This document shows positions 1-64,000 of a stretch of DNA of 64,000 nt, piece by piece. Source of the DNA: Heterodontus francisci (taxonomy: Eukaryota). The first letter of the stretch is position 1, and the number at the start of each line of letters is the position of its first letter. The notes under the pieces were generated by a model that saw nothing but the letters and a program-made list of their open reading frames with translations, did no database searches and was not told the origin of the DNA. Where the stretch lies: NCBI RefSeq assembly GCF_036365525.1, contig NC_090387.1, positions 76,817,300-76,881,299 of the forward strand. The letters run 5' to 3'. The position numbers and the translations under genes were made by a program.

Positions 1-460
1 TCATCTAAGTAAGGATATAATTGCTGCAGAGAGAGTGCAAGGGAGGTTCACCAGACTAATCTCTGGGATGGCGAAAATGTCTTATGAGGTGATCTCATTG
101 AAACTTACAAAATGCTTACAGGGTGTGACAGGTTGGTTGTAGATAGAAGGTTTCCCCTGGCTGGTGAGTTTAGAACCAGGGGACATAGTCTCAGAATAAG
201 GGGTACCCCATTTCAAACTGAGATGTGGAGATATTTCTTCATTCAGAGGGTGGTGAATCCTTGGAATTCTCTACCTAGCGGACTGTAGAAGCTCAATCAT
301 TGAACATATTCAAGACAGAAGTCGATAGATATCTGAATACTAATGATATCAAAGGATAGCATCAGAAAATGGCATTGTGGTAGATGATGAGACATGATCT
401 AATTGAATGGCCGAAGCCGTTTCGACGGGCTGAATGGCCTACTCCTGTTCTTTTGTTCCT
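1..460 (+). mobile_element. CR1-type LINE 3' fragment (decayed)
   Basis: Resembles the end of CR1 ORF2 (..TRGH..L.. and F.QRVV..WNSL) plus the 3' tail seen in other CR1 copies in this window. Confidence 0.8.
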
Positions 461-1329
461 ATGTGCCTTTATCGTTTGTTGTACCAGATCAAATGCATTT
501 GGAGAATCCACATAAACTGTACATGCTGCATTCCTATATTTTTATTTGCACACCTATTCCCTCTGTTATTTCGTTGATGAATTCTGTAAGTCAAGCACGA
601 TCAGCCTTTTTAGAAATTTGGGCTGACGGTGCTTGATTAACTCATGTTTCTGAAAGAGATATGTATTTTAATACCGAATGACAAGGCCGGTGTGATGTAA
701 GTAAATGCACAACTGTTCTCCTATCATTATGTTACAATCTACATGACATTCTATTTTCTCATCTACTAATTCATTGGCTTCGAGATGAAGTTCAAGTCAA
801 TGTAATGCAGATTATTTTGATAATTAGCTAATCAAACGTACCACAGCAGCAGAAAAAAAGAACATTTAGGCTTTCTATTGATGCTGGGTTTGGATAAAAT
901 GTGAGGTATCAACAGAGGTGTTGACCGGCCAGCTTTTAGCTATACGAGATGGTTTTGCTAAATATTGACACGAGCCTGTGGCTTTCTTGAGCTAAGTAAA
1001 CAACAGGGCCCAGTTGCTCAGTACGAAGCACTAACTGTTCAAAGTTTAAATTTAGCTCTGTTAATTGCAACATCTTTGAAACACATTGCGTGTTAAATGA
1101 TGGTAGTTATGAAGCACCATATTTGAATGTAATTGTAATAATATAATATTCAGACTTAACAGCGATTGGATTTAATTTTGGCCTGTATAACATCACAACA
1201 TCAGCAATGAAACAGCTTGCAATATTTAATCTATCGGTTTTAAGGCGCCTGTATGTGTTCCATTGTTTCTATTTTCATATAGTACATTAAGCACATCAAG
1301 GAATATGGGGAATTAAGCAAAGAAAAATA

Positions 1330-3330
1330 GCTGCTCGCACCAGGTGCACTGTGAGAGAAGCGCCCCAGCTGTGAGAGGCAGCAACTCCTCCTCCCTTGTA
1401 AGACATATTTATGCATCCCTGCTGATGTGAGAGGGTAGACGACCTGACGATGACTCCAGGAGCCTCTTCCTCTGCTCATCTTGCCACTGCTGCTTTGAGC
1501 TCATCGTCAAGACGAATCTCCTGCAGACACTGAGTACTCTGCTGGATGTAACTGTCCATGAGAACCATCAATCTCTCAATGCAGGACCACATATGCACTA
1601 GTCAGAGTCATTGCAGCACTCAGCCTGGATGGACTCCTCCATTATCTGCACATGGGCGTGCATAGCCTCTAGCATCTGTGCGAAATGTTGCCTGGCCCCT
1701 TGTTGCAGCTGCCACATTTACCATGCTGCTGGTGTCACCAGAGGCAAGTAATAAGCCTGGGGCTCAGCATGGGCCTGGCCTCCCACAATCATCTGACTGT
1801 TAGTGGTCTGGGCTGTCACTGCCTCCATCAGATGCTCAGTATGTCTGTGATAGCACACCAAGTTGATTGGCTGAAGTTAACTGTGAGATCATGCCCATCA
1901 ATGTGAGCGTGTATGTGCTGGGATGTGGTAGGGATTATGGGATTAATGTAGGATTAGTATAAGTGGGAGGTTGATGGTTGGCACAGACTCGGTGGTCCGA
2001 AGGGCCTGTTTCAGTGCTGTATATCTCTATTCTGCTGGAGGGTTCAGGGGCATGAGGTTACAGTGCACCCTCTACTGGCCCCTCCTCCTCCTCCTCAGAG
2101 ACAGCAGTAACTCCCAAAGTCTCTATGTCTGATGTTCAGTGTGACCTGCATGAGACAACAGAGACAATGAAGGATTATGGGCCTCCCTTCCCTACATTCC
2201 AAGCATTGCTACATTGGAAACTCCTGTAAGCAATGGTTTCCACATGAGCAGCATTGGTCCTTCACTGCAAATGCACCTTGCTGTCCAAGACAACCTCATT
2301 CACTCAGTTGGGAAGACATCCCAGTCTCTCGGTCCGATACGGAGCATCCGTCTTGCTCCATGGTCTCCTGCTCCATTGGGCTCAGTACATGGAGATGTGG
2401 CACTCTACCACTGTGCTTGGCCCACTCTCTGCAATTGCATGCTATCTTCTCCTGCAGACACAAAGATGAACATTGTTGGTTGCCCAGTGGGGACAAGCAC
2501 AAGACCTATGGTGCTAGCAGTCCAGTTGTCAATGATGGGGACACACAGTTGCCGACTGCATGCAACCCCTGTCCAGGGACTTTGTGCATTCCTTCAATGA
2601 CAGGTGGGTGCCACTCTGTGCCATTTAGCCTTGCCTCAGGCAGTGTACCTTTATGCCCTGACCCTTTGCCCATGACTGGGTGGGCACTCCCTCTCCATCC
2701 AACGTACCTTCCCACTCAGACACATCCAAGGCCCAGGAGGTCAAGAGTTTTTGAGGTACTCACTTTAGTGGCCTGGATGAGGACATTGAGCCACTTGCAG
2801 CACTAGATCCAGGTCCTTGGGGTAAGCCCATGGCTGCTAAGTTCCTGCACTATCTGCAGCCAGGCTTGCTTGGTCAGGCAAGCCTGTCTCCTCCTCCCAT
2901 CCCTGGGGAAGAGGACCTGCCCACCTTTCCATTGCAACCTGAAGGAGAATTTGGAGGGAGGCATCACGAAACTGTGGGTTTCCCTTCTGCTATGGTTTTG
3001 TTGCCTCTTTCCCTTGAAGAAAAGCTTGTACTGGAACATCATGTATTAAATGTGGGTTTAGCGGCCTTTAAATATGGCGCCAGCAGCTGCCACCGCGTCA
3101 ACTAATGCCACCGACCACTGCGTGATCGTTACCGGCCGGCTGCTCGTGATCAGAACGGAAGCTGCACCCGCTTCCGGTCGCGATGTCGGGGCCGGTTCTT
3201 CCGAACTAAATCCAGCTCAAACAGTCGCACCAAATCAGCAACCGGGATTTTGCTTTTTATGGCAGTCAGCTTCAACCACCAAAGTAATTTCAGGGCTGAT
3301 TCCGCGGTCGTGAGGACCGGTGCGGCAACG
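1330..3330 (-). mobile_element. Probable PIF/Harbinger-type DNA transposon relic with a Myb/SANT-like exon (about 2764-3042)
   Basis: Minus-strand peptide VLFPRDGRRR...KQAWLQIVQELSSHGLTPRTW(I*)CCKWLNVL has the Trp pattern of Harbinger Myb/SANT-like proteins and ends at a GTGAGT donor. Boundaries approximate. Confidence 0.5.
1917..2030 (+). mobile_element. 3' fragment of the tRNA-derived SINE
   Basis: Matches the 3' end of the full SINE at 51734-52080. Confidence 0.8.
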
Positions 3331-4744
3331 AGCTCGCAGGGAGAGCTGGTTTGACCCGTGCGCCTTATTTTCAGTCCATTCACTTGAACATATGCATCTG
3401 AATGTATCGTCTCAACCTAAATATATATCCAGTTTCAATTTGCTGCATTAGATAACAAAGCTTTAACAAATGACACACACAAAAATTTGGAAATACTCAG
3501 CAGATCTGCCGTTAGACCCTCTTTGGACGGGAGCTTCTTCTGCATGGAGGAGGCTTTTACCTCTGCACCCTTCCCCATCATCAGGAGGCCGATACTGACC
3601 CTCACATGTTGCTGCAGTGCCACTGGCAGTGCCTGGATTCCCTTCTGCTGTGCTGCATCTCCTCTTCAATTGGGTCCCTGAAGCCTGGATGATAGGTAGC
3701 CTCTCCCTAAGTGCAAGGCCTTCACTGGAAAGCCCCCCCCCCCACCCCGTTTCCCCACTTGTCACGTATGACGAAGTAACACTTACCCATTACCGCCCCG
3801 CCCCCTCCCCCCCAACCCAGCATGGCTCCTCTGCAGTGTTGGCAGCTTTGCCCCCATTCCTCAGGTGACTCTCGATGTCCTCCCTTCTCTTCCCTTCCTG
3901 GTAATGGATGCTGCCTCTCCCGATGGCCTCCATTTGTAGGCAGCAATGAGCTACCACTTCCATGCCACCTCCTTGAGCTAGGCGAGGCTCTGAAGCCCTG
4001 TGATTCCCAAGCGTCATTAGTAAGATTGAGAACTGAGAATAAAATCTCTGTCAATAGGCCTGTTAAATACCTTGCCTGCCTGCCCGCCCCATCAATTCCA
4101 GAACTCGAGCTCCCCATGTTTTCCGCCGTCAATAAAATCGGAAGGGACGTCATGTCTTCACACTGGAAGCCTGACGGCTCACGTCATGATTTTATGCCTC
4201 ACCGCCTCCAAGGGTCGACTAAAATTTAGCCCTTTGTTTCTCGGGTTACTGTCAGTAAAATGGGTTTCAGTAAGTGTGGGACTGGCGATTCTAGTTCTCA
4301 CTGTATGAAGTGAGAGGGAAATGCTTTCTGAATTTCCTCCCAGTCAGATATAGCAAACAGAGGTTGGGATTTTACCCCGAGATAGTGGCCTTACCACCGG
4401 CTGGAAAGTCGGGGAGCGGCGAGGTGGTGGTGTGGGACGAACCTCTGTTGGCCCTTCAAGCCACGACCAAATTTTACCGTTGTCAGGCAAATAGTTGCCT
4501 AAGTTTATGGCTTGCCCAACCGAGCCCCATCACCCCAACCCCGAGGAAGAATGTCCCACCTCTAAGAGCTGCCGGCCAAACGGGGCCAGCAGCTCTTCAT
4601 TTCCAGCAGTGGCCTCTCAGAATCTCAGAGTAGCACCCGGACACCGCTGTGCAGCATCATCATACAGAAGGGGTGTGACTTCCATGCTGCTCGCTTGTAC
4701 TAAACTGTTCTTGTTTCCCTTTTTCCATGTATACTTTAAATAGC

Positions 4745-5490
4745 CGTGAAGTGGTTTGGTTAGCTATTTCTGGTTTATTCTGCTATTTCTTATATGGTAT
4801 TTGATGTGAAGTTGTTCCGATATGCTTGTGTACGATATTGCAGAGGCACAAAGCGGTTGCTATTTTCCCTCCCGCAGCGGACTGCTTGCTTAACATATTG
4901 TGGAATATCAACAGCAACTTCATGGCGAACTGTTTTGTAGAACAATGTAAGCTGTTGTTGCTGTTGAAGGGTAGGTCACTCCAGGGAGTTCAGCACAGAT
5001 GTAACATTTGATGCTCCAGCATAGTCGTTGAAGACGAACTGTGCTGCACATCTTTGAACCATTTCCAGTTTGGTTACGAGGTCACTTTGGTAGCGGTCCT
5101 AAGCCATTGCTGTATCTTCCAATTTGGGACGTACCACAGCCCTGTATGCTGCAATCTTGACTATTTTGACAGGAGGATACCCAAATACAGGCTTTGCTTG
5201 GCGATGTATGATTGACTCCCATCATGCTTTATGTGAGGTTCCGAGGCTGTCTGCGTTTTTTGCATGCATGGTGTGGCATTGTGATGGGTTGAAAGTCAAT
5301 TGGCATCTATGCGACCATTCTCTTAGTGCATCTACGTCCTTCTGGAGGACGTGGCCTTCCTACCTTCGAATGTATCGGTACATGAAGCAGTTATCTGCAT
5401 AGAGATTGATTTTGGTGTCGGGACTGATTCTATCTCCTACGCCGTTTATATAGAGCAGGAACAACAGGGTTCCCAAAGACGCCTGGAACC
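4745..5490 (-). mobile_element. 5'-truncated non-LTR retrotransposon (RT remnant, CR1/L2 group)
   Basis: LGTLLFLLYING...INLYADNCFMYR corresponds to the RT motifs around YADD. Confidence 0.7.
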
Positions 5491-5842
5491 AGGAGCAGTG
5501 CTGGAGGCAACGAATAAAGCTAAATGAAGCGGGCTCCCCCAAGTCTGTTCGGCAGGTTCCGTCGAGGGTGGCGGGGTGCAATTGAGAGGCGCAGGTGGTG
5601 CTCTTCAACTGGGGGCTGTCCTTGCCACTGGGGAACGCCGATTGGGACACGGGATTCCCGAACAGGAGGAGCGTCCACCCGGGCCTGAATTGAGGCCATC
5701 AGGATATACCTGGCAGTCTCGTCATGTGGTGTGGGCCGTCATACCGCCTCGTTTAAAATACCAGGTGTGGCAGGAAGCGGCTCTAGAGTGGCCATAAATT
5801 AGCCACTTAAGCACCTCAATTTTCCCAAGGGTGGAAGAACAA

Positions 5843-6536
5843 TGAACAAAGAACAAAGAACAGTACAGCACAGGAACAGGTCATTCGGCCCTCCAAGCCT
5901 GCGCCGATCTTGATGCCTGCCCAAACGAACACCTTCTGCACTTCCGGGGACCATATCCCTCTATTCCCTTCCTATTCATGTATTTGTCAAGATGTCTCTT
6001 AAACGTCGCTATCGTATCTGCTTCCACCACCTCCCCTGGCAGCAAGTTCCAGGCACTCACCCCCCTCTGTGTAAAAAACGTGCCTCGCACATCCCCTCTA
6101 AACTTTGCCCCTCGCACCTTAAACCTATGTCCCCTAGTAACTGACTCTTCCACCCTGGGAAAAAGCTTCTGACTATCCACTCTGTCCCTGCCGCTCATAA
6201 CTTTGTAAACTTCTATCATGTCGCCCCTCCACCTCCGTCGTTCCAGTGAAAACAATCCGAGTGTTTCCAATCTCTCCTCATAGCTAATGCCCTCCAGACC
6301 AGGCAACATCCTGGTATACCTCCTCTGTACCCTCCCCAAAGCCTCCACGTCCTTTTGGTAGTGTGGCGACCAGAATTGCACACAATATTCTAAGTGTGGC
6401 CTAACTAAGGTTCTGTACAGCTGCGACATGACTTGCCAATTTATATACTCTGTGCCCCGACCGATGAAGGCAAGCATGCCATATGCCTTTTTGACGACCT
6501 TATCCACCTGCGTTGCCACTTTCAGTGACCTGTGGA
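5843..6536 (-). mobile_element. 5'-truncated CR1 LINE
   Basis: ORF 5881-6693 contains LYRTLVRPHLEYCVQFWSP...TRGHRFK...FFTQRGVSAWNLLP; short-repeat tail reads gaacaaagaacaaag on +. Confidence 0.92.
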
Positions 6537-7189
6537 AGGTTGCACACCACCTCCCTCCCCGCTGGTAGACGACGTCATGGGGGCCGCAACCACCCGATTC
6601 ATTTTTATGATACCCCCCGTCTTTCAATCCGCGCTCTGGTTGGAGGAAGGGCGTAACATTGTCTCCAGAGAAAATCTTCATGAATACTTTCACGATTCGC
6701 CACAGAAAAATGACATTTATTGGTAATGTTTACAGTTCATAATAGGGGAGATGAACGACCCTAAGGTAGCCTCGGATAAAAGAATCGATTCCGCTCAAAA
6801 TAAGTAGAATTTCTGAGAATCCACCCAATGTTCTTTCTTTGTCGTATATGTCTAAAAGTGAAGGATGTGGTGATGCTAAGAAACCCAAGTGGGGAAAAAT
6901 AAATTAAACTGTTGGGTCTTAAGGATAGCTTCAAGGCTCAGAGAAAGTGGTTAGGTGGAGATGGACGTGCTCAATTTACTTAGTAAGGTAAATAAGATCC
7001 TTGACCAGATTCCAAGACACAGCACTATTCACACTTTCCTAGTTGAAAAACTGCCGATCTGTCCCTATTTTTATATTCTATGACCAAGTCAGTTCTCTAT
7101 CCATTCCTTTTGATAGAGTTCATGTTTCCAATTAGAGAGCTCGAACTGGGCTATTTAGAAACTTCAACATCTACAATCTATGGCCTTCC

Positions 7190-7409
7190 AACCTATCACA
7201 CACATTCCTCTTGTTCTTTTTCCCACCTCCCCCTTTCACTTGCTTAATACTTATTACATTTCTAACTTTTCCCAGTTCTGATGAAAGATCATTGACCTGA
7301 AACATTAGCTGGGTTTCTCTCTCCACAAGTGCTGCCCGACATGCTGAGTATTTTCAGCATTTTCTGTTTTTATTTCAGATTTCCAGCATCTGCAGTATTT
7401 TGCTTTTGT
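7190..7409 (+). repeat. Penelope-LTR-like short interspersed repeat with a hammerhead ribozyme core (7271-7313)
   Basis: CCCAGTT-CTGATGA-stem-GAAAC-ATT-AGCTGGG. Related copies at about 10757-10905, 33903-34030, 47195-47312, 54276-54487. Confidence 0.6.
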
Positions 7410-7769
7410 ACAATCCATGGCTTTCCCCTATTAACATAATTTGGATACTAATTAGTAGTAGCCCATTCTAAATTCTCCACCAGGTGGATCAAACCTCTTG
7501 CTTCAGCTCAGTAACTTGTCCTGTTTCACTTTCAAGTACAGAAACTCGCACTACACCCTTCCGTTTTGAATATATAGAACCCCAACATATTGATGAATCC
7601 AAGATAATTCACCAGGATTAACTGTAAGGGGCTTAATTCAACTTCTAATTTGATTTGCAACCAAAGCCTCCACCCTAATCTTTAGTTAGTAATGCCCAGT
7701 TATGTTCCAAATCTGTAGTGGTTGTCCCAGGCGTTTTGAAGCTCAGTTGATTCCGCCACATTAACAACT

Positions 7770-8110
7770 AGAACTTGCATTGATATAGAGCTTTTACTGT
7801 AGTAAAATGTCTAAATGGGCTTCACAGACAAACTATCAAACACAAGTTGACACGCAAACACATAAGGAGCTAATATGACAAATGCCCAAATGCGTGGTCA
7901 CAGCGATTGATTTTTAGCTTTAAAGGTGCAGAGAAAGGTGATGACCCGGAGAGGCCGAGGCAGTGAATTCCAGAGTTCAAGGCGTAGACAGCTGAATCCC
8001 AGGTTGCAGAGTTCAAGGCTTGGACAGCTGAATCCAAGGTTGCAGAAGAGACTGACCCGGGCGGAAGGCTGAGTTCTCAGCGGTTTGTCGGGTTGAAGGT
8101 GTGCAAGTGC
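7770..8110 (-). mobile_element. Decayed L2-like 3' fragment containing a 36-bp tandem duplication (about 7970-8046)
   Basis: LWNSLPRPLR-type end on the minus strand; unit CAGAGTTCAAGGCNTRGACAGCTGAATCCMAGGTTG occurs twice. Confidence 0.45.
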
Positions 8111-9288
8111 ATTACGGACAATCTCTCCAGGCAAGACTTAATCAATTGAAGCAACAGGATACCCGATTAATAAGTCCAGAAATGTTGTTGAAAGTAAAAC
8201 AATACTTGACATTTAGAAGTAGAATTATACTTAAAAACTTGAGAATATAACTTTATAGCTATCACAGGTGTGCTTCCTGGTCGAGTATTCGTTACAGGGC
8301 TCCGCGGTCCTCTATTTTCGGTTTTGATCCCTCGTCAGTCATAGAACTTGAATGATGATTTGTGCTTCTACCTCTGAGGTCTTCTATTGTCTCTGCGCAA
8401 TGAAAGCTTACAAGACCCCTGCCTCTAACCCTTGGATGGCCATCAAACCATCTCTGAGTCAGGTTCTTGTAAAAACAATAATTGGTTCTGGCGGTTGCTA
8501 GGAAATGTAATTGGTTTTTTATTATGTCGTCCACTAACAGCCATCTGTGCTCGGTAGAATACAATGCACTGTCTCTTAAACTGATATTAAACAAATCTTC
8601 ATTCATTAAAGCCGGACACTGGAACACCACGATATACCATCGCATGGGCTTTATCAGGGATCCAAAAGGTCCCATTGTTTGAATGCATTTAACTGAAAGT
8701 GACATAGATAAATAAACTTAGAGTAATTAATCTTAAGAAGCTCTAACTGAAAACCCATTCTTTCTAAAATGGTTATTGATTCACCAACTATAACTCAATC
8801 AAGGTTCTTTTTTTTATAATTATCTGCTTCATGATCGGTAACTATTAATTAGTTAATACATAATGCAAACGTTAATACAGAATACAAAATGGCGTCTTTG
8901 ATCACGTGTTAGTATTAAAATGGCTTCCTTGACTTTGTTAGTTATTACAGTGGATACAGTATAAAAATGGTTAAATTAAACTAAAATCTAACTACCCAAG
9001 CTTAAATACATGAATTTACAGAGATAGGGAGTCCTGCCTTAGTTAAGTAAAGAGATTTGGCAGAATTCCCGAAAAAAATTGTCTCTCTATACAACATTCC
9101 ACGGCTATCGCAAAATGGCTGCAAGTCACACTGGTGGGAGACGCTTGATTATCCAGAGAATAGAGTCGCTGCAGCTGTTATATTTTTCTAGCCGCTGGAA
9201 GCCACACGGAATTTCAGGACAAAGAATCAGGATTCGGAGACAAGAAGCGAATGAAGTTCTACCGGTGATGATGCTATCCCACCGACAA

Positions 9289-9413
9289 CCAATCAGGAGT
9301 CGGTTTGGAACAATGACGTCAATATCTGTTATCGGAGAAACAGAAACAGCAGAGCTGCTGTTCGGCAGATCACAGCAATTGGCAATTAACAAGATCACTT
9401 TCAGAAAGTAAGT
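9289..9413. promoter_or_regulatory. Candidate promoter/enhancer module: CCAAT/Y box, CRE, X-box-like and ISRE-like motifs, plus a splice donor
   Basis: CCAATCAG 9289-9296, TGACGTCA 9314-9321, ATCTGTT 9324-9330, GAAACAGAAAC 9337-9347, GTAAGT 9408-9413, all in non-repeat sequence. Confidence 0.45.
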
Positions 9414-10328
9414 ATCAGTGAGGGATTCTCACAATATATTATTTCACAAGCACCAATTTTACCAGTGTTAATTATTCCCTATTTGCACCCTGGTTCAGCA
9501 CACGGTCACAGCTGAAATGTAATGTGTAGACGAGATAATTTTAAATGTTTTATTATGAATCTTAATGCCATTCCATAATCAGGAAATCTGGCATCACTGT
9601 GAACACGCAAAACGCTAAGAGGCGATTATGGAGTGAGTTATAGTAACAGACAATGTTCAATGTAATTTCATCTCTGTCTCGAGAACCAACAGAGCAGAAT
9701 GTAGACAGTTACCTATTCGTGTTAGAAATACACTTTCGTCACCTGATTTCTAATTTGCCTCGTCATTTCCAGAACTCTTTTCAACATTGATGGTGAGTTG
9801 CACCAAGGCCCTGGGGCATTAGTTTCTCATATGTGTGAGCAACCGTTCACTGACATACTCATTACTTGGACCAAGTGTACTTAGCACTGAAAGAAACACG
9901 AGAGAGTTGCTAAGATCCTGAATTCAATGTATTCTTGGCTTAAACGGCTATGGGCATTGAAAAGAGCACCATTCTGATAGCAGAATGACAACAGATGGTA
10001 ACTCGAAGAGCATATGATTGTACAGCACTTCCATCAGATGTGTTTAAATTAGGTGTTCATTTTTGAAGAAGCAAAAAATGTGTAAAAGTTAAATAAAGTG
10101 GAACCACCCTATGGGTTTCCTTTCACTATTAAGCTGAGGCTTAAAAATGCACACATGGCTTGTAGCAGCAGAGCTACAAAAATACAGAAAAATATTCTTG
10201 AAGTTTCACCTTCTACAAGGCAGAATTCAGGGGTGTGACGGCGATGGCTACGTGAATGCAGCACCAACAACAATCAAAAAGCTGGACAACATACAGGAGG
10301 AATTAACCAGTTTGTTTGACATTCTATA

Positions 10329-11336
10329 TGTTACGATTGACCACTCCAGTCAAAGCCGCCAGTCAAAATATACGATTCTGATTGTGGTGGGAGAAACGTG
10401 ATGCCAATTCAATCACGTCCCTCCAGAGATCGCCTAACATATAATTTTAAACTTTCCAAATTAAAAAAGACCCATCCAAAATTGTACCATCTATTAACAG
10501 CACTCCCACCCACCGCCACCCACCACCTGCGCCTCTGAATGAGGCTAACCAAATCAGGAGTCTTTAAATCAACAAATTAACTGTTGAATTAGAAAAATTA
10601 AGTTCTTAAACACTTCTAAGATATAAACAGCATTTATAATAGAAAAATAAATAGAACCCTTGAGGATTTACGCTCCTGCTGAACGTGGAACAGTCCAAGG
10701 TTACTTGAAGTCCTCACAGCCGTCTGATAGGAGGAAAAATGTTCTTCAACAATAGAATAAAAGCAAAATACTGCAGATGCTGGAAATCTGAAATAAAAAC
10801 AAGACTGAAGAAGGGTCTCTGACCTGAAACGTTAACTCTGCTTCTCTCTGCACAGATGCTGCCAGGCCTGCTGAGTATTTCCAGCATTTCTTGTTTTTAT
10901 TTCTTCAACAGTAGGATAGTCAGTGGTCTAGTTCAGAAGTTAAAATGATTCTCTTCTTCTAGCAATGAACGCAACAATTACAGTTCAGTAGTTAAAGGAA
11001 TTTGGTTATTTTCTTTCAAGAAATTAATCTGGCTTGACATCGGAGATTTGTGATAATAATAAATAAGGTTGAAATATTCCTTCCGTATCTGCTGGTCCAG
11101 CTGTCTGTCTGTATCTCTGAGTTAGAACAGTCTGTTTCCACTATAAGCCAGTTCAAAATTAAATTGTAACAATGCATCTCTCGATCTCTGGTCCTGAAAG
11201 GCTGTATCTTGGGGCAACAAGAATACATTCTTTGACTCAGTTTTTAGAACTTGCTGCCTTAAAGCAGTACTGCTTCCTTTCCAGCTTTAAAGGCACACCA
11301 CATTCTTCCCGAAAAGAAGACTGCAGAATCATAACA
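10329..11336 (-). repeat. 3' LTR of the Gypsy element (carries a later repeat insertion at about 10757-10905)
   Basis: TGTTA...TAACA termini; the minus-strand polypurine tract AGGGGCGGAGA (11337-11347) abuts it. Confidence 0.88.
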
Positions 11337-13089
11337 TCTCCGCCCCTGGTGGAATGAAATGTCATTCCTCAAATGCGTTTCATTACAATGGGTAAAAAAT
11401 ACAAATTGGAAAAAAACGCTAACACATCTTTCCCGCATTTACAGTCATACACATTCCTAAAATGTTAAGACTACAGCAACAAGTTCCATCAAAACATTTC
11501 GGCTTTAAATTTTCAAAAGGTTTTCCCAATTTATCCATATCAAATTTCCCAGCATAGTCATCCAACTGTTTCGTGTTTTCCTTCTGAGTGTCCCGATTGT
11601 ACATCACCTCATCCAGGTGAACTGCACAGCTAGGAGCACTGACCACTACTGGGTTAACTATTCTCTGAGAAGTTTCTGGAGTACCCCTTAACTTATATGG
11701 CATCACTTGACACTGGAATACCCTGAGTAGTGTAACAGAAGCTGCTTTTCCCTTACCCTAGGGTGTCAAAGGAATTTGACAGTATCCCTCCAACACATAT
11801 GTCACTTTGAGATGCGTGGTGTTGTCCACTCTGTCTATACAATCCTTTAAATGAGAATTTGGGTAGGAGCCTGCCTTCTTTACCACAGTGACTTTTCTAG
11901 AGTCTATGCAAATTTGAGCTGACCCACCAGGTTTAGACATCAAGACTATCTGCGAATTCCAGCTGTCCTGACTAGGTTCAACTTAGCTGCCCTTCAACAT
12001 GCATTGGATATTTGCATCGACTTGGGCCTGTCTGTCTGGACCTAAGCAACAAGGATGTTTTTTAAAGGAATGCTCCCCTCTATACCCACATCATGTGTGG
12101 CTAAGGCTGTACATCCTGGCTTATCCCTACAAACATTTGGAAACGTTGTGAATACCCTGGATAGGACTTCACGCTGTTTTGCCTCTAAGTTTTAAAGCCT
12201 GTTGTTTAATTTTCCTAGCCATTGTGTATTCGCTAATTGAATAGTTAGAGGCTCAATCTAAGAATTTCCTAGGCCTACTTCTGCCTCATACTCACTATCC
12301 TTTTCTTTCTCAACAGTCCTGATGACCTGGCATACCTGTACTGGCTTATTCTCCTTCCTGCAGTAATATTGTTTGAGCATATTAATGTGACACAACTGGT
12401 ACTTCTTCCAGTGATCATGCGTGTCAATAAAGTAATCTACCTTACCCACTCTTTTGATCAGTCTATATGGACCACTGACCCATATTTTAATGGATCTCCC
12501 TGTAATGGTAACAACACTAATACTTCATTCCCTGGTTTTATAGTAGGTTGTGGTTTTCTCACCATTTGACAAGTATGGCATATCCTACAAAATTGTCTCA
12601 CATCCTTTGTATGACCTGGCCAGTAATAATGTCGACTTTTGTATGATTTGGGCTTCCGAATTCCCATATGTCCTGCAAAAGGAATGTCGTATGCTAACTT
12701 AATGATCCTTGTCAATATTTAGGTGGTGCCATTATCTTTTCAACAACTGTCCAGTCTTCGTCAGCAGGTCTATGAGGCGGTCTCCATTTTCTCCCCAAAA
12801 CCCAGTTTGTCATATAATAGTCTTCCAAAACTCATTTTGTCTCAGTTTCTGACAGAGCCACCTGTATTATTCGGTATATCACTGGATCAGCTTGCTGTGC
12901 TGCAATGATAGAAGATCTGTTAAACATATCATTTGGATTATCTAAATCATCAATAAGCTTTCAGATACTTGGCTATCTATTTGTGGTGCCCCTTTTACCT
13001 CCGACATTGGATCCTGTTTAGCCATTGCTCGGGTGCCTACACACATAGGAAATATTCCTGGAACTTGTTCCTGTAATTGCACCATCTAC

Positions 13090-13413
13090 TTTAGTTTAGA
13101 GATACGGCCCACCGAGTCTGTGCCAACCATCAACCACCCATTTTATACTAATCCTACACTAATCCCATATTCCTACCACATCCCCACCTGTCCCTATATT
13201 TCCCTACCAGCTACCTATACTAGGGGCAATCTATAATGGCCAATTTACCTACCAACCTGCAAGTCTTTTGGCTTGTGGGAGGAAACCGGAGCACCCGGAG
13301 AAAACCCACGCAGACACAGGGAGAACTTGCAAACTCCACACAGGCAGTACCCAGAATTGAACCCGGGTCGCTGGAGCTGTGAGGCTGCGGTGCTAACCAC
13401 TGCACCACTGTGC
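13090..13413 (-). mobile_element. tRNA-derived SINE (HE1/V-SINE-like) inserted in the Gypsy element
   Basis: Near-identical to the other three full copies; Pol III A and B boxes. Confidence 0.9.
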
Positions 13414-15438
13414 CTTTGCAACAGTAGGACAAATATACTTTTGATCCAGCCAAATCATTTCTTAGGAGTAGATAATTTCCCTTTACTGGTAAACTGTGGA
13501 CAACACGTACATTAACTATCCCAGTTATTAACTCATTCCCTAGGTGTACTTTTATACAGAGGTACGGGTATATACTCCCCACCAATTCCATCAACTAAAA
13601 CATTAGCGTTCAAGGTGCTCTCTCGTGGAAACCTCATCTCTTTCCTCAGCAAGAGTGTTTGGGATGCTCATTTCCCCCTAAGTATGATGATAGGTTTTCC
13701 TGCCTCACTTACAGGATACGGAGTTGCTCTCCCCTTTGACAAAAAATCATTATAACTCTCAGGTATTTTATTCTTACCCTCTGCATTCCTTTTAGTTTTA
13801 ATATCTGATTTCACATTCACAACTGTCATTAAAGTAATAACCTGGTCTGCTATACTCCCTGTCAGAGTCTTTTCCTCTTCACTAACTATGCATACCCCAA
13901 CAGGTCCTGTGGGTTTACCTCGCAATTTCCAGCACTCTGAACGTTTTGTTGCAATGATAACACTTTGGCTTGCAAACCTCACTTCTACCGTCAGCACCTT
14001 TCTTTCTGACCTGAGGAGGTGATCCTGGGGCATTACCAGCCGTTCCTTCTTGTTCCCGGCTACTTACCTTCCTTTCACTATCTCACTTTCCATCCTGTTC
14101 GGGTTTATGGGGGTGATGGACAAAATACGTCGGATTATTCACAAGCGCAAAATCATCACCAATCTCTGCTGCTTGCCTAGCTTCCAGAACTTTCAGGTTA
14201 TCTATATGAGTTCTCACTACTGAAGTAATTGAGTTTTTATACTCTTCTAAGAGAATCAATTCTCGAAGGTTCTCATATGTGGTTTCCATCTTTAATGCCC
14301 ATATGCAAAGGTCAAAATTTAATTGCGTCACCCTCTCAAATTCTAAATATGTCTGCCCAGCAAATCTCCATAAGTTCCTAAACTTCTGACGGTAATTTTC
14401 AGGGACTAACTCATACGCAGTGAGAATAGTCTTTTTTGCCATCTCATAATCTGCAGAAGCCTCTTCAGAAAACATAGCATAAGCTTCATGAACTCTGCCT
14501 ACCAGACTGTTCTGAATAAGCGATGTCCAGATTTCTTTCGGCCATTTCATCAGTTTGGGTATTTTTTCAAAAGATATGAAAAATGCCTCTATGTCCCCTT
14601 CCTCGAACTTAAGAAGAACCTGTATAAATTTAAACAACTTCTCGCTGTGTCCTCATCTAAATTCAGATTCTTCCTGACCCAAATTTTCCATGGATTCAAG
14701 ACTACTATTTTGTCTTTGTTCCTTCTCTGTTAATTTAAATTCCCTCTCTTCTCTTTCACTTTCTCTCCGAAATGATCTCTCTTTCTCCCTTTCCTCCAAT
14801 TTAAGTTTTCTTAACTTCTTTTCTGCCCGTTTTTTTGTTTCTAACTGAATCCTAGCCATTACCACTGCATCACTATCAGACCTACTACCTTCTTGTCTCT
14901 TGTATTCCCTTTCTTATTCCTCGTATTCCCCTTCAGCTTCATGATCATTATCATCTTCTTCTACTAATTCAAGATGTTTGGCTATTTTGACAATTACCTC
15001 TGCTTTTTTGGCGCCTGATTTCGATTCCAACCCCAATTTCAGAGCCAATTCTTTTGATTTCTTGAATAAAGTTATTCAGTCACTCAGGGAAACATTCTGC
15101 TTGCCAAAAAATTCTGCTGCATCCACTAATGCCATTACAATGGCATAGACTGTACCTTATTATACAACAGACCTGCTCTTTTAATTTCTTTGTAATTGGT
15201 GTCAGATTTAAATCCCAACAACCGAATTTCTAATTGATATAATCCCAGAATCGAGAGAAATTACATAAGATGCCAAAAGCAAGACCCCAATTTAAATATG
15301 TTATCTCAGAAATTAGTAATTAATATCATTCCAAATGCAAGCCCTCCAGATTAGTCTGATTCTGCTCCCAGATGCGAGCCACCAAATTAAATATGATTCA
15401 ACTGCAAACGAGCCTGCAATTGATATGTGATTCTGTGA

Positions 15439-15462
15439 TTCAAATCCTGGACGAGAAACCCA
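15439..15462 (-). other. Primer-binding site (tRNA-Pro type) of the Gypsy element
   Basis: Minus strand TGGGTTTCTCGTCCAGGATTTGAA resembles the tRNA-Pro PBS TGGGGGCTCGTCCGGGATTTGAA, just inside the 5' LTR. Confidence 0.75.
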
Positions 15463-15469
15463 ATTAATA

Positions 15470-16380
15470 TGTTATGACCTACCGCTCCAGTCAAAGTCCC
15501 CAATCAAAATATTTGATTCTGACTGTGGTGGGAGAAACACACTGTTAATGCAATTACATCCCTCCAAATTAAAGAAAGACCCAGCCAAAATTATACCATC
15601 TATTAATCCCACCATCAAGAATACCCCTCCACCCCCCCCCCCCCCCCCGCCGCCCCACCCTGATTGAGGCCAACCGAACCTTTAAATCAACAAATTAACT
15701 GTTTAATTAGAAAATCTAAATTCTTAAACGCTACTAAGATATAAACGAGATTTATAACAGAACGAATAGAGTCCTTGCAGATTTAAATTCCTGCCGAATG
15801 TGGAACAGTCCAAGTTGCTTGAAGTCCTCACAGCTGTCTGATGGGGGAAAACAAGTTCTTCAACAGTAGGATAGTCAGTGGTCCAGTTGAGAAATTGAAA
15901 TGATTCTCTTCTTCCAGTGATGAATTCAACAATTACAGTTCAGTAGTTAAAGGAATTTGGCTATTTTCTTTTAAGAAATTAATCTGGCTTGACATCAGAG
16001 TTCTGAGAGAATAATAAATTAGGTTTAAATAAACAGAGAGAGTGCTCTCATTTCCTTCAGTATATGCTGGTCCAACTGTCTGTCTGTGTCTTTGAGTTAA
16101 AACAGTCTGTTTCCACTAAAGGCCAGTTCAAAATTAAATTGTAACAATTTATCTCTCGATATCTGGTCCTGAATGCCTGTATCCTGGGCAATGAGAATGC
16201 ACTTTTTGACTCAACATTTCCGAATGGCTGTATCCCGGGGCAACGGGGATTTCATTCTTTGACTCAGCTGTTAGAGCTTGCTGCCTTAAAGCAGTACTGC
16301 TCCCTTTCCAGCCTTAAAGGCACAGCTGATTCTGCACCCTCCCCCACCCCCCCAACCCCAAAATCTACAGGAGCATAACA
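15470..16380 (-). repeat. 5' LTR of the Gypsy element
   Basis: TGTTA...TAACA termini; colinear similarity with 10329-11336. Confidence 0.88.
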
Positions 16381-17042
16381 ATTGACCATTTTAAACTCCC
16401 AACACAGATCATTGTGATTGCAGTGTATATTATATTACGAAGTGTCTCCTGACAATGCAGCCAAATGCCGACATCATAACTGCTTTCCGAACAGCACATA
16501 TGCACAGAATGCACGTGAATGCATCAGCAGGCAAAGGGATGTCAGCCTCAGGCACGAGTGTTGGAAAGTCACCTTAATTGCTGCTCCCAACTGGTCCCCA
16601 CTCCCTCCTGCAAATAGCACCTCAATTGCCGCTTCTCTATCTCACTTTATCCTGCCATTCTCTCCCACGCCTGCCTGCTCACTGCTGTATTTCACCCCTC
16701 CCAACCGGTCGCCACTCCATCGCGCTGCTCACTTCCTGTCCTGCCGCTAGCACCCTGCTTGCTCCAGCTCCCCCAACCCCTCCCACCCTCAACCTACCAC
16801 TTCTCTGGGTTGTGACGCATGGAGCAGGTGGTTGAAAGGAATAGTGACCAGTTGGATGTAGGATAGAAGGCGGGATGGAGCTACAAGAAATGTGATGCCA
16901 TGGGAAGGAGTGGTGAGAAGGCACATGCGAGAGGGAGTGGAAAAGTGAATGTGGTGGTGATCGCAGAAGGGAGCAGTGAACAGAAGTGGTGATTGAAGAG
17001 CATACTGTAGGGGTTGAGTGGAGACGCCAATTGTGGCCATTG

Positions 17043-17388
17043 AGTTTAGTTTAGAGATACAGCACTAAAACAGGCCCTTCAGCCCACCAAGTCTGTACCG
17101 ACCATCAACCACCCATTTTATACTAATCCTACACTAATCCCATATTCCTACCACATCCCCACCTGTCCCTATATTTCCCTACCACCTACCAATACTAGGG
17201 GCAATTTATAATGGCCAATTAACCTATCAACCTGCAAGTCTTTGGCATGTGGGAGGAAATCGGAGCCCCTGGAGGGGACCCAGACAGACACAGGGAGAAA
17301 TTGCAAACTCCACACAGGCAGTACCCAGAATTGAATCCAGGTCGCTGGAGCTGTGAGGCTGCGGTGCTAACCACTGCACCACTGTGCC
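17043..17388 (-). mobile_element. tRNA-derived SINE (HE1/V-SINE-like)
   Basis: Full-length copy with A/B boxes and a CR1-like 3' tail. Confidence 0.9.
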
Positions 17389-17752
17389 GCATTTGTGAGA
17401 TGTGAGTGCCTTTGGGTTCAATTCTTTTTTCAAAGTGACTCCTGAGAATGCAGCCCAGTGCTGATGTCATCAGAGTGCTCCCAGCATCGCACATCTGCAG
17501 AATGTACTCTTGCTGTCAGTATGTTCCTGCACATGTGCAGCCGAAGTCAGCACCCATCTTGTCAGGACTAATTCGCGCATGCGCACGAACACATCATTGC
17601 GTACTTCGACATCGGCTCACTACTCACTCCTCACCTCGCCACTTCTCTCCCCTCTGCCTATGCTACCTGCTCCCGCCCCCGATCTCCATCTCTGTTCCCG
17701 AACGGAGGAACATTTGCCTTGGCGTGCTAACTTGGGTTGCCATAGAGTGCTA

Positions 17753-20700
17753 CAGTGGAAGTTTGGTAAGTGAAGAAGTTCGGTAAGGAGGGAGCGAGGA
17801 GCTCCTTTCATTTCCTACCTGTCCTCAGAGTGAGGGGAACCCAGAGCTTCCAAAGAACACAGCTGACTGGGAGAAGACTGGGAGGGCAGAGTTCCGGACC
17901 AGTAAGTATTGAAAACTTACTTCTGGTAAAAAAAATGAAAGTGACATCACAGGAAAGCTGTGACCTGATTGGCTGGTAGGGAATTTTTTTTAAATTTGAA
18001 AATAAAACATTGATAAAAATTGATTTAAACCCTAATTAACTGATTAATAAGTAGAGTAACTAAACCAGAGGGAGGAGATTACTGCATTTAGTTAGAATTT
18101 AATATTTATAGGAGGAATCTAGCACTAGGGACCATATAGTTATAACAATTTAGTAAGGATTTTTTTTTAGAACATTAGAACTTTACAGCGCAGTACAGGC
18201 CCTTCGGCCCTCGATGTTGCGCCGATCTGTGAAACCATCTGACCTACACTATTCCATTTTCATCCATATGTCTATCCAATGACCACTTAAATGCCCTTAA
18301 AGTTGGCGAGTCTACTACTGTTGCAGGCAGGGCGTTCCACGCCCCTACTACTCTCTGAGTAAAGAAACTACCTCTGACATCTGTCCTATATCTATCACCC
18401 CTCAACTTAAAGCTATGTCCCCTCGTGTTTGCCATCCTCATCCGAGGAAAAAGACTCTCACTATCCACCCTATCTAACCCTCTGATTATCTTATATGTCT
18501 CTATTAAGTCACCTCTCCTCCTCCTTCTCTCCAACGAAAACAACCTCAAGTCCCTCAGCCTTTCCTCGTAAGACCTTGCCTCCATACCAGGCAACATCCT
18601 AGTAAATCACCTCTGCACCCTTTCCAAAGCTTCCACATCCTTCCTATAATGCGGTGACCAGAACTGCACGCAATACTCCAGGTGCGGCCGCACCAGAGTT
18701 TTGTACAGCTGCAGCATGACCTCGTGGCTCCGAAACTCGATCCCCCTACTAATAAAAGCGAACACACCATATGCCTTCTTAACAGCCCTATTAACCTGGG
18801 TGGAAACTTTCAGGGATTTATGTACCTGGACACCAAGATCTCTCTGCTCATCTACACTACCAAGAATCTTCCCATTAGCCCAGTCCTCTGCATTCCTGTT
18901 ACTCCTTCCAAAGTGAATCACCTCACACTTTTCCGCATTAAACTCCATTTGCCATCTCTCAGCCCAGCTCTGCAGCCTATCTATGTCCCTCTGTAACCTA
19001 CAACATCCTTCGGCACTATCCACAACTCCACCGACCTTCGTGTCATCCGCAAATTTACTAACCCACCCTTCTACATCCTCTTCCAGGTCATTTATAAAAA
19101 TGACAAACAGCAGTGGCCCCAAAACAGATCCTTGCGGTACACCACTAGTAACTAAAGTCCAGGATGAACATTTGCCATCAACCACCACTCTCTGTCTTCT
19201 TTCAGCTCGCCAATTTCTGATCCAAAGCACTAAATCACCTTCAATCCCATACTTCCGTATTTTCTGCAATAGCCTACCGTGGGGAACCTTATCAAACGCC
19301 TTACTGAAATCCATATACACCACATCCACGGCTTTACCCTCATCCACCTGTTTGGTCACCTTCTCAAAAAACTCAATAAGGTTTGTGAGGCACGACCTAC
19401 CCTTCACAAAACCGTGCTGACTATCGCTAATGAACTTATTATTTTCAAGATGATTATAAATCCTATCTCTTATAACCTTTTCCAACATTCTACCCACAAC
19501 CGAAGTAAGGCTCACAGGTCTATAATTACCAGGGCTGTCTCTACTCCCCTTCTTGAACAAGGGGACAACATTTGCTATCCTCCAGTCTTCCAGCACTATT
19601 CCTGTCGACAATGACGACATAAAGATCAAGGACAAAGGCTCTGCAATCTCCTCCCTGGCTTCCCAGAGAATCCTCGGATAAATCCCATCTGGCCCAGGGG
19701 ACTTATCTATTTTCACACTTTCCAAAATTGCTAACACCTCCTCCTTGTGAACCTCAATCCCATCTAGCCTAGTAGTCTGTATCTCAGTATTCTCCTCGAC
19801 AAAATTTTCTTTCTCTACTGTAAATACTGACGAAAAATATTCATTTAACACTTCCCCTATCTCCTCTGATTCCACACACAACTTCCCACTACTATCCTTG
19901 ATTGGCCCTAATCTAACTCTAGTCATTCTTTTATTCCTGATATACCTATAGAAAGCCTTAGGGTTTTCCTTGATCCTATCCGCCAATGACTTCTCGTGTC
20001 CTCTCCTCGCTCTTCTTAGCTCTCCCTTTAGATCCTTCCTGGCTAGCTTGTAACTAAGTAACTTTAATAAGTTTAATAAGCTTGTAACTTTAATAAGTAT
20101 TTATTGATCTTAAATTAATTTATCAATTAGCTCTAGAAATAGCAGTTAGTGGGGTGAAGTGCTTCACCTGTGAGTGTGGGAGGTCTGTGATGCTTCCAGC
20201 GTTCCAGACGACTACATCTGCAGGAGGTGTACCCAGTTGCAGCTCCTCACAGACCGCATGGATCGGTTGGAGCGGCAACTGGATGCACTTCGGAGCATAC
20301 AGGTGGCAGAGACCGTCATAGACAGGAGTTTTAGAGATGTGGTTACACCCAAGGTGCAGGCAGAAAGATGGGTGAACTCTAGAAGGGGCAGGCAGTTAGT
20401 GCAGGAATCCCCTGTGGCTATCCCCCTCTCGAACAAGTATACCGTTTTGGTGGGGATTAGTACTACGAACTATGATGTTGTTGCTATTACAGAGACTTGG
20501 TTGAGGGAAGGATAGGATTGGGAGCTAAATGGTCCAAGATTTAGAAGCTTTAGGCGGGATAGAGGGGGATGTAAAAGGGGTGGGGGAGTTGCATTACTTG
20601 TTAAGGAGAATATCACAGCTGTACTGCGGGAGGACATCTCGGAGGGGTCGTGCAGCGAGGCAATATGGGTGGAGCTCAGGAATAGGAAGGGTGCAGTCAC

Positions 20701-23238
20701 GATGTTGGGGGTTTCTACAGGCCTCCCAACAGCCAGCAGGAGGTAGAGGAGCAGATATGTAGACAGATTGTGGAAAGATGTAAAGGTAACAGGGTTGTAG
20801 TGGTGGGTGATTTTAACTTCCCCTATATTGACTGGGACTCACGTAGTGCTAGGGTCTTAGATGGGGCAGAATTTGTAAGAAGCATCCAGGAGGGCTTCTT
20901 GAAACAATATGTAGATAGTCCAACTAGGGATGGGGCCGTACTGGACCTGCTATTGTGGAATGAGCCCGGCCAGGTGGTCGAAGTTTCAGTCGGGGAGCAT
21001 TTCAGGAACAGTGACCATAATTCCATAAGTTTTAAGGTACTTGTGGATAAGGATAAGAGTAGTTCTCGGGTGAGGGTTCTAAATTGGGGGAAGGCTAATT
21101 ATAACAATATAAGGCAGGAACTGAAGAATTTGGATTGGGGGCGGCTGTTTGAGGGTAAATCAACATCTGACTTGTGGGAGTCTTTCAAATGTCAGTTTAT
21201 TAGAATCCAGGATCAACATGTTCCTGTGAGGAAGAAGGATTAGTTTGGCAAGTTTTGGGAACCTTGGATAACGCGGGATATTGTGAGCCTAGTCAAAAAG
21301 AAAAAGGAAGTATTCATAAGGGTTGGCCGTCTAGGAACAAAAGAATCCCTTGAGGAAAATAAAGACAGTAGAAAGGAACTTAAGCAAAGAGTCAGGAGGG
21401 CTAAAAAAGGTTATGAAAAGTCATTGGCAAACAGGATTAGCATAATCCCAAGGCTTTTTACACATATATAAAGAGCAAGAGGGTAACCAGGGAAAGGGTT
21501 GGCCCGCTTAAGGACAGAGAAGGGAATCTATGTGTGGAGCCAGAGGAAAAGGGCGAGGTACTAAATGAGTACTTTGCATCAGTATTCACCAAACAGAAGG
21601 ACTTGGTGGATGATGAGCCCAGGGAAGGGAGTGTAGATTGTCTCAGTCATCTCATTTTCAAAAAGGAGGAGGTGCTGGGTGTCTTGCAAAGCATTAAGTT
21701 AGATAAGTCCCCAGGGCCTGATGGGATCTACCCCAGAATACTAAGGTAGGCAAGGGAAGAAATTGTTGGGGCATTGACAGAAATCTTTGTATCTTCATTG
21801 CCTACAGGTGAGGTTCCAGAGGTGTGGAGAAAAGCCAATGTTGTGCCTTTGTTTAAGAAGGGTAGCAAGGATAATCCAGGAAATTATAGGCCGGTGAGCC
21901 TTACGTCAGTGGTCGGGAAATTATTAGAGAGGATTCTTCGGGACAGGATTTACTCCCATTTGGAAACAAACAAACCTATTAGCGAGAGGCAGCATGGTTT
22001 TGTGAAGGGGAGGTCATGTCTCACTAATTTGATTGAGTTTTTTGAGGAAGTGACAAAAATGATTGATGAAAGAAGGGCAGTTGATGTCATCTATATGGCA
22101 TTCAGTAAAGCCTTTGGCGAGGTCCCTCATGGCAGTCTGGTACAAAAGGTGCAGGCACATGAGATCAGAGGTGAGCTGGCAAGATGGATACAGAACTGGC
22201 TCTGTCATAGAAGACAGAGGGCAGCAGTGGAAGGGTACTTTTCTGAATGGAGGAATGTGACTAGTGGTGTTCCGCAGGGATCAGTGCTGGGACCTGTGCT
22301 CTTTGTAGGAGATATAAATGATTTGGAGGAAAATGTAGCTGGTCTGATTAGTAAATTTGCGGACAACACAAAGGTTGGTAGAGTTGCGGATAGTGATGAG
22401 GATTGTCAGAGGAGACTTGGGCGGAGAAATGGCAGATGGAGTTTAATCGGGACAAATGTGAGGTAATGCATTTTGGAAGATCTAATACAGGTGGGAAGTA
22501 TACAGTAAATGGCAGAACCCTTAGGAGTATTGACAGGCAGAGAGATCTGGGTATACAGGCCACTGAAAGTGGCAACGCAGGTAGATAAGATAGTCAAGAA
22601 GGCATACGGCATACTTGCCTTCATCGGTCGGGGCATAGAGTATAAGAATTGGCAAGTCATGCTGCAGCTGCACAGAACTTTAGTTGGGCCACACTTAGAA
22701 TATTGTGTGCAATTCTGGTCGCCATACTACCAGAAGGACGTGGAGGCTTTGGAGAGGGTACAGAAGAGGTTTACCAGGATGTTGCCTGGTCTGGAGGGCA
22801 TTAGTTATGAGGAGAGGTTGGATAAACTCGGATTGTTTTCACTGGAAAGACGGAGGTGGGTGACATGACAGAGGTTTACAAAGTTATGAGCGGCGTGGAC
22901 AGAGTGGATAGTCAGAAGCTATTTCCCAGGGTGGAAGAGTCAGTTACTAGGGGACATAGGTTTAAGGTGAGGGGGACAAAGTTTAGAGGGATGTGCGAGG
23001 CAAGTTCTTTCCACAGAGAGTGGTGAGTGCCTGGAACTTGCTGCCGGGGGAGATGTTGGAAGCAGGTACGATCATGACATTTAAGAGGCATCTTGACAAA
23101 TACTTGAAAAGGATGGGATTAGAGGGATACGGTCCTCGGAAGTGCAGAAGGTTTTAGTTTAGGCAGGCTTCAAGATCGGCGCAGGCTCGGAGGGTCGAAT
23201 AGCCTGTTCCTGTGCTGTGCTGTACTGTTCTTTATTCT
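17753..23238 (+). mobile_element. Near full-length CR1 LINE (5' UTR, ORF1 Zn-finger/coiled coil at about 20137-20450, ORF2 endonuclease+RT), decayed and interrupted by an inverted CR1
   Basis: CFTC..YICRRC..LERQL in ORF1; VAITETWL, VVGDFNFP, SDHN, PQGSVLGP, FADN in ORF2; multiple stops and frameshifts. The ORF1 C-terminal half appears deleted at about 20450. Confidence 0.88.
18167..20055 (-). mobile_element. Young 5'-truncated CR1 LINE (RT domain intact, one nonsense codon at 18607)
   Basis: 459-aa ORF with QHGF, DFSKAFD, PQGSVLGP, FADD continues in frame into 18244-18597; very similar to 60303-63065. Confidence 0.93.
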
Positions 23239-23589
23239 TTGTTCTTTGAAGCAGGGGGGAGAGAGAGTGACAGAAGTGGGAGGGAGTGGGGAGTAGAAGC
23301 GGGATGGAGCAGGGAACAGAAGAGGGAGAGTACGGGAGTGTGAGAGCAGTAACAGGAGAAGTGAGTGGGAAGCAGAAGTGGGAGGGAACGGGAAGCAGAA
23401 GCGAGAGGGTGTGGCAAGCAGAAGCAGGAGGGTGTGGGGAGCAGAGCAGTGGGGATGAAGCAGTGAGAGAAGTGGGGGAGTAGCAGTGAGCGGCTGGGGG
23501 GAGAAATAGTGAGGCGGGGAGAAAGCAGTGAGCAAAGAGAAGCAATGGCAGGAGGGAGTGGGATACTGCTGGGTTTCATTTGTTTCTGT

Positions 23590-23865
23590 GATAAATTGAG
23601 CAGCGCCATCTTTATTACTGGCAGTTGCCAAAAAGTTTGCAGGCAGTGACGTTTCAGTGCATGAGGCTGCATTTGCGCATGTGCAAGTACTGCGCCACCT
23701 CGTGGTTGCATTGTCAGCAAACGCACCCTTTTTGTGTTAAATTGAGCAGCAGCACTCATTATTGGCAGCTGCCGGAGGTTCCACAAACAGTGACCTTTCT
23801 GTCAATGAGGCTGCATTTGAGCATGTACCAATATTGCGCCACCTAGTGGTTGCCTTATCAGAAAA
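23590..23865. promoter_or_regulatory. Tandem ~144-bp duplicated unit, each copy with a CTCF-consensus site (23692-23705, 23836-23849)
   Basis: Minus strand CCACGAGGTGGCGC and CCACTAGGTGGCGC match the CTCF core CCAC/GNAGG/ATGGCG/AC. Confidence 0.55.
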
Positions 23866-23867
23866 TG

Positions 23868-24222
23868 CTTAGATTAGATTAGATTCGAGATACAGCACTA
23901 AAACAGGCCCTTCGGCCCACCGAGTCTGTGCCGACCATCAACCACCCATTTATACTAATCCTACACTAATCCCATATTCCTACCAAACATCCCCACCTGT
24001 CCCTATATTTCCCTACCACCTACCTATACTAGTGACAATTTATAATGGCCAATTTACCTATCAACCTGCAAGTCTTTTGGCTTGTGGGAGGAAACCGGAG
24101 CACCCGGAGAAAACCCACGCAGACACAGGGAGAACTTGCAAACTCCACACAGGCAGTACCCAGAATCGAACCCGGGTCCCTGGAGCTGTGAGGCTGCAGT
24201 GCTAACCACTGCGCCACTGTGC
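23868..24222 (-). mobile_element. tRNA-derived SINE (HE1/V-SINE-like)
   Basis: Full-length copy with A/B boxes. Confidence 0.9.
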
Positions 24223-25884
24223 TACCATAATCTTAAAGATGCACTGCAGCAAATCACTAAATTTTTTTGACAGTAGCTCCAAAACGGTCTGGAAGGATGA
24301 GGGCAGCAAGCACATGGGGGAACACACCACCTGCACTTTCCCTTCCAAGTCACACACCATTCTGACTTGGAAATATAGGTCCAGATCATGTGTTCCCAGT
24401 GGCGGCGAACGCTGAAAAGTTGCATTGCTATTGAGGGCCGCAACAGAATCGCAACTTCCGGGGAACCCACTGCCGCTGGAAGCCGGAACTTGCCGTGCGC
24501 CTGAATGGGCTCCGACGGTACAACACGCTGATGGACCCCTCAGAGCCTGCCATACGGGGATTGGGCTGATTGCCCAATTGGACTCACCCCATACTTATGT
24601 TGATTTGTTTAGGGCTGCTCCTCGCAGGCGTAGAACCTGCCCAGGAGCACAGCCCTTTAAATCGGTGAAAACACTATTCCTTCCCCCGGCAATCCAGGAT
24701 CCACACACCCACCTCCCCCGTCCCCCCGGCTCCGCATCCCCCCATCAGCAGCCTTGGCTCCCCTCCCTCACTGCCCACAACTACCCCTATCCCCCGGCCC
24801 CGCTTCAGGATGCATGACTTTTGAACATTTCCTTAGAAACAATCTTCAACAGATTTCTAATTATGTAATTGCAAATATTGCATGTACTATGCAATATTTA
24901 TGCAACTGTGCTGTCTGATTGAAACAAATTAATTTATTTACATCCCTGCAGTTGGTAAGACAAACGTTATTTTATTGATTGATTAACTTGTTAATTCAAT
25001 TAGTTATATTCGGGAACGATTTAAAATAGTTTCTTTGAAAGCTCTAACGAACTTCCTTACATTTCCGCTCAATGGCAATGAGCCCCTCTTTGACATGGAA
25101 ATTTAATGACAGAGGTTAATTTTATCTGAACAATAAAAGTCCGGAACAAGTTTGGTCTGCTTGGGTTGGCATGGCACACTGAACAGAATTGTTCAGTTTC
25201 GAGTTAATTGTCATTTTCACGGAGAGAAATCTTAGAATAGTTAGCAGAGAAGTGAAAATGTCATACTGATCTACTTGCCAGATTTTGAACAAATGCTTGA
25301 CGAAAAACATCAGGTAAATTTAAGATTTAATGATTATTCGAATCAATCAGGAGGTTATTGCTAATGGCCTGTGACGTACTGTATTACGCACAAAACCTCC
25401 CCCGACATGTTCATAAGTGCGGTGTCGGTGGGCACATGCAATGTGACATTCTTTCAGGATATCCTTCAAATAACGGTGAAGCTTCCCATGCACTCGCATG
25501 AGAAACGTATTGCCGTACACTTTTTAAAAACATATTTTTGCCCACTGAGCTTTTGATCTGGATCTACGGGTTTTGGTAATATAGCTTTCTCTACCATGAA
25601 ACTAATTTTCCCAGTTTAATCACGGCTTCCGTCATTTTGCTTCAATTATTTTAGCCAGGATGCGCTGATACCAAGAAATTGCATTTGCAAACAAATCCTG
25701 AGCCAGAGCACATTTTGCCAGCTGTCTCATGGGATCATAAAATCTCTTATCCCCTAAATGTTCAAGACGTTTATTACAACGTGAAAATAAACGCCTAGGC
25801 TATCACTGATAGTTCAGATTCCGGCCACTGTGTTCGGAATAACATCAAGTCTCCCGAAGTATAACATTTAACAATGAATAAGGT

Positions 25885-28800
25885 AGAATCATAGAACGTT
25901 TCGGGCATAGAAAGGGGCTACTTGGCCCGTCGTATCTGCGCCAGCCGAAAAAAGAGCTACCCAGCCTAACCCCATTTTCCAGCATTTGGTCCCTAGCCCT
26001 GAAGGTTACGACACTTGAAGTGCATATCCAAATACCTTTCAAATGGAATGAGGGTATCTGCCTCTAATACGCTCAGAGGCAGTGAGTTCCAGATGCCTAC
26101 CACCCTCTGGGTTAAAACAAAATCTCCTCTCCAATCCTTCTACTTATCATTTTATGTCTATGCCCCCTAGTCACTAACGTCTCTGCTAAGGTAAGTAGGC
26201 CCTTCCCATCTACTCCATCCAGGCCTGTCACAGTTTTCGACAACTCCATCAAATCTGCCCTGAGCCTACATTGTTCCAAGGAGAACAATGCCAGATATCG
26301 AATCTTTCCTCCCAGCTACATTTTCCAGTCCTGGCAACAGCCTCGTAAATCTCCTCCGGACCCTCTCTTGTGCAAATTGCATCCTTTCTCCAGGAATCTC
26401 TCAAGTATCACTGAAATGCGTTGAAATGTGTGAAATTATAGCAGAACATTCTCTATATACACAATTGCTGACCTAACCATTCATTTCCTCACCTCCAGCC
26501 TTTCTCATAAAATATTGCGAGCACACAAGAAATAAGAGCCGAAGCAGGCCATATAGCCCATCGAACCTGCACTGCCATTCAATACAATCATGGCTGATCT
26601 TGGGCTTCAATTCCACTTTCCTACCCAGTCCCCATATCCCTTGATTCCCTGCGAGACCAAAAATCTATCTATCCCAGCCTTAAATGTATTCAATGGTGGA
26701 GCATCGACAACCCTCTGGGGTAGAGAATTCCAAAGATTCTCCTTTGAATGAAGCAATTTCTCCTCATCTCAGTCCTGAATGATCAGCCCCTTAGTCTGAG
26801 GCTGTGTCCTTTCGAAATATTCTATGCCTCAATTAGATCGCCTCTCATTCTTCTAAACTCCAGTGAACATAGGCCTATCATCATAGGACAACGCCCTCAT
26901 CCCAGGGACCACTTCAGTAAATCTTTGCTGCACCGCCTCCATTGCAAGTATATCCTTTCTTAAATGTGAAGACCAAAACTTCACACAGTATTCCAGGTGC
27001 TGTCTCATCAAAGCCCTGCACAATTTTAGTAAGACTTCTTTATTCCTGTATTCCAATCCGCTTGCCAGCATGCCGATTGCTTTACGAATAGCCTGCAGCA
27101 CCGAGGTTCCTTTTACGAGTACACCCAAGTCTCTCTATTAGGCTAACTGACCTGTTTCACTACACAATGAGATCTAAGATAACTAGTCGGTTCTACAACA
27201 TATTGCTCCAAGAAATTGTCAGGGAAACATTCCACAAATTCATCTTCTAGACCGCTTCTGCCAATTTGATTGTCCCAGCGTATATGCAGATTAAGGTTCC
27301 CCACAATTAATACATTACATTCATTACAAGCGCGAATAATTTCCCATTTAATGCTTTGTCCAATAATGTAACTACTTTTAGGGGGCCTGTAAACTACTCC
27401 TGCTGTTCCCAATTTCCACCCAAACTGCTTCTACCAAGATCTTCTGAAGCAGAGCTCCTCTTATTAATGTCTTTATGCCATCCTTTATTGTCGGGGCTAT
27501 CCCTCCTCCTTTGACCTTCTGTCTGTCTCTCCGAAATATTGTGTAACCTGTAATATTCATTTCCCAACCTTGATCTCCTTGTCACCATGTCACAGTAACG
27601 GCAATTCGATGTAGATCATTTATCATAATGGAAATGAGATCTAGACCATTTATCTCTATTCGTGCCATTAATTCAACTATCTTATTACAGATGCTTAGTG
27701 CATTCAGAATTTTAATTTCATTTTTACCTCTGTTCTCTGCAATGACCTCGTTTGCTGATTTACATTTTTGTTAAACTCTCTGTCCCTTCCTGTCCCATTC
27801 TGTAGGCATTTACCCACATCATTATCCTGCTCCGATGCCCTGACCTCTCTCTTTGGATTTCTAGATTTCCCTTTACCCAAACCCAACCCCAACCCTTTTA
27901 GTTTAAAGCCCTGCCCACGGCCCTAGTTATGCGATTGACTGGGACACTGGTCCCAGCCCGGTTCATGTGAAGCCCAACCCAATGGAATAGCTCTCTGTGC
28001 CCTAAGTACTGATCCAGCGCCCCAAGAATCGAAACCCTTTTTTCCCACAGCACTCTTTGAGCCATGTGTTTAGTTCTCTAATCTGCTTGACCCTGTGCCA
28101 ATTTGTCCTTGGCCCAGGTAACAATCCTGAGACGATTAACTTTGGTATACTGCATTTTAGTTTGGATCCTAACTCCTCAAATTCTCTAAGCAGAACATCA
28201 TTTTAGTTCTACCTATGTCAATAGTTCCTATATACACCACGACAACTGGATCCTCCCCCTCCCACCAGGTTCCTCTCCAGCTGCGAGGCGATGTCCTTAA
28301 CCCTGGCACCCAGCAGGCACACAGCCATCAGAGCTCCCCGTCATGGCTGCAGAGAACAGTATCTACCCCCTTAATATACTGTTTCCTATCACTACCACAT
28401 TCCTCTTTATTCCCCATCCCCCCCCCCCACCGCCTCCCCCAATCCACTGGAATTACATCTCTCATCATGGTGTCATGGTCAGTCCACTCATCCACCTTGC
28501 AGTCCTTCTCCTCATCCACACAGGTCGCAATGACCTCGACTCTGCTGGACAAGGTCAGGGCTGGGGCTTCTCCATCACTACATGCTGATTACTCTACCTG
28601 CCTCCCTCGCTGTCACACCCTCCTGTCCATGGCCTTCTTTCATGCTCTCCCTACTCTCAGGGTGTGACTGCATCTGGAACAAAGTGTCCAGACAACTCTA
28701 CCCCTCTCTGATGCTCCGCAATGTCTGCAACTCAGTCTCCTGCTCAACAATTCTGAGCTGAAGTCGTGCAAGCTGCAAACACCTACAACAGACATGGTTG
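25885..28800 (-). mobile_element. Two old CR1 remnants (3' fragment about 25885-26380; deleted longer copy about 26520-28800)
   Basis: HLEYCVKFWS, VVYRPP, LIVGNLN, GYTIFRRDR..GGG remnants; heavily mutated. Confidence 0.75.
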
Positions 28801-29729
28801 TCTGAGATTGCAGTGAATTCCACAGATTCCTACATGCTGTAGTTGTAGCAAGCCACCAGCCCTGCCATCTCTGTGCGACTTTATTTTTTAACTCGTCAAT
28901 TAGTCAATAATTCACGCAGCAGGAGTAATGGAAAGTTGTACTCATCTACCTTGGAGTCAAAGGAAGAATCCTTACCAGCTGCTGGAAGCTAAAACAAGAT
29001 AGGAATAGGAGCCCCTCGTTTTCCCTCTGCAGGTAATTCCCACGTGCACCAAATTTCCAACTTCATTCTGGCAATGTCTCACTCATGCAGATGTAACCTC
29101 TCACTGCATCCCCTCACTGAAAGCTATTTAAGAACTCGTTATGAGCAAATTATTAAAGTTCCCAGGTTGTGCATATTTTGCCTTTCTAGTATACTAAGTA
29201 GCAGCTTACAGCTGAAGGGACGTGTAAGAATAATCACCTCATGAAATTCTCCACAAGGAATTCGCACATATTTTATTAATTCATTGTTCGTGGGTTTCAA
29301 TGGTAAGGCCATTATTTTTTGCCCGTCCCATAAAGGAATGGTGGTGAGCCACCTTCATGAAGACAACTGAGTGCTTCAGAGGGATGTTAAGAGTCAATTA
29401 CATCGCTATAACTTGGAGTCACATGCAGGCCGGGCTGGATAAGGGTAGCGGATTTCCCTTCCATAAGGGCATTAGTGAACCTGATCATTTTTGGCAACAA
29501 TCCAATGGTTTCCTGGTCACCATTACCAGCTTTTAATTGTAGGTTTATTCAACAAATTGAATTTATATTCCCCAGGTGGAATTCGAGCTCGTGTCTCCAG
29601 ATCTTTAGTCCAGACCTCTGGTTTATTGTTCTATAACATAACCACTATGCTCCTGCATCAGCTACCACATCTTACGCTAAGAGAAACAAACTGTCTCAGC
29701 CACTGGCGACAATTATTGATTTGTGATTG

Positions 29730-32700
29730 GTGATAATGGCTTCTTTCCTTGCTCCTGCACTGTTACCTCTGTTGGCCTACCATGGATCTATCCTTGGCTT
29801 CTGCCTATTCCTCGTTTACTTGTTGCCTTGTCACAACAACATCCAAAAATGGTGTCAGTTTCCACATGTACGCTGATGGCAAGCAGTTCTACCTTATCAC
29901 CACCTCTTTTGATCCCTCCACTGTCTCGCTAAATTTGAGACTGCGTGTCTGATATCCTGTACAGGATGTGCAGAAATTTCCTCCAATCAAATATTGGGAA
30001 GATTAAACCCATTGTATTTGGAGCCTGCTACAAAATCCATTCCCTAATAACTGACGTCCTCCCTTTCCCTAGCAACTATCTGGGGTCTACTCGGACTGTT
30101 TTCAACCCTGGTGTCATATTTTTCTCCAGGATTAGGTTCTGATCACATATCTTCACCATCATTAAGACTGCCTACTTCAACTTCCGTAACATTGTCGACT
30201 CCACCCCAGACTCACTTAATTTGCCTTTCTACCTCTAGACTTGACTACTCTAATGCACTCCTTGCCAGCCTCACATGTTGTACCCTCTCTAAACATGTGG
30301 TCATCCAGAACTCTGCTGTCAGTGTCCTAACTCGCAACAAGTGCCCTTCATTCATCTCCCTATGCTCGCTGACCTACATTGGCTCTTGGTTAAGCAGTGA
30401 CTTGGATAACGTGGGATATTGTGAGCCAAGTCCAAAAGAAAAAGGAAGCATTCGTAAGGGCTGGAAGGCTGGGAACAGACGAAGCCCTTGAGGAATATAA
30501 AGACAGTAGGAAGGAACATAAGCAAGGAGTCAGGAGGGCTAAAAGGGGTCATGAAAAGTCATTAGCAAACAGGATTAAGGAGAATCCCAAGGCTTTTTAT
30601 ACGTATATAAAGAGCAAGAGGGTAACCAGGGAAAATGTTGGCCCACTCAAGGACAGAGAAGGGAATCTATGTGTGGAGCAAGAGGAAATGGGCGAGGTAC
30701 TAAATGAGTACTTTGCATCAGTATTCACCAAACAAAAGGACTTGGTGGATGATGAGTCTAGGGAAGGGAGTGTAGATAGTCTGGGTCATGCTATTATCAA
30801 AAAGGAGGAGGTGTTGGGCGTCTTGCAAAGCATTAAGGTAGATAAGTCCCCAGGGCCTGATGGGATCTACCCCAGAATACTGAGGGAGGCAAGGGAAGAA
30901 ATTGCTGGGGCCTTGACAGAAATCTTTGTATCCTCATTGGCTACAGGTGAGGTCCCAGAGGACTGTAGAATAGCCAATATTGTTCCTTTGTTTAAGAAGG
31001 GTAGCAAGGATAATCCAGAAATTATAGGCCGGTTTAAGAAGGGTAGCAAGGATAATCCAGAAATTATAGGCCGGTGAGCCTTACGTCAGTGGTAGGGAAA
31101 TTATTAGGATTCTTCGGGAGAGGATTTACTCCCATTTGGAAACAAATGGACTTATTAGCGAGTGGCAGCATGGTTTTGTGAAGGGGAGGTCGTGTCTCAC
31201 TAACTTGATTGAGTTTTTTGAGAAAGTGACGAAGATGATTGATGAAGGAAGGGCAATGGATGTTGTCTATGTGGACTTCAGTAAAGCCTTCGACAAGGTC
31301 CCTCATGGCAGACTGGTACAAAAGGTGAAGTCACACGGGATCAGAGGTGAGCTGGCAAGATGGATACAGAACTGGCTCGGTCATAGAAGACAGAGGGTAT
31401 CAGTGGAAGGGTGCTTTTCTGAATGAGGGGATGTGACTAGTTGTGTTCTGCAGGGATCAGTGCTGGGACCTTTGATGCTTGTAGTATATATAAATGATTT
31501 GGAGGAAAATGTAGCTGGTCTGATTAGTAAGTTTGCGGACGACACAAAGGTTGGTGGAGTTGCGGATAGTGATGAGGATTGTCAGAGGATACAGAAGGAT
31601 ATAGATCAGTTGGAGACTTGGGCGGAGAAATGGCAGATGGAGTTTAATCCGGACAAATGTGAGGTAATGCATTTTGGAAGATCTAATACTGGTGGGAAGT
31701 GTACAGTAAATGGCAGAACCCTTAGGAGTATTGACAGGCAGATCTGGGCGTACAGGTCCACAGGTCACTGAAAATGGTGATGCAGGTGGATAAGATAGTC
31801 AAGAAGGCATACGGCATGCTTGCCTTCATCGGTCGGGGCATCGAGCATAAAAATTGGCAAGTCATGCTGCAGCTGCACAGAACTTTATTTAAGCCACACT
31901 GAGAATAATGAATGCAATTCTGGTCGCCACACTACCAGAAGGACGTGGAGGCTTTGGAGAGGGTACAGAAGAGGTTTACCAGGATGTTGCCTGGTCTGGA
32001 GGGCATTAGCTATGAGGAGAGGTTGGATAAACTCGGATTGTTTTCACTGGAACAACGGACGTGCAGGGGCAACATGATAGAGGTTTACAAAGTTATGAGC
32101 GGCATGGACAGAGTGGATAGTCAGAAGCTTTTTCCCAGGGTGGACGAGTCAGTTACTAGGGGACATAGGTTGAAGGTGAGAGGGGCAAATTTCAGAGGGG
32201 ATGTGCGAGGCAAGTTCTTTACACAGAGGTTGGTGAGTGCCTGGAACTTGCTGCCGGGGGAGGTGGTGGAAGCAGGTACTATAGCGACGTTTAAGAGGCA
32301 TCTTGACAAATACATGAATAGGATGGGAATAGAGGGATACGGTCTTGGAAGTGCAGAAGGTTTTAGTCTCGACAGGCATCAAGATCGGCGCAGGCCTGGA
32401 GGGCCGAATGGCCTGTTCCTGCGCTGTACTGTTCTTTGTTCTTTGTAAAGTTCCCTTCCATGTTTTCAAAACCCTCCATGACCTCACCCCTCGTTACCTC
32501 TGTAATCTCCTCCAGCCACGCAACCCTCAGAGATATCTATGCTCTTCGAATTCTGGCCTGTTGAGCACCTCCGATTTTAATCACACCACCATTGCTGGCC
32601 ACGACTTCAGCTGGCAATGCACGAGGCACACAAATTCCCTCCCTAAATCTTTCCACCTCTTTATTCCCCTTTCCTCTTTTAAAACGTTACTTAAAACATA

Positions 32701-32855
32701 CCTCATTTATATAGGTTTTGTTCAATCACCCTACTATCTCCTAATGTGACTCGCTGTCATATTTTGCATTTCTAACGCTCCCACGAAGCAGGTAGGGACG
32801 TTTTGTTGCTTCAAAGGCGCGATGTATATAGAAGTTGAGAAGTTGTTGATGTTGT
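29730..32855 (+). mobile_element. Old L2 LINE remnant split by a CR1 insertion
   Basis: GVSFHMYADG and SRLDYSNALL..IQNSAV before 30400; the L2 sequence resumes at 32446 and ends in a GTT-rich tail. Confidence 0.75.
30401..32445 (+). mobile_element. 5'-truncated CR1 LINE with a perfect 42-bp internal tandem duplication (30991-31074)
   Basis: ORF2 RT fragments; same subfamily as 21260-23238 and 5843-6536. Confidence 0.92.
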
Positions 32856-33114
32856 AAATTTTCCATTTGGAATTTGGATATTATTTTTTTCTGATGCTTT
32901 TTTGGCCTTGATATCGGCGACTCCACTTGTTGTCTAGGACCAGAACGGCCATCAAACTTCACTTCACAAACGAAACCTTTTTTGTGAACCCACAGACATA
33001 GGATGTCAAACGTCATTATGACGCATTTCAGATTAAATTATCTGCAAACCTTTTCACAGTGTCGCAAAGAGCACGTTCAACGCAGTCAGTAATCAGTTGA
33101 ATATTTAACTCGGA

Positions 33115-33175
33115 ATGTTGTCCAGTGTTATATTTCTGTTTCTGTTCCTGTCTCTCCCGGGGATCATTTACCCAG
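33115..33175 (+). CDS. Gene A exon 1: signal peptide MLSSVIFLFLFLSLPGIIYP
   Basis: ATG at 33115, hydrophobic core, phase-1 donor CAG|GTACCT; 193-bp intron to the V exon. Confidence 0.82.
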
Positions 33176-36100
33176 GTACCTGTTTATTCTCAAACCAACC
33201 GTGTCTTTAAAAACAATACCGTAATTAGTTACCATACTAGCCGAACTAAAATTAGTTCGTCCGTCTGTAATATTCTTTCTCTTTTGTATTTTCATGTAGA
33301 AGATGCTGTGAAGTGTACGGTTATGGAATGAATACAATCAACCAAACTTTAAATATATTTTCCAACAGCTGCTTCGGTCACTTTGATCAGCGTGTTTCAA
33401 ACTCCCGAACAAGTAATTACGTTAAACGGGACAGACATCACCTTTTACTGCGTAATCCCCCTTTCTGATGACAATTCAGGGGTCGAAGTACGTTGGTGGA
33501 AAAAGGGCGAGAATGAATATATGCAAACAGGAGTCGATAACAGAAAACAATTTGGTTTCAAAAATAAAGGAGGAGGTTTTTTCGCGTTGCTAAACGCGAC
33601 TTTCCAAGACTCTGGAGTCTATCACTGCGTAGTAATCCGTCAGGGAAAAATTATAGGAAATGGAACAGGATCAAATCTAACTGTATGTGGTAAGTGACCG
33701 ATGTGAACGGGAACGTCCAAATATATCAAATGTAGCTGTTTTGTCATTGTTATATTGCACCCGCTTTGATATTGTAAAACGTATATTGATACGTTTACAG
33801 TGAAACTCTGTACACAACTGCTAATTATGCGGCAAAATATTACCTGTCCTTTGCCGAGTTGCGTAAAACGCTATCAATATTAACAAGGTAACATGTTACA
33901 AATGCAATATACTGCGTATGCTAGAAATCTGAAATATATACAGAAATTGCTAAAAATGCGTAGCCGATTAGGTAATATCTGTGCAGAGGGAAACAGAGTT
34001 ACCGTTTCAGATTTATGACCTGCCATCAGTAAAATGTTACTGGATTCATCTCAAAATGTGCTTCTAACATCAGACTTCTGTTGATGGAAGCTGCGGAAAA
34101 ATGTCCAGATACGTGGATGACTGACTGAAATGTATTCCTACACGACACGGCTCTTGTTTGCACCGATGCTTTGAATGTAAGTGAGGTGTCACACTCTAAC
34201 AAAATTAATTGTCACATTCTGACAGACTGGTTCGCGTGACGGATTTCATATCACATGACATTAACTTTTAATCAATGGATTTTTCCAACAATCTGTCCAT
34301 GTACCAGAATTTCTCCACGTCTTTTGCCTCCAATAAATATAACATTCCGCAGAGACTGTGTCGCTGAAGCCCTCTGAGGTCGAACCGCAGGCAATTCCCC
34401 TCAGCCAATCTCATGCTCTGGCTATGTGAACTGCCCGATATCCACGACGGCCCTCATTTTATTACCGGTAATGGACAGATTATTCGTTTCTCTCGTGGGA
34501 TGACAGACAGACTTAGAATTAATAACAAACATGGATACACTCGAAAATAGTATTTTCCTCAGTAACGTCTCCTCGGTAACCTGATTTCCCCCATTTTCTG
34601 TTCCGCAGCTCCCCCAACCCCATTGAAGCTTTTCTCCAAGCCACCCCAGAACAATTCAGCTACGACTCTGCATCTTGTTTGTGAATCGGCTGCGTTTTAT
34701 CCGGGCGATTTCACCCTCGTTTGGTATAAAAATGGCACCAAAGTCGCAACTGGGATAAATCCGAAAAAATGGCAGAACGCTGAGGGACTTTATGAAGTTT
34801 CCAGCTCTTTGGAAGACATGCAGCCTGTGCCCAACGGGGCTGTTTACATCTGTTTGGTATCTCATATTTCCCTCCAGGTTCCCGCTATTGGCCTCTACGC
34901 GGTTAACAATTCATGCTCAGGTACGGGGTCAACAGGCCATATCGTGTGGTCAGCAATTTGTATATTCGGAAAGGAATTATCATAGTGTTTAATGATATCT
35001 ATTATCGTAAAGATAGTTTGACAATACTAAAGTAAAGAGAAAATTAACGTTTGATTGTAAAAATTGTTGAGCCGAACCTATTGTCAAACCGAAGTACCTT
35101 CTACCCTGAAACCGCCTGTTCAATCCTATTATTTTACATATCTTGCTTATTATTAATTATTGAAATTTGTCCTCTTGTTGAACTGACTTTATTCTTTCCC
35201 ATTATCTGTTTTCCTCTCATGACCTGCGGAACCAGGCTGGACAGTTTGTTTGTTTAGCCTGTGTGGTGCGATTCGCTGTGAATAGGCGACACCTCCATGA
35301 TACAGAGGTTTGGTTTGGGAACTTGTTTCATGCAGTTCCTTCGGAATGTGACCCCAGATTTGTTTCCCTTACAATTGGTTGCAACATGCCAGTTTATTGA
35401 TAACTAGTTTCCTGTAATTGATAAAGAACCGTGTGTGAATTTCAATTCCTGTTCAATAAATGCAGTCCACAGAATTGAGTTAGCATTTCAACCGAATTCA
35501 TACAATAAGCATTTTTTCTAAGGTAGTGGCGCGTCACGTGCCACAGTATTGTTACGATTGCATCAAACAATAATTTAAGAGCAAATGAAAAGCCAAGTAC
35601 AGGAAAAATCCTTTCTGTTCAGCGAAACTAACTCATTTGGAATTCTAATCCTCCCAAACCAATATTCAGAAAATCCGAAACTGGTATTCCTCCTCGCATA
35701 ATATTCCAGCCGTATGCATCCTTTGTGAGAAGTGCCATTTGCTATCAGATCCAGAAATATAAATTAAGATTCATTTCAAATAACCCTCTCCCTCGCCTAA
35801 TTGTTGTAAATATGGGCAGTAGTTTAACCAACAAATTATCTCAAAGTCTCGTTTTTAGGTAATGACTGAAACAAATTAGAACTCAGTACCAATCTTTTTA
35901 ATCTTGCAGAACCTGATGATAAATATTATTACATCTGGGGTTCTGGATGTGCAGTTGGTGGATTGGCGTTTCTGGTGTTCATGATTATAATTGGAACGAG
36001 ATGCAGTTTGAAGAATAAAGGTAAGTATTTCGTTATCGTTTGATTTTAATACAAATCTTCAGGGTAATAGCGAGAGCGTCCAGGGCGGTACAGAAAGAGA

Positions 36101-38716
36101 ATAGCGCGATTATTAATTAATTGTTAAAGTGATGTTATCTCATGCCACAAAGCAGAAATCGCTTCCTGCAAATAGAACTAGATTCAGCATCTTATATAAT
36201 GTAATAATTATCATAGAATCCGGTTATAAAGGATCTGATTATCTAGACATTACCAACGAAAACGCCCACTTTCTGGCAGATGATAAGCGAAATCCGATCG
36301 CTTGTTCCAGCACTTTGGGGTCTATGACTAGTTGAGTAAAGTGTTGTCAGAGTCCAGTCGCGAGCAAATGTACACGACTAATGAAGGTTTCCTGGATTCG
36401 GATTTCCAAAAAAGTTCGGAAAATGTCCTTTCACAAAATAACTGTGGATAAGAAAGCCTATTTTCTCCATCCAAAAATGTGGAATAATCCCCCTAATGTA
36501 GAATCCAACCATTTGTTAAGGGATCCCAGGACGATTGCCTCATTTGCTATATCTGAAAGTTTATTCTCTGTGCGAAGAAGAATTTCTTGACATCATTGCT
36601 AAAATGATCATTTGCTACATCTTTTAACCGGTTTCCCCACAGGTAAATATCTCATACAATACAGGAACTGTAATGTAGTGCTTTTCTGTTACTCCAGTGG
36701 TAATCCAATGGTCTGGATTTATAATCCAGAGAAGATGGCGGCAAACCTCGCCATGGCATTTTGAGAACTTAATTCAGTTTAAATAATTTGGAAATTTAAA
36801 AAAAAACGGCCTGGGTAAAAGACAAGTGACCATATTCTGTTGCATTGCCATAAAATGTTAAAAAATCAATTGATGACATTTGGAGACGGTGTAACGGGGT
36901 CTGGCACATTAACGACTCTGATCCTCCACCTGTGGCCTCTGAAGTGGTTTCGTACGCCGTCTATCTGTCTAAGGGCAACTAATGATGGACAATAAATACT
37001 GCCTTAGTCAGCGACACCCATATCCTGAGGAAGAATTAAGCAAAATTGTGGTTTAACTTTTTCTATATACGTAGTATTGTCATGTATTTCCATAAAATCA
37101 TGGTTCAGACGCCTCCTTTGCAGTTTAACAGATCCAGCTTATCCAGAGTGTCCGCATAACTCAACACCCTGACAATGGGAAATCAGCCTAGCGGCTCTTT
37201 GCGCTGGCACTAGCGCGTCACCATTGGTGACCAGAATTGGTCACAATATCCAGTGGTCCGTGCAGCTGGAGCACTGTACAGTTTCATTGCTCTCTCCTTT
37301 GACTTACATTATACTGTTTTGTCTATGTATTGGTTTTGCCCTTTGATGCTCTGCATTGGATGGACATGTTTAGCGTCTAGTCTACTAAATCCTAGGTCTC
37401 TTTCAGTTCCGTCCTTAGCTATTTCAATCCAATCCATGGAGTATATATGCAGCTTGTTTCTTTTTTTCATCCTGGCTGTAGCGCTTTACTCTTCTCTGAG
37501 TTGAATTTCATCTGACACTGCTCTGACCACCTATATAGGTATATATAAAGTCATGTCAAGCTTTACATTGCCTCTAAAAATACTTTTCAGAACACTAACA
37601 TGGAAACTGAAGAAATATTGTGCTTACTGAATGTAATTAAATTGCATTAATTTGCAGGTAAGCAGGAAAGTAGAACAATACTGAGCACGCATGAAGGACT
37701 GGTAAGTTCATGCCATTTTTCCAAGGAGAGGATTCCAATTTATAGAAATCTTGTTATGATAGAGATACTTTATCACAACCTATTTCGCAAAAGTATTTGT
37801 TTCTTTTCGATGTGTCATTCGCATCGCGTTTTGAAAATCATTTGAACCTGCGATGCTGGTGCAAGTGATTGAAGAGAAGAAAAATTAAATTGGTAGTTTC
37901 AGTCAACAAAATCTAGACAATACTTATGCGTGCATTCATCTAAACCTCGCTTTTGAAAGCTGGCATCACACCTCTAAGATGCAGAACCCGCCTCTTGTTT
38001 AAATATATCTGTAACATTGCATTGTAGTGAAAATCGACAAGATGAAATGGCAGTTACAATAGACACACTATTTACCGGACTTAACATTTGCATAACTTTA
38101 AATGTATTAACTGTGGATTTCTGCATTTTGTTTGTTGCCTAGGCCATTATGTTCATTGTTTGATCAGCAAGCTGTAAACTGGTGAAGGTAATGAACTCGT
38201 CAAATAACAAAACATTTTCTTATTGGTCAATGCAGGGGGAAGAGGACAAGATCGTGACTTATGCTGCAGTGGATTTGAACAAAGCCAAGAAAACTCCAGG
38301 ACGTAAACATGAAGAGGAGATGACAGCGTACGCTCAGGTGGGGCTGAGAAGCAGAGAATAGAAGCATACATATTCCGCGGAGCACCAACATTAATGTAAT
38401 AGCGGAGTATTAGTTGTTCTGACTTTGGCCGTATGCTGCATCTGAAGGTTTTTCTGTGTTATTCTATTGACTGCCTTGAGCAGTCAATGCCACGCCCAGC
38501 AAAGAGACAAATCAACCGTATTTCCAAACATTGTTTTTCCAGATAAAACAAGGGACGTTTCGGGACAAGGTGACAGAGGCGACTCCAGAATTGTCGGGCT
38601 CGAAGAAAGCGGGACAATCTAGAAATAACAGAAGAAGCGCAGAATATGCCGAGCTGGAGATAAAAACCACAAAAGGAGCAACAGAGGCTTTTTACACAGA
38701 AGCAAGAACCAATTAG
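33115..38716 (+). CDS. Gene A: type I membrane IgSF receptor (leader-VJ-C1-TM-cytoplasmic tail with Tyr motifs), SIRP-like/NCR3-related, about 340 aa; 6 coding exons: 33115-33175, 33369-33689, 34609-34920, 35910-36020, 37658-37701, 38543-38716
   Basis: All introns are GT-AG with phases 1,1,1,1,0. Exon lengths 61+321+312+111+44+174 = 1023 nt give an uninterrupted ORF ending in TAG. Every exon has a homologous counterpart in gene B. Confidence 0.88.
33369..33689 (+). CDS. Gene A exon 2: Ig V-set domain with in-exon J-like G strand
   Basis: Acceptor TTTTCCAACAG, donor G|GTAAGT. Motifs: ITFYC (B-strand Cys), VRWWKK (C-strand Trp), DSGVYHC (F strand), NGTGSNLTV (GxG(T/S)xLxV). Confidence 0.93.
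34609..34920 (+). CDS. Gene A exon 3: Ig C1-set domain
   Basis: Acceptor TTCCGCAG, donor G|GTACGG. C1-set signatures: LVCESAAFYPGDFTLVWYKNG, GLYEVSSSL, VYICLVSHISL. Confidence 0.93.
35910..36020 (+). CDS. Gene A exon 4: stalk + uncharged transmembrane helix (EPDDKYYYIWGSGCAVGGLAFLVFMIIIGTRCSLKNK)
   Basis: Acceptor TCTTGCAG, donor AAG|GTAAGT, 111 bp phase 1-1; hydrophobic run followed by basic stop-transfer residues. Confidence 0.9.
37658..37701 (+). CDS. Gene A exon 5: 44-bp cytoplasmic exon (GKQESRTILSTHEGL)
   Basis: Acceptor TTTGCAG, donor CTG|GTAAGT. Converts phase 1 to phase 0 as the last exon requires; same length as the gene B counterpart. Confidence 0.78.
38543..38716 (+). CDS. Gene A exon 6: terminal cytoplasmic exon with AEYAEL (ITIM/ITSM-like) and AFYTEA
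   Basis: Acceptor AAACATTGTTTTTCCAG, nearly identical to the acceptor preceding gene B exon 57388; open to TAG at 38714-38716. Confidence 0.85.
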   Translation: MKQGTFRDKVTEATPELSGSKKAGQSRNNRRSAEYAELEIKTTKGATEAFYTEARTN

Positions 38717-39007
38717 AGATACAATCGTTGGCGCAGAAATCAGTTTATTGCTGTATATTAATTTATCCCGGAGCCATACCAATTTCACAGATTTCAATGG
38801 AAAATTGAATCTAGCGAGTTGGGAAAGAGCCGGAGATCCGTTACGACAGTTTGCTGCCCAAGCAGTGGAGGTGTTAATATCCCCGTGTACGTGTATTTCC
38901 GTGTTATCCAATCACTGAGATGTAACGCATTCCAGTGTCATAGCATATAATACAGCCATGTTTATTCTTTAATTATTTGGCGATTATTAATCAATATAGA
39001 TACTTGA

Positions 39008-39013
39008 AATAAA
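39008..39013 (+). terminator. Candidate polyadenylation signal of gene A
   Basis: AATAAA about 290 nt after the stop codon, in AT-rich sequence. Confidence 0.45.
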
Positions 39014-42000
39014 ACAAAATCAAGTTAAATCTATTATTTGATAGAGAACAATGATATGCTATTTCAATTATAATGATCTGTTTCTGTCATGCTGTATCTA
39101 CTTATTATCATGTATACAAATGGAGTTAAAGATCAACCATAACGCATGATACTTATTTCTGGGAAGAACACGGCATAAAACTGCGTTTTGACGTCACGTG
39201 TTCTGTCACTATATTCCGGCTTCTATTCCAGGCAATCGTCCTGGGTTAGAGGACAGAAATGTTCAATCCATGAACTCATCCATAAACTCTGTGAACTCAA
39301 CTTCCGAATGACAGTATACGAAACACATACCTGTGCTCTGGGATGGCTATCGATTCCTTTCCAAAACGATACACCCAGACAATGCATATCGCCTGGAAGC
39401 CATGATAATCCTCAATCGGCCCTTATCATCAAAGGAAAGTGATGTTTGGGAAGGAGTTCTGAGACGAATAATAGAATTATTCCGGCATTTATAACATAAT
39501 TTATGAGAAAACATGTACTAAATACATTTTCTTTGTTGAAAATATTTAATACACCATGATTTAGGTACATCAAATATTGCGAGGTCTCGGCAATGAAGAT
39601 GAAAACAGGTTATTTGATGTAAACCATTAACGTGCAGTACACCTTCGACTTTATCAATCCTTTAGGCAAAACGGATATACTCTATCCATTTACAGAGGTT
39701 CCTTAATCGGGAAAGGGACAATTCGTGGTTTAAAATCTTAAACTAAGGCCTATTTGGGAATAGGTCAACGAAATTACAGAGTTGGAGCATTGTGTAACTG
39801 GTGCTGGAAGAACAGTAGCCCAGCAGTTTCAGTGACTAATTATAATTATGGCCCAATTTTAACTCCGTGTAAGTGAATGGATTTTGCTTGAGTTAAAATT
39901 AGTCCCAATTTAAGTGTTTGACTCCAAATTTAAAGACCGTAGAAAAAGAAGTGAAGCCGTTGGCTGTTGCCTTTTGTAATTGTCATGGTTGGTTGACCGT
40001 GTGCATTATCATGCAGGAGGATAGATACTGTACCAAGTGTTTCAGAATCCTGGAACATTACAGCATAGAACCCGGCCATCGCTTTCATAGACTGTGTGCA
40101 ATTACTTTTCTTCACATGAACCACTGACTTAATTCTGCTCTTCTGTCTTCATAATCTTCAACATTCTTCTTTCCACTTATTTTCCACCTAAAAGGATTTT
40201 CTGCTTCAACAACCGTATGCGGCCGATAACTCCACCTCCAAACACTCTAACCATGGCCTATGCAGCGTTTTTCACATTTCAATTTTGCGATTATGTGAAA
40301 TCTGTGCCCTCTTGTTACCGTCCATCTGGCAATGGTAATAATTCAACAGTGCATCACCGTCTTGAAAACCACTCATACTTACCCATTAATATTTTCTGCC
40401 CTAGCTTCTTAAATCTCTCCTTAGCTTTAATCACACATTCTTCGTAATATAATAGCCGACATGCCTACCATGGTTTCTGTATCCTTCTTTCAATGGCATG
40501 ATCATGGCACAAGCACAAATTACAGTCTAACTAAAGTCAAGTGCAACATTGCCTTTATATTTTTCTATTCATACCTCGACACAAAAAGTGACTCAAGGGA
40601 GTCTGTTTGGCATTGTATGGTAACATCATTAAAGACTTAAGTGTCCAGACAGCAGGGTCAGAGCTCTCCTGCACCATTTCAAATCCAACTATTTAAAGAG
40701 TGCTTTGTTTCTCCCCTTTAATCTTCAAAAATGCATTTCTTCAGACCTAACTGGCCGCTGAACTGCCCATCCCGCAATTCCGATCAGTGTTCACCTGCAT
40801 GATTTTACATTCTCCATCTTTCCCTTCCCATTAGGTGACATCTTCAAATCTGGATGTTATTCCCTCAGTTCTCATGAAAGGATAATTTATGGTTGTAGTA
40901 AATAAAAATCAGCTGTCTGTGTAACACCAGTCATCAAATCTTTCCATTCCAAGAAGCTTCTGTTTACCCTTATGCTACCTTCCAATCATTTCACTATTCT
41001 TAGGACCAGATTCCACTTACTTCCTTGTGGTGAAGGACTCTTTGATAATTCCTTATCAAACGTCTTTCGAAAGTCCATGTAAATCACATCCACAAACTTT
41101 CCTTTGTCGTTTTCCTCTGACTTTTTCAAAGAATTCTCTAAGGATAATCAAGCGCAATCTACTTCACAAAAATCGGTGCTGGTTGTTCTTTATGAACTTG
41201 TCTTTCTACAAATATGTGGCAAATTTGTCTAGAGTGATACTGGGCCCAGTAACCAAGTAAATGTTCAATAACTGTCGAACTACGACAATGTTTCACATTA
41301 TTGTCGCATTAGATTTTCTCATCTAAAAACAACATATGTTTCAAGATTCATTTGATAACTGGATAATGAATCGTGATGCATTCGCGCGCGAGTACCAGTT
41401 AACAGGTCAGCGCGTGGAAGCGATTAGCGAAGGCTTTCGCCGTGTGGTTATTTGCTATATTACCAAGTGTTGCGAAATATGGACACAGGCGTGCGGGTTT
41501 CTAAAGCTAAATAAAGAACGTGGCTGATTAGCTCATCTCCGCAGCAGCAGTACAAGTTTTACATTTAGCTGCTAATTGAAACACTCTAAAAATGTGCCTA
41601 GTTTTGCGTTACCACGGTCATTACCCACCATGGTTCATTACAATTGCAGAAACATTAAACGGAGATTCCATTTGCTATTTTCCCTTGTAAACTTTCCTAC
41701 CTCACTATCAAATAGAATCTGTAACCTAGTCACTTTAAGGCGACTGAATCGTTGTTATTTATTTCCACTTGCCGACATTATTCTAAGTTTTTTTTATTTG
41801 TTTGTGGGATGTGGGCGTCACTGGCTAGGCCAGCACTTATAATCCATACCTCATTGCCCTTGAGTTCCAGGCTATTTCAGAGTCAACCACGTTGCTCAGG
41901 GTTTGGAGTCACATGACAGCACATTGCGTTCCCTAATGGACATTGGACAACCAGATGGGTTTTTACAACAATCAATAATGGGTTTATGGTCACAATTAGA

Positions 42001-43927
42001 ACCGCTTTTAATTCCGGCTTTATTAGTTAAATTCAAATTTCATCATTTGCCGTGGTGGGATTTAAACCCATGTCCCCACAGCAATAACCTACGCTCTAAA
42101 TTACTAGTCTAGTGACACTGCCACTACGCCACCGCCTCCCCACAAGCATAAGCATAGAATTATGTTCCTCAATGAATGCTTGAGTGTTTCAGTTATTCAT
42201 CTACACACAAGTTTCAGTACAGTAAGACACTTGCTTACTTTGACGTATTGCAATGTTGCAATATTGGTAACACGGCTTCCAACTTGTAAGTTGTGGACAA
42301 ATTTCTAAAATGTCAAAAGTATTTAGTTAAAGGGATGCTTAATTTATTCAGTTGCCTTTTTAATTGTAATTGTTTGAAGAGCAGAGATGCTGATTAAAGT
42401 TGTCCCTTGTCACGTTGTCACCTGAGGACTGAAAGTTGTAGGTGCCCAGGCGCTGCATTTTCTGAAGCATTTCTCATGGGATATCCTGTTATTCAGCTTC
42501 ATCCGCATTCTGAGCAGAACACAGGGAAGAGGATAATTGTCACATCACAGTGGGAGAACTTTCATGTAAAATTCATGCTCGCACACTGCCTTAAAACAGC
42601 AGTTTAACAGTATATATAGTGTCTGAAGGCAGTAGTGTATAGGTATTTCCCTTTATAATACTGAAGGAGTAATTGATAGGTTAGAAGATTGCGTTTTCTC
42701 TTTAAGCACACGTTGCCTTTTATTATGTTCAAGACGATGGAAAATTAGAGTTCACAAATGGAAACAAATGTATAGCCCAACATGTACGCGCGTGAGTATC
42801 TACCCGCGCGCGCGCTCACCCGCAGGCTAAATTCATAGTTTCTATGCATACCAAGTGAACGAGTATCCAACCCAGAATATTAAAATAAATATATTATAAA
42901 AAGTGAATATATCAATGAGAAAGGGGAATCGTCTTGGAAGACTCAAACGGTGTAAAATTAATTATTTCGCTCTCTCTATCTTGAATCACCACAAGCTCGT
43001 TGCAATTTCTCACTTTTTAAATTTCTTTCATAAGATGTGGGCGTAGCTGACAAAGTCAGCATTTGTTGCCCGTCCCTAATTGCCCTTGCATTGAGGGGTT
43101 GGCTGATCCATTTCAGCGGGCAGTTAAGAGTCAACCACACAGCTGTAGGTCGAGAGTCCCATGTAGGCCATGTAGATAAGGATGGTAGATTTCCTTCTCC
43201 AAAGGGCACTAGTGAACCAGATGAGTTTTTACAACTATCAGAAATATATTTGCTTCACGATTTTGTAGCCATGGCGCTTTGTGCATTTTGCACCATAGTT
43301 ACAATTCTTAGGGAGAACAAGCTGGGCTTTGAGTTATATCCAGTAAATGATTTCTAGACCGAAAAATCAGGATTCCGGCTCCAAATAAACAGTCGTGTAT
43401 CACACTAACAGCATAATCCAAACTGATCGACGTGACCTAAATTCTAATGAGGCCATTGGCGTTCTAGTGTATATAGATAATATGACAGTTCCAGAATGTA
43501 CACTTTGCAAACAATGGGAGCACGGTGTGACAGAGATTGCATCCTACCGAGCTGTAAGGCGATTGCACATAGAGTCGAGATATAGAGATGCATATCGTAG
43601 CAGGAAATTCTGCCCTTCCTGTTTACTAAGGCAGCAAATTGAAGCTGCATGTATATTTAGCTTCAACCACAGACGATCAGTTGCAAGCAGATGTACATGT
43701 TCGTTCATCTACAGTTCAGCAAATCTGCAGCGATTATCAGTTTTGCAAAGAAAAGTCAGACTTAACCTTATTTCACAAATATCCAAGAATGCGCAGTTTT
43801 GATGCAAACACACCCTGACAGTTATCTGAGCAATTTCTTTCTGTGTAATCTTTAGACTAATTTTCAGCTTGTAGTTTTTACCTGAAAGATAAGAACTGTA
43901 TTTACTTTGAAAGAAAAATCTTTCACT

Positions 43928-46460
43928 GGATGTGGGCGTCGCTGGCTAGGCCAGCATTTATTGCCCATGCCGAATTGCCCTTGAGAAAATGGTGGTGAGC
44001 CGCCTTCTTTAAGCATTGCAGTCCAGGTGGTGCTGGTACACTCAAAGTGCTGTTACGAAGGGAGTTCCAGGATTTTGACTGTGACAGTGAAGGAATGGTG
44101 ATATAGTTCCAAGTTTGGATGGTCTGTGGCTTGGAGGGGAACTTGCAGGTGGTGGTATTGCCATGAATCTGTTGCCCTTGTCCTTCTAGGTGGTAGAGGT
44201 CGTGGGTTTGGAAGATGATGTCGAAGGAGGCTTGGTGAGTTGCTGCAGTGCATCTTGTAGATGGTACACACTGCTACCACTGTGCATCGGTGGTGGAGGG
44301 AGTGAATGTCGAAGATTGTGGATGGGGTGCCAATGAAGCGGGCTGCTTTGTTCTGGATGGTATCGGGCTTTTTGAGTACACTCATCCAGGCAAGTGGAGA
44401 GTATTCCATCACACTCTTGACTGGTGCCTTGCAGATAGTCGACAGGCTTTATGGAATCAGGTGGCGAGTTACTTGCTGAGAATTCCTAGCCTCTGACTTG
44501 TTCTTGTAGCCACAGTACTTATATGGCTGTTCCAGTTCAGTTGCTGGTCAATGGCAACCCCCAGGATAGTGGAGGATTCAACCATGGTGCTGTCATTTAA
44601 TGTCACGGGGTGATGCTTGGATTCTCTCTTGTTGGAGATGGTTATTGCCTGGCGTGAATGTAACTTGCCACTTATCAGCCCAATCCGGAATGTTGTCCGC
44701 TCTTGATGCATATGGACACAGAGGAGTTGCAAATATTACTGAACATTGTGTAATCATCAGCTAACATCCCCACTTCTGACATTCGGATGGACGAAGGGTT
44801 ATTGATGAAGCATCTGAACATGGTTGGGACTAGGACACTACCCTGAGGAACTCCTAAATGATGTCCCGGGACTGAAATGATTGACCTCGAACAACAACAA
44901 CCATCTTCCTTTGTGCTAGATATGACTTCAACCAGTGAAGAGTTCTCTCCCTGATTCCCATTGATTCCAGTTTTGCTTGGGCTCGTTGATGTCACATTCA
45001 GTCAACTGCTGCCTTGAGGTCAAGGGAAAACACTCTCACCTCACCTCTTGAGTTCAGCTCTCTTGTCCATGTTTGGCCAAGGCTGTAACGAGGTCAAGAG
45101 CTGAGTGGCCCTGGCAAAATCCAAACTGAGCATCAGCGAGCAGGTTACTTCTGAGTAAGTGCCACTTGATAGTGCTGTCGGCGACACGTTCCATCACTTT
45201 GCTGCTGATCGGGAATAGACTGATAAGGCTGGCAATTGGCCAGGTTGGATTTGTCCTGCTTTTTGAGGACAAGACATACCTGGGCCATTTTCCACGTTGC
45301 TGGGTAGATGCCAGTGTTGTAGCTGTACTGCAACAGCTTGACTAGGGGCGTGGCCAGTTCTGGAGCACAAGTCTTCTGTAGTATTGCTGGAATGTTGTCA
45401 AGGCCCAGGCCTTTGCAGTTTCCAGTGCCTTCAACCGTTTCTTGATATAACGTGGAGTGAATCGGAATGGCTGGGGACCTCAGGGGGACGCCGAGATTGA
45501 TCATCCAATTGGCACTTCTGGCGAAAGATTGTTGCAAATGCTTCAGCCTTGTCTTTTGCACTGATATGCTGGGCTTCTCCATCATATAGAATAGGGACAT
45601 ATGTGGAGTCTCCTCCTCTTGTTAGTTGCTTAATTGTCCAACAACATTCATGACAGGATGTGGCAGGATTGCAGTGCTTAGATCTGATCCGTTGGTTGTG
45701 GAATTGTTTAGCTCTGTCTATCGCATGCTGCATCCATTGTTTGGCATGCATGTAGACCTGTGCTGTAGCTTCACCAGTTTGACATCACATTTTAGGTACG
45801 CCTGGTGCTGCTCCTGACATGCCCTCCTGCACTCTTCATTGAACCATTGTTGATCCCCTGGCTTGATTCCAATGGTAAAGTGGGGGATCGGCTGGGCCAT
45901 GAAGCTACAGATTGTGGTTCAATACAATTCTGCTCCTGCTGATGGCCCACAGCGCCTCACGGATGCCCAGTTTTGAGTTGAGAAATCTGTTCGAAATGTA
46001 TCCCATTTAGCACGGTGGTAGTGCCACACAACAGGATGGAGGGTATACTCAATGTGATGACGGGACTTCGCCTCCACAAAGACAGTGTGGTTGTCACTCC
46101 TAGCAATACTGTCATGGACAGATTCATCTGTGACTGGTAGATTGGTGAGAACGAGGTCAAGTATGTTTTCTACCTTATTGACTCCCTGACCACCTGCTGC
46201 AGACTCAGTCTAGCAGCTATATCCTTTAGGACTCGGACAGCTCAGTCAGTAGTGATGCTACCGCACCACTCTTGGCGATGAACATTGAAGTCCCCCACTC
46301 AGAATACATTCTGTGCTGTTCCAACTGTCAGTGCCTCTTCCAGGCGTTGTCCAACATGGAGGAGTAGGGATGACAGGGCTGGGTTTGCCATTGTCATTCC
46401 CGGTGCCTAGGTCGATGCTGGGTGGTCTGTCCAGTTTCATTCCTTTTAGTCTTTTCTCCA
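43928..46460 (-). mobile_element. Decayed CR1/L2-group LINE (endonuclease + RT)
   Basis: GVPQGSVLVP, MLADD, QFGF, MEYSPLAWM remnants; same family as 59601-63348. Confidence 0.85.
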
Positions 46461-47457
46461 ACTGATATTGGGAGCAGCTGTATCAGATCGTCCTTTCAGC
46501 CTCAGAGAAGCAAAGGTCATTTAAATATTTCTGTAACTAGCTGGTGGCTCAGTAAGCAAATGATCCCTAAGATGCATAACTGAGTCACGCAGAACAGGAA
46601 TGTCACTTTTTCCCTAGGCCTGTGTTGTCTGTTGAAATAGTGGTTAGGTAATGTGTTTCTACAGTGCATCTCAGCTGTCGTGACCTCAGCTTGAATTTGG
46701 CGCATAGAGAAGATCAGGTGGTTATGTGACAGCTCCTACAATTTGATGTCCCACTAATGGACTAGGGAGAACAAAATGAAAGCTGTTTAGCTAATGCTCT
46801 TGCCTTTAATGACTGTTAGTGTTATCCCCAAGACTCATTGCGGAGTTCATCCGTCTGCAGTGCAGACTATATTTTAGATTATTTTACACTTTCCACTCCC
46901 TATCTTTCGATCTGTCCCTCATTTTCTCTTTCTCTCGCTTTAGCTGCAATCTGCTATCTGCAGTTGGGTCTCCAATCGCGCTGGGTTTCTATTTTTGGGT
47001 CTGAATTGCTTTCAATTTGACAGTGCTATTGTTTAAGAGCCATTTTTGGGGCTTACCTAATTAAATAGATGCTCATCCGTGATATTAACAATGAGGTGTA
47101 AATGCACCTTCTGATTACTTGGATTTGACGCACAGTTGATGCAAATTCAGGGGAGTATAAATATTCGTGTCAAGCTCCTTGAACATTCTGAGTAAAGCAA
47201 AATATTTCGGATGCTAGAAATCTGAAATAAAAAAAGAAAGTGCTGCAAATACTCAGCAGGTCTGGCAGCATCTGTGGAGAGATAAAGAGAGTTAACGTTT
47301 CAGGCTGATGACTTTAATGTGCACACGGGATAATAAGCTGTTGTTTAATAACATTCATCTGATTACAATTCTAGGAAACGTTCAGGCCTAGGCATTCATT
47401 ATCATTGTGCCTTGCAATAACACATGCCCGTCACAAGAAGCACCCTGCTGTAGAATT

Positions 47458-48508
47458 TGTTAGATCAAGGCGGGAGGAGTGCACTGTTTATTCTAGTCCC
47501 ACCTCTCCACACGTCACAACATATACTTAAATGTTCACAGACTGATATGGTCAATCATATACTCTACTTTTTCCAGAATAAAATACACCAACCAGGTTTC
47601 TTTAACAAACAACAAAATGATGAGTTTAGTATAAAAAAGTATTAACCCATAATGAAGTAAAGCATAAACACAGTTTGAAATATAACAGTTCACTATTTAC
47701 CTTAGCCCTTCACACACATACACACACACACGCTGGTTAACAAGACAATTAAAAGAAAATTTTTCTTTAGAGCTCGGTTACCAAAAGAAAATCAACAAAA
47801 ATAAACACTTAGGCTGAATATGTGCTCATTATTGAAGAAAAAGGTAAATATATAGAAAGATCTCCTTGGTTGTAGTTTGATATTCCAAATGCATATAGAA
47901 GGCTGTCACAGGGATTATCCGAGAACAGTTCTTTCCAGATGATGTTGAAGATCTGTTTGAGTAGGCTTTCCAAGAAATGCATCTACAGAGGCTTCCTATA
48001 GGCCTTACAGCAGAAATGCGGCAACAGTGGTTTCAGTTCCCACACATTCAATATGCAAGGTTTCTTCAAGTACAGGAAGAAAGAAGAGACTGACACATTG
48101 GACACGCAGTTTATTTCAAAGGGAGAGGAAGAGATAAGCTGCGTTTCCTTGGCAGGCAACAAACAACTGTCTTCCAGGCAGTTTACCCTCTAACTCACTG
48201 CCCAAAATGAATCCAAAGCAATGTCACAAGAATAAAGCCTCCTGACCTCTTTAAATCTTGACCTGTCACTTCTCTGTAAACATCTTCTCCAAGTCAAAAT
48301 AGCAAGCTCCCTGTTGGTATTTTATCTGAAAACAGGTGTCTTCCAGTATGGGCTTGTTTACAAGCCAAGTACAGGAAGCATTCTGGTGACCTCTGCCGAA
48401 AAAACAGCAAGTTTAGCATCTCTTCAAGCTTCCAGATGAATTAATGTCCATAATTCAACTATAAGCCCTGAAAAGCATATTTTACAAAAAAGAAGCGCCC
48501 TTATAACA
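47458..48508 (-). mobile_element. Solo LTR with 4-bp TSD AATT
   Basis: TGTTA...TAACA termini; AATT at 47454-47457 and 48509-48512; homologous to 55774-56676. Strand inferred by analogy with the Gypsy LTRs. Confidence 0.85.
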
Positions 48509-49561
48509 AATTTATCGCGTTATTATTTACGCATGTAAGTCTTAACTGTCCGCAGATTATAACGTTTCAACTGTTTGCTTCAAATAGACGAAAATATATT
48601 GGTTATTAAAATTCCAGATTGCATAAAAGTTACGCTATTGACAGTGGTGTTCTAAACGCTGTGTAAACGCGCAGATGATCCAAATTCAATACAGTATCCG
48701 TTTACCAGGACGTGAGCCACGTTAGGACTTATACGGATGTTTTTTATTGGACAACACATCCCAGCCCTTCCGGAACACCTGGACTTCGCAACAAAAATGG
48801 TTTCTCATCTAACAATTGTTTTCATTTTCGTCTCCAGTCTTCCTGTTCTTTACAGCATTACTTTTTTATGATATAATTTTGCTGTCAGCCCTATTCCGAA
48901 TGTTTCCCCTCCTTCCCTCCTATTGTGTAAATATGTCCGCCAGCACGCTCTTCCTCATTTCTGCTCCCTCAGCCATTGCATTCAAGACGTATTCCTTCTG
49001 AGACTCCAACATCTGCCCAGTTTCTGCTTCCTCCGGTCGTCGCCAGGATAAAAAACAAACTTTCCTTATTAATAATAACTGTCTCCTGATTTATTTCGTT
49101 TCCCACCTTACACTTTTCAACCTCAACGCTGACCACGTATACCGCAGTTTCAGAATTTAAATTAATTTAAAATGCAGGATGTATGTGGCATCGAGTTTGA
49201 AACATTACGGCCCTTTCTATCACAATCGCAGACGGCCGTAAAACGCATTACGTTTCACTTGGACAGCTCAATTATGTTATCAAGTACAACTTATTATGAA
49301 ACATAACGATATTTTCCAACAGATACATGGGTCTGATGTTGCCTGGAGATGACATTTGGTGGTGTGAGGAGACTCTAAACTACATGAAGCACACCCCTTC
49401 ATTTCACTCTTTAAACTCGGCCGTTGGCACCACAGTCACATGCGTGTATCCTCAACACGTCATTGCCTCCCACTTCATATCAGGTTACATACAGTGTTAT
49501 GTCCCCAGAAAATGAGAATTTCGTGTTAGTTATCTTCAAACGGCCAGTACTAATCACTGAA

Positions 49562-49616
49562 ATGTCTGCGAGGGCTGTGCTTCAGGGCATACAATTCATG
49601 GAGTTTATCTTCCTAG
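49562..49616 (+). CDS. Gene B exon 1: putative leader MSARAVLQGIQFMEFIFL
   Basis: ATG at 49562, phase-1 donor TAG|GTATTT, 119-bp intron containing (CT)n. Less hydrophobic than a typical signal peptide. Confidence 0.62.
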
Positions 49617-52600
49617 GTATTTTCCACTGTTCGCTCTGGTTTTTTTTTGTTTCTCTCTTGCTCTCTCTCTCTCTCTCTCTCTCGCTAAATCTCTCCCAGT
49701 GCTTTTTATAACTATAACTAAATTTTGTTTTTTAGTTGCTGCCGATATTCTGGTTGAAGTGACCCAGGTCCCTGAAAATATCTATTCGATCGTTGGTACA
49801 GATATTGCATTCAATTGCATATTTCCTACTTTTCAAGATGATTCAGATGTGAATGTTTATTGGTGGAAACTTGGCGGAAAGGAATTGATACAACCAGGAT
49901 CAGACAGTAGGAAACGTTTTGTCAATGAGAAAGGAAGAGCCTCCTTTCAACTTTTGAATGTCAGTGTCCAGGACTCCGGAGTCTATCACTGTGGAGTAGC
50001 ACATCTAGGAAACAGAATCGCAAATGGAAGTGGATCACAACTTGTCGTCAGTGGTAAGAGATGTGTAAAGACCGGATCTGCTGTATAGACTCACCGTTAT
50101 TCAAAATAAATGATAAAAGTATAGCATTCCCTTCCCCTGTCTCTGGTACTGCTTTAACATTTGCATTGGCAATCAAATACTTCAATAGATTTTAGTTATG
50201 AAATAACGTGTGGCACTCTGGGCTGCTTTTCAACCATCTTAATTAATTTAATAATAATTATTTCTGCTCTTTCATTCATTGCACAGGAAGCGTTTTCATG
50301 CCATTTCGGTGCGAATAAAGAATGTGAAATAACTTGAAAGGTTTTCAGTACAAATAATATTTCGGACAGTTACAAAGTAAATTTTGATGACCATCTGCAG
50401 TAGAAAGATCATGCTAAAAGTGTTGTTATTAAGTCGAAAGTCTAATTTCAAGACGAATTCAAAAGTTACTCTACGTGATTATTTTTGAATGCCGTGTTAC
50501 TGCTCTTCTTGTAGAATGCCCATTTATGTAGCACATTTGGTGCCCCGAGGCGTTTTAGTAACAATTAAGTGTTTTTGAAATGTAGTCACCTTTTTAATGC
50601 AGGAGAACGTGACAGCCAATGTACACCCAGCAATGTCCTACAAATAGAAATGAGATAATGACCAGATAGTTAATGATAGTGTTTGGAGGATAAATATTTG
50701 CCAGGGCAATATACTTCGCCGAATAGTGCTGGGGGATCCCTTATGTTCACCTAAGAGGTCAGAAGGGGCCGAGAAATAATATCTCATCCAAAGGACGGCG
50801 CTTTTTTCCTACAGTATAGCACTCCCTCCTACTGCATTGAAGGGTCAGTTTTGATTTATGTACTCAAGTCTCGGATTAGACTTGGAACTCACAATATTCT
50901 TACTCGGAGGTAATGGTGCTGCCACTCAGCTACGGTTACCACTGTATGCTCGAAATCTGAGGGATCAGACTCTCAGATGCCTGGCTGTATTTCCTGTTAT
51001 TCAATCAGTAGCTTCATTCAGCTCTTGGCTGACTGACACAAGAATTTTATTTGTCTCAAACCCCTTCAAAAACGGATATACCATCGAGAAAGAATTTTAT
51101 GAATGTGTCCCTGAGTTGTGCAAACGCTATTCGCCCCAATTCTTACATTTCAGTGAGAAATGTCTCTCACATGCTAAAGTAACCCTTGAAATGAAGGTTT
51201 TGCCTTGATTTAAATCCTCGATTGCGATGTTATACGTTCCTTGTAAATCGTGTAAGCAGTGGGACTAAACCCCATGCTGGAAATTGAATTCCTTTCGTGG
51301 TTGTGATTAATTGAGAGAACTTGTCAGTCAAAAATGCTATGCCGTCCCTGCTTATTTCTCAGATTACAGTCAGTGATAAAACGGGTGCTGTATGTAGGAT
51401 TGCAACTCCCCTGCTTACTGTAGGTCGCGACACAGTATGAGCACATTCTGGAGGGTTCGTCAGGTCGCAAATGGAGGGCATAGAATGTGTTCACAAACAC
51501 AGCTCTTATTCACTACAGAAGACGACCGAATGCTTCATCCATGCTTATTCGATTCTTTTACCTAATGAGGTAATACAGGAGAGTCAGGTTTGGAGATTTT
51601 ACACAGGGAACAATATAAATGCACTGAGTTTTATCATCTGGAATGCACCATCTGAAAGGGTGTTGGAAGCAGATTCAGTAGCAACTTCAAAAGGACATTT
51701 GGTAAATGCTTGAAGGGAAACATTTGCAGAGCTGCACAGTGGCGCAGTGGTTAACACCGCAGCCTCACAGCTCCAGCGACCCGGGTTCAATTCTGGGTAC
51801 TGCCTGTATGGAGTTTGCAAGTTCTCCCTGTGTCTGCGTGGGTTTCCTCTGGGTGCTCCGGTTTTCTCCCACATGCCAAAAGACTTGCAGGTTGGTAGGT
51901 AAATTGGCCATTATAAATTGCCCCTAGTGTAGGTAGGTGGTAGGGAAATATAGGGACAGGTGGGGATGTGGTAGGAATATGGGATCAGTGTAGGATTAGT
52001 ATATATGGGTGGTTGATGGTCGGCACAGACTCGGTGGGCCGAAGGGCCTGTTTCAGTGCTGCATCTCTAAACTGAACTAAGCTCTATGGAATAACTTAAG
52101 ATGGGCAGAGTGGCATTCTTCTGTGCAGTACCGCTGTATGCTTCTATAATCTACAGTAATTAATACCGCAATGTTTTCACTTCATCATTAACAAACAAAT
52201 TGATAGCTCTGTTAGGCTGTTATAGCCCACCCGAAATCATACCTCTCGTTTGGGAAAGGCCGCCATAAAGGTCAATGCCATTCTAAGTTCCAGAATAGAC
52301 GAGATATTAACTTTCTACTTCGACCTTTTACCAGCTCCCCCAACTCCGGTGAGGATTGTTTCCCAGGCATCTGAGAGTAATGTATCCGGTGCTTTGGCTC
52401 TCGTGTGTGAAATGGCTTCATTCTACCCAGAGGCACTAACTATCACTTGGTACAAAAATAATGTAAACGTTGAGACTGGAATACACACCACGAAACAACT
52501 TAGCAGAGCCGGAATGTATGAAGCTTCCAGCTATTTTGAAGAGGCACAGTCTGTCCAGGGAGGAACTGTTTACGTCTGTCTGGTTTCTCACGCAACTCTC

Positions 52601-54080
52601 CAGGTACCAGCCATGGCAATTTACTTGGTTCCTAATTCTAAGCCAGGTAAGATGTCATTTTTCTTAGAAAAACGAACATGTGACAGGGTTAGATTTCTTC
52701 CTTTCGTTATTGAAAGGGAAAGTGTTAGAAATTCCATTATTGGCGGTCGTATGGGTTGGAACGAACGGAGCGTTGATGAAACAAAGCGACTGTGGGAGAA
52801 TTTTACATTCATATAAAGCAGAGAAACACAATATGCCTAGACATACCTAACAGAGAAAGCCTTCACTAAAATAAGTTACGATATAACCACACGTAGTGGC
52901 AAGGGTAAATATTACTTCAACCAATTGACTCCTTAAAACAAAAACAAAAAATCAAATTTTAGTATCATCAGTAGAACCTGCTCCTGGCCCGCAGTGTGAA
53001 AAAAGGATATCGAGGCCATGGATCGGTTAGCTAACAAGAGGCATAGAGTAAAAAAAGGCTGAAATGAGCGGTAGCGCAAAATGGGCGGTCACGAATCAGC
53101 AGCCGGTTTTTCATTTCTTCTGATTGTTTTTCCATTAGCCCGCTTTCCACCGGTCAGTAAATATAACTTAGCTCCCCGCAATCACTCAGCCCCCTCCCCT
53201 CCACCCCCCTCCCCCGCTCAAAACCGCTTCGTTTAGTTTTAAACAGCGTTAAATGAATTTCTATCAGCTTACCCTTTGATTTCCAATGCTAAACTATCAA
53301 GAAATTGTTCAATATCAGATTCTTTTTACGGCTCTGACTGTCGATGGCACACTCCACAATGCGCAGCTCCATATATTAAAGTTATATTTATCTTACAGGC
53401 GGTGACAGCACCTCGCCCTCCACTTATTTACGGATATTTGGATGTATAGGGTTTGCATTGGCGTTTTTGGTGCTGATGACCGTCATTAGAACGTCGTTCA
53501 GATTCGTTAACTGTAAAGGTAAGATGTCACCCGATCGTTTAATCACAACCAGCAGAGACGGCTAGTTGGTAGCGAGAAAGGATTGATCCACGATTTCACT
53601 TAAAGGCTAAAAGTATTGTGGGCGCTGGAATAGAGCTATGGTGATTGTTGAATTGTGAAATCGGACTGTGGTCCTGAAATGCAGCATTTATCTTAGATTG
53701 GAATGAGCAGAAATGTGGATTGTACTCCCTCCCACCGCATAACGATCCGAAAATCGTCTCCCTGGCTTACACTAGATTAAATTTAGGAGGCGATGAACAT
53801 ATCCCAAATTCTTTGCTCTGTCGTTTAGGAAGAAATGTCAGGTTGTTTTCCGTAGGGAGCAATTATGCACTCTTATTTGTTAATTAACGGCATAAACGCA
53901 AATTCGGAAATTTTGCGAACTTTCCCGACTTTTTTTCTCACTGTAAATTAACATTCATGGTACTTGGAATGTATGGTTCCATTCATGGAACCATATCGTG
54001 CATCATTGGCAATGACGTTTTCTTTTTCTTTTGTTTTAGTAAGCAGACAGAGAAAGGATGAAGCAAACAATTGTGACTAG
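49562..54080 (+). CDS. Gene B: paralogous IgSF receptor (leader-VJ-C1-TM with Arg-short tail), about 281 aa; coding exons 49562-49616, 49736-50053, 52335-52646, 53399-53518, 54040-54080
   Basis: GT-AG phase-1 introns; 55+318+312+120+41 = 846 nt ending in TAG at 54078-54080. C1 domain about 50% identical to gene A (hand count 51/104). Confidence 0.82.
49661..49683. repeat. (CT)n microsatellite in gene B intron 1
   Basis: Directly visible. Confidence 0.9.
49736..50053 (+). CDS. Gene B exon 2: V-set domain with J-like strand
   Basis: Motifs IAFNC, VYWWKL, DSGVYHC, NGSGSQLVVS; acceptor TTTTTAG, donor G|GTAAGA. Confidence 0.93.
50510..50933 (-). mobile_element. Old Deu-domain SINE (SacSINE1/AmnSINE-like) in gene B intron 2
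   Basis: Minus strand begins TAGCTGAGTGG (A box) ... GAGTTCCAAGTC (B box-like). The central region resembles the Deu domain from memory; not database-verified. Confidence 0.55.
51734..52080 (+). mobile_element. tRNA-derived SINE (HE1/V-SINE-like) in gene B intron 2
   Basis: A box TGGCGCAGTGG 51740-51750, B box GGTTCAATTCT 51784-51794; 3' end resembles CR1 tails. Confidence 0.92.
52335..52646 (+). CDS. Gene B exon 3: C1-set domain
   Basis: LVCEMASFYPEALTITWYKN ... VYVCLVSHATL; 312 bp, same length as in gene A; donor G|GTAAGA. Confidence 0.93.
53399..53518 (+). CDS. Gene B exon 4: stalk + TM with Arg (GGDSTSPSTYLRIFGCIGFALAFLVLMTVIRTSFRFVNCK)
   Basis: Acceptor TCTTACAG, donor AAG|GTAAGA; shares GC....LAFLV.M with the gene A TM. 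Confidence 0.88.
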
Positions 54081-54083
54081 TCT
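54040..54083 (+). CDS. Gene B exon 5: 44-bp cytoplasmic exon with in-frame stop (VSRQRKDEANNCD*)
   Basis: Long polypyrimidine tract + TAG acceptor, donor TCT|GTAAGT, same size as gene A exon 5; TAG at 54078-54080. Confidence 0.75.
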
Positions 54084-54275
54084 GTAAGTTTCTAACAGTT
54101 ATGCGATTGATATTTTAAGTGCAATGTGATAATTTTGTGCTGAGCTGAGAACATGTCAAATCTACTTCTGACTTATTTTACATGTTTGCTGTTTATGCAA
54201 CGTCGTATGCTTCCCTAGTTAACCACAATTAAACTGGGACATCAATCCTTTTCTGAATGAACTCCTCCCAAGTCA

Positions 54276-54487
54276 CAAAATGCTGGAAATACTCAGCAGG
54301 TCTGGCAGCATCTGTGGAGAGAGAAGCAGAGTTATCGTTTCAGGTCGTTAACTCTTGTTCATGTCGTTAACAACCTGAAACGTTAACTCTGCTTCTCTCT
54401 CCACATATGCTGCCAGACCTGCTGAGTATTTCCAGCATTTCTTGTTTTTATTTCAGATTTCCAGCATCCGCAGTATTTTGCTTTTAC
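54276..54487. repeat. Inverted pair of the Penelope-LTR-like repeat forming a long palindrome
   Basis: AAATGCTGGAAATACTCAGCAGGTCTGGCAGCAT... is mirrored by ...ATGCTGCCAGACCTGCTGAGTATTTCCAGCATTT. Confidence 0.8.
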
Positions 54488-55773
54488 TCCCAAGTCAAGG
54501 TTGGCGCAGAAATCCTACCGAAATCCTTTGCCCAGGCATTAAGTCCACTCAGTCCCCCCAGGTCCAGGAGTACAGTAATTTTTGACAATCCCAAAACTAC
54601 AGTTTAAAAACAGCCCCAATGTAGGCCGGTTCCATGGTAGCATCTTGTACCCGGTTATCAAGGGAGGGAATTTGAGGTAGGCTCCTCGCCGCAGGGTTCG
54701 GAGAACAGCAGCGAACAGGCTTTCCAGTCAGGTGAACGGTTTGATAACTTGTATCCAACCTTACTCTTAGGGTTCTGCTTTTTTGATGGAAGGCGTTTTT
54801 CGCCGGTCCAGTCTGAGGAGAGGAGAGGTCACAGCGAAAATCTAACACCCTCCTCATGCAGCATCCCTGCTTCTAGATATCGAAAACTTTTCGTATAGAA
54901 AATAGGCAGAAAAGCAGAAGCGCCCTCTTCCACCTAATTTCCATGAGTAGATTGGACTGCAGCTACTGCAGTCGTTCTATCCCAGAGCAAAGTAATGGGG
55001 GTTAGGCCAGGCGTAATTAGCCACTGTCCTTGTTTTCCTGACCAACGCACCTAAAGACAAAGCATTTCACTAGGGCAAAGTTCTGGAAAATGAACTTTAA
55101 ACGGAACGTTTGGATGGTTTATTCTTAAGACTTGATATACTTTTCTTCTGAGAGTATCGGGTCAGTTTCAGTTTGTCGCAGCCCTGCACCAGCAAGGAGT
55201 TTCTGCCCATCCCCCCAGGACGAGCTCCCAATTGAAATTAGAAAGCCAGCTTTGTGCCCTGCAAGAGAATTTTTAAAAGTTCGCACGGAACATTTGCTAG
55301 GGCCAAGCGCAATGAAAAAACAATACACCACCTTATCAGTTTACGTTTATTTTAATGCACCATGTAAGTCTGCCTTGCTGCACACAGAATGGGTTTTAGA
55401 TTTATGCTTCACGCTTTGGGTTCCGTCGGTGTCCTGAAGGCGGATGTACCGTTAATATTTCAGAGGTTTAGCGTGCTCCTGGATGTTAAATGCGAACTTT
55501 TATGTCGATGGTCACTTAAAACCACATCGCCTCGATGGAACTCGCAGTATTTCCCATATTATAACTGTACGTCAAAATGACTCAATGGCTGTTCATTTGG
55601 GCGAGCTGAGGTCGTGGAGGACGCTCTATAATATATATTTTTCTTCCTTTTTTTTATAAATACTGTTTGAAAATATTTTTCAGTGTTTGGAAATAATATT
55701 AGGTTCATAAGGCCTTACTAATACTTATGTCGCTACATTGATAACTGGGATAAAAGGTTTTAGTTTTGAGGAT

Positions 55774-56676
55774 TGTTACCACGGAGACGGGAGGAGTGTA
55801 CTGTTTTTCTCTAGTTCCACTTCTCCACGGGTCACAACATATATTTAAATGTCTACCCAGATACCGACATTGTCAATGACCCACACTATTCTATTTCAGA
55901 ATAAAATCCGCCAGCCAGGTTTCTTTAGACAAACAACAAAATTAATAATTTATTATAAAACAATACCTATTTGGTAAAGATGCAAAGCATTAACACATAG
56001 ATTGAAATATGAAAGTTCCCTTTTAAATTAGCCCAACACACACACGCGTCAGTTAAAGAAAATAGAAAGACGTTTTCTCTGGAGAGATCTCTTCACAAAA
56101 AAAAACAAAAAAAAAAACACTTTGGCCAAATACTTGTTAATGATGGAATGATATCAGTTGTCCCTTTATTCTGGCGTCCAAAATATGTGTCATAGGTATC
56201 TTTTTGGAGCAGTTCTATTCAGGCGACGTTGAGGATTAGTCTGGCAGGCTTTCCAGGAAAAATGTAGCATCAGGAGTTTCAGGTATCACACTGAATTGTC
56301 CGGGTTTCGCAGCGAGATGGGGAAAGGGTGCATTGGGAGCTTCTCCCAGGAGGTTGCAATCCCAACTGACTCAAAAAAAACTTCAAAACAAAACCAAGTC
56401 TTGACCACCATAAATCTTGACATGTCACTTCTCTGTAAACAATTTTCCTCGGTCACCAAGGTTTTTGCAGTTACTTAGCTGAAGAAATGTGACTTCCAGT
56501 AAGTGTGTTTTTAAAGCAAGTCCCAAAGTCCTTCCAGGGACCTATTTTTTTTAAAAACAAAAACAATGTTCAATATCTATGGAAATTCTTCAGTCCTCCA
56601 GATGAATACATTTTCACAATTCTAAAACACGAGTCCTCAAAAATTATTTTTAAAAACTTGAAGCCCTTTCCTAACA
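55774..56676 (-). mobile_element. Solo LTR with 4-bp TSD GGAT in the last intron of gene B
   Basis: TGTTA...TAACA termini; GGAT at 55770-55773 and 56677-56680. Confidence 0.85.
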
Positions 56677-57387
56677 GGATGGAGCAGAGAACCTTTTTTT
56701 TAAACGAACACAAGTAAGGTAAAAAAAAATTCTCATAGGTGTTCAAATTTTGAAACATTTTCGGAAAATAAATGGGGGAAATGCACTGACCATGAGACAG
56801 TATCTGGAGGGCGTAAATCTAACATCATGAACAAAAGAACCGAGTCATAGGAGAATATTTCTTAGCTGTTGGAACATGGAATCCCCTCCCAGAACAGGTG
56901 ACAGCATAATTATAAAAGATTTTACAAGAGGCGACAACTATTTCAAAACTAAAATAAGCAAGTGGATATGAGGAAAAGACAGGTGAATGGGACTAAATGG
57001 ATACCATGTTCGAAGAACAGGTATAGGCACCAGTATGTAGAATTCTACCACTCTAGCACGATATCAAACACGTGACTCGTGAAACCTTGGCTGTAACGAG
57101 CATTATATAGAGTATTTTGAGGACATTATTTTGATTATTTTGAAACTATGCGAGCAACCATTATGAATTTTGGGACACTCTATAGCCTTTTCTAAAAAAA
57201 ACAAAGCACTTACTGTAGGGGAATGGATGTTAAGATAATCATATTGCCTGAGGTAAGTAGCTGATCCAATAATATAAATATACAAACCCAAAGACTCTTC
57301 AAATATCATGATGACCATACTCTGTTTTATGATATATTCTGTGGATTAACGAAGTTGAGATAATTTTTCAAAACATTGTTTTTATAG

Positions 57388-57573
57388 ATCTTACAAGAAG
57401 CAGTTGATAACTCACAGTCTTACGCAGCCGTCGAACTGCTTAGTTCTTAGAAAAATTGAAAACCTAGAAGGAAAGAAAAAGGCACAGAATACGCAGAAAT
57501 AAAGACGGTAGATCAAAAGAGAAAAGTGCCGCTCGTCTACACAGAACCAAGTTTCAAATTATACCAATTCTAG
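57388..57573 (+). pseudogene. Gene B fossil terminal exon (former ITIM/ITSM tail, now predicted 3' UTR)
   Basis: Reads ILQEAVDNSQSYAAVELLSS*KN*KPRRKEKGTEYAEIKTVDQKRKVPLVYTEPSFKLYQF*. Aligns without gaps to gene A exon 6; internal stops at 57448-57450 and 57457-57459; acceptor conserved. Confidence 0.85.
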
Positions 57574-59600
57574 CTGTAGACGCCTTTTCCTTCTTTACAG
57601 TGGCCGGATCTATTTACGGGACATGGGATGTCCTCTGTTCTCGTCAACGTCGGTCCCTATTATCACCCATGCTAATTGCAGCCCAATATTACAACTAAAG
57701 CTTTACCGGTGGCCGGGATTTTGCTGTAGTAATGCGGTCAAAGCTGTCAATATTCCCTTTCATTACTTTACTGAAACTGACAACGACTTTGGTAGTCCGC
57801 ACATGCGCAGAAGAAAGCGGAAACCCAGAAGTTGGCATCAGCAGGTGCATGCTCCTGTTTAGGGCTGTAGAGGTCTCCACAGATTGCAATTTCCTTTGTA
57901 ATCAAGATTTGACGAAAACGTTCTCTTCCCGGCTGTTAGTCTGTCTGTAAAAGTCCTTGGGAACATTTCTACCTTGCTGGATTAGGGTTTTTAACAGCGT
58001 ACTAACTTCATCATTACTGCTAAGCACTGACTGGCCCTGAAAGGCAAATTTTATATCTGTGGATTCCGAAACTTCTCTATTGCGATAAAAATGCCACATA
58101 TTTCTTTTTTAAAGTTTGCTAATATTGATATTTTAGCTTCTTTCTAAATCCAACCGAAACATTTATCTCCCTATCTTAACATTTAAATGAAAAATGGTTT
58201 TAACTTCCTAATTTTCTGTGTGTGAAACTTCCATGTGATGGGCTGTTTAACTGCTTGCTGACATCACCACTGCTGCAGGCGAAACCATCTTCTTGATTTG
58301 GTGCCAGATTTAAACTGCCATCGGAAAAGGTGAAAACTACATAACAGAGATGGCTCGATCTATGTGGGCAACTTTCTTCGAGGTCAGTGGCGAGGGCCAT
58401 TGCTTCGCTGCTGATGGGAAAATCATATTGCGTCCTGCGATAACATATACCAAGGGCAAGTGGGTTCTTGATGTAGTCTTCATCACGCTTTGCATTTATG
58501 AATTTAATTTTACCCATGCAGAACTCATCTATCTCACACTTCCCAAATTATACAGTTTCAGATGTTTATTTCAAATAAACAAAAATAAATGATATTTGAG
58601 GAGAGGTTTAAAAGTTATGCTGTTGGTGGTCGTGTTCCAAAGGCTGTGTCAGCTATTGTCTGGCTACTGCGGCGTAATTCACTATAGGACTTATTGAAAA
58701 GCATCTCCTAGCTCCTCACCCTTTACGCGGGAGCCCGATGAGAGCAGCAACATCAAGTTCTGCTGCCAGTCACACTCCATTCTGTCTTGGTGATAAGTCG
58801 ACATTTTTTCGTTCGGTTTGGGTCAAAATCTTAACATTCCCTAGCTAACCATTCTCAAAAAGACAGTAACGTTTTAAAATGGTCTATCAACACTTTGTAC
58901 AGAGCAATTAGGAACGCAAAATGAATACAAACTTGCAGATGCCACCTACAGTCCGAGAATACATAAGGGAAGATATTTCCTTGTACAAAGACTGATCGGA
59001 AACATGGACTGAGGGTACTGAAGTGGAGGTAACACTCAGAAATAATTTCAGGGACAATTACTTTCTGTAATAGGTAAATGCGGGTTTTCAGGTGGCTGAT
59101 CTAGAACAGACCAAGTGGTATTTCAGATAAAGCTAAATGTTCAAAAGTTTTAGGTTTATCTGAAACTTATCTTCACCCCGGCTACACAACTGAAGGTATA
59201 AATAAAAACTAAAGATTATATTAAAGTTTACTGTTTATTATCTTGCATTTACACTTCAACTACCGATCTGAGAGCAGTAGATGTAGTATAAGATTATTAC
59301 GGATTAATTTACTAATAGTTGTTCGAATGATTCATTGACCATTATACCGTTGTAAGGATAGGACCCTGTCTTTGACAATGCGGTAATTTGAATAATTCTA
59401 AATTGAAACTGCATGTATGGACAGATCTTTCTGTCCATATAGGGTGATGGCCTTAGGGAAGCGCATGTCATTAATGAAAATTTAAACTTAAGAGCCAGAT
59501 TAGCAATTACTATTATCTGTACAGGATCAATAAACCAAGCTAATAACTATAACAAAAAGTAACTATCGATCAATGAGGATATATCTGCAAGATGTTGGCG

Positions 59601-62600
59601 AGGGGCAGTGTCCTAGGCCCAACCATCTTCAGCTGCTTCATCAATGACCTTCCTTCAATCATAAGGTCAGAAGTGGGGATGTTCACGGACGATTGCACAA
59701 TGTTCAGCACCATTCGTGATTCCTCAGCTACTGAAGCAATCCATGTCGAAATGCAGCAAGACCTGGACAATATCCAGGCTTGGGCTGATAAGTGGCAAGT
59801 AACATTCGCGCCACACAAGTGCCTGGCAATGACCATCTCCAACAAGAGAGAATCTAACCATCTCCCCTTGACATTCAACGGCATTACCATCGCTGAACCC
59901 CCACTATCACATCCTGGGGCCTACCATTGACCAGAAACTGAACTGGAGTAGCCATATAAATACCGTGGCTACAAGAGCAGGTCAGAGGCTTGGAATCTTG
60001 AGGCGAGTAACTAACCTCCTAACTCCCCAAAGCCTGTCCACCATCTACAAGGCACAAGTCAGGAGTGTGATGGAATACTCTCCACTTGCCTGGATGGGTG
60101 CAGCTCCAACAACACTCAAGAAGCTCGACACCATCCAGGACAAAGCAGCACGCTTGATTGGCACCCCATCTACAAACATTCACTCCCTCCACCACCGACG
60201 CACAGTGGCAGCAGTGTGCACCATCTACGAGATGCACTGCAACAATACACGAAGGCTCCTTAGACAGCACCTTCCAAATCCGCGACGTCTACCACCTAGA
60301 AGTGGCCATTTCGGAGACATGGGTAGAGCAGGGGCAGGAATGGATGTTGCAGGTTCCGGGATTTAGATGTTTCAGTAAGAACAGAGAAGATGGTAAAATA
60401 GGGGGGGTGGGGGGTGGCATTGTTAATCAAGGAGAGTATTACAGCGACAGAAAGGACATTTGAGGACTCGTCTACTGAGGTAGTATCGGCCGAGGTTAGA
60501 AATAGGAGAGATGAGGTCACCCTGTTGGGAGTCTTTTATAGACCTCCGAATAGTTCCAGAGATGTAGAGGAAAGGATAGCGAAGATGATTCTCGACAGGG
60601 GCGAGAGTAACAGGGTAGTTGTTATGGGGGACTTTAACTTTCCAAATATTGACTGGAAATACTATAGTTTGAGTACTTTAGATGGGTCAGTTTTTGTCCA
60701 GTGTGTGCAGGAGGGTTTTCTGACACAGTATGTAGACAGGCCAACCAGGGGCGATGCCACATTGGATTTGGTAATGAACCCAGCCAGGTGTTAGATTTAG
60801 ATGTAGGTGAGCACTTTGGTGATAGTGATCACAATTCGGTTAGGTTTACCTTAGCGATGGGCAGGGACAGGTATATACCACAGGGCAAGACTTATAGCTG
60901 GGGGAAAGGAAATTATGATGCGATTAGGCAAGATTTAGGATGCGTAGGATGGGGAGGGAAACTGCAGGGGATGGGAACAATCGAAATGTGGAGCTTATTC
61001 AAGGAGCAGCTACTGCGTGTCCTTGATAAGTATGTACCTGTCAGGCAGGGAGGAAGTTGTCGAGCGAGGGAGCCGTGGTTTACTAAAGAAGTTGAAGCAC
61101 TTGTCAAGAGGAAGAAGAAGGCTTATGTTAGGATGAGACGTGAAGGCTCAGTTAGGGCGCTTGAGAGTTACAAGCTAGCCAGGAAGAATCTAAAGGGAGA
61201 GCTAAGAAGAGCAAGGAGAGGACACAAGAAGTCATTGGCGGATAGGATCAGGAAAAACCCTAAAGCTTTCTATAGGTATATCAGGCAGAAAAGAATGACT
61301 AGAGTTAGATTATGGCCAATCAAGGATAGTAGTGGGAAGTTGTGTGTGGAATCAGAGGAGATAGGGGAAGTGTTCAGTGAATATTTTTCGTCTGTACTCA
61401 CAGCAGAGAAAGAAAGTGTTGTCGAGGAGAATACTGAGATTCAGGCTACTAGGCTAGATGGGATTGAGGTTCACAAGGAGGAGGTGTTAGCAATTTTGGA
61501 AAGTGTGAAAATAGATAAGTCCCCTGGGCCAGATGGGATTTATCCTAGGATTCTCTGGGAAGCTAGGGAGGAGATTGCAGAGCCTTTGTCCTTGATCTTT
61601 ATGTCGTCATTGTCGACAGGAATAGTGCTGGAAGACTGGAGGATAGCAAATGTTGTCCCCTTGTTCAAGAAGGGGAGTAGAGACAGCCCTGGTAATTATA
61701 GACCTGTGAGCCTTACTTCGGTTGTGGGTAAAATGTTGGAAAAGGTTATAAGCGACAGGATTTATAATCATCCAGAAAAGAATAAGTTCATTAGTGATAG
61801 TCAGCACGGTTTTGTGAAGGGTAGGTCGTGCCTCACAAACCTTATTGAGTTTTTAGAGAAGGTGACCAAGCAGGTGGATGAGGGTAAAGCCGTGGATGTG
61901 GTGTATATGGATTTCAGTAAGGCGTTTGATAAGGTTCCCCACGGTAGGCTATTGCAGAAAATACGGAAGTATGGGGTTGAAGGTGATTTAGAGCTTTGGA
62001 TCAGAAATTGGCTAGCTGAAAGAAGACAGAGGGTGGTGATAGATGGCAAATGTTCATCCTGGAGCTTAGTTACTAGTGGTGTACCGCAAGGATCTGTTTT
62101 GGGGCCACTGCTGTTTGTCATTTTTATAAATGACCTGGAAGTGGGTGTAGAAGGGTGGGTTAGTAAATTTGCGGATGACACTAAGGTCGGTGGAGTTGTG
62201 GATAGTGCCGAAGGATGTTGTAGGGTACAGAGGGACATAGATAGGCTGCAGAGCTGGGCTGAGAGATGGCAAATGGAGTTTAATGCGGAAAAGTGTGAGG
62301 TGATTCACTTTGGAAGGAGTAACAGGAATGCAGAGTACTGGGCTAATGGGAAGATTCTTGGTAGTGTAGATGAGCAGAGAGATCTTGGTGTCCAGGTACA
62401 TAAATCCCTGAAAGTTGCTACCCAGGTTAATAGGGCTGTTAAGAAGGCATATGGTGTGTTAGCTTTTATTAGTAGGGGGATCGAGTTTTGGAGCCACGAG
62501 GTCATGCTGCAGCTGTACAAAACTCTGGTGAGACCGCACCTGGAGTATTGCGTTCAGTTCTGGTCACCGCATTATTGGAAGGATGTGGAAGCTTTGGAAA

Positions 62601-63348
62601 GGGTGCAGAGGAAATTTACTAGGATGTTGCCTGGTATGGAGGGAAGGTCTTACGAGGAAAGGCTGAGGGACTTGAGGTTGCTTTCGTTGGAGAGAAGGAG
62701 GAGGAGAGGTGACTTAATAGAGACATATAAGATAATCAGAGGGTTAGATAGGGTGGAAGTGAGAGTCTTTTTCCTCAGATGGTGATGGCAAACACGAGGG
62801 GACATAGCTTTAAGTTGAGGGGTGACAGATATAGGACAGATGTTAGAGGTAGTTTCTTTACTCAGAGAGTAGTAGGGGCGTTGAACGCCCTGCCTGCAAC
62901 AGTAGTAGACTCGCCAACTTTAAGGGCATTTAAGTGGTCATTGGATAGACATATGGATGAAAATGGAATAGTGTAGGTCAAATGGTTTCACAGGTCGGCG
63001 CAACATCGAGGGCCGAGGGGCCTGTACTGCGCTGTAATATTCTAATTATAATTATAATTCTAATTCTAGAAGGACAAGGGCAGCAAATACATGGGAACAT
63101 CACCACCTGCAAGTTCCCCTCCAAGTCACACACCATCCTGACTTGGAACTATATCGCCGTTCCTTCACTGTCGCTGGGTCAAAATCCTGCAACTCCCTTC
63201 CTAACAGCACTGTGAGTATACCTACCCCAAATGGACTGCAGTGGTTCAAGAAGGCAGTTCACCACCACCTTCTCAAGGGCAATTAGGGATGGGCAATAAA
63301 TGCTGGCCTGGCCAGCGTCGCCCACATCCCATGAATGAATAAAAAAAA
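59601..63348 (+). mobile_element. 5'-truncated CR1/L2-group LINE split by a CR1 insertion
   Basis: GSVLGPTIF..FTDD and MEYSPLAWMGAAP before 60302; resumes at 63066 and ends in an A-rich tail. Confidence 0.88.
60303..63065 (+). mobile_element. Young CR1 LINE, nearly complete ORF2, with 7-bp TSD CTAGAAG
   Basis: 694-aa ORF with RT (FADD) and endonuclease remnants upstream in other frames; CTAGAAG at 60296-60302 and 63066-63072. Confidence 0.94.
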
Positions 63349-64000
63349 TGTCTACCTACAATTAACTCAGGATATATAAACTTGCTGGGTAAGCAGGAAA
63401 TCAGAGTTTGAGCTGGTGTAGAGACAAATGTTGGACTTATTGAGCCAGATGACCACCACATTGTGATGTTCAAAAGAACAGGCACTTTAACAGATAAATA
63501 CAGAGTAGAAGGAAATGTCATGACCCTGTACTTTTTTTTCGGAATATGCCGCTTGCCTCTAAGGCTTGCAAGGGATCAGTATTGCTTTAAGAGCCAGCAA
63601 GCCTTGGGAGTTATAGGAAGGTGCATTTTCGTTGCCTTAGAAACGGCCATTTGGAGACTGCGATTCAAAGAGTGCATTCTCGATACCACGGAAACAGGCA
63701 CTGGGAATGAGTCTGGTGCGATAAATTTGTTACAATTCAGTTTGAACTCGCAGTTAGTAAGACAGTTGTCCTGACTGAAGACAGACAGAAGATAGACAGC
63801 TGTGGTGTCAGCACTGAAAAGGAGCTCTCAACCATTTAAACTGAAGAAAATAGGATTTTTGTCTTCATAATTATTATCTCTTGAAATTCTAAAACGTCAA
63901 GCCAAGACAGAGATCTCTGGTAGTTTAAATTGAAGAAAGTGAAGTTAGATGGTGACAATCTTTTATCCCTTAAAAAAACTCTAAAATCAGATTGATTCCA

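Follow-up and report, generated by a model that had tools for sequence, protein, structure and literature searches.

In the SIRP receptors, SIRPbeta couples to DAP12 through a lysine in the middle of its transmembrane segment. Chicken CHIR-AB has an arginine near transmembrane position 4, and chicken PRARP (Fu et al., 2019, cited in PMC10751288) is reportedly a set of paired VJ-type IgSF receptor genes that are linked, do not rearrange and contrast in their signalling features. The two tyrosines of the SIRPalpha BTAM are spaced 24 residues apart (PMC5589908). In KIR2DL4 and macaque KIR3DS, an arginine at transmembrane position 4 pairs with Asp 3 of FcR gamma, and activating forms derive from inhibitory ones by tail truncation (PMC8102735). 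Cartilaginous fish have UrIg, a secreted protein with a VJ and three C1 domains, and UrIg2 with ten Ig domains (PMC12227049). Accounts of innate paired receptors are plentiful for mammals, birds and teleosts and scarce for cartilaginous fish; a survey of 2014 detected neither LRC- nor FcR-type receptors in the latter (PMC4016189).

The window analysed here is a 64,000-nucleotide stretch of the horn shark, Heterodontus francisci (NC_090387.1, positions 76,817,300 to 76,881,299 of the forward strand); coordinates are counted from its first letter. It probably contains two members, genes A and B, of a multigene family of non-rearranging V(J)-C1-transmembrane receptors whose nearest characterised relative is SIRP. 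Gene A would be of inhibitory type and gene B has lost its tail to a stop codon, the two being neighbours and family members and not a matched pair with one common ligand. The exons are as follows.

33115..33175, + strand: gene A exon 1; ATG and signal peptide MLSSVIFLFLFLSLPGIIYP; GT donor, phase 1 at the end
33369..33689, + strand: gene A exon 2; 321 bp, V-set with J-like G strand NGTGSNLTV; Pfam V-set E 2.4e-8
34609..34920, + strand: gene A exon 3; 312 bp, C1-set, Pfam E 2.4e-10; an extra cysteine near the end (NNSCSG)
35910..36020, + strand: gene A exon 4; 111 bp, stalk, uncharged transmembrane segment IWGSGCAVGGLAFLVFMIIIG and stop-transfer residues
37658..37701, + strand: gene A exon 5; 44-bp cytoplasmic exon, (G)KQESRTILSTHEGL; the sole candidate with a strong acceptor and donor
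38236..38337, + strand: gene A exon 6; 102 bp, cytoplasmic, GEEDKIVTYAAVDLNKAKKTPGRKHEEEMTAYAQ; located by tblastn of family tails
38543..38716, + strand: gene A exon 7; AEYAEL, then FYTEA; TAG stop at 38714-38716
49562..49616, + strand: gene B exon 1; ATG and leader MSARAVLQGIQFMEFIFL, 100% identical to residues 1-18 of P0001
49736..50053, + strand: gene B exon 2; 318 bp, V-set, Pfam E 2e-8; J-like strand NGSGSQLVV
52335..52646, + strand: gene B exon 3; 312 bp, C1-set, Pfam E 4.6e-13; RNA joint from 52646 to 53399
53399..53518, + strand: gene B exon 4; 120 bp, stalk and transmembrane segment STYLRIFGCIGFALAFLVLMTVI; RNA joints on both sides
54040..54083, + strand: gene B exon 5; 44 bp, (V)SRQRKDEANNCD; RNA joints from 53518 to 54040 and from 54083 to 57388
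57388..57573, + strand: gene B exon 6, first part; fossil tail, in the old frame ILQEAVDNSQSYAAVELLSS, stop, KN, stop, KPRRKEKGTEYAEIKTVDQKRKVPLVYTEP...; now 3'UTR

Leader, V(J), C1, transmembrane and 44-bp exons follow in a common order in the two genes, which lie on the same strand. Every exon border is AG/GT and the phases are consistent (1-1-1-1-0). Pfam assigns a V-set domain (E 2e-8) and a C1-set domain (E 2e-10 and 5e-13) to both, all over the curated cut-offs, and favours the C1-set (E 5e-13) over the butyrophilin-type C2-set_3 (E 0.2). Each gene has one 312-bp C1 exon between its V and transmembrane exons, and its J-like strand is continuous with V in a single exon that ends at a GT donor; the NCBI model P0001 runs from V into C1 with no junction between. 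No further Ig exon was found by tblastn in the window, and the gene B RNA contig joins C1 straight to the transmembrane exon. The preliminary description had proposed same-strand neighbours with matching exon architecture (both C1 exons 312 bp, both small cytoplasmic exons 44 bp) and a single V plus single C1 layout, and each structural statement was borne out. Genes A and B are predicted from sequence to be non-rearranging V(J)-C1-transmembrane receptors. A colinear similarity between 47468-48282, downstream of A, and 55785-56441, in a gene B intron, was considered as a hidden exon and rejected; it is repeat-like, with an RNA depth of hundreds to thousands in three runs.

Gene A spans 33115-38716 and has seven exons on the + strand. 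Exon 6 carries an ITIM (VTYAAV) and an ITSM-type tyrosine (TAYAQ|I) spaced 23 residues apart, the only canonical ITIM/ITSM pair of the gene. When it was aligned to the SIRPalpha BTAM peptide, the score was equalled by just 10 of 20000 shuffles. Exon 7 is a second, decayed tail unit, with VTEATP where LTYAxV is expected and AEYAEL kept. The neutral transmembrane segment and the long tail with YAEL and YTEA had been recognised earlier, but the 102-bp exon 6 with its ITIM/ITSM had been overlooked. By its predicted tail, gene A appears to be an inhibitory-type receptor. Once phosphorylated, the exon-6 unit (VTYAAVDL...TAYAQI) would serve as a docking site for SHP-1 or SHP-2 through their tandem SH2 domains, like the SIRPalpha BTAM. 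Use of an alternative donor at 38350 would cut the tail short behind its first unit. A search for an annotated protein identical to gene A found none, the nearest being the paralogue XP_067904999.1 (V 99% and C1 87% identical). P0025 was ruled out as the product of gene A; it departs from the window sequence in leader, V and C1.

Gene B extends from 49562 to about 59.2 kb on the + strand. The NCBI model P0001 (281 aa, 'NCR3LG1-like [Heterodontus francisci]') corresponds to it with 100% identity. The gene B mRNA is spliced. RNA contigs from two runs contain the three joints listed above, confirming transcription and the predicted junctions, and the whole mRNA is covered by one 2669-nt contig. 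The last exon does not end at 57573, as had been thought; the RNA contig continues at least 1.5 kb beyond 57650, and an AATAAA is present at 59201. The protein is closed by an in-frame TAG at 54078-54080 within the 44-bp exon, where orthologues have Lys or Asn. Its C-terminus is ...NNCD and its cytoplasmic tail, RTSFRFVNCKVSRQRKDEANNCD, has 23 residues and no tyrosine. The arginine at the transmembrane edge and the short tyrosine-free tail of the preliminary description hold, the tail being set by this TAG and P0001 being an exact match.

The dead tail exon is retained in the mRNA as 3'UTR. In the old frame SYAAV and TEYAEI remain, together with two more stops, and the translation is 64% identical (tblastn) to the ITIM/ITSM tail of the Chiloscyllium orthologue (P0006 residues 284-327). 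The horn shark thus lost the ITIM/ITSM tail through the nonsense codon of the 44-bp exon. Gene B is left with an intact ectodomain, a conserved basic transmembrane residue at about helix position 4-6 and the short tail without tyrosine.

The basic residue is an arginine (CGG, 53431-53433) on the outer margin of the hydrophobic stretch; in the AlphaFold model the transmembrane helix begins five residues ahead of it. R or K occupies this site in seven of the eight B-lineage proteins with a modelled transmembrane segment. Mustelus has Gln there. The arginine had been taken as the mark of an activating form. It is not diagnostic of one, as shown by the B orthologues P0006 (Chiloscyllium plagiosum) and P0004 (Scyliorhinus torazame), both of which combine Y[LV]RIF with an ITIM plus ITSM tail. 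Given this marginal location and the ITIM tails that accompany it in two orthologues, the arginine may simply be a stop-anchor residue. Coupling of gene B to an ITAM adaptor is purely a matter of inference from the position of the arginine. Gene B would most likely signal through a transmembrane adaptor of the zeta or FcR-gamma type, whose acidic residue lies close to the outer leaflet; alternatively, it may act as a non-inhibitory competitor.

Gene B could also be decaying, or be a decoy that no longer signals, if the stop simply disabled an inhibitory receptor whose arginine has no adaptor role. The old tail frame has three stops in total and has lost the ITIM -2 residue (SQSYAAV), orthologues have the arginine alongside ITIM tails, and the 2014 survey reported the FcR gamma chain absent from sharks (PMC4016189), all of which point this way. 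However, the reading frame is open through leader, V, C1 and transmembrane segment, and the mRNA is spliced. With the stop only 3 nt upstream of the last exon junction, escape from nonsense-mediated decay is expected (50-55 nt rule). Ray B orthologues are naturally short-tailed with Lys at the same transmembrane site, suggesting that the tail-less B form is long-lasting. Decay or a decoy role is rather unlikely.

At the sequence level the two genes have opposite signalling modules, an ITIM tail in A and a charged transmembrane segment with a short tail in B, the truncation being seen in the B mRNA. The genes adjoin on one strand with one exon plan. The A-then-B order seems conserved, P0007, a model from Scyliorhinus torazame, joining an A-like V with a B-like V-C1-transmembrane unit. 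These features would suit a matched inhibitory/activating pair that sees one ligand and delivers opposite signals, as SIRPalpha/beta and KIR2DL/2DS do. The ectodomains, however, share just 45-50% identity (V 45-54%, C1 49.5%), and the closest relative of the A ectodomain is not gene B but P0025 (V 99%), from another locus. In both a V and a C1 tree the two fall in separate, well-supported clades, each with sharks and rays. The B clade contains sharks and three rays (support 95 in the C1 tree, 98 in the V tree); the A clade has a support of 97 in both trees and includes the sawfish P0031 in the C1 tree only. Both lineages go back beyond the shark-ray split. In addition, ITIM-tailed B orthologues exist. 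Given the low identity and the separate, ancient lineages, A and B do not form a tight SIRPalpha/beta-style pair, and a matched pair with one ligand is improbable. What stands of the proposed paired system is the contrast in tail and transmembrane segment; the assignment of A and B as partners of the SIRPalpha/beta or KIR2DL/2DS type does not.

A third arrangement, a germline-encoded heterodimer of TCR type with A and B as its chains, is very improbable. Both are V(J)-C1-transmembrane proteins from adjoining genes, B has a basic transmembrane residue as TCR chains do, and A has a membrane-proximal cysteine (NNSCSG). Yet B has no hinge cysteine, that of A is not conserved among A-lineage orthologues, and A has a long autonomous ITIM tail.

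That family appears to be restricted to cartilaginous fish, as far as the searches reach. Two database searches gave 24 and 27 matches, all chondrichthyan and none from bony vertebrates, and the V-C1 matches whose source was checked were all from a shark, ray or chimaera. The gene A V domain is matched at E <= 1e-3 by only 164 of 1.84 billion proteins. In the searches gene A was entered exon by exon and gene B as the protein P0001. Family proteins are 281-375 aa long, their precomputed Pfam matches are V-set and C1-set only, and the two tyrosines of the tail units are 23 residues apart in 35 of 40. Paralogues in the family are P0014, P0016, P0018, P0019, P0025, P0040 and P0191. ITIM-tailed members occur together with short-tailed members that have a basic transmembrane residue, in agreement with the earlier idea of a cartilaginous fish family mixing inhibitory and charged-transmembrane forms. 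The automatic names are SIRP-like, tapasin-related, NCR3LG1-like, Ig lambda-like, CD276 and HLA-DO beta-like. The suspicion that annotation had gone only as far as SIRP-like/B7-H6-like was correct, B being 'NCR3LG1-like' and its relatives 'SIRP-like'. Apparently the family is undescribed; the open-access literature searched yielded no account of SIRP-like or VJ-C1 ITIM receptors as a family in sharks. Of practical value here are the curated exon models and an annotation warning, six automatic names having been given to one family.

The likeness to SIRP raises the possibility that this is a known family, the chondrichthyan SIRP orthologue, whose third domain was lost or never gained. The family profile matches SIRPalpha d1-d2 (PDB 2wng_A, E 2e-29) in a single V-C1 stretch. 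Among named ESM Atlas clusters those of SIRPalpha come nearest (0.93-0.94), NCBI often assigns SIRP names, and the tail is similar to the SIRPalpha BTAM in its unit and in the spacing. The tail, however, could be convergent, needing in both cases to accommodate the same tandem SH2 domains. For the same family profile UrIg2 ranks slightly above SIRPalpha, as the second-best PDB match (9dmx_A, E 2e-32). There is one C1 domain and not two, the gene A V domain shows no specific match to a SIRP V domain (SIRPalpha is absent from its best 60 PDB chains), and bony-vertebrate matches were absent from both database searches. Orthology to SIRP is doubtful, SIRP being taken here as the nearest characterised relative.

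The shark, ray and chimaera family, which combines an antigen-receptor-shaped V(J)-C1 ectodomain with a predicted SIRPalpha-like SHP-docking tail, is a concrete candidate for the paired-receptor role in cartilaginous fish. More tentatively, this SIRP-related family may fill there the role of KIR, LILR, SIRP and NITR, with repeated switching between ITIM-tailed and short-tailed basic-transmembrane forms, and might represent the V-C1 condition ancestral to SIRP. In gene B one would see a switch of this kind already completed, with the disabled ITIM/ITSM exon still transcribed as 3'UTR; the gene would provide a dated natural example of an inhibitory receptor turning short-tailed.

Structure and sequence searches also bring in other Ig superfamily proteins. 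In a wide structure search the best fold match of the gene B model was B7-H6 (4zso_E, Z 16.4 over 192 residues, 23% identity). B7-H6 (NCR3LG1) likewise has a two-domain V plus C ectodomain and a transmembrane segment, and the NCBI name of B is derived from it. However, PD-L2, Neph1, NCAM2, butyrophilins and others come within 1-2 Z units, so the match reflects the general fold. The shark family also differs from B7-H6 in its receptor features, a BTAM-type tail and basic-transmembrane forms. Foldseek against the PDB returned only Fab light chains, which does not tell families apart, and PDB sequence searches with single exons were dominated by antibodies. NKp30 (NCR3) has a single V and no C domain, whereas A and B both have a C1-set exon. 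Tapasin and tapasin-related proteins have a large N-terminal tapasin domain; in A and B the V exon directly follows the leader. TCR and Ig light chains use separate V and J segments, whereas the J-like strand of A and B lies within the V exon. UrIg and UrIg2 are likewise chondrichthyan, do not rearrange, and have their VJ in one exon ahead of C1-type domains, but the shark family has one C1, a transmembrane segment and a signalling tail. PRARP, as described above, would resemble the locus in gene type, linkage and signalling contrast.

KIR2DL4, macaque KIR3DS and CHIR-AB share with gene B the arginine near transmembrane position 4, with an ITIM tail present or not. Tail truncation in the KIRs follows the same course of events as is proposed for gene B, where the relic tail is still present. 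Those receptors, on the other hand, have C2-type ectodomains and no sequence kinship with the shark family, and their FcR gamma partner was shown experimentally, that of gene B being putative. SIRP shares the order of V domain, C1-set domain(s) and transmembrane segment, the V domain being N-terminal and including a germline J-like strand, and short-tailed basic-transmembrane members are present in the shark family as well. The tail units have two tyrosines each, xTYAxxDL...KxKK...TxYAxI with spacing 23 in the shark family and ITYADLNLPKGKK...TEYASI with spacing 24 in SIRPalpha. The differences are that the shark family is V-C1 and SIRP V-C1-C1, that the arginine of gene B is at the outer edge of the transmembrane segment and the lysine of SIRPbeta in its middle, and that A and B have diverged far more than SIRPalpha and SIRPbeta.

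The preliminary description had read genes A and B as a paired inhibitory/activating immune receptor system with VJ-C1 ectodomains. In the sense of a matched pair this reading was not borne out: the two ectodomains are 45-50% identical and fall in separate clades. V and C1 trees were built separately, with SH-aLRT as the support measure. The B clade contains orthologues of six sharks and three rays (support 95 for C1, 98 for V). The A clade, with support of 97 in both trees, holds P0025 from the horn shark (XP_067904999.1), P0028 from a bamboo shark and P0197 from a catshark, and is joined in the C1 tree by the sawfish protein P0031. Clade membership in the two trees indicates that both lineages are older than the shark-ray split. 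A Scyliorhinus torazame model has an A-like V fused to a B-like V-C1-TM, and the A-then-B gene order seems to be old too. The nearest relative of A is another locus, that of P0025, with a V domain 99% and a C1 domain only 87% identical, an exon-wise mosaic that suggests gene conversion or partial duplication. P0025 is a near-duplicate of A on the same chromosome, outside the window. Its model departs from the TM exon after "EPD", just past the exon start, into SINE-like sequence (FQHPQYFAF).

On the plus strand of the window, which has no N runs in its 64,000 nt, an ORF listing and three-frame reading showed two exons resembling V and two resembling C domains. Exon borders were set by reading the DNA and then verified together in one script.

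Exons of the two genes, from DNA reading
Gene A, plus strand: 33115-33175, 33369-33689, 34609-34920, 35910-36020, 37658-37701, 38236-38337, 38543-38716
Gene B, plus strand: 49562-49616, 49736-50053, 52335-52646, 53399-53518, 54040-54083, 57388 onward

Every intron is GT..AG, and the phases in both genes follow the usual IgSF order, 1-1-1-1-0. The matching exon plan noted earlier is correct, the C1 exons both being 312 bp and the small cytoplasmic exons both 44 bp. All four Ig exons scored over the curated Pfam cut-offs for V-set and C1-set. A J-like strand closes the V exons (NGTGSNLTV for A, NGSGSQLVV for B), which justifies the V(J) label. Apart from its two Ig disulfide pairs, gene A has two extra cysteines, at the last V-exon residue (LTVC, 33687-33689) and in the membrane-proximal hinge (NNSCSG, 34912-34917); a disulfide-linked dimer might be formed through them. 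Both are missing from B and are unconserved among A orthologues.

A tblastn search of the cytoplasmic region of A with family tails identified the additional 102-bp exon at 38236-38337, which encodes GEEDKIVTYAAVDLNKAKKTPGRKHEEEMTAYAQ. The long tail with YAEL/YTEA attributed to A was only part of the picture: AEYAEL and FYTEA are present in the last exon, but the 102-bp exon had been overlooked. Only this exon has canonical motifs, an ITIM (VTYAAV) and an ITSM-type TAYAQI across the junction, with a tyrosine spacing of 23 residues. The last exon is a decayed second copy of this tail unit, with VTEATP in place of the LTYAxV of relatives, followed by AEYAEL and FYTEA. The resulting model has 374 aa and a tail layout that agrees with that of the sawfish orthologue P0031.

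The product of gene B was found in a word-based search that took as query the stop-free ORF containing its C1 exon. P0001, a 281-aa protein named natural cytotoxicity triggering receptor 3 ligand 1-like [Heterodontus francisci], is 100% identical to B and has the C-terminus ...FVNCKVSRQRKDEANNCD. It ends there because the 44-bp exon, ...AAT TGT GAC TAG TCT/gt, has an in-frame TAG at 54078-54080, which accounts for the short tyrosine-free tail described previously. Orthologues have Lys or Asn at this codon. RNA from three runs of one sample was placed on 52200-57650. Spliced contigs in two of the three runs had the joints 52646/53399, 53518/54040 and 54083/57388, all GT..AG; therefore gene B is transcribed and spliced as predicted. 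A 2669-nt contig covers the B mRNA and extends at least 1.5 kb beyond 57650, and an AATAAA is present downstream at 59201. Since the stop codon is 3 nt upstream of the last junction, the mRNA should escape nonsense-mediated decay by the usual 50-55 nt rule. One contig (run X1) has T at 52551 for genomic C, changing Ser72 to Phe in the C1 exon, probably an allelic variation.

In the frame passed on from the 44-bp exon, the last exon of B reads ILQEAVDNSQSYAAVELLSS-stop-KN-stop-KPRRKEKGTEYAEIKTVDQKRKVPLVYTEP... In Chiloscyllium plagiosum the tail of the orthologue, ...LTYATVQPVSSMKNGNPRTKEKGTEYAEI..., is 64% identical to this relic, an alignment which indicates that horn-shark gene B no longer has the tail with ITIM plus ITSM that it once encoded. 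Besides the nonsense codon upstream, the relic has two further stops, and its ITIM -2 residue is gone.

The arginine reported in the B TM is present (STYLRIFGC... vs YYYIWGSGC... in A); the aligned codon is CGG (Arg) in B and TGG in A. In an AlphaFold model (mean pLDDT 88) the TM helix starts five residues ahead of the Arg.

TM residue and tail in the B lineage
Heterodontus: R; tail short, no tyrosine
Chiloscyllium plagiosum: R; tail ITIM plus ITSM
Scyliorhinus torazame: R; tail ITIM plus ITSM
Scyliorhinus canicula: R; tail short
Pristis, Mobula, Hypanus: K; tail short
Mustelus: Q; tail one ITIM

As judged from these sequences, the basic TM residue is conserved in the B lineage, yet it is not tied to tail loss. 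KIR2DL4 and the activating KIRs of macaques, whether or not they have an ITIM tail, carry an Arg at TM position 4 that pairs with FcR gamma Asp 3 (PMC8102735). By analogy, adaptor coupling of B is plausible. Against this, a 2014 survey did not find the FcR gamma chain in sharks (PMC4016189).

A and B are not a matched pair, but at sequence level a paired logic is seen in the family, which has both ITIM-tailed and short-tailed basic-TM members. In many, the tail contains one, two or three ITIM/ITSM units. Others combine a short tail with a TM that follows the pattern ..R[FL].L.......[DE]H, for example the database proteins P0015, P0040 (horn shark, same chromosome as A and B), P0055, P0088, P0198 and P0197 (within the A lineage). 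The C1 tree requires at least 10 switches between these states over 44 scored rows, "basic" TM being scored crudely with flanking Lys and Arg counted too.

All 24 proteins matched by P0001, and all 27 matched by a profile built from 18 family members, were chondrichthyan. When 1.84 billion representatives were searched exhaustively by HMMER with the A V exon, only 164 proteins reached E <= 1e-3. Among the V-C1 matches whose source organism was looked up, all were from sharks (Heterodontus, Chiloscyllium, Hemiscyllium, Scyliorhinus, Mustelus, Cetorhinus, Carcharodon, Heptranchias), rays (Pristis, Mobula, Hypanus, Hemitrygon, Narcine) or a chimaera (Callorhinchus); the non-chondrichthyan matches looked up were reptile multi-V proteins with no C1 domain. 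The best of these to the A V domain (P0036, P0064, P0071, P0089; turtle and viper) have three to six tandem V domains; their annotated names are pIgR-like, titin-like or NCAM2. In some of them the TM is of the IRMVLG type with Arg, or the tail reads VTYADL...VVYAEV, and they may form a separate expanded receptor family. Automatic annotation as SIRP-like or B7-H6-like had been guessed correctly: the inconsistent source names are SIRPalpha-like, SIRPbeta-1-like, tapasin-related, NCR3LG1-like, Ig lambda-like, CD276 and HLA-DO beta-like. No paper describing the family was found in the open-access literature. At least eight horn-shark family proteins are encoded on the chromosome of the window (99.65 Mb); no other paralogue mapped into the 64 kb.

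No other cellular genes were seen in the 64-kb window; degraded LINEs and SINEs make up the flanks and the stretch between A and B.

Repeats of the window
60701-62782 (plus), 18610-19986 (minus), 21774-22463 (plus), 44.0-45.8 kb (minus): LINE reverse-transcriptase ORFs or fragments (Pfam RVT_1, E down to 1e-36)
54277-54344, 54371-54489: SINE-like element, inverted pair in B intron 5
47190-47307 (after gene A), 33900-34013 (A intron 2): further copies of the SINE-like element
47468-47836, 48240-48282 (downstream of A) vs 55785-56148, 56399-56441 (B intron 5): colinear blocks, 73-88% identity

The SINE-like element is extremely abundant in the transcriptome, as its summed RNA-contig depth is ~3e5. 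The colinear blocks are more likely a repeat than an exon or enhancer common to both regions, given RNA-contig depths of 500-2000 in each of the three runs. A 184-aa ORF at 14086-14637 (minus) has a weak SCAN-domain match (E 2e-4, under Pfam's cut-off) and may belong to a retroelement as its gag-like portion.

Of the known families, tapasin-related proteins, NKp30, NITR and the rearranging receptors are each set apart from the shark family by a defining feature. By fold, B7-H6 ranks first (Z 16.4), tied with many two-domain IgSF proteins. The family profile matches shark UrIg2 (9dmx_A, E 2e-32) and, in a single stretch over V and C1, human SIRPalpha d1-d3 (2wng_A, E 2e-29). These two, CT3 (7t62_B) aside, are the only ones of the best 60 profile matches not labelled immunoglobulin or Fab chain. 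UrIg and UrIg2 have an unlike architecture. The presence of one C1 domain instead of the two in SIRP, and the lack of a SIRP-specific match to the A V domain alone among the best 60 PDB chains, argue against simple SIRP membership. In the ESM Atlas the closest clusters that carry a name are SIRPalpha, and the shark tail unit resembles the SIRPalpha BTAM peptide, DITYADLNLPKGKKPAPQAAEPNNHTEYASIQTS (PMC5589908), with a Y-Y spacing of 23 in 35 of 40 units vs 24 in SIRPalpha. Exon 6 of A aligns with BTAM end to end, with a score reached by 10 of 20000 shuffles.

Follow-up and report, generated by a model that had tools for sequence, protein, structure and literature searches.

A cluster of more than 40 VJ-C1 receptor genes in cartilaginous fish, likely encoding paired inhibitory and activating innate leukocyte receptors

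Organization of the two genes of the locus and transcription of gene 1

The window analyzed here, i.e. the whole stretch of 64,000 nucleotides from contig C17 of the Heterodontus francisci genome, contains two forward-strand genes in which a leader exon is followed by a single-exon VJ domain and a true C1-set exon. The exons and motifs of this module are those described in an earlier note on this DNA, as are the leader introns of 193 nt (gene 1) and 119 nt (gene 2). That description was accurate up to the C1 domain but ended there, leaving out the transmembrane exon and the three cytoplasmic exons with their tyrosine motifs, the tail that has decayed in gene 2, and the large family to which both genes belong. 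Gene 1 is composed as follows, with positions given in the window and the source of each assignment in brackets.

33115..33175, + strand: gene 1 exon 1, leader (exon model; following 193-nt intron present in RNA contigs X2 and X3)
33369..33689, + strand: gene 1 exon 2, single-exon VJ domain with Asn at the J-Phe place of the G strand (exon model, Pfam, RNA contigs)
34609..34920, + strand: gene 1 exon 3, C1-set domain (exon model, Pfam, RNA contigs)
35910..36020, + strand: gene 1 exon 4, uncharged transmembrane segment (exon model, RNA contigs)
37658..37701, + strand: gene 1 exon 5, 44-nt cytoplasmic exon (exon model, RNA contigs)
38236..38337, + strand: gene 1 exon 6, ITIM (VTYAAV) and ITSM-type motif (TAYAQI, finished across the splice) (RNA contigs)
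38543..38716, + strand: gene 1 exon 7, coding portion carrying the third motif (AEYAEL) and the stop (RNA contigs)

The seven exons encode a product of 374 aa, consisting of a leader, the VJ and C1 domains, a transmembrane segment free of charged residues and a cytoplasmic tail bearing the tyrosine motifs VTYAAV, TAYAQI and AEYAEL in this order. All six predicted introns were retrieved as GT..AG joints in RNA contigs built from three runs of one sample, which bear no tissue labels, include no listed run recorded as RNA and had rare variants dropped. A single 1,400-nt contig spans the gene from the V domain to the 3' UTR, which extends to at least 39400. In these contigs the C1 exon, the only one of the gene, is spliced straight onto the transmembrane exon, and use of a minor alternative acceptor near 33299 brings in a stop. 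A 45-nt exon considered at 38143-38187 was rejected, as it holds an in-frame stop and is skipped in RNA. Gene 1 is a V-C1-transmembrane receptor gene that does not rearrange, is transcribed and encodes a tail with tyrosine motifs.

Gene 2 lies downstream, with the following composition.

49562..49616, + strand: gene 2 exon 1, leader (exon model; model identical to protein P0001)
49736..50053, + strand: gene 2 exon 2, single-exon VJ domain (exon model, Pfam, structure model)
52335..52646, + strand: gene 2 exon 3, C1-set domain (exon model, Pfam)
53399..53518, + strand: gene 2 exon 4, transmembrane segment (exon model)
54040..54083, + strand: gene 2 exon 5, 44-nt cytoplasmic exon with an in-frame TAG 3 nt before the donor (exon model)
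57388..57522, + strand: gene 2 decayed ITIM/ITSM exon with two in-frame stops (65% identity to the intact tail of bamboo-shark protein P0005)

Its predicted product of 281 residues is identical to P0001, named NCR3 ligand 1-like at NCBI for Heterodontus francisci. A stop located so near the last junction usually escapes nonsense-mediated decay, and the predicted gene 2 transcript would follow this rule. Gene 2 is a former inhibitory member of the family that has lost its ITIM tail; it probably now serves as a decoy, is switching from one class to the other or is at an early stage of becoming a pseudogene. Its transmembrane Arg is no proof of activation because the ITIM-bearing relative P0005 carries the same Arg; a role as activating receptor on the strength of this residue was rejected.

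A 380-nt repeat, 73% identical between its copies, lies up- and downstream of the gene 2 coding exons (47468-47836 and 55785-56148), and a palindromic pair of short interspersed repeats occupies 54278-54440, within the last intron of this gene. Decayed copies of a non-LTR retrotransposon (reverse transcriptase) are present on both strands at 18174-23246, 30394-32448, 43919-46400 and 59603-63046, together with several other short interspersed repeats.

A shortened V domain joined to a true C1 domain

The V and C1 exons have AG/GT borders and are in phase 1. The two V exons match the Pfam V-set profile at 34.5 and 34.8 bits (cut-off 26) and the two C exons the C1-set profile at 41.1 and 49.7 bits (cut-off 21), and the C1 model of a relative superposes on the membrane-proximal domains of MHC II with an rmsd of 1.3-2.2 over 92-98 residues. 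The reported absence of flanking RSS was borne out: none was found within 5 kb of either gene, and a window-wide scan returned two weak matches only, at 5283 and 27999. Extended to the 59,415 nt in and behind 42 V exons of the family, the search gave no RSS match; in the same genome the scanner recovered RSS at five of six split Ig/TCR V loci and at none of four germline-joined loci.

The G strand departs from a canonical J segment. At the place of the J Phe/Trp, the 35 V exons that could be parsed (7 of the 42 could not) have Asn (27), Asp (6) or Lys (2), and none of these 35 contains the F/W-G-x-G motif. An N-glycosylation sequon falls on this place in 26 of the 35; a glycan at this V-V interface position would hinder Fv-type pairing. 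The CDR3-equivalent loop of the parsed exons comprises only 8-10 residues, and the Cys-Cys spacing is 54-59 in all 41 family V domains measured, against 65-73 in full-length references of Ig, TCR and NCR3 type. In the model of the gene 2 V domain (pLDDT 89), strand C'' is absent and C' is down to one bridge. The V domain of this family is thus shortened and is not an antigen-receptor V.

These features bear on the idea that the genes are germline-joined IgL or TCR genes, which the earlier note had named as an outcome that would contradict its own proposal. Such Ig genes do exist in sharks, according to PMC12227049 and to four loci of the present genome (L041, L042, L059, L060), and an approximately unbiased (AU) test on the C1 alignment (~100 columns) did not reject a grouping with IgL (p=0.175) nor with TCR-like C (p=0.087). 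However, the V alignment, also of ~100 columns, rejects a grouping with IgL (p=0.034), and the J residue, the short loop, the Cys spacing, the missing C'', the ITIM tail and the chromosome all differ. This identity is largely refuted, and we hold it to be extremely improbable.

Structural comparisons did not single out a relative for the V domain. VNAR, NKp30 and NCAM are the nearest folds to the gene 2 V model, all near-equal in score, with NKp30 at rank 3 in Foldseek (TM 0.78), and the V-only model gave NCAM2, VNAR, VH/VL, TCR V and CD147 tied within 1 Z, i.e. without discrimination. The two-domain model retrieved only Fab chains in Foldseek, at an uninformative rmsd of ~9, and the ESM Atlas returned generic V-C1, SIRP and V-set clusters. 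B7-H6 was the top match of a two-domain model in the Z-scored comparison (Z 15.9, rmsd 4.5, 188 aligned), which, with the automatic name of gene 2, could designate these genes as B7H6/tapasin-like ligands. Yet V-C proteins without any relationship score within 1 Z of this match, the ITIM tails, Arg-type partners and V homogenisation described below are receptor traits, and the B7-like C1 domains (P0144, P0149, P0153) stand apart from the family in the C1 tree, which makes the ligand identity very unlikely.

A large chondrichthyan family on a single contig

The gene 1 V domain has at least 47 matches in the Heterodontus francisci genome, all on C17, and its C1 domain at least 53, 50 of them on C17, where they are grouped at 71.0, 76.1-77.1, 88.4-90.8 and 92.5 Mb. 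Forty-two V domains were examined in the genome; outside the window, where 45 of the V matches lie, they cover 40 of these. Each is a single exon open through the G strand, bar L018, which has one stop. In addition, L040 is devoid of both cysteines, the C1 of L015 is frameshifted and L039 is apparently decayed. Amino-acid identity between V domains of the family has a median of 40% and ranges from 25 to 99%.

Relatives in other species were collected via gene 2, P0005 and alignments. A 27-sequence profile retrieved 75 proteins, 72 of them from chimaera, sharks and rays, the remainder being a SIRP-like protein of camel, which ranked next, and two I-set proteins of arthropods. All matches from a given species lie on contigs of one length. 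At least 150 proteins were listed by a second profile search; in a sample of 20 of these, every V-C1 family member came from a chondrichthyan, the others being multi-V receptors of reptiles and two SIRP-like proteins. Automatic annotation has scattered the family among six or more names that contradict one another: SIRP-like, tapasin-like, NCR3-ligand-like, Ig lambda-like, CD276-like and TCR beta-like. The literature searched, which included PMC3964593 and PMC8455134 in part, yielded no description of the C17 cluster; a prior mention in Fu 2019, Ohta 2019, Flajnik 2012/2023, Kinlein 2021, Janes 2023, Dornburg and Yoder 2022 or their supplements is a real possibility, though clearly below even chance.

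Several members depart from the common layout. The skate protein P0026 has a duplicated C1, the sole such protein noted, and the catshark model P0002, which may be a fused annotation or a real V-V-C1 form, has a pair of V domains from distinct subfamilies ahead of its one C1. At L037 (L092:2800-4150) two tyrosine exons are tandemly duplicated, giving up to eight motifs. In one subfamily (L087:2400-2600 with L022; P0070, P0071, P0105, P0183), the transmembrane segment starts with PWW and precedes a Cys- and Lys-rich tail without ITIM. It is conserved from chimaera to rays, the V domains of L022 and of chimaera P0105 grouping at 96/95, and may have a separate, older function.

Two classes of signalling ends and matched V domains

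The family displays two classes of signalling ends. Among 146 family proteins, whose tails derive from automatic gene models, 113 have a transmembrane segment, representing 104 distinct segments. ITIM-type motifs accompany 6 of the 30 segments with an Arg or Lys in the outer half, against 43 of the 74 without (Fisher p=4.7e-4, a value overstated because family members are related and their kinship is ignored); conversely, 24 of the 30 charged segments lack an ITIM, and both Arg and ITIM are missing in 31 of the 104. A distinct transmembrane segment ending in I-I-V-D-H characterizes one Arg class, and in other subfamilies the Arg takes the place of a small residue within the ordinary segment.

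The 42 genes of the genome were assigned to 14 ITIM, 11 Arg-type, 8 neutral with tail unseen, 3 PWW, 2 special (gene 2 and L032) and 4 unclassed genes. Tyrosine exons were retrieved in 16 of them, including gene 2 and L032. No tyrosine exon was counted in the 11 genes with an Arg-type segment, with the reservation that at L004, L006, L007 and L035 this was judged in stretches of 10-20 kb, downstream of which ITIM exons could sit; L015, counted as lacking such an exon, has a weak match to one. For 9 of the 11 Arg-type genes the nearest V is that of an ITIM gene (binomial p=0.0017 against 14/41, likewise overstated by kinship), and for 7 of the 11 the nearest V is at least 96% identical in nucleotides.

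V domains are more alike than their flanks between neighbors of opposite class. Gene 1 and L001, located 42 kb upstream, share 99.4% identity in V, 97.5-98.4% in intron 2 and 94.8% in C1, against 83-90% in the flanks (leader, intron 1 and intron 3), and no tyrosine exon was found between the Arg-transmembrane exon of L001 and gene 1. Likewise, L003 and L004 are 98.4% identical in V, 83.0% in C1 and 77-90% in the flanks, with a dS of 0.014 in V against 0.451 in C1. Homogenisation of V between opposite partners is clear in these two pairs, for which the flanks were measured, and matches the pattern of homogenised ligand-binding exons described for opposing receptors in PMC3210942. The pair L007/L008 does not follow it: its identity is near-equal in C1 (99%) and V (98%), as plain duplication would give. 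In V, dN does not exceed dS (0.41 and 0.62 in the two larger subfamilies).

The criteria for paired receptors used here are those of PMC3210942 and PMC2413239. In those sources PIR/LILR, KIR, NKG2, Siglec-11/16 and Xenopus XFL are likewise clustered and germline-encoded, with an ITIM class and a charged-transmembrane, short-tailed class, and the ligand-binding exon is homogenised between partners as in the shark family. The latter differs by an ectodomain made of VJ and C1, like one Ig light or TCR chain, instead of C2-type or lectin domains. The NxxR motif that PMC2413239 describes for FcR-gamma-binding segments is not kept either, and the likeness seen is one of organization. A zeta-family adaptor exon is present in the genome, on contig C10.

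Chromosomal location

Contig C17 carries FTO and a four-homeodomain ORF read as ZFHX3-like, which we take to represent the human 16q block. The linkage to MHC or to TCR/Ig loci, proposed in the earlier note as a check, proved negative. MHC class I genes are on C29 and small contigs, with none of 64 MHC-I matches and none of 28 proteasome matches on C17. Ig/TCR-type exons are on C8, C23, C34, C42 and C46, according to the best 150 of 626 C1-set and the best 150 of 2,384 V-set candidates, and C17 is absent from both sets of best 150 matches. Two groups of NCR3-type VJ exons (L050, L051, L102, L104, L106) were observed on the MHC contig, at C29:14.9-15.4 and 31.0-31.9 Mb of the genome (G000), one of them adjoining class I genes at 32 Mb. 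NCR3/NKp30 resembles the family by its single-exon VJ with GxG and by the Foldseek rank reported above, but the NCR3-type exons have a Cys spacing of 70, and a downstream C1 was not detected for three of them, in contrast to the C1-bearing genes of C17.

Phylogenetic position and relation to the pre-RAG receptor

Reference domains were taken from the same genome and from stored proteins, the labels IgL, IgH, TCR, MHC, NCR3 and UrIg-like being assigned from characteristic motifs and not from database annotation. In the V tree the family forms a clade (99/99) apart from Ig/TCR. In the C1 tree built under a mixture model, it is again a clade (99/100), set on a long stem, and is excluded from the Ig/TCR clade (97/83), to which the UrIg-like C1 from C29 does belong.

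The earlier note had proposed these genes as candidate relatives of the pre-RAG receptor, an origin compatible with the paired-receptor interpretation. The non-rearranging VJ and the true C1 on which it relied do stand, and the split leader, the GxG of the single-exon VJ, the two-domain layout resembling an Ig light or TCR chain and the occurrence of the family in both chimaera and elasmobranchs are in line with it. A profile search of PDB sequences also gives light chains, SIRP-alpha, CD276 and UrIg2 near-equal scores, and the AU test leaves a grouping with Ig/TCR unrejected (C1 p=0.256, V p=0.184). On these alignments, a deep sister relationship to Ig/TCR is neither rejected nor supported. 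The special candidacy was not supported: free trees never unite the family with Ig/TCR although the UrIg-like C1 does join them, the V domain is shortened, C17 lacks linkage to the relevant loci, and the family has the fast turnover of paired receptors. Furthermore, GxG also occurs in CTLA4-type non-rearranging V domains (PMC11599192), and linkage and structure favor UrIg2 instead (PMC12227049). We consider this origin unlikely. Most likely, the family consists of innate paired receptors with a VJ-C1 ectodomain and is not a privileged pre-RAG relic.

UrIg and UrIg2 share with the family the single-exon VJ, the split leader, the C1 and the elasmobranch host. As described in PMC12227049, they have 3 to 11 C1 domains, few copies, MHC or Ig/TCR linkage and AgR-like domains; the shark family has one C1 and is on C17 rather than on C29 or C34.

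Multi-V receptors of turtles and a viper (P0033, P0079, P0088, P0125, P0150), with 3-6 tandem J-like V domains, ITIM and Arg-transmembrane forms and unrelated automatic names, were considered as orthologues, which the comparisons did not bear out. They were sister to the family (95/86) in the first V tree, a join that dissolved in a second tree, which gained three IgL rows and omitted 14 rows of the family and 8 others. Grouping the family with the reptile receptors and NCR3 costs just 1.0 lnL in this second tree, and P0125 matches the C29 NCR3-type exons at E 3.8e-10 against 7e-6 for C17, in a search with a stricter first look.

SIRP and other VJ-C1 receptors

SIRP receptors combine a J-like V, true C1 domains, a repeated ITIM/ITSM tail and paired forms, with Lys and DAP12-type partners. 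The first four of these traits are common to the shark family, which differs from the V-C1-C1 layout of SIRP by its one C1, its shorter V, its Arg in place of Lys, its chromosome and the lack of a reciprocal best match. PRARP (Fu 2019) and the Xenopus VJC1 genes (Ohta 2019) reportedly have a non-rearranging VJ-C1-transmembrane-ITIM/ITSM layout. Gene 1 has the layout so described; no PRARP sequence was recognized among the proteins collected. PRARP is MHC-linked according to PMC10751288, whereas the shark family comprises 40-plus genes on the FTO chromosome, with activating-type partners.

The family could accordingly be a translocated and diverged chondrichthyan branch of SIRP or of PRARP/VJC1, i.e. 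a known family situated elsewhere. The C1 domain grouped with SIRP domain 2 at 81/83 under LG+G4, with three SIRP-like proteins sampled, SIRP-gamma and SIRP-alpha are in the top four PDB sequence matches of the gene 1 C1, the camel SIRP-like protein is the first match outside chondrichthyans, many NCBI names are SIRP-like, and the tail has repeated ITIM and ITSM motifs. However, neither the C1 tree under the mixture model nor the V trees recover the SIRP grouping, and a coelacanth SIRP-like query has its best V match on C29, in the NCR3-type exons, its best C1 match on C14 and its first C17 match at rank 22 of 120. Syntaphilin-family genes (PF15290), the single synteny marker used and one which we take to indicate the SIRP region of human 20p13, are on C16 and C5 and not on C17. 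With the single C1 and the MHC linkage of PRARP also opposing it, we regard such a branch as an unlikely account, although a somewhat more plausible one than the pre-RAG origin.

Proposed function

Little is established about the receptors that inhibit or activate NK-like and myeloid cells in sharks. We propose that the 40-plus genes of the cartilaginous-fish cluster, of which gene 1 is one member, probably encode paired inhibitory and activating innate leukocyte receptors with a VJ-C1 ectodomain. The monomeric V domain of gene 1 would bind a cell-surface ligand, possible candidates being self markers (MHC class I, for instance) and microbial mimics, and its phosphorylated tail would recruit SHP-1 or SHP-2, leading to inhibition. 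L001 would bind the same or a mimicking ligand and activate the cell via a zeta/FcR-gamma-type adaptor, as may the other short-tailed members with an Arg in the transmembrane segment. The match between the V domains of two partners would be maintained by gene conversion, as in the PIR, NKG2 and Siglec-11/16 pairs. A more ambitious version, in which VJ-C1 modules of the same pre-RAG stock as Ig/TCR, as old as the chimaera-shark split, would be the cartilaginous-fish equivalent of KIR/Ly49 and read MHC class I for missing-self control by killer cells, seems to us improbable, slightly more so than the pre-RAG origin by itself.

The family is thus a large, single-locus candidate for such shark receptors, extending from chimaera to rays and obscured by its conflicting automatic names, and its matched pairs make ligand and signalling tests direct. 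The VJ-C1 exon pair is by itself no mark of a pre-RAG gene, this layout also serving innate paired receptors, which here sit away from the MHC and Ig/TCR chromosomes.

Other non-rearranging VJ and C1 exons of the genome

Additional exons of interest were encountered in the same genome (G000). Two C1 exons (L109, L110) are located at C10:82.28-82.52 Mb, one of them followed by a transmembrane exon, at ~3 Mb from the zeta-family exon. In the C1 tree, the C10 domain branches as the sister of the Ig/TCR clade (91/81), and no V exon was found for these genes in ~110 kb; they could be a better non-rearranging relative of antigen receptors than the C17 family. At C13:120.34-120.44 Mb, L048 and L108 each have a VJ domain in one exon, with frameworks resembling those of Ig/TCR and an NGT G strand preceded by a very short loop; their V falls inside the Ig/TCR V group, and no C1 was seen in 10 kb. 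More C1 exons off the MHC and Ig contigs are present at C12:34.18-34.21 Mb (L111) and C14:55.38 Mb (L079), the C12 one with a downstream transmembrane-like exon.

Follow-up and report, generated by a model that had tools for sequence, protein, structure and literature searches.

Tail truncation by premature stops in a horn shark VJ-C1 receptor gene that probably persists as a short-tailed form

Innate immune recognition in mammals, birds and bony fish is marked by pairs of inhibitory and activating receptors, and truncation of the cytoplasmic tail is a familiar route from inhibitory to short-tailed immune receptors; the early origin of paired-receptor evolution is less well documented. A six-exon gene of the horn shark Heterodontus francisci (gene B, 49562-57573, + strand) carries stops in exons that once encoded an ITIM/ITSM tail and raises the question of whether such a truncation produced a short-tailed receptor in this shark or whether the entire gene is decaying. 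The window, i.e. the whole 64,000-nt stretch of DNA that was analysed, contains zero N letters, and the spliced gene B model (Table 1) is identical, residue for residue, to P0001, a 281-aa NCBI protein of H. francisci that ends at the exon-5 stop. Its internal junctions are AG/GT in every case.

Table 1. Coordinates of gene B and of the homologous tail exons of gene A within the window
Feature	Position	Strand	Evidence
Gene B exon 1, start codon and split leader (MSARAVLQGIQFMEFIFL)	49562..49616	+	exact match to P0001 residues 1-18; donor GT
Gene B exon 2, V-set domain with germline-joined J-like end NGSGSQLVVS	49736..50053	+	Pfam V-set E=1.8e-08; AG/GT junctions; pLDDT >90
Gene B exon 3, C1-set domain	52335..52646	+	Pfam C1-set E=4.7e-13; spliced RNA contigs X5 record 9, X6 record 15
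Gene B exon 4, stalk, TM helix with Arg240 (CGG 53431-53433) and start of cytoplasmic stub	53399..53518	+	helix 235-275 in AlphaFold model; RNA contigs join C1
Gene B exon 5, 44 nt, VSRQRKDEANNCD then TAG 54078-54080	54040..54083	+	end of annotated 281-aa protein; RNA contigs
Gene B exon 6, fossil ITIM/ITSM tail, now 3'UTR; frame end TAG 57571-57573	57388..57573	+	RNA contigs X5 record 9, X6 record 20, 0 other letters
Gene B 3'UTR continuation	57574..58200	+	X5 record 9, positions 997-1809 = 57388-58200
Gene A last cytoplasmic exon (IKQGTF...SAEYAEL...AFYTEARTN*), open homologue of gene B exon 6	38543..38716	+	gapless alignment; P0156 and P0011 tails match
Gene A preceding cytoplasmic exon, ITIM VTYAAV and TAYAQ/I	38168..38337	+	alignment to P0156 ...GEEKKTLTYAAV...TPYAQVKQG; 5' boundary inferred

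A preliminary description had placed all three premature stops of gene B (54078, 57448 and 57457) in the two cytoplasmic exons, downstream of an open leader, V, C1 and TM region of 805 nt with intact splice sites, and the exon model bears this out. The open coding sequence sums to 55+318+312+120 = 805 nt, the exon-5 TAG ends the protein 3 nt upstream of the last junction (donor GT at 54084), and exon 6 contains TAG 57448-57450 and TGA 57457-57459, so that its frame reads ILQEAVDNSQSYAAVELLSS*KN*KPRRKEKGTEYAEIKTVDQKRKVPLVYTEPSFKLYQF*. As had been proposed, skipping of exon 5 does not restore the ITSM frame (product ...NCKDLTRSS*), and neither does the CAG acceptor (exon start 54047), which gives a 50-aa out-of-frame tail without the ITSM. 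What follows the TM in the 281-aa product is the stub TSFRFVNCKVSRQRKDEANNCD, which has no tyrosine, and a translated ITIM/ITSM is absent. The AlphaFold model of this product (mean pLDDT 83.7) is confident for the V and C1 domains, and R240 lies within its predicted helix.

RNA-type contigs from two runs (X5 and X6) join C1, TM, exon 5 and exon 6 as modelled with intron bins at depth 0, and contain no differing letter at any of the three stops. The spliced contigs reach a depth of 27.8 in X5 and depths of 6.3 and 4.8 in X6, while a further RNA-type run, X7, yielded no gene B spliced contigs. The 46 letters that separate the TM piece from the exon-6 piece come from RNA contigs placed on 54038-54083 without a differing letter, and the placement of exon 5 also follows from bin depths equal to the contig depth x 43/199 and x 3/199. 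Downstream, the X5 contig extends ∼996 nt beyond 58200, to ∼59.2 kb, where an AATAAA lies at 59201. The stops are also present in DNA-type contigs with no alternative letters, and comparison of an RNA contig with the genome revealed one nonsynonymous difference, 52551 C>T; every DNA and RNA run that covers the locus derives from one sample, the assembled individual. Neither an assembly error at the stops nor a lack of expression, the two outcomes that would have spoken against the preliminary description, was seen, as the stops are confirmed in independent RNA-derived contigs and gene B is transcribed and spliced through exons 5 and 6. Transcription and correct splicing, the loss of which would be expected of a unitary pseudogene, are retained in the RNA contigs; both are also common in young pseudogenes. 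Since the first stop lies only 3 nt before the last exon junction, the mRNA should, by the 50-55 nt rule, escape nonsense-mediated decay, and this escape may be the cause of its stability.

The untranslated exon 6 is recognizable as a former tail. It aligns without gaps to the last cytoplasmic exon of gene A, as the preliminary description had noted, with 89/174 identical nucleotides, a value equalled by 0/2000 shuffles, and the gene A codons at the two exon-6 stops are AAG and GGA, one base each from TAG and TGA. Exon 6 also aligns gaplessly, at 52% nucleotide identity, to the preceding cytoplasmic exon of gene A (donor CAG/GTGGGG at 38337/38338), as the tail of this family consists of a Y-23-Y unit that is duplicated internally. 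The motifs QSYAAV, TEYAEI and LVYTEP that had been reported in the exon-6 frame were all found, the second being an intact ITSM and the third containing the C-terminal YTE motif of the family. QSYAAV itself was rejected as a preserved ITIM and is degenerate, with Gln at the –2 position where the orthologues have Leu or Val. Compared with the Chiloscyllium tail the dead exon retains 28/45 identical residues and no indels, and live tails among themselves share 21/39. Since the dead tail is no more diverged than the live ones, the truncation may be recent, and if so the intact upstream reading frame has little power to distinguish selection from drift.

If gene B descends from a tailed receptor, then open tails might be found in other species, and a search along these lines, suggested at the outset, was successful. 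Open ITIM and ITSM tails of the form (L/V)TYA.V plus T.YA.I are present in the orthologues of Chiloscyllium plagiosum (P0006) and Scyliorhinus torazame (P0004). Where gene B has its three stops, the residues in the orthologous proteins are K or N, K or M, and G, in that order, the exon-5 position being Lys in two orthologues and Asn in the third. As these orthologues carry an open ITIM and ITSM, the alignments show that the inhibitory tail of gene B is ancestral. The ectodomain is homologous to those of tailed relatives, with identities of 58–73% to the orthologues and 40–48% to paralogues with LTYAAL/TEYAEI tails, and the B clade (support 100/100) takes in the rays Pristis, Mobula and Hypanus and leaves gene A outside. 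This clade composition, together with the indel-free dead exon (28/45), upholds the earlier proposal that the truncation is much younger than the A/B duplication. A search of proteins with the tail alone (P0006 residues 240-327) returned no match besides the query itself.

The ray B proteins are, as annotated, all short-tailed, ending 2 residues past the TM exon with Lys at the position of Arg240, and the B protein of S. canicula also has a short tail as annotated. Across the B-clade proteins with a TM exon this position is R or K in 8/9 cases and Q in Mustelus, so that a basic TM residue is common to tailed shark orthologues (ITIM/ITSM) and short-tailed ray orthologues. The TM Arg was therefore rejected as a novel, activating-type gain of horn-shark gene B, and the TM charge is old. 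The proposed descent from an inhibitory ancestor stands with respect to the tail (P0006, P0004); the ancestor was not a simple inhibitory receptor, however, as the TM Arg/Lys was already there. The protein comparison indicates that the B lineage was already of the charged-TM type and that tail loss is recurrent within it. In an automatic scoring of 55 family members in which a few rows are misclassified, e.g. P0005 and P0167, motif-less tails accompany an embedded basic TM residue more often (10/27 versus 3/28, Fisher p = 0.029, uncorrected); in phylogenetically independent pairs, TM charge and tail type show no significant association (median p 0.5). A possible, and to us still tentative, extension is that the B lineage is a ∼300-million-year-old ‘dual’ receptor with an outer-TM Arg/Lys and an ITIM/ITSM tail on a VJ-C1 scaffold, which shed its tail independently several times. 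In rays the tail would then have gone wholly, in the horn shark it went through the exon-5 stop, and in Mustelus a part of it may perhaps have gone, at the codon corresponding to stop 57448.

The main competitor of a retained short-tailed receptor is a young unitary pseudogene, in which the exon-5 stop killed a tail-dependent receptor and the whole gene has drifted since, its upstream exons being open for lack of time and because shark sequences change slowly, with promoter and splice sites still working. The three stops and the destroyed –2 position of the ITIM fit such a history, as does a tail exon whose divergence does not exceed that of live tails and which suggests a recent event. However, with two further stops among the 26 stop-creating paths of exon 6, several would be expected in the 102 upstream paths, and 0 were seen. 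All three stops fall within the last 60 codons of the former reading frame; under whole-gene neutrality, and assuming equal rates for every stop-creating change, the probability that all three lie in the tail is 0.015 and that both later stops lie in exon 6 is 0.037. These conditional p-values of 0.015–0.04 leave the pseudogene some room, and make the confinement of the stops to the tail only modestly unlikely under neutrality. Heterodontus-specific changes, mostly conservative, were found at 10/90 conserved sites in V+C1 and at 0/10 in the TM, and the end branch of the Heterodontus B ectodomain is the shortest among the deep shark lineages (0.18 versus 0.41 for Chiloscyllium and 0.34 for Cetorhinus). 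Both observations run against drift, as do the short-tailed annotations of the ray orthologues, by which ectodomain and TM may be usable without a tail, and a cleanly spliced mRNA assembled at depth 27.8 in one run (X5). Together, the branch length, the site counts and the stop distribution lend some support, albeit weak, to the earlier statement that ectodomain and TM stayed under selection, and we infer that this selection may well continue. We regard the pseudogene as unlikely, although it deserves the most serious consideration among the alternatives.

It is quite improbable that the truncation is confined to a null or short allele still segregating in the species, or is an artefact of the one animal sampled, with other horn sharks carrying an open inhibitory tail. 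Derivation of all locus-covering runs from a single sample would permit this, and the C>T difference between RNA contig and genome points to possible heterozygosity here. The stops, however, occur without alternative letters in DNA-type contigs and in two separate RNA-type libraries, the presence of three independent stops and a decayed ITIM on a single haplotype speaks for an old condition and not a recent variant, and the NCBI model (P0001) terminates at the same stop. Even less probable, to the point that we give it hardly any weight, is a main product in the form of a secreted V-C1 protein made by read-through of the C1 donor, for which the state of the tail would be irrelevant. The frame does remain open for 170 nt beyond this donor (ORF to 52816), P0002, the NCBI model for Cetorhinus, reads through in just this way and has a comparable peptide, and low-depth RNA contigs lie in intron 3 (52681-53195); the latter have a depth of 3–4 and are pre-mRNA-like, whereas C1 is spliced to TM in the contigs of greatest depth (27.8 and 6.3).

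On balance we favour the view that gene B is a short-tailed receptor made by tail truncation and probably still functional. Gene B represents, in the horn shark, an old lineage of VJ-C1 receptors that do not rearrange, occur in both sharks and rays and have a conserved basic residue (Arg/Lys) 5 residues into the TM helix. The last exon of its shark ancestor also coded for a cytoplasmic ITIM and ITSM tail. On the way to the horn shark, the 44-nt exon 5 exchanged a sense codon for TAG, so that translation stops at residue 281 and a 22-residue stub remains past the hydrophobic TM core. The old tail exon, turned into 3′UTR, is decaying, with two more stops and a Leu to Gln change at ITIM –2, no indels and the letters of the ITSM intact, while the mRNA, found in spliced form, should be spared by nonsense-mediated decay. 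The predicted product is a V-C1-TM protein that would recruit neither SH2 phosphatases nor adaptors through tail tyrosines, and it is most likely kept as a short-tailed receptor. Arg240 might couple it to an ITAM adaptor of the FcR-gamma, CD3-zeta or DAP12 type, or alternatively it might act as a signal-less competitor of its tailed relatives; adaptor pairing and an activating function are conceivable properties of the gene B product.

An event of this type is no surprise, and RefSeq already includes the truncated protein. The locus nevertheless provides a clean, datable shark example, with the ‘before’ state in the orthologues and the fossil exon and the ‘after’ state expressed. It also points to a chondrichthyan-wide family of VJ-C1 receptors with both tail types, so far represented only by inconsistent automatic annotations (SIRP-like, tapasin-related-like, NCR3LG1-like and Ig-lambda-like). 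All relatives found in our searches are chondrichthyan; P0001 is given the B7-type name NCR3LG1 by NCBI, its relatives bear four differing automatic names, and many are called ‘tyrosine-protein phosphatase non-receptor type substrate 1-like’. Our literature searches found no paper describing a chondrichthyan VJ-C1 ITIM/ITSM receptor family. If the dual-receptor reading is true, tail truncation was already a way in which paired activating and inhibitory receptors evolved in cartilaginous fishes.

Among described genes, UrIg and UrIg2 are non-rearranging VJ-C1 genes of elasmobranchs (PMC12227049, PMC10751288), and gene B resembles them in that a split leader and a non-rearranging VJ domain on a single exon precede a C1-set domain. 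UrIg2 of the nurse shark contains nine C1-type domains, UrIg is also drawn with multiple C domains, and the paper on both never mentions an ITIM or ITSM (PMC12227049). Gene B, in contrast, has one C1 and is part of a multigene family with ITIM/ITSM, and its identification as UrIg/UrIg2 was rejected on domain number (single C1 versus several). The shark family is like SIRP in that its V domain ends in a J-like G strand and precedes C1-set sequence, and in its paired ITIM and short-tailed members; it differs in having a single C1 rather than two, and in gene B the V and TM exons are separated by just one C1-set exon. None of the 60 top-ranking solved-structure matches of P0001 was a SIRP chain; the list was led by antibody heavy chains and CD276, the latter matching residues 28-230 (E = 2e-17) with a lower score than the heavy chains.

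The short-tailed activating KIR, LILRA, SIRP-beta, PIR-A and activating CHIR/NITR receptors derive from ITIM-bearing relatives. Like activating KIR-type paired receptors, gene B has an ectodomain in common with ITIM/ITSM relatives, a tail removed by a premature stop, a basic residue in the outer TM helix and a place in a tandem multigene cluster that mixes long and short tails. Unlike them, it combines an antigen-receptor-like VJ and C1-set pair instead of C2/I-set domains, and its TM charge is older than the loss of the tail by hundreds of millions of years and in some sharks occurs alongside an ITIM/ITSM. Dual receptors of the KIR2DL4 type likewise pair a TM Arg with a cytoplasmic ITIM, and the open-tailed shark B orthologues (P0004, P0006), with which they have no sequence relationship, resemble them in carrying an Arg near the outer TM end together with an ITIM/ITSM. 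From the orthologous sequences, this combination would be the ancestral state of gene B.

The window holds two tandem plus-strand genes, A and B, of one Ig-superfamily family, each encoding a V-set and a C1-set domain (Pfam), and the remainder is chiefly LINE/reverse-transcriptase debris. Over the V-set and C1-set exons the two genes share only 65–67% nucleotide identity. A scripted splice-site search returned a single gene B model with AG/GT at all internal junctions, and its translation is exactly P0001, a 281-aa NCBI protein found with the C1-exon protein as query and named 'natural cytotoxicity triggering receptor 3 ligand 1-like [Heterodontus francisci]'. Exons 1–4 (805 nt) are open. The sequence of exon 5 is VSRQRKDEANNCD-TAG-S, its TAG lying at 54078 and its GT donor at 54084, and exon 6 carries TAG at 57448 and TGA at 57457 in a frame ending at 57571. 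P0001 terminates in ...VSRQRKDEANNCD at the exon-5 stop, and the truncated product of gene B is thus already annotated as a protein by NCBI.

Coordinates of the two receptor genes and of repeated elements in the window
Feature	Position	Strand
Gene A, V exon	near 33.4 kb	+
Gene A, last exon	38543-38716	+
Gene B	49562 to past 58.2 kb	+
Gene B, exon 1	49562-49616	+
Gene B, exon 2	49736-50053	+
Gene B, exon 3	52335-52646	+
Gene B, exon 4	53399-53518	+
Gene B, exon 5	54040-54083	+
Gene B, exon 6	57388-57573	+
LINE-type reverse-transcriptase ORFs/fragments	30.1-32.5 kb	
LINE-type reverse-transcriptase ORFs/fragments	44.0-45.8 kb	-
LINE-type reverse-transcriptase ORFs/fragments	59.6-62.8 kb	
Open ORF of 694 aa among these	60701-62785	
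Short hairpin-like repeat	54277-54489	
Copies of this repeat	47190-47304, 33900-34013	

The factual statements of the preliminary description on gene B all hold, including that neither skipping exon 5 nor using the CAG acceptor at 54044–54046 brings the ITSM into frame. A hypothetical 53518/57388 junction (exon 5 skipped) would end the protein in ...NCKDLTRSS-stop, like the ray ends ...CKDL-stop and ...CRDR-stop; the read evidence contained no such isoform. The hairpin-like repeat in intron 5, with two inverted arms of ~60 nt, reaches a depth of 1e5–2e6 in DNA-type and RNA-type runs alike and looks like a MITE/SINE-like element. A LINE-type reverse-transcriptase fragment is also fused to the N-terminus of P0012, the NCBI model of a paralogue.

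Absence of the stops from raw reads, or of any expression, had been named as evidence against a tail switch, and neither was found. In one sample, four runs are of DNA type and three small ones behave as RNA; of these, X5, X6 and X7 (RNA-type) and X1 (DNA-type) were mapped on 52250–58200 (5951 letters); all reads stem from one individual, probably the assembled animal, and the contigs are uninformative on expression levels, transcript ends and minor alleles. X5 gave one 2669-nt contig (depth 27.8) made up of 52334–52643 (C1), 53396–53516 (transmembrane, TM), 57388–58200 (exon 6 and 3′ UTR) and ~996 nt more. Between its TM and exon-6 pieces lie 46 letters, corresponding to the 44-nt exon 5 plus 2 that fit either side of a junction, and the bin depths of 6.01 and 0.42 (27.8 × 43/199 and 27.8 × 3/199) place this piece on 54038–54083. 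X6 has the same structure at depths of 6.3 and 4.8, and X7 had nothing on the gene B exons within the mapped region. Because intron bins such as 54837–55632 have depth 0 in the RNA-type runs versus ~9 in the DNA run, the X5 and X6 contigs represent spliced transcripts rather than DNA. The sole differing letter reported over the region is 52551 C>T in X5, so DNA contigs and the RNA-derived contigs of two libraries alike contain all three stops.

At 52551 the genome, X1 and X6 have C; the T of X5 turns the TCT of Ser197, a C1-domain residue that is Pro in other sharks, into TTT (Phe), and may represent a second allele, an RNA edit or an error. The frame is also open for 170 nt beyond the C1 donor (52647–52816), P0002 (an NCBI Cetorhinus maximus model) represents precisely this kind of read-through and contains a similar peptide, and low-depth RNA contigs lie at 52681–53195 within the following intron; these may reflect a secreted isoform, or just pre-mRNA.

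The preliminary description held that gene B had switched from an inhibitory to a short-tailed type, and on the evidence of orthologous sequences its tail is indeed ancestrally inhibitory, as open ITIM and ITSM tails occur in two orthologues, both automatic gene models: P0006 of Chiloscyllium plagiosum (327 aa) runs on ...ANRQGNDEASHCGNS|TFQETIDNSLTYATVQPVSSMKNGNPRTKEKGTEYAEIRNVHQKR, and the tail of P0004 of Scyliorhinus torazame reads ...VTYAEVELIRSKKNGNPPGKEKSTVYADIRNVRKER. Gene B exons 5 and 6, with X at the stops, align gap-free with the Chiloscyllium protein, and opposite the first, second and third stop stand K or N, K or M, and G in the orthologues. In the homologous exon of gene A, the two stop positions of exon 6 are occupied by AAG and GGA, which differ by a single base from TAG and TGA, respectively. 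Among the tail motifs listed as kept, the ITSM TEYAEI is letter-perfect, but QSYAAV is not the orthologues' ITIM, (L/V)TYA.V. LVYTEP matches a C-terminal YTE motif, shared with gene A (AFYTEARTN-stop) and a Heptranchias relative (TIYTETKIT-stop), and both open-tailed shark orthologues end just ahead of it. Since the family tail is a duplicated unit with 23 residues separating its two tyrosines, exon 6 aligns without gaps both to the last exon of gene A, its true counterpart, and to the exon preceding that.

In gene A itself the tail (38168–38716) consists of two exons forming the duplicated ITIM-23-ITSM unit, the second unit having lost its first tyrosine (KVTEATPEL versus LTYAALEL in relatives). 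Read-through of the gene A donor CAG|GTGGGG (38337/38338) reaches an in-frame stop at 38358, mistakable for the gene end.

When the V exon was used as query in an exhaustive search without a profile, 108 cluster representatives scored below 1e-10. Nineteen of the 20 whose cluster names were looked up are chondrichthyan, with inconsistent automatic names, the exception being turtle NCAM2, a top-scoring multi-Ig-domain protein. Identity of gene B as a SIRP was rejected, there being one C1 only, as was identity as UrIg or UrIg2. In a maximum-likelihood tree of 23 ectodomains, gene B of the horn shark groups with Chiloscyllium, Cetorhinus, Mustelus, two Scyliorhinus species and three rays (Pristis, Mobula, Hypanus) with 100/100 support, and gene A falls far outside; the A/B duplication is therefore older than the shark-ray split. 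P0166, a 413-aa NCBI model of Scyliorhinus torazame, fuses a gene-A-like V to a gene-B-like V-C1, which suggests that A and B are adjacent in the same order in catshark, with synteny conserved.

The ray proteins of this clade stop two residues past the TM exon (..CKDL, ..CRDR), and if these annotations are right, at least one further branch has managed without the tail. The Mustelus asterias model P0003 ends ...LTYAEVELIGS at the codon of stop 57448, keeping the ITIM without the ITSM as annotated, which may reflect either a truncation that arose convergently at a Lys codon or the limitations of the gene model. Rays have Lys at the exact position of the shark TM Arg (YLKVFGC versus YLRIFGC) and the Arg also occurs in sharks retaining ITIM/ITSM tails; the TM charge thus dates far back in the lineage, and we rule it out as a change accompanying the horn-shark truncation. 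Across 55 family members an embedded basic TM residue is found in 10/27 motif-less tails versus 3/28 tails with tyrosine motifs (Fisher p = 0.029); a test of TM charge versus tail type did not reach significance when made on phylogenetically independent pairs.

Evidence for continued selection on the rest of gene B is only suggestive, and such selection is unproven. The horn-shark end branch (0.18 changes per site) is the shortest among the deep shark lineages. At conserved sites, meaning those invariant in other sharks and common to an outgroup, gene B has changed 10/90 in V+C1, mostly of I/V type, and 0/10 in the TM exon, within the range of other species. The upstream exons offer 102 single-base paths to a stop codon and the tail 33; under neutrality of the whole gene p = 0.015 for all three stops falling in the tail, and p = 0.037 for the other two both falling in exon 6 given the first in exon 5. 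The dead exon matches Chiloscyllium at 28/45 residues, a divergence no greater than among live tails, so tail loss may be fairly recent and the selection tests low-powered. AlphaFold models both Ig domains of the 281-aa product with confidence and gives a helix at 235–275 containing Arg240; by this prediction the retained part shows no sign of damage, and we read no more into it than that.

A nonsense change in exon 5 would have ended translation ahead of the tail exon. Located 3 nt ahead of the last junction, the stop is predicted to escape exon-junction-dependent NMD by the 50–55 nt rule, established for mammals and taken here to hold in shark, and the abundant spliced mRNA is consistent with such escape. 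The protein retains leader, V, C1, stalk, a TM bearing Arg240 and a tyrosine-free stub of 22 residues, and is no longer able to recruit SH2-domain phosphatases or SAP-type adaptors. Arg-bearing receptors of mammals pair with ITAM adaptors, and by analogy pairing via Arg240 could be the remaining function; alternatively, the product could compete for ligand without signalling.

The truncation of gene B is real, well preserved and expressed, and of a familiar type. In kind it corresponds to the well-known route by which paired receptor families gain short-tailed members from relatives bearing an ITIM, but it differs from these in its VJ-C1 scaffold, in the antiquity of the TM charge and in the occurrence of that charge together with ITIM/ITSM in sister species.
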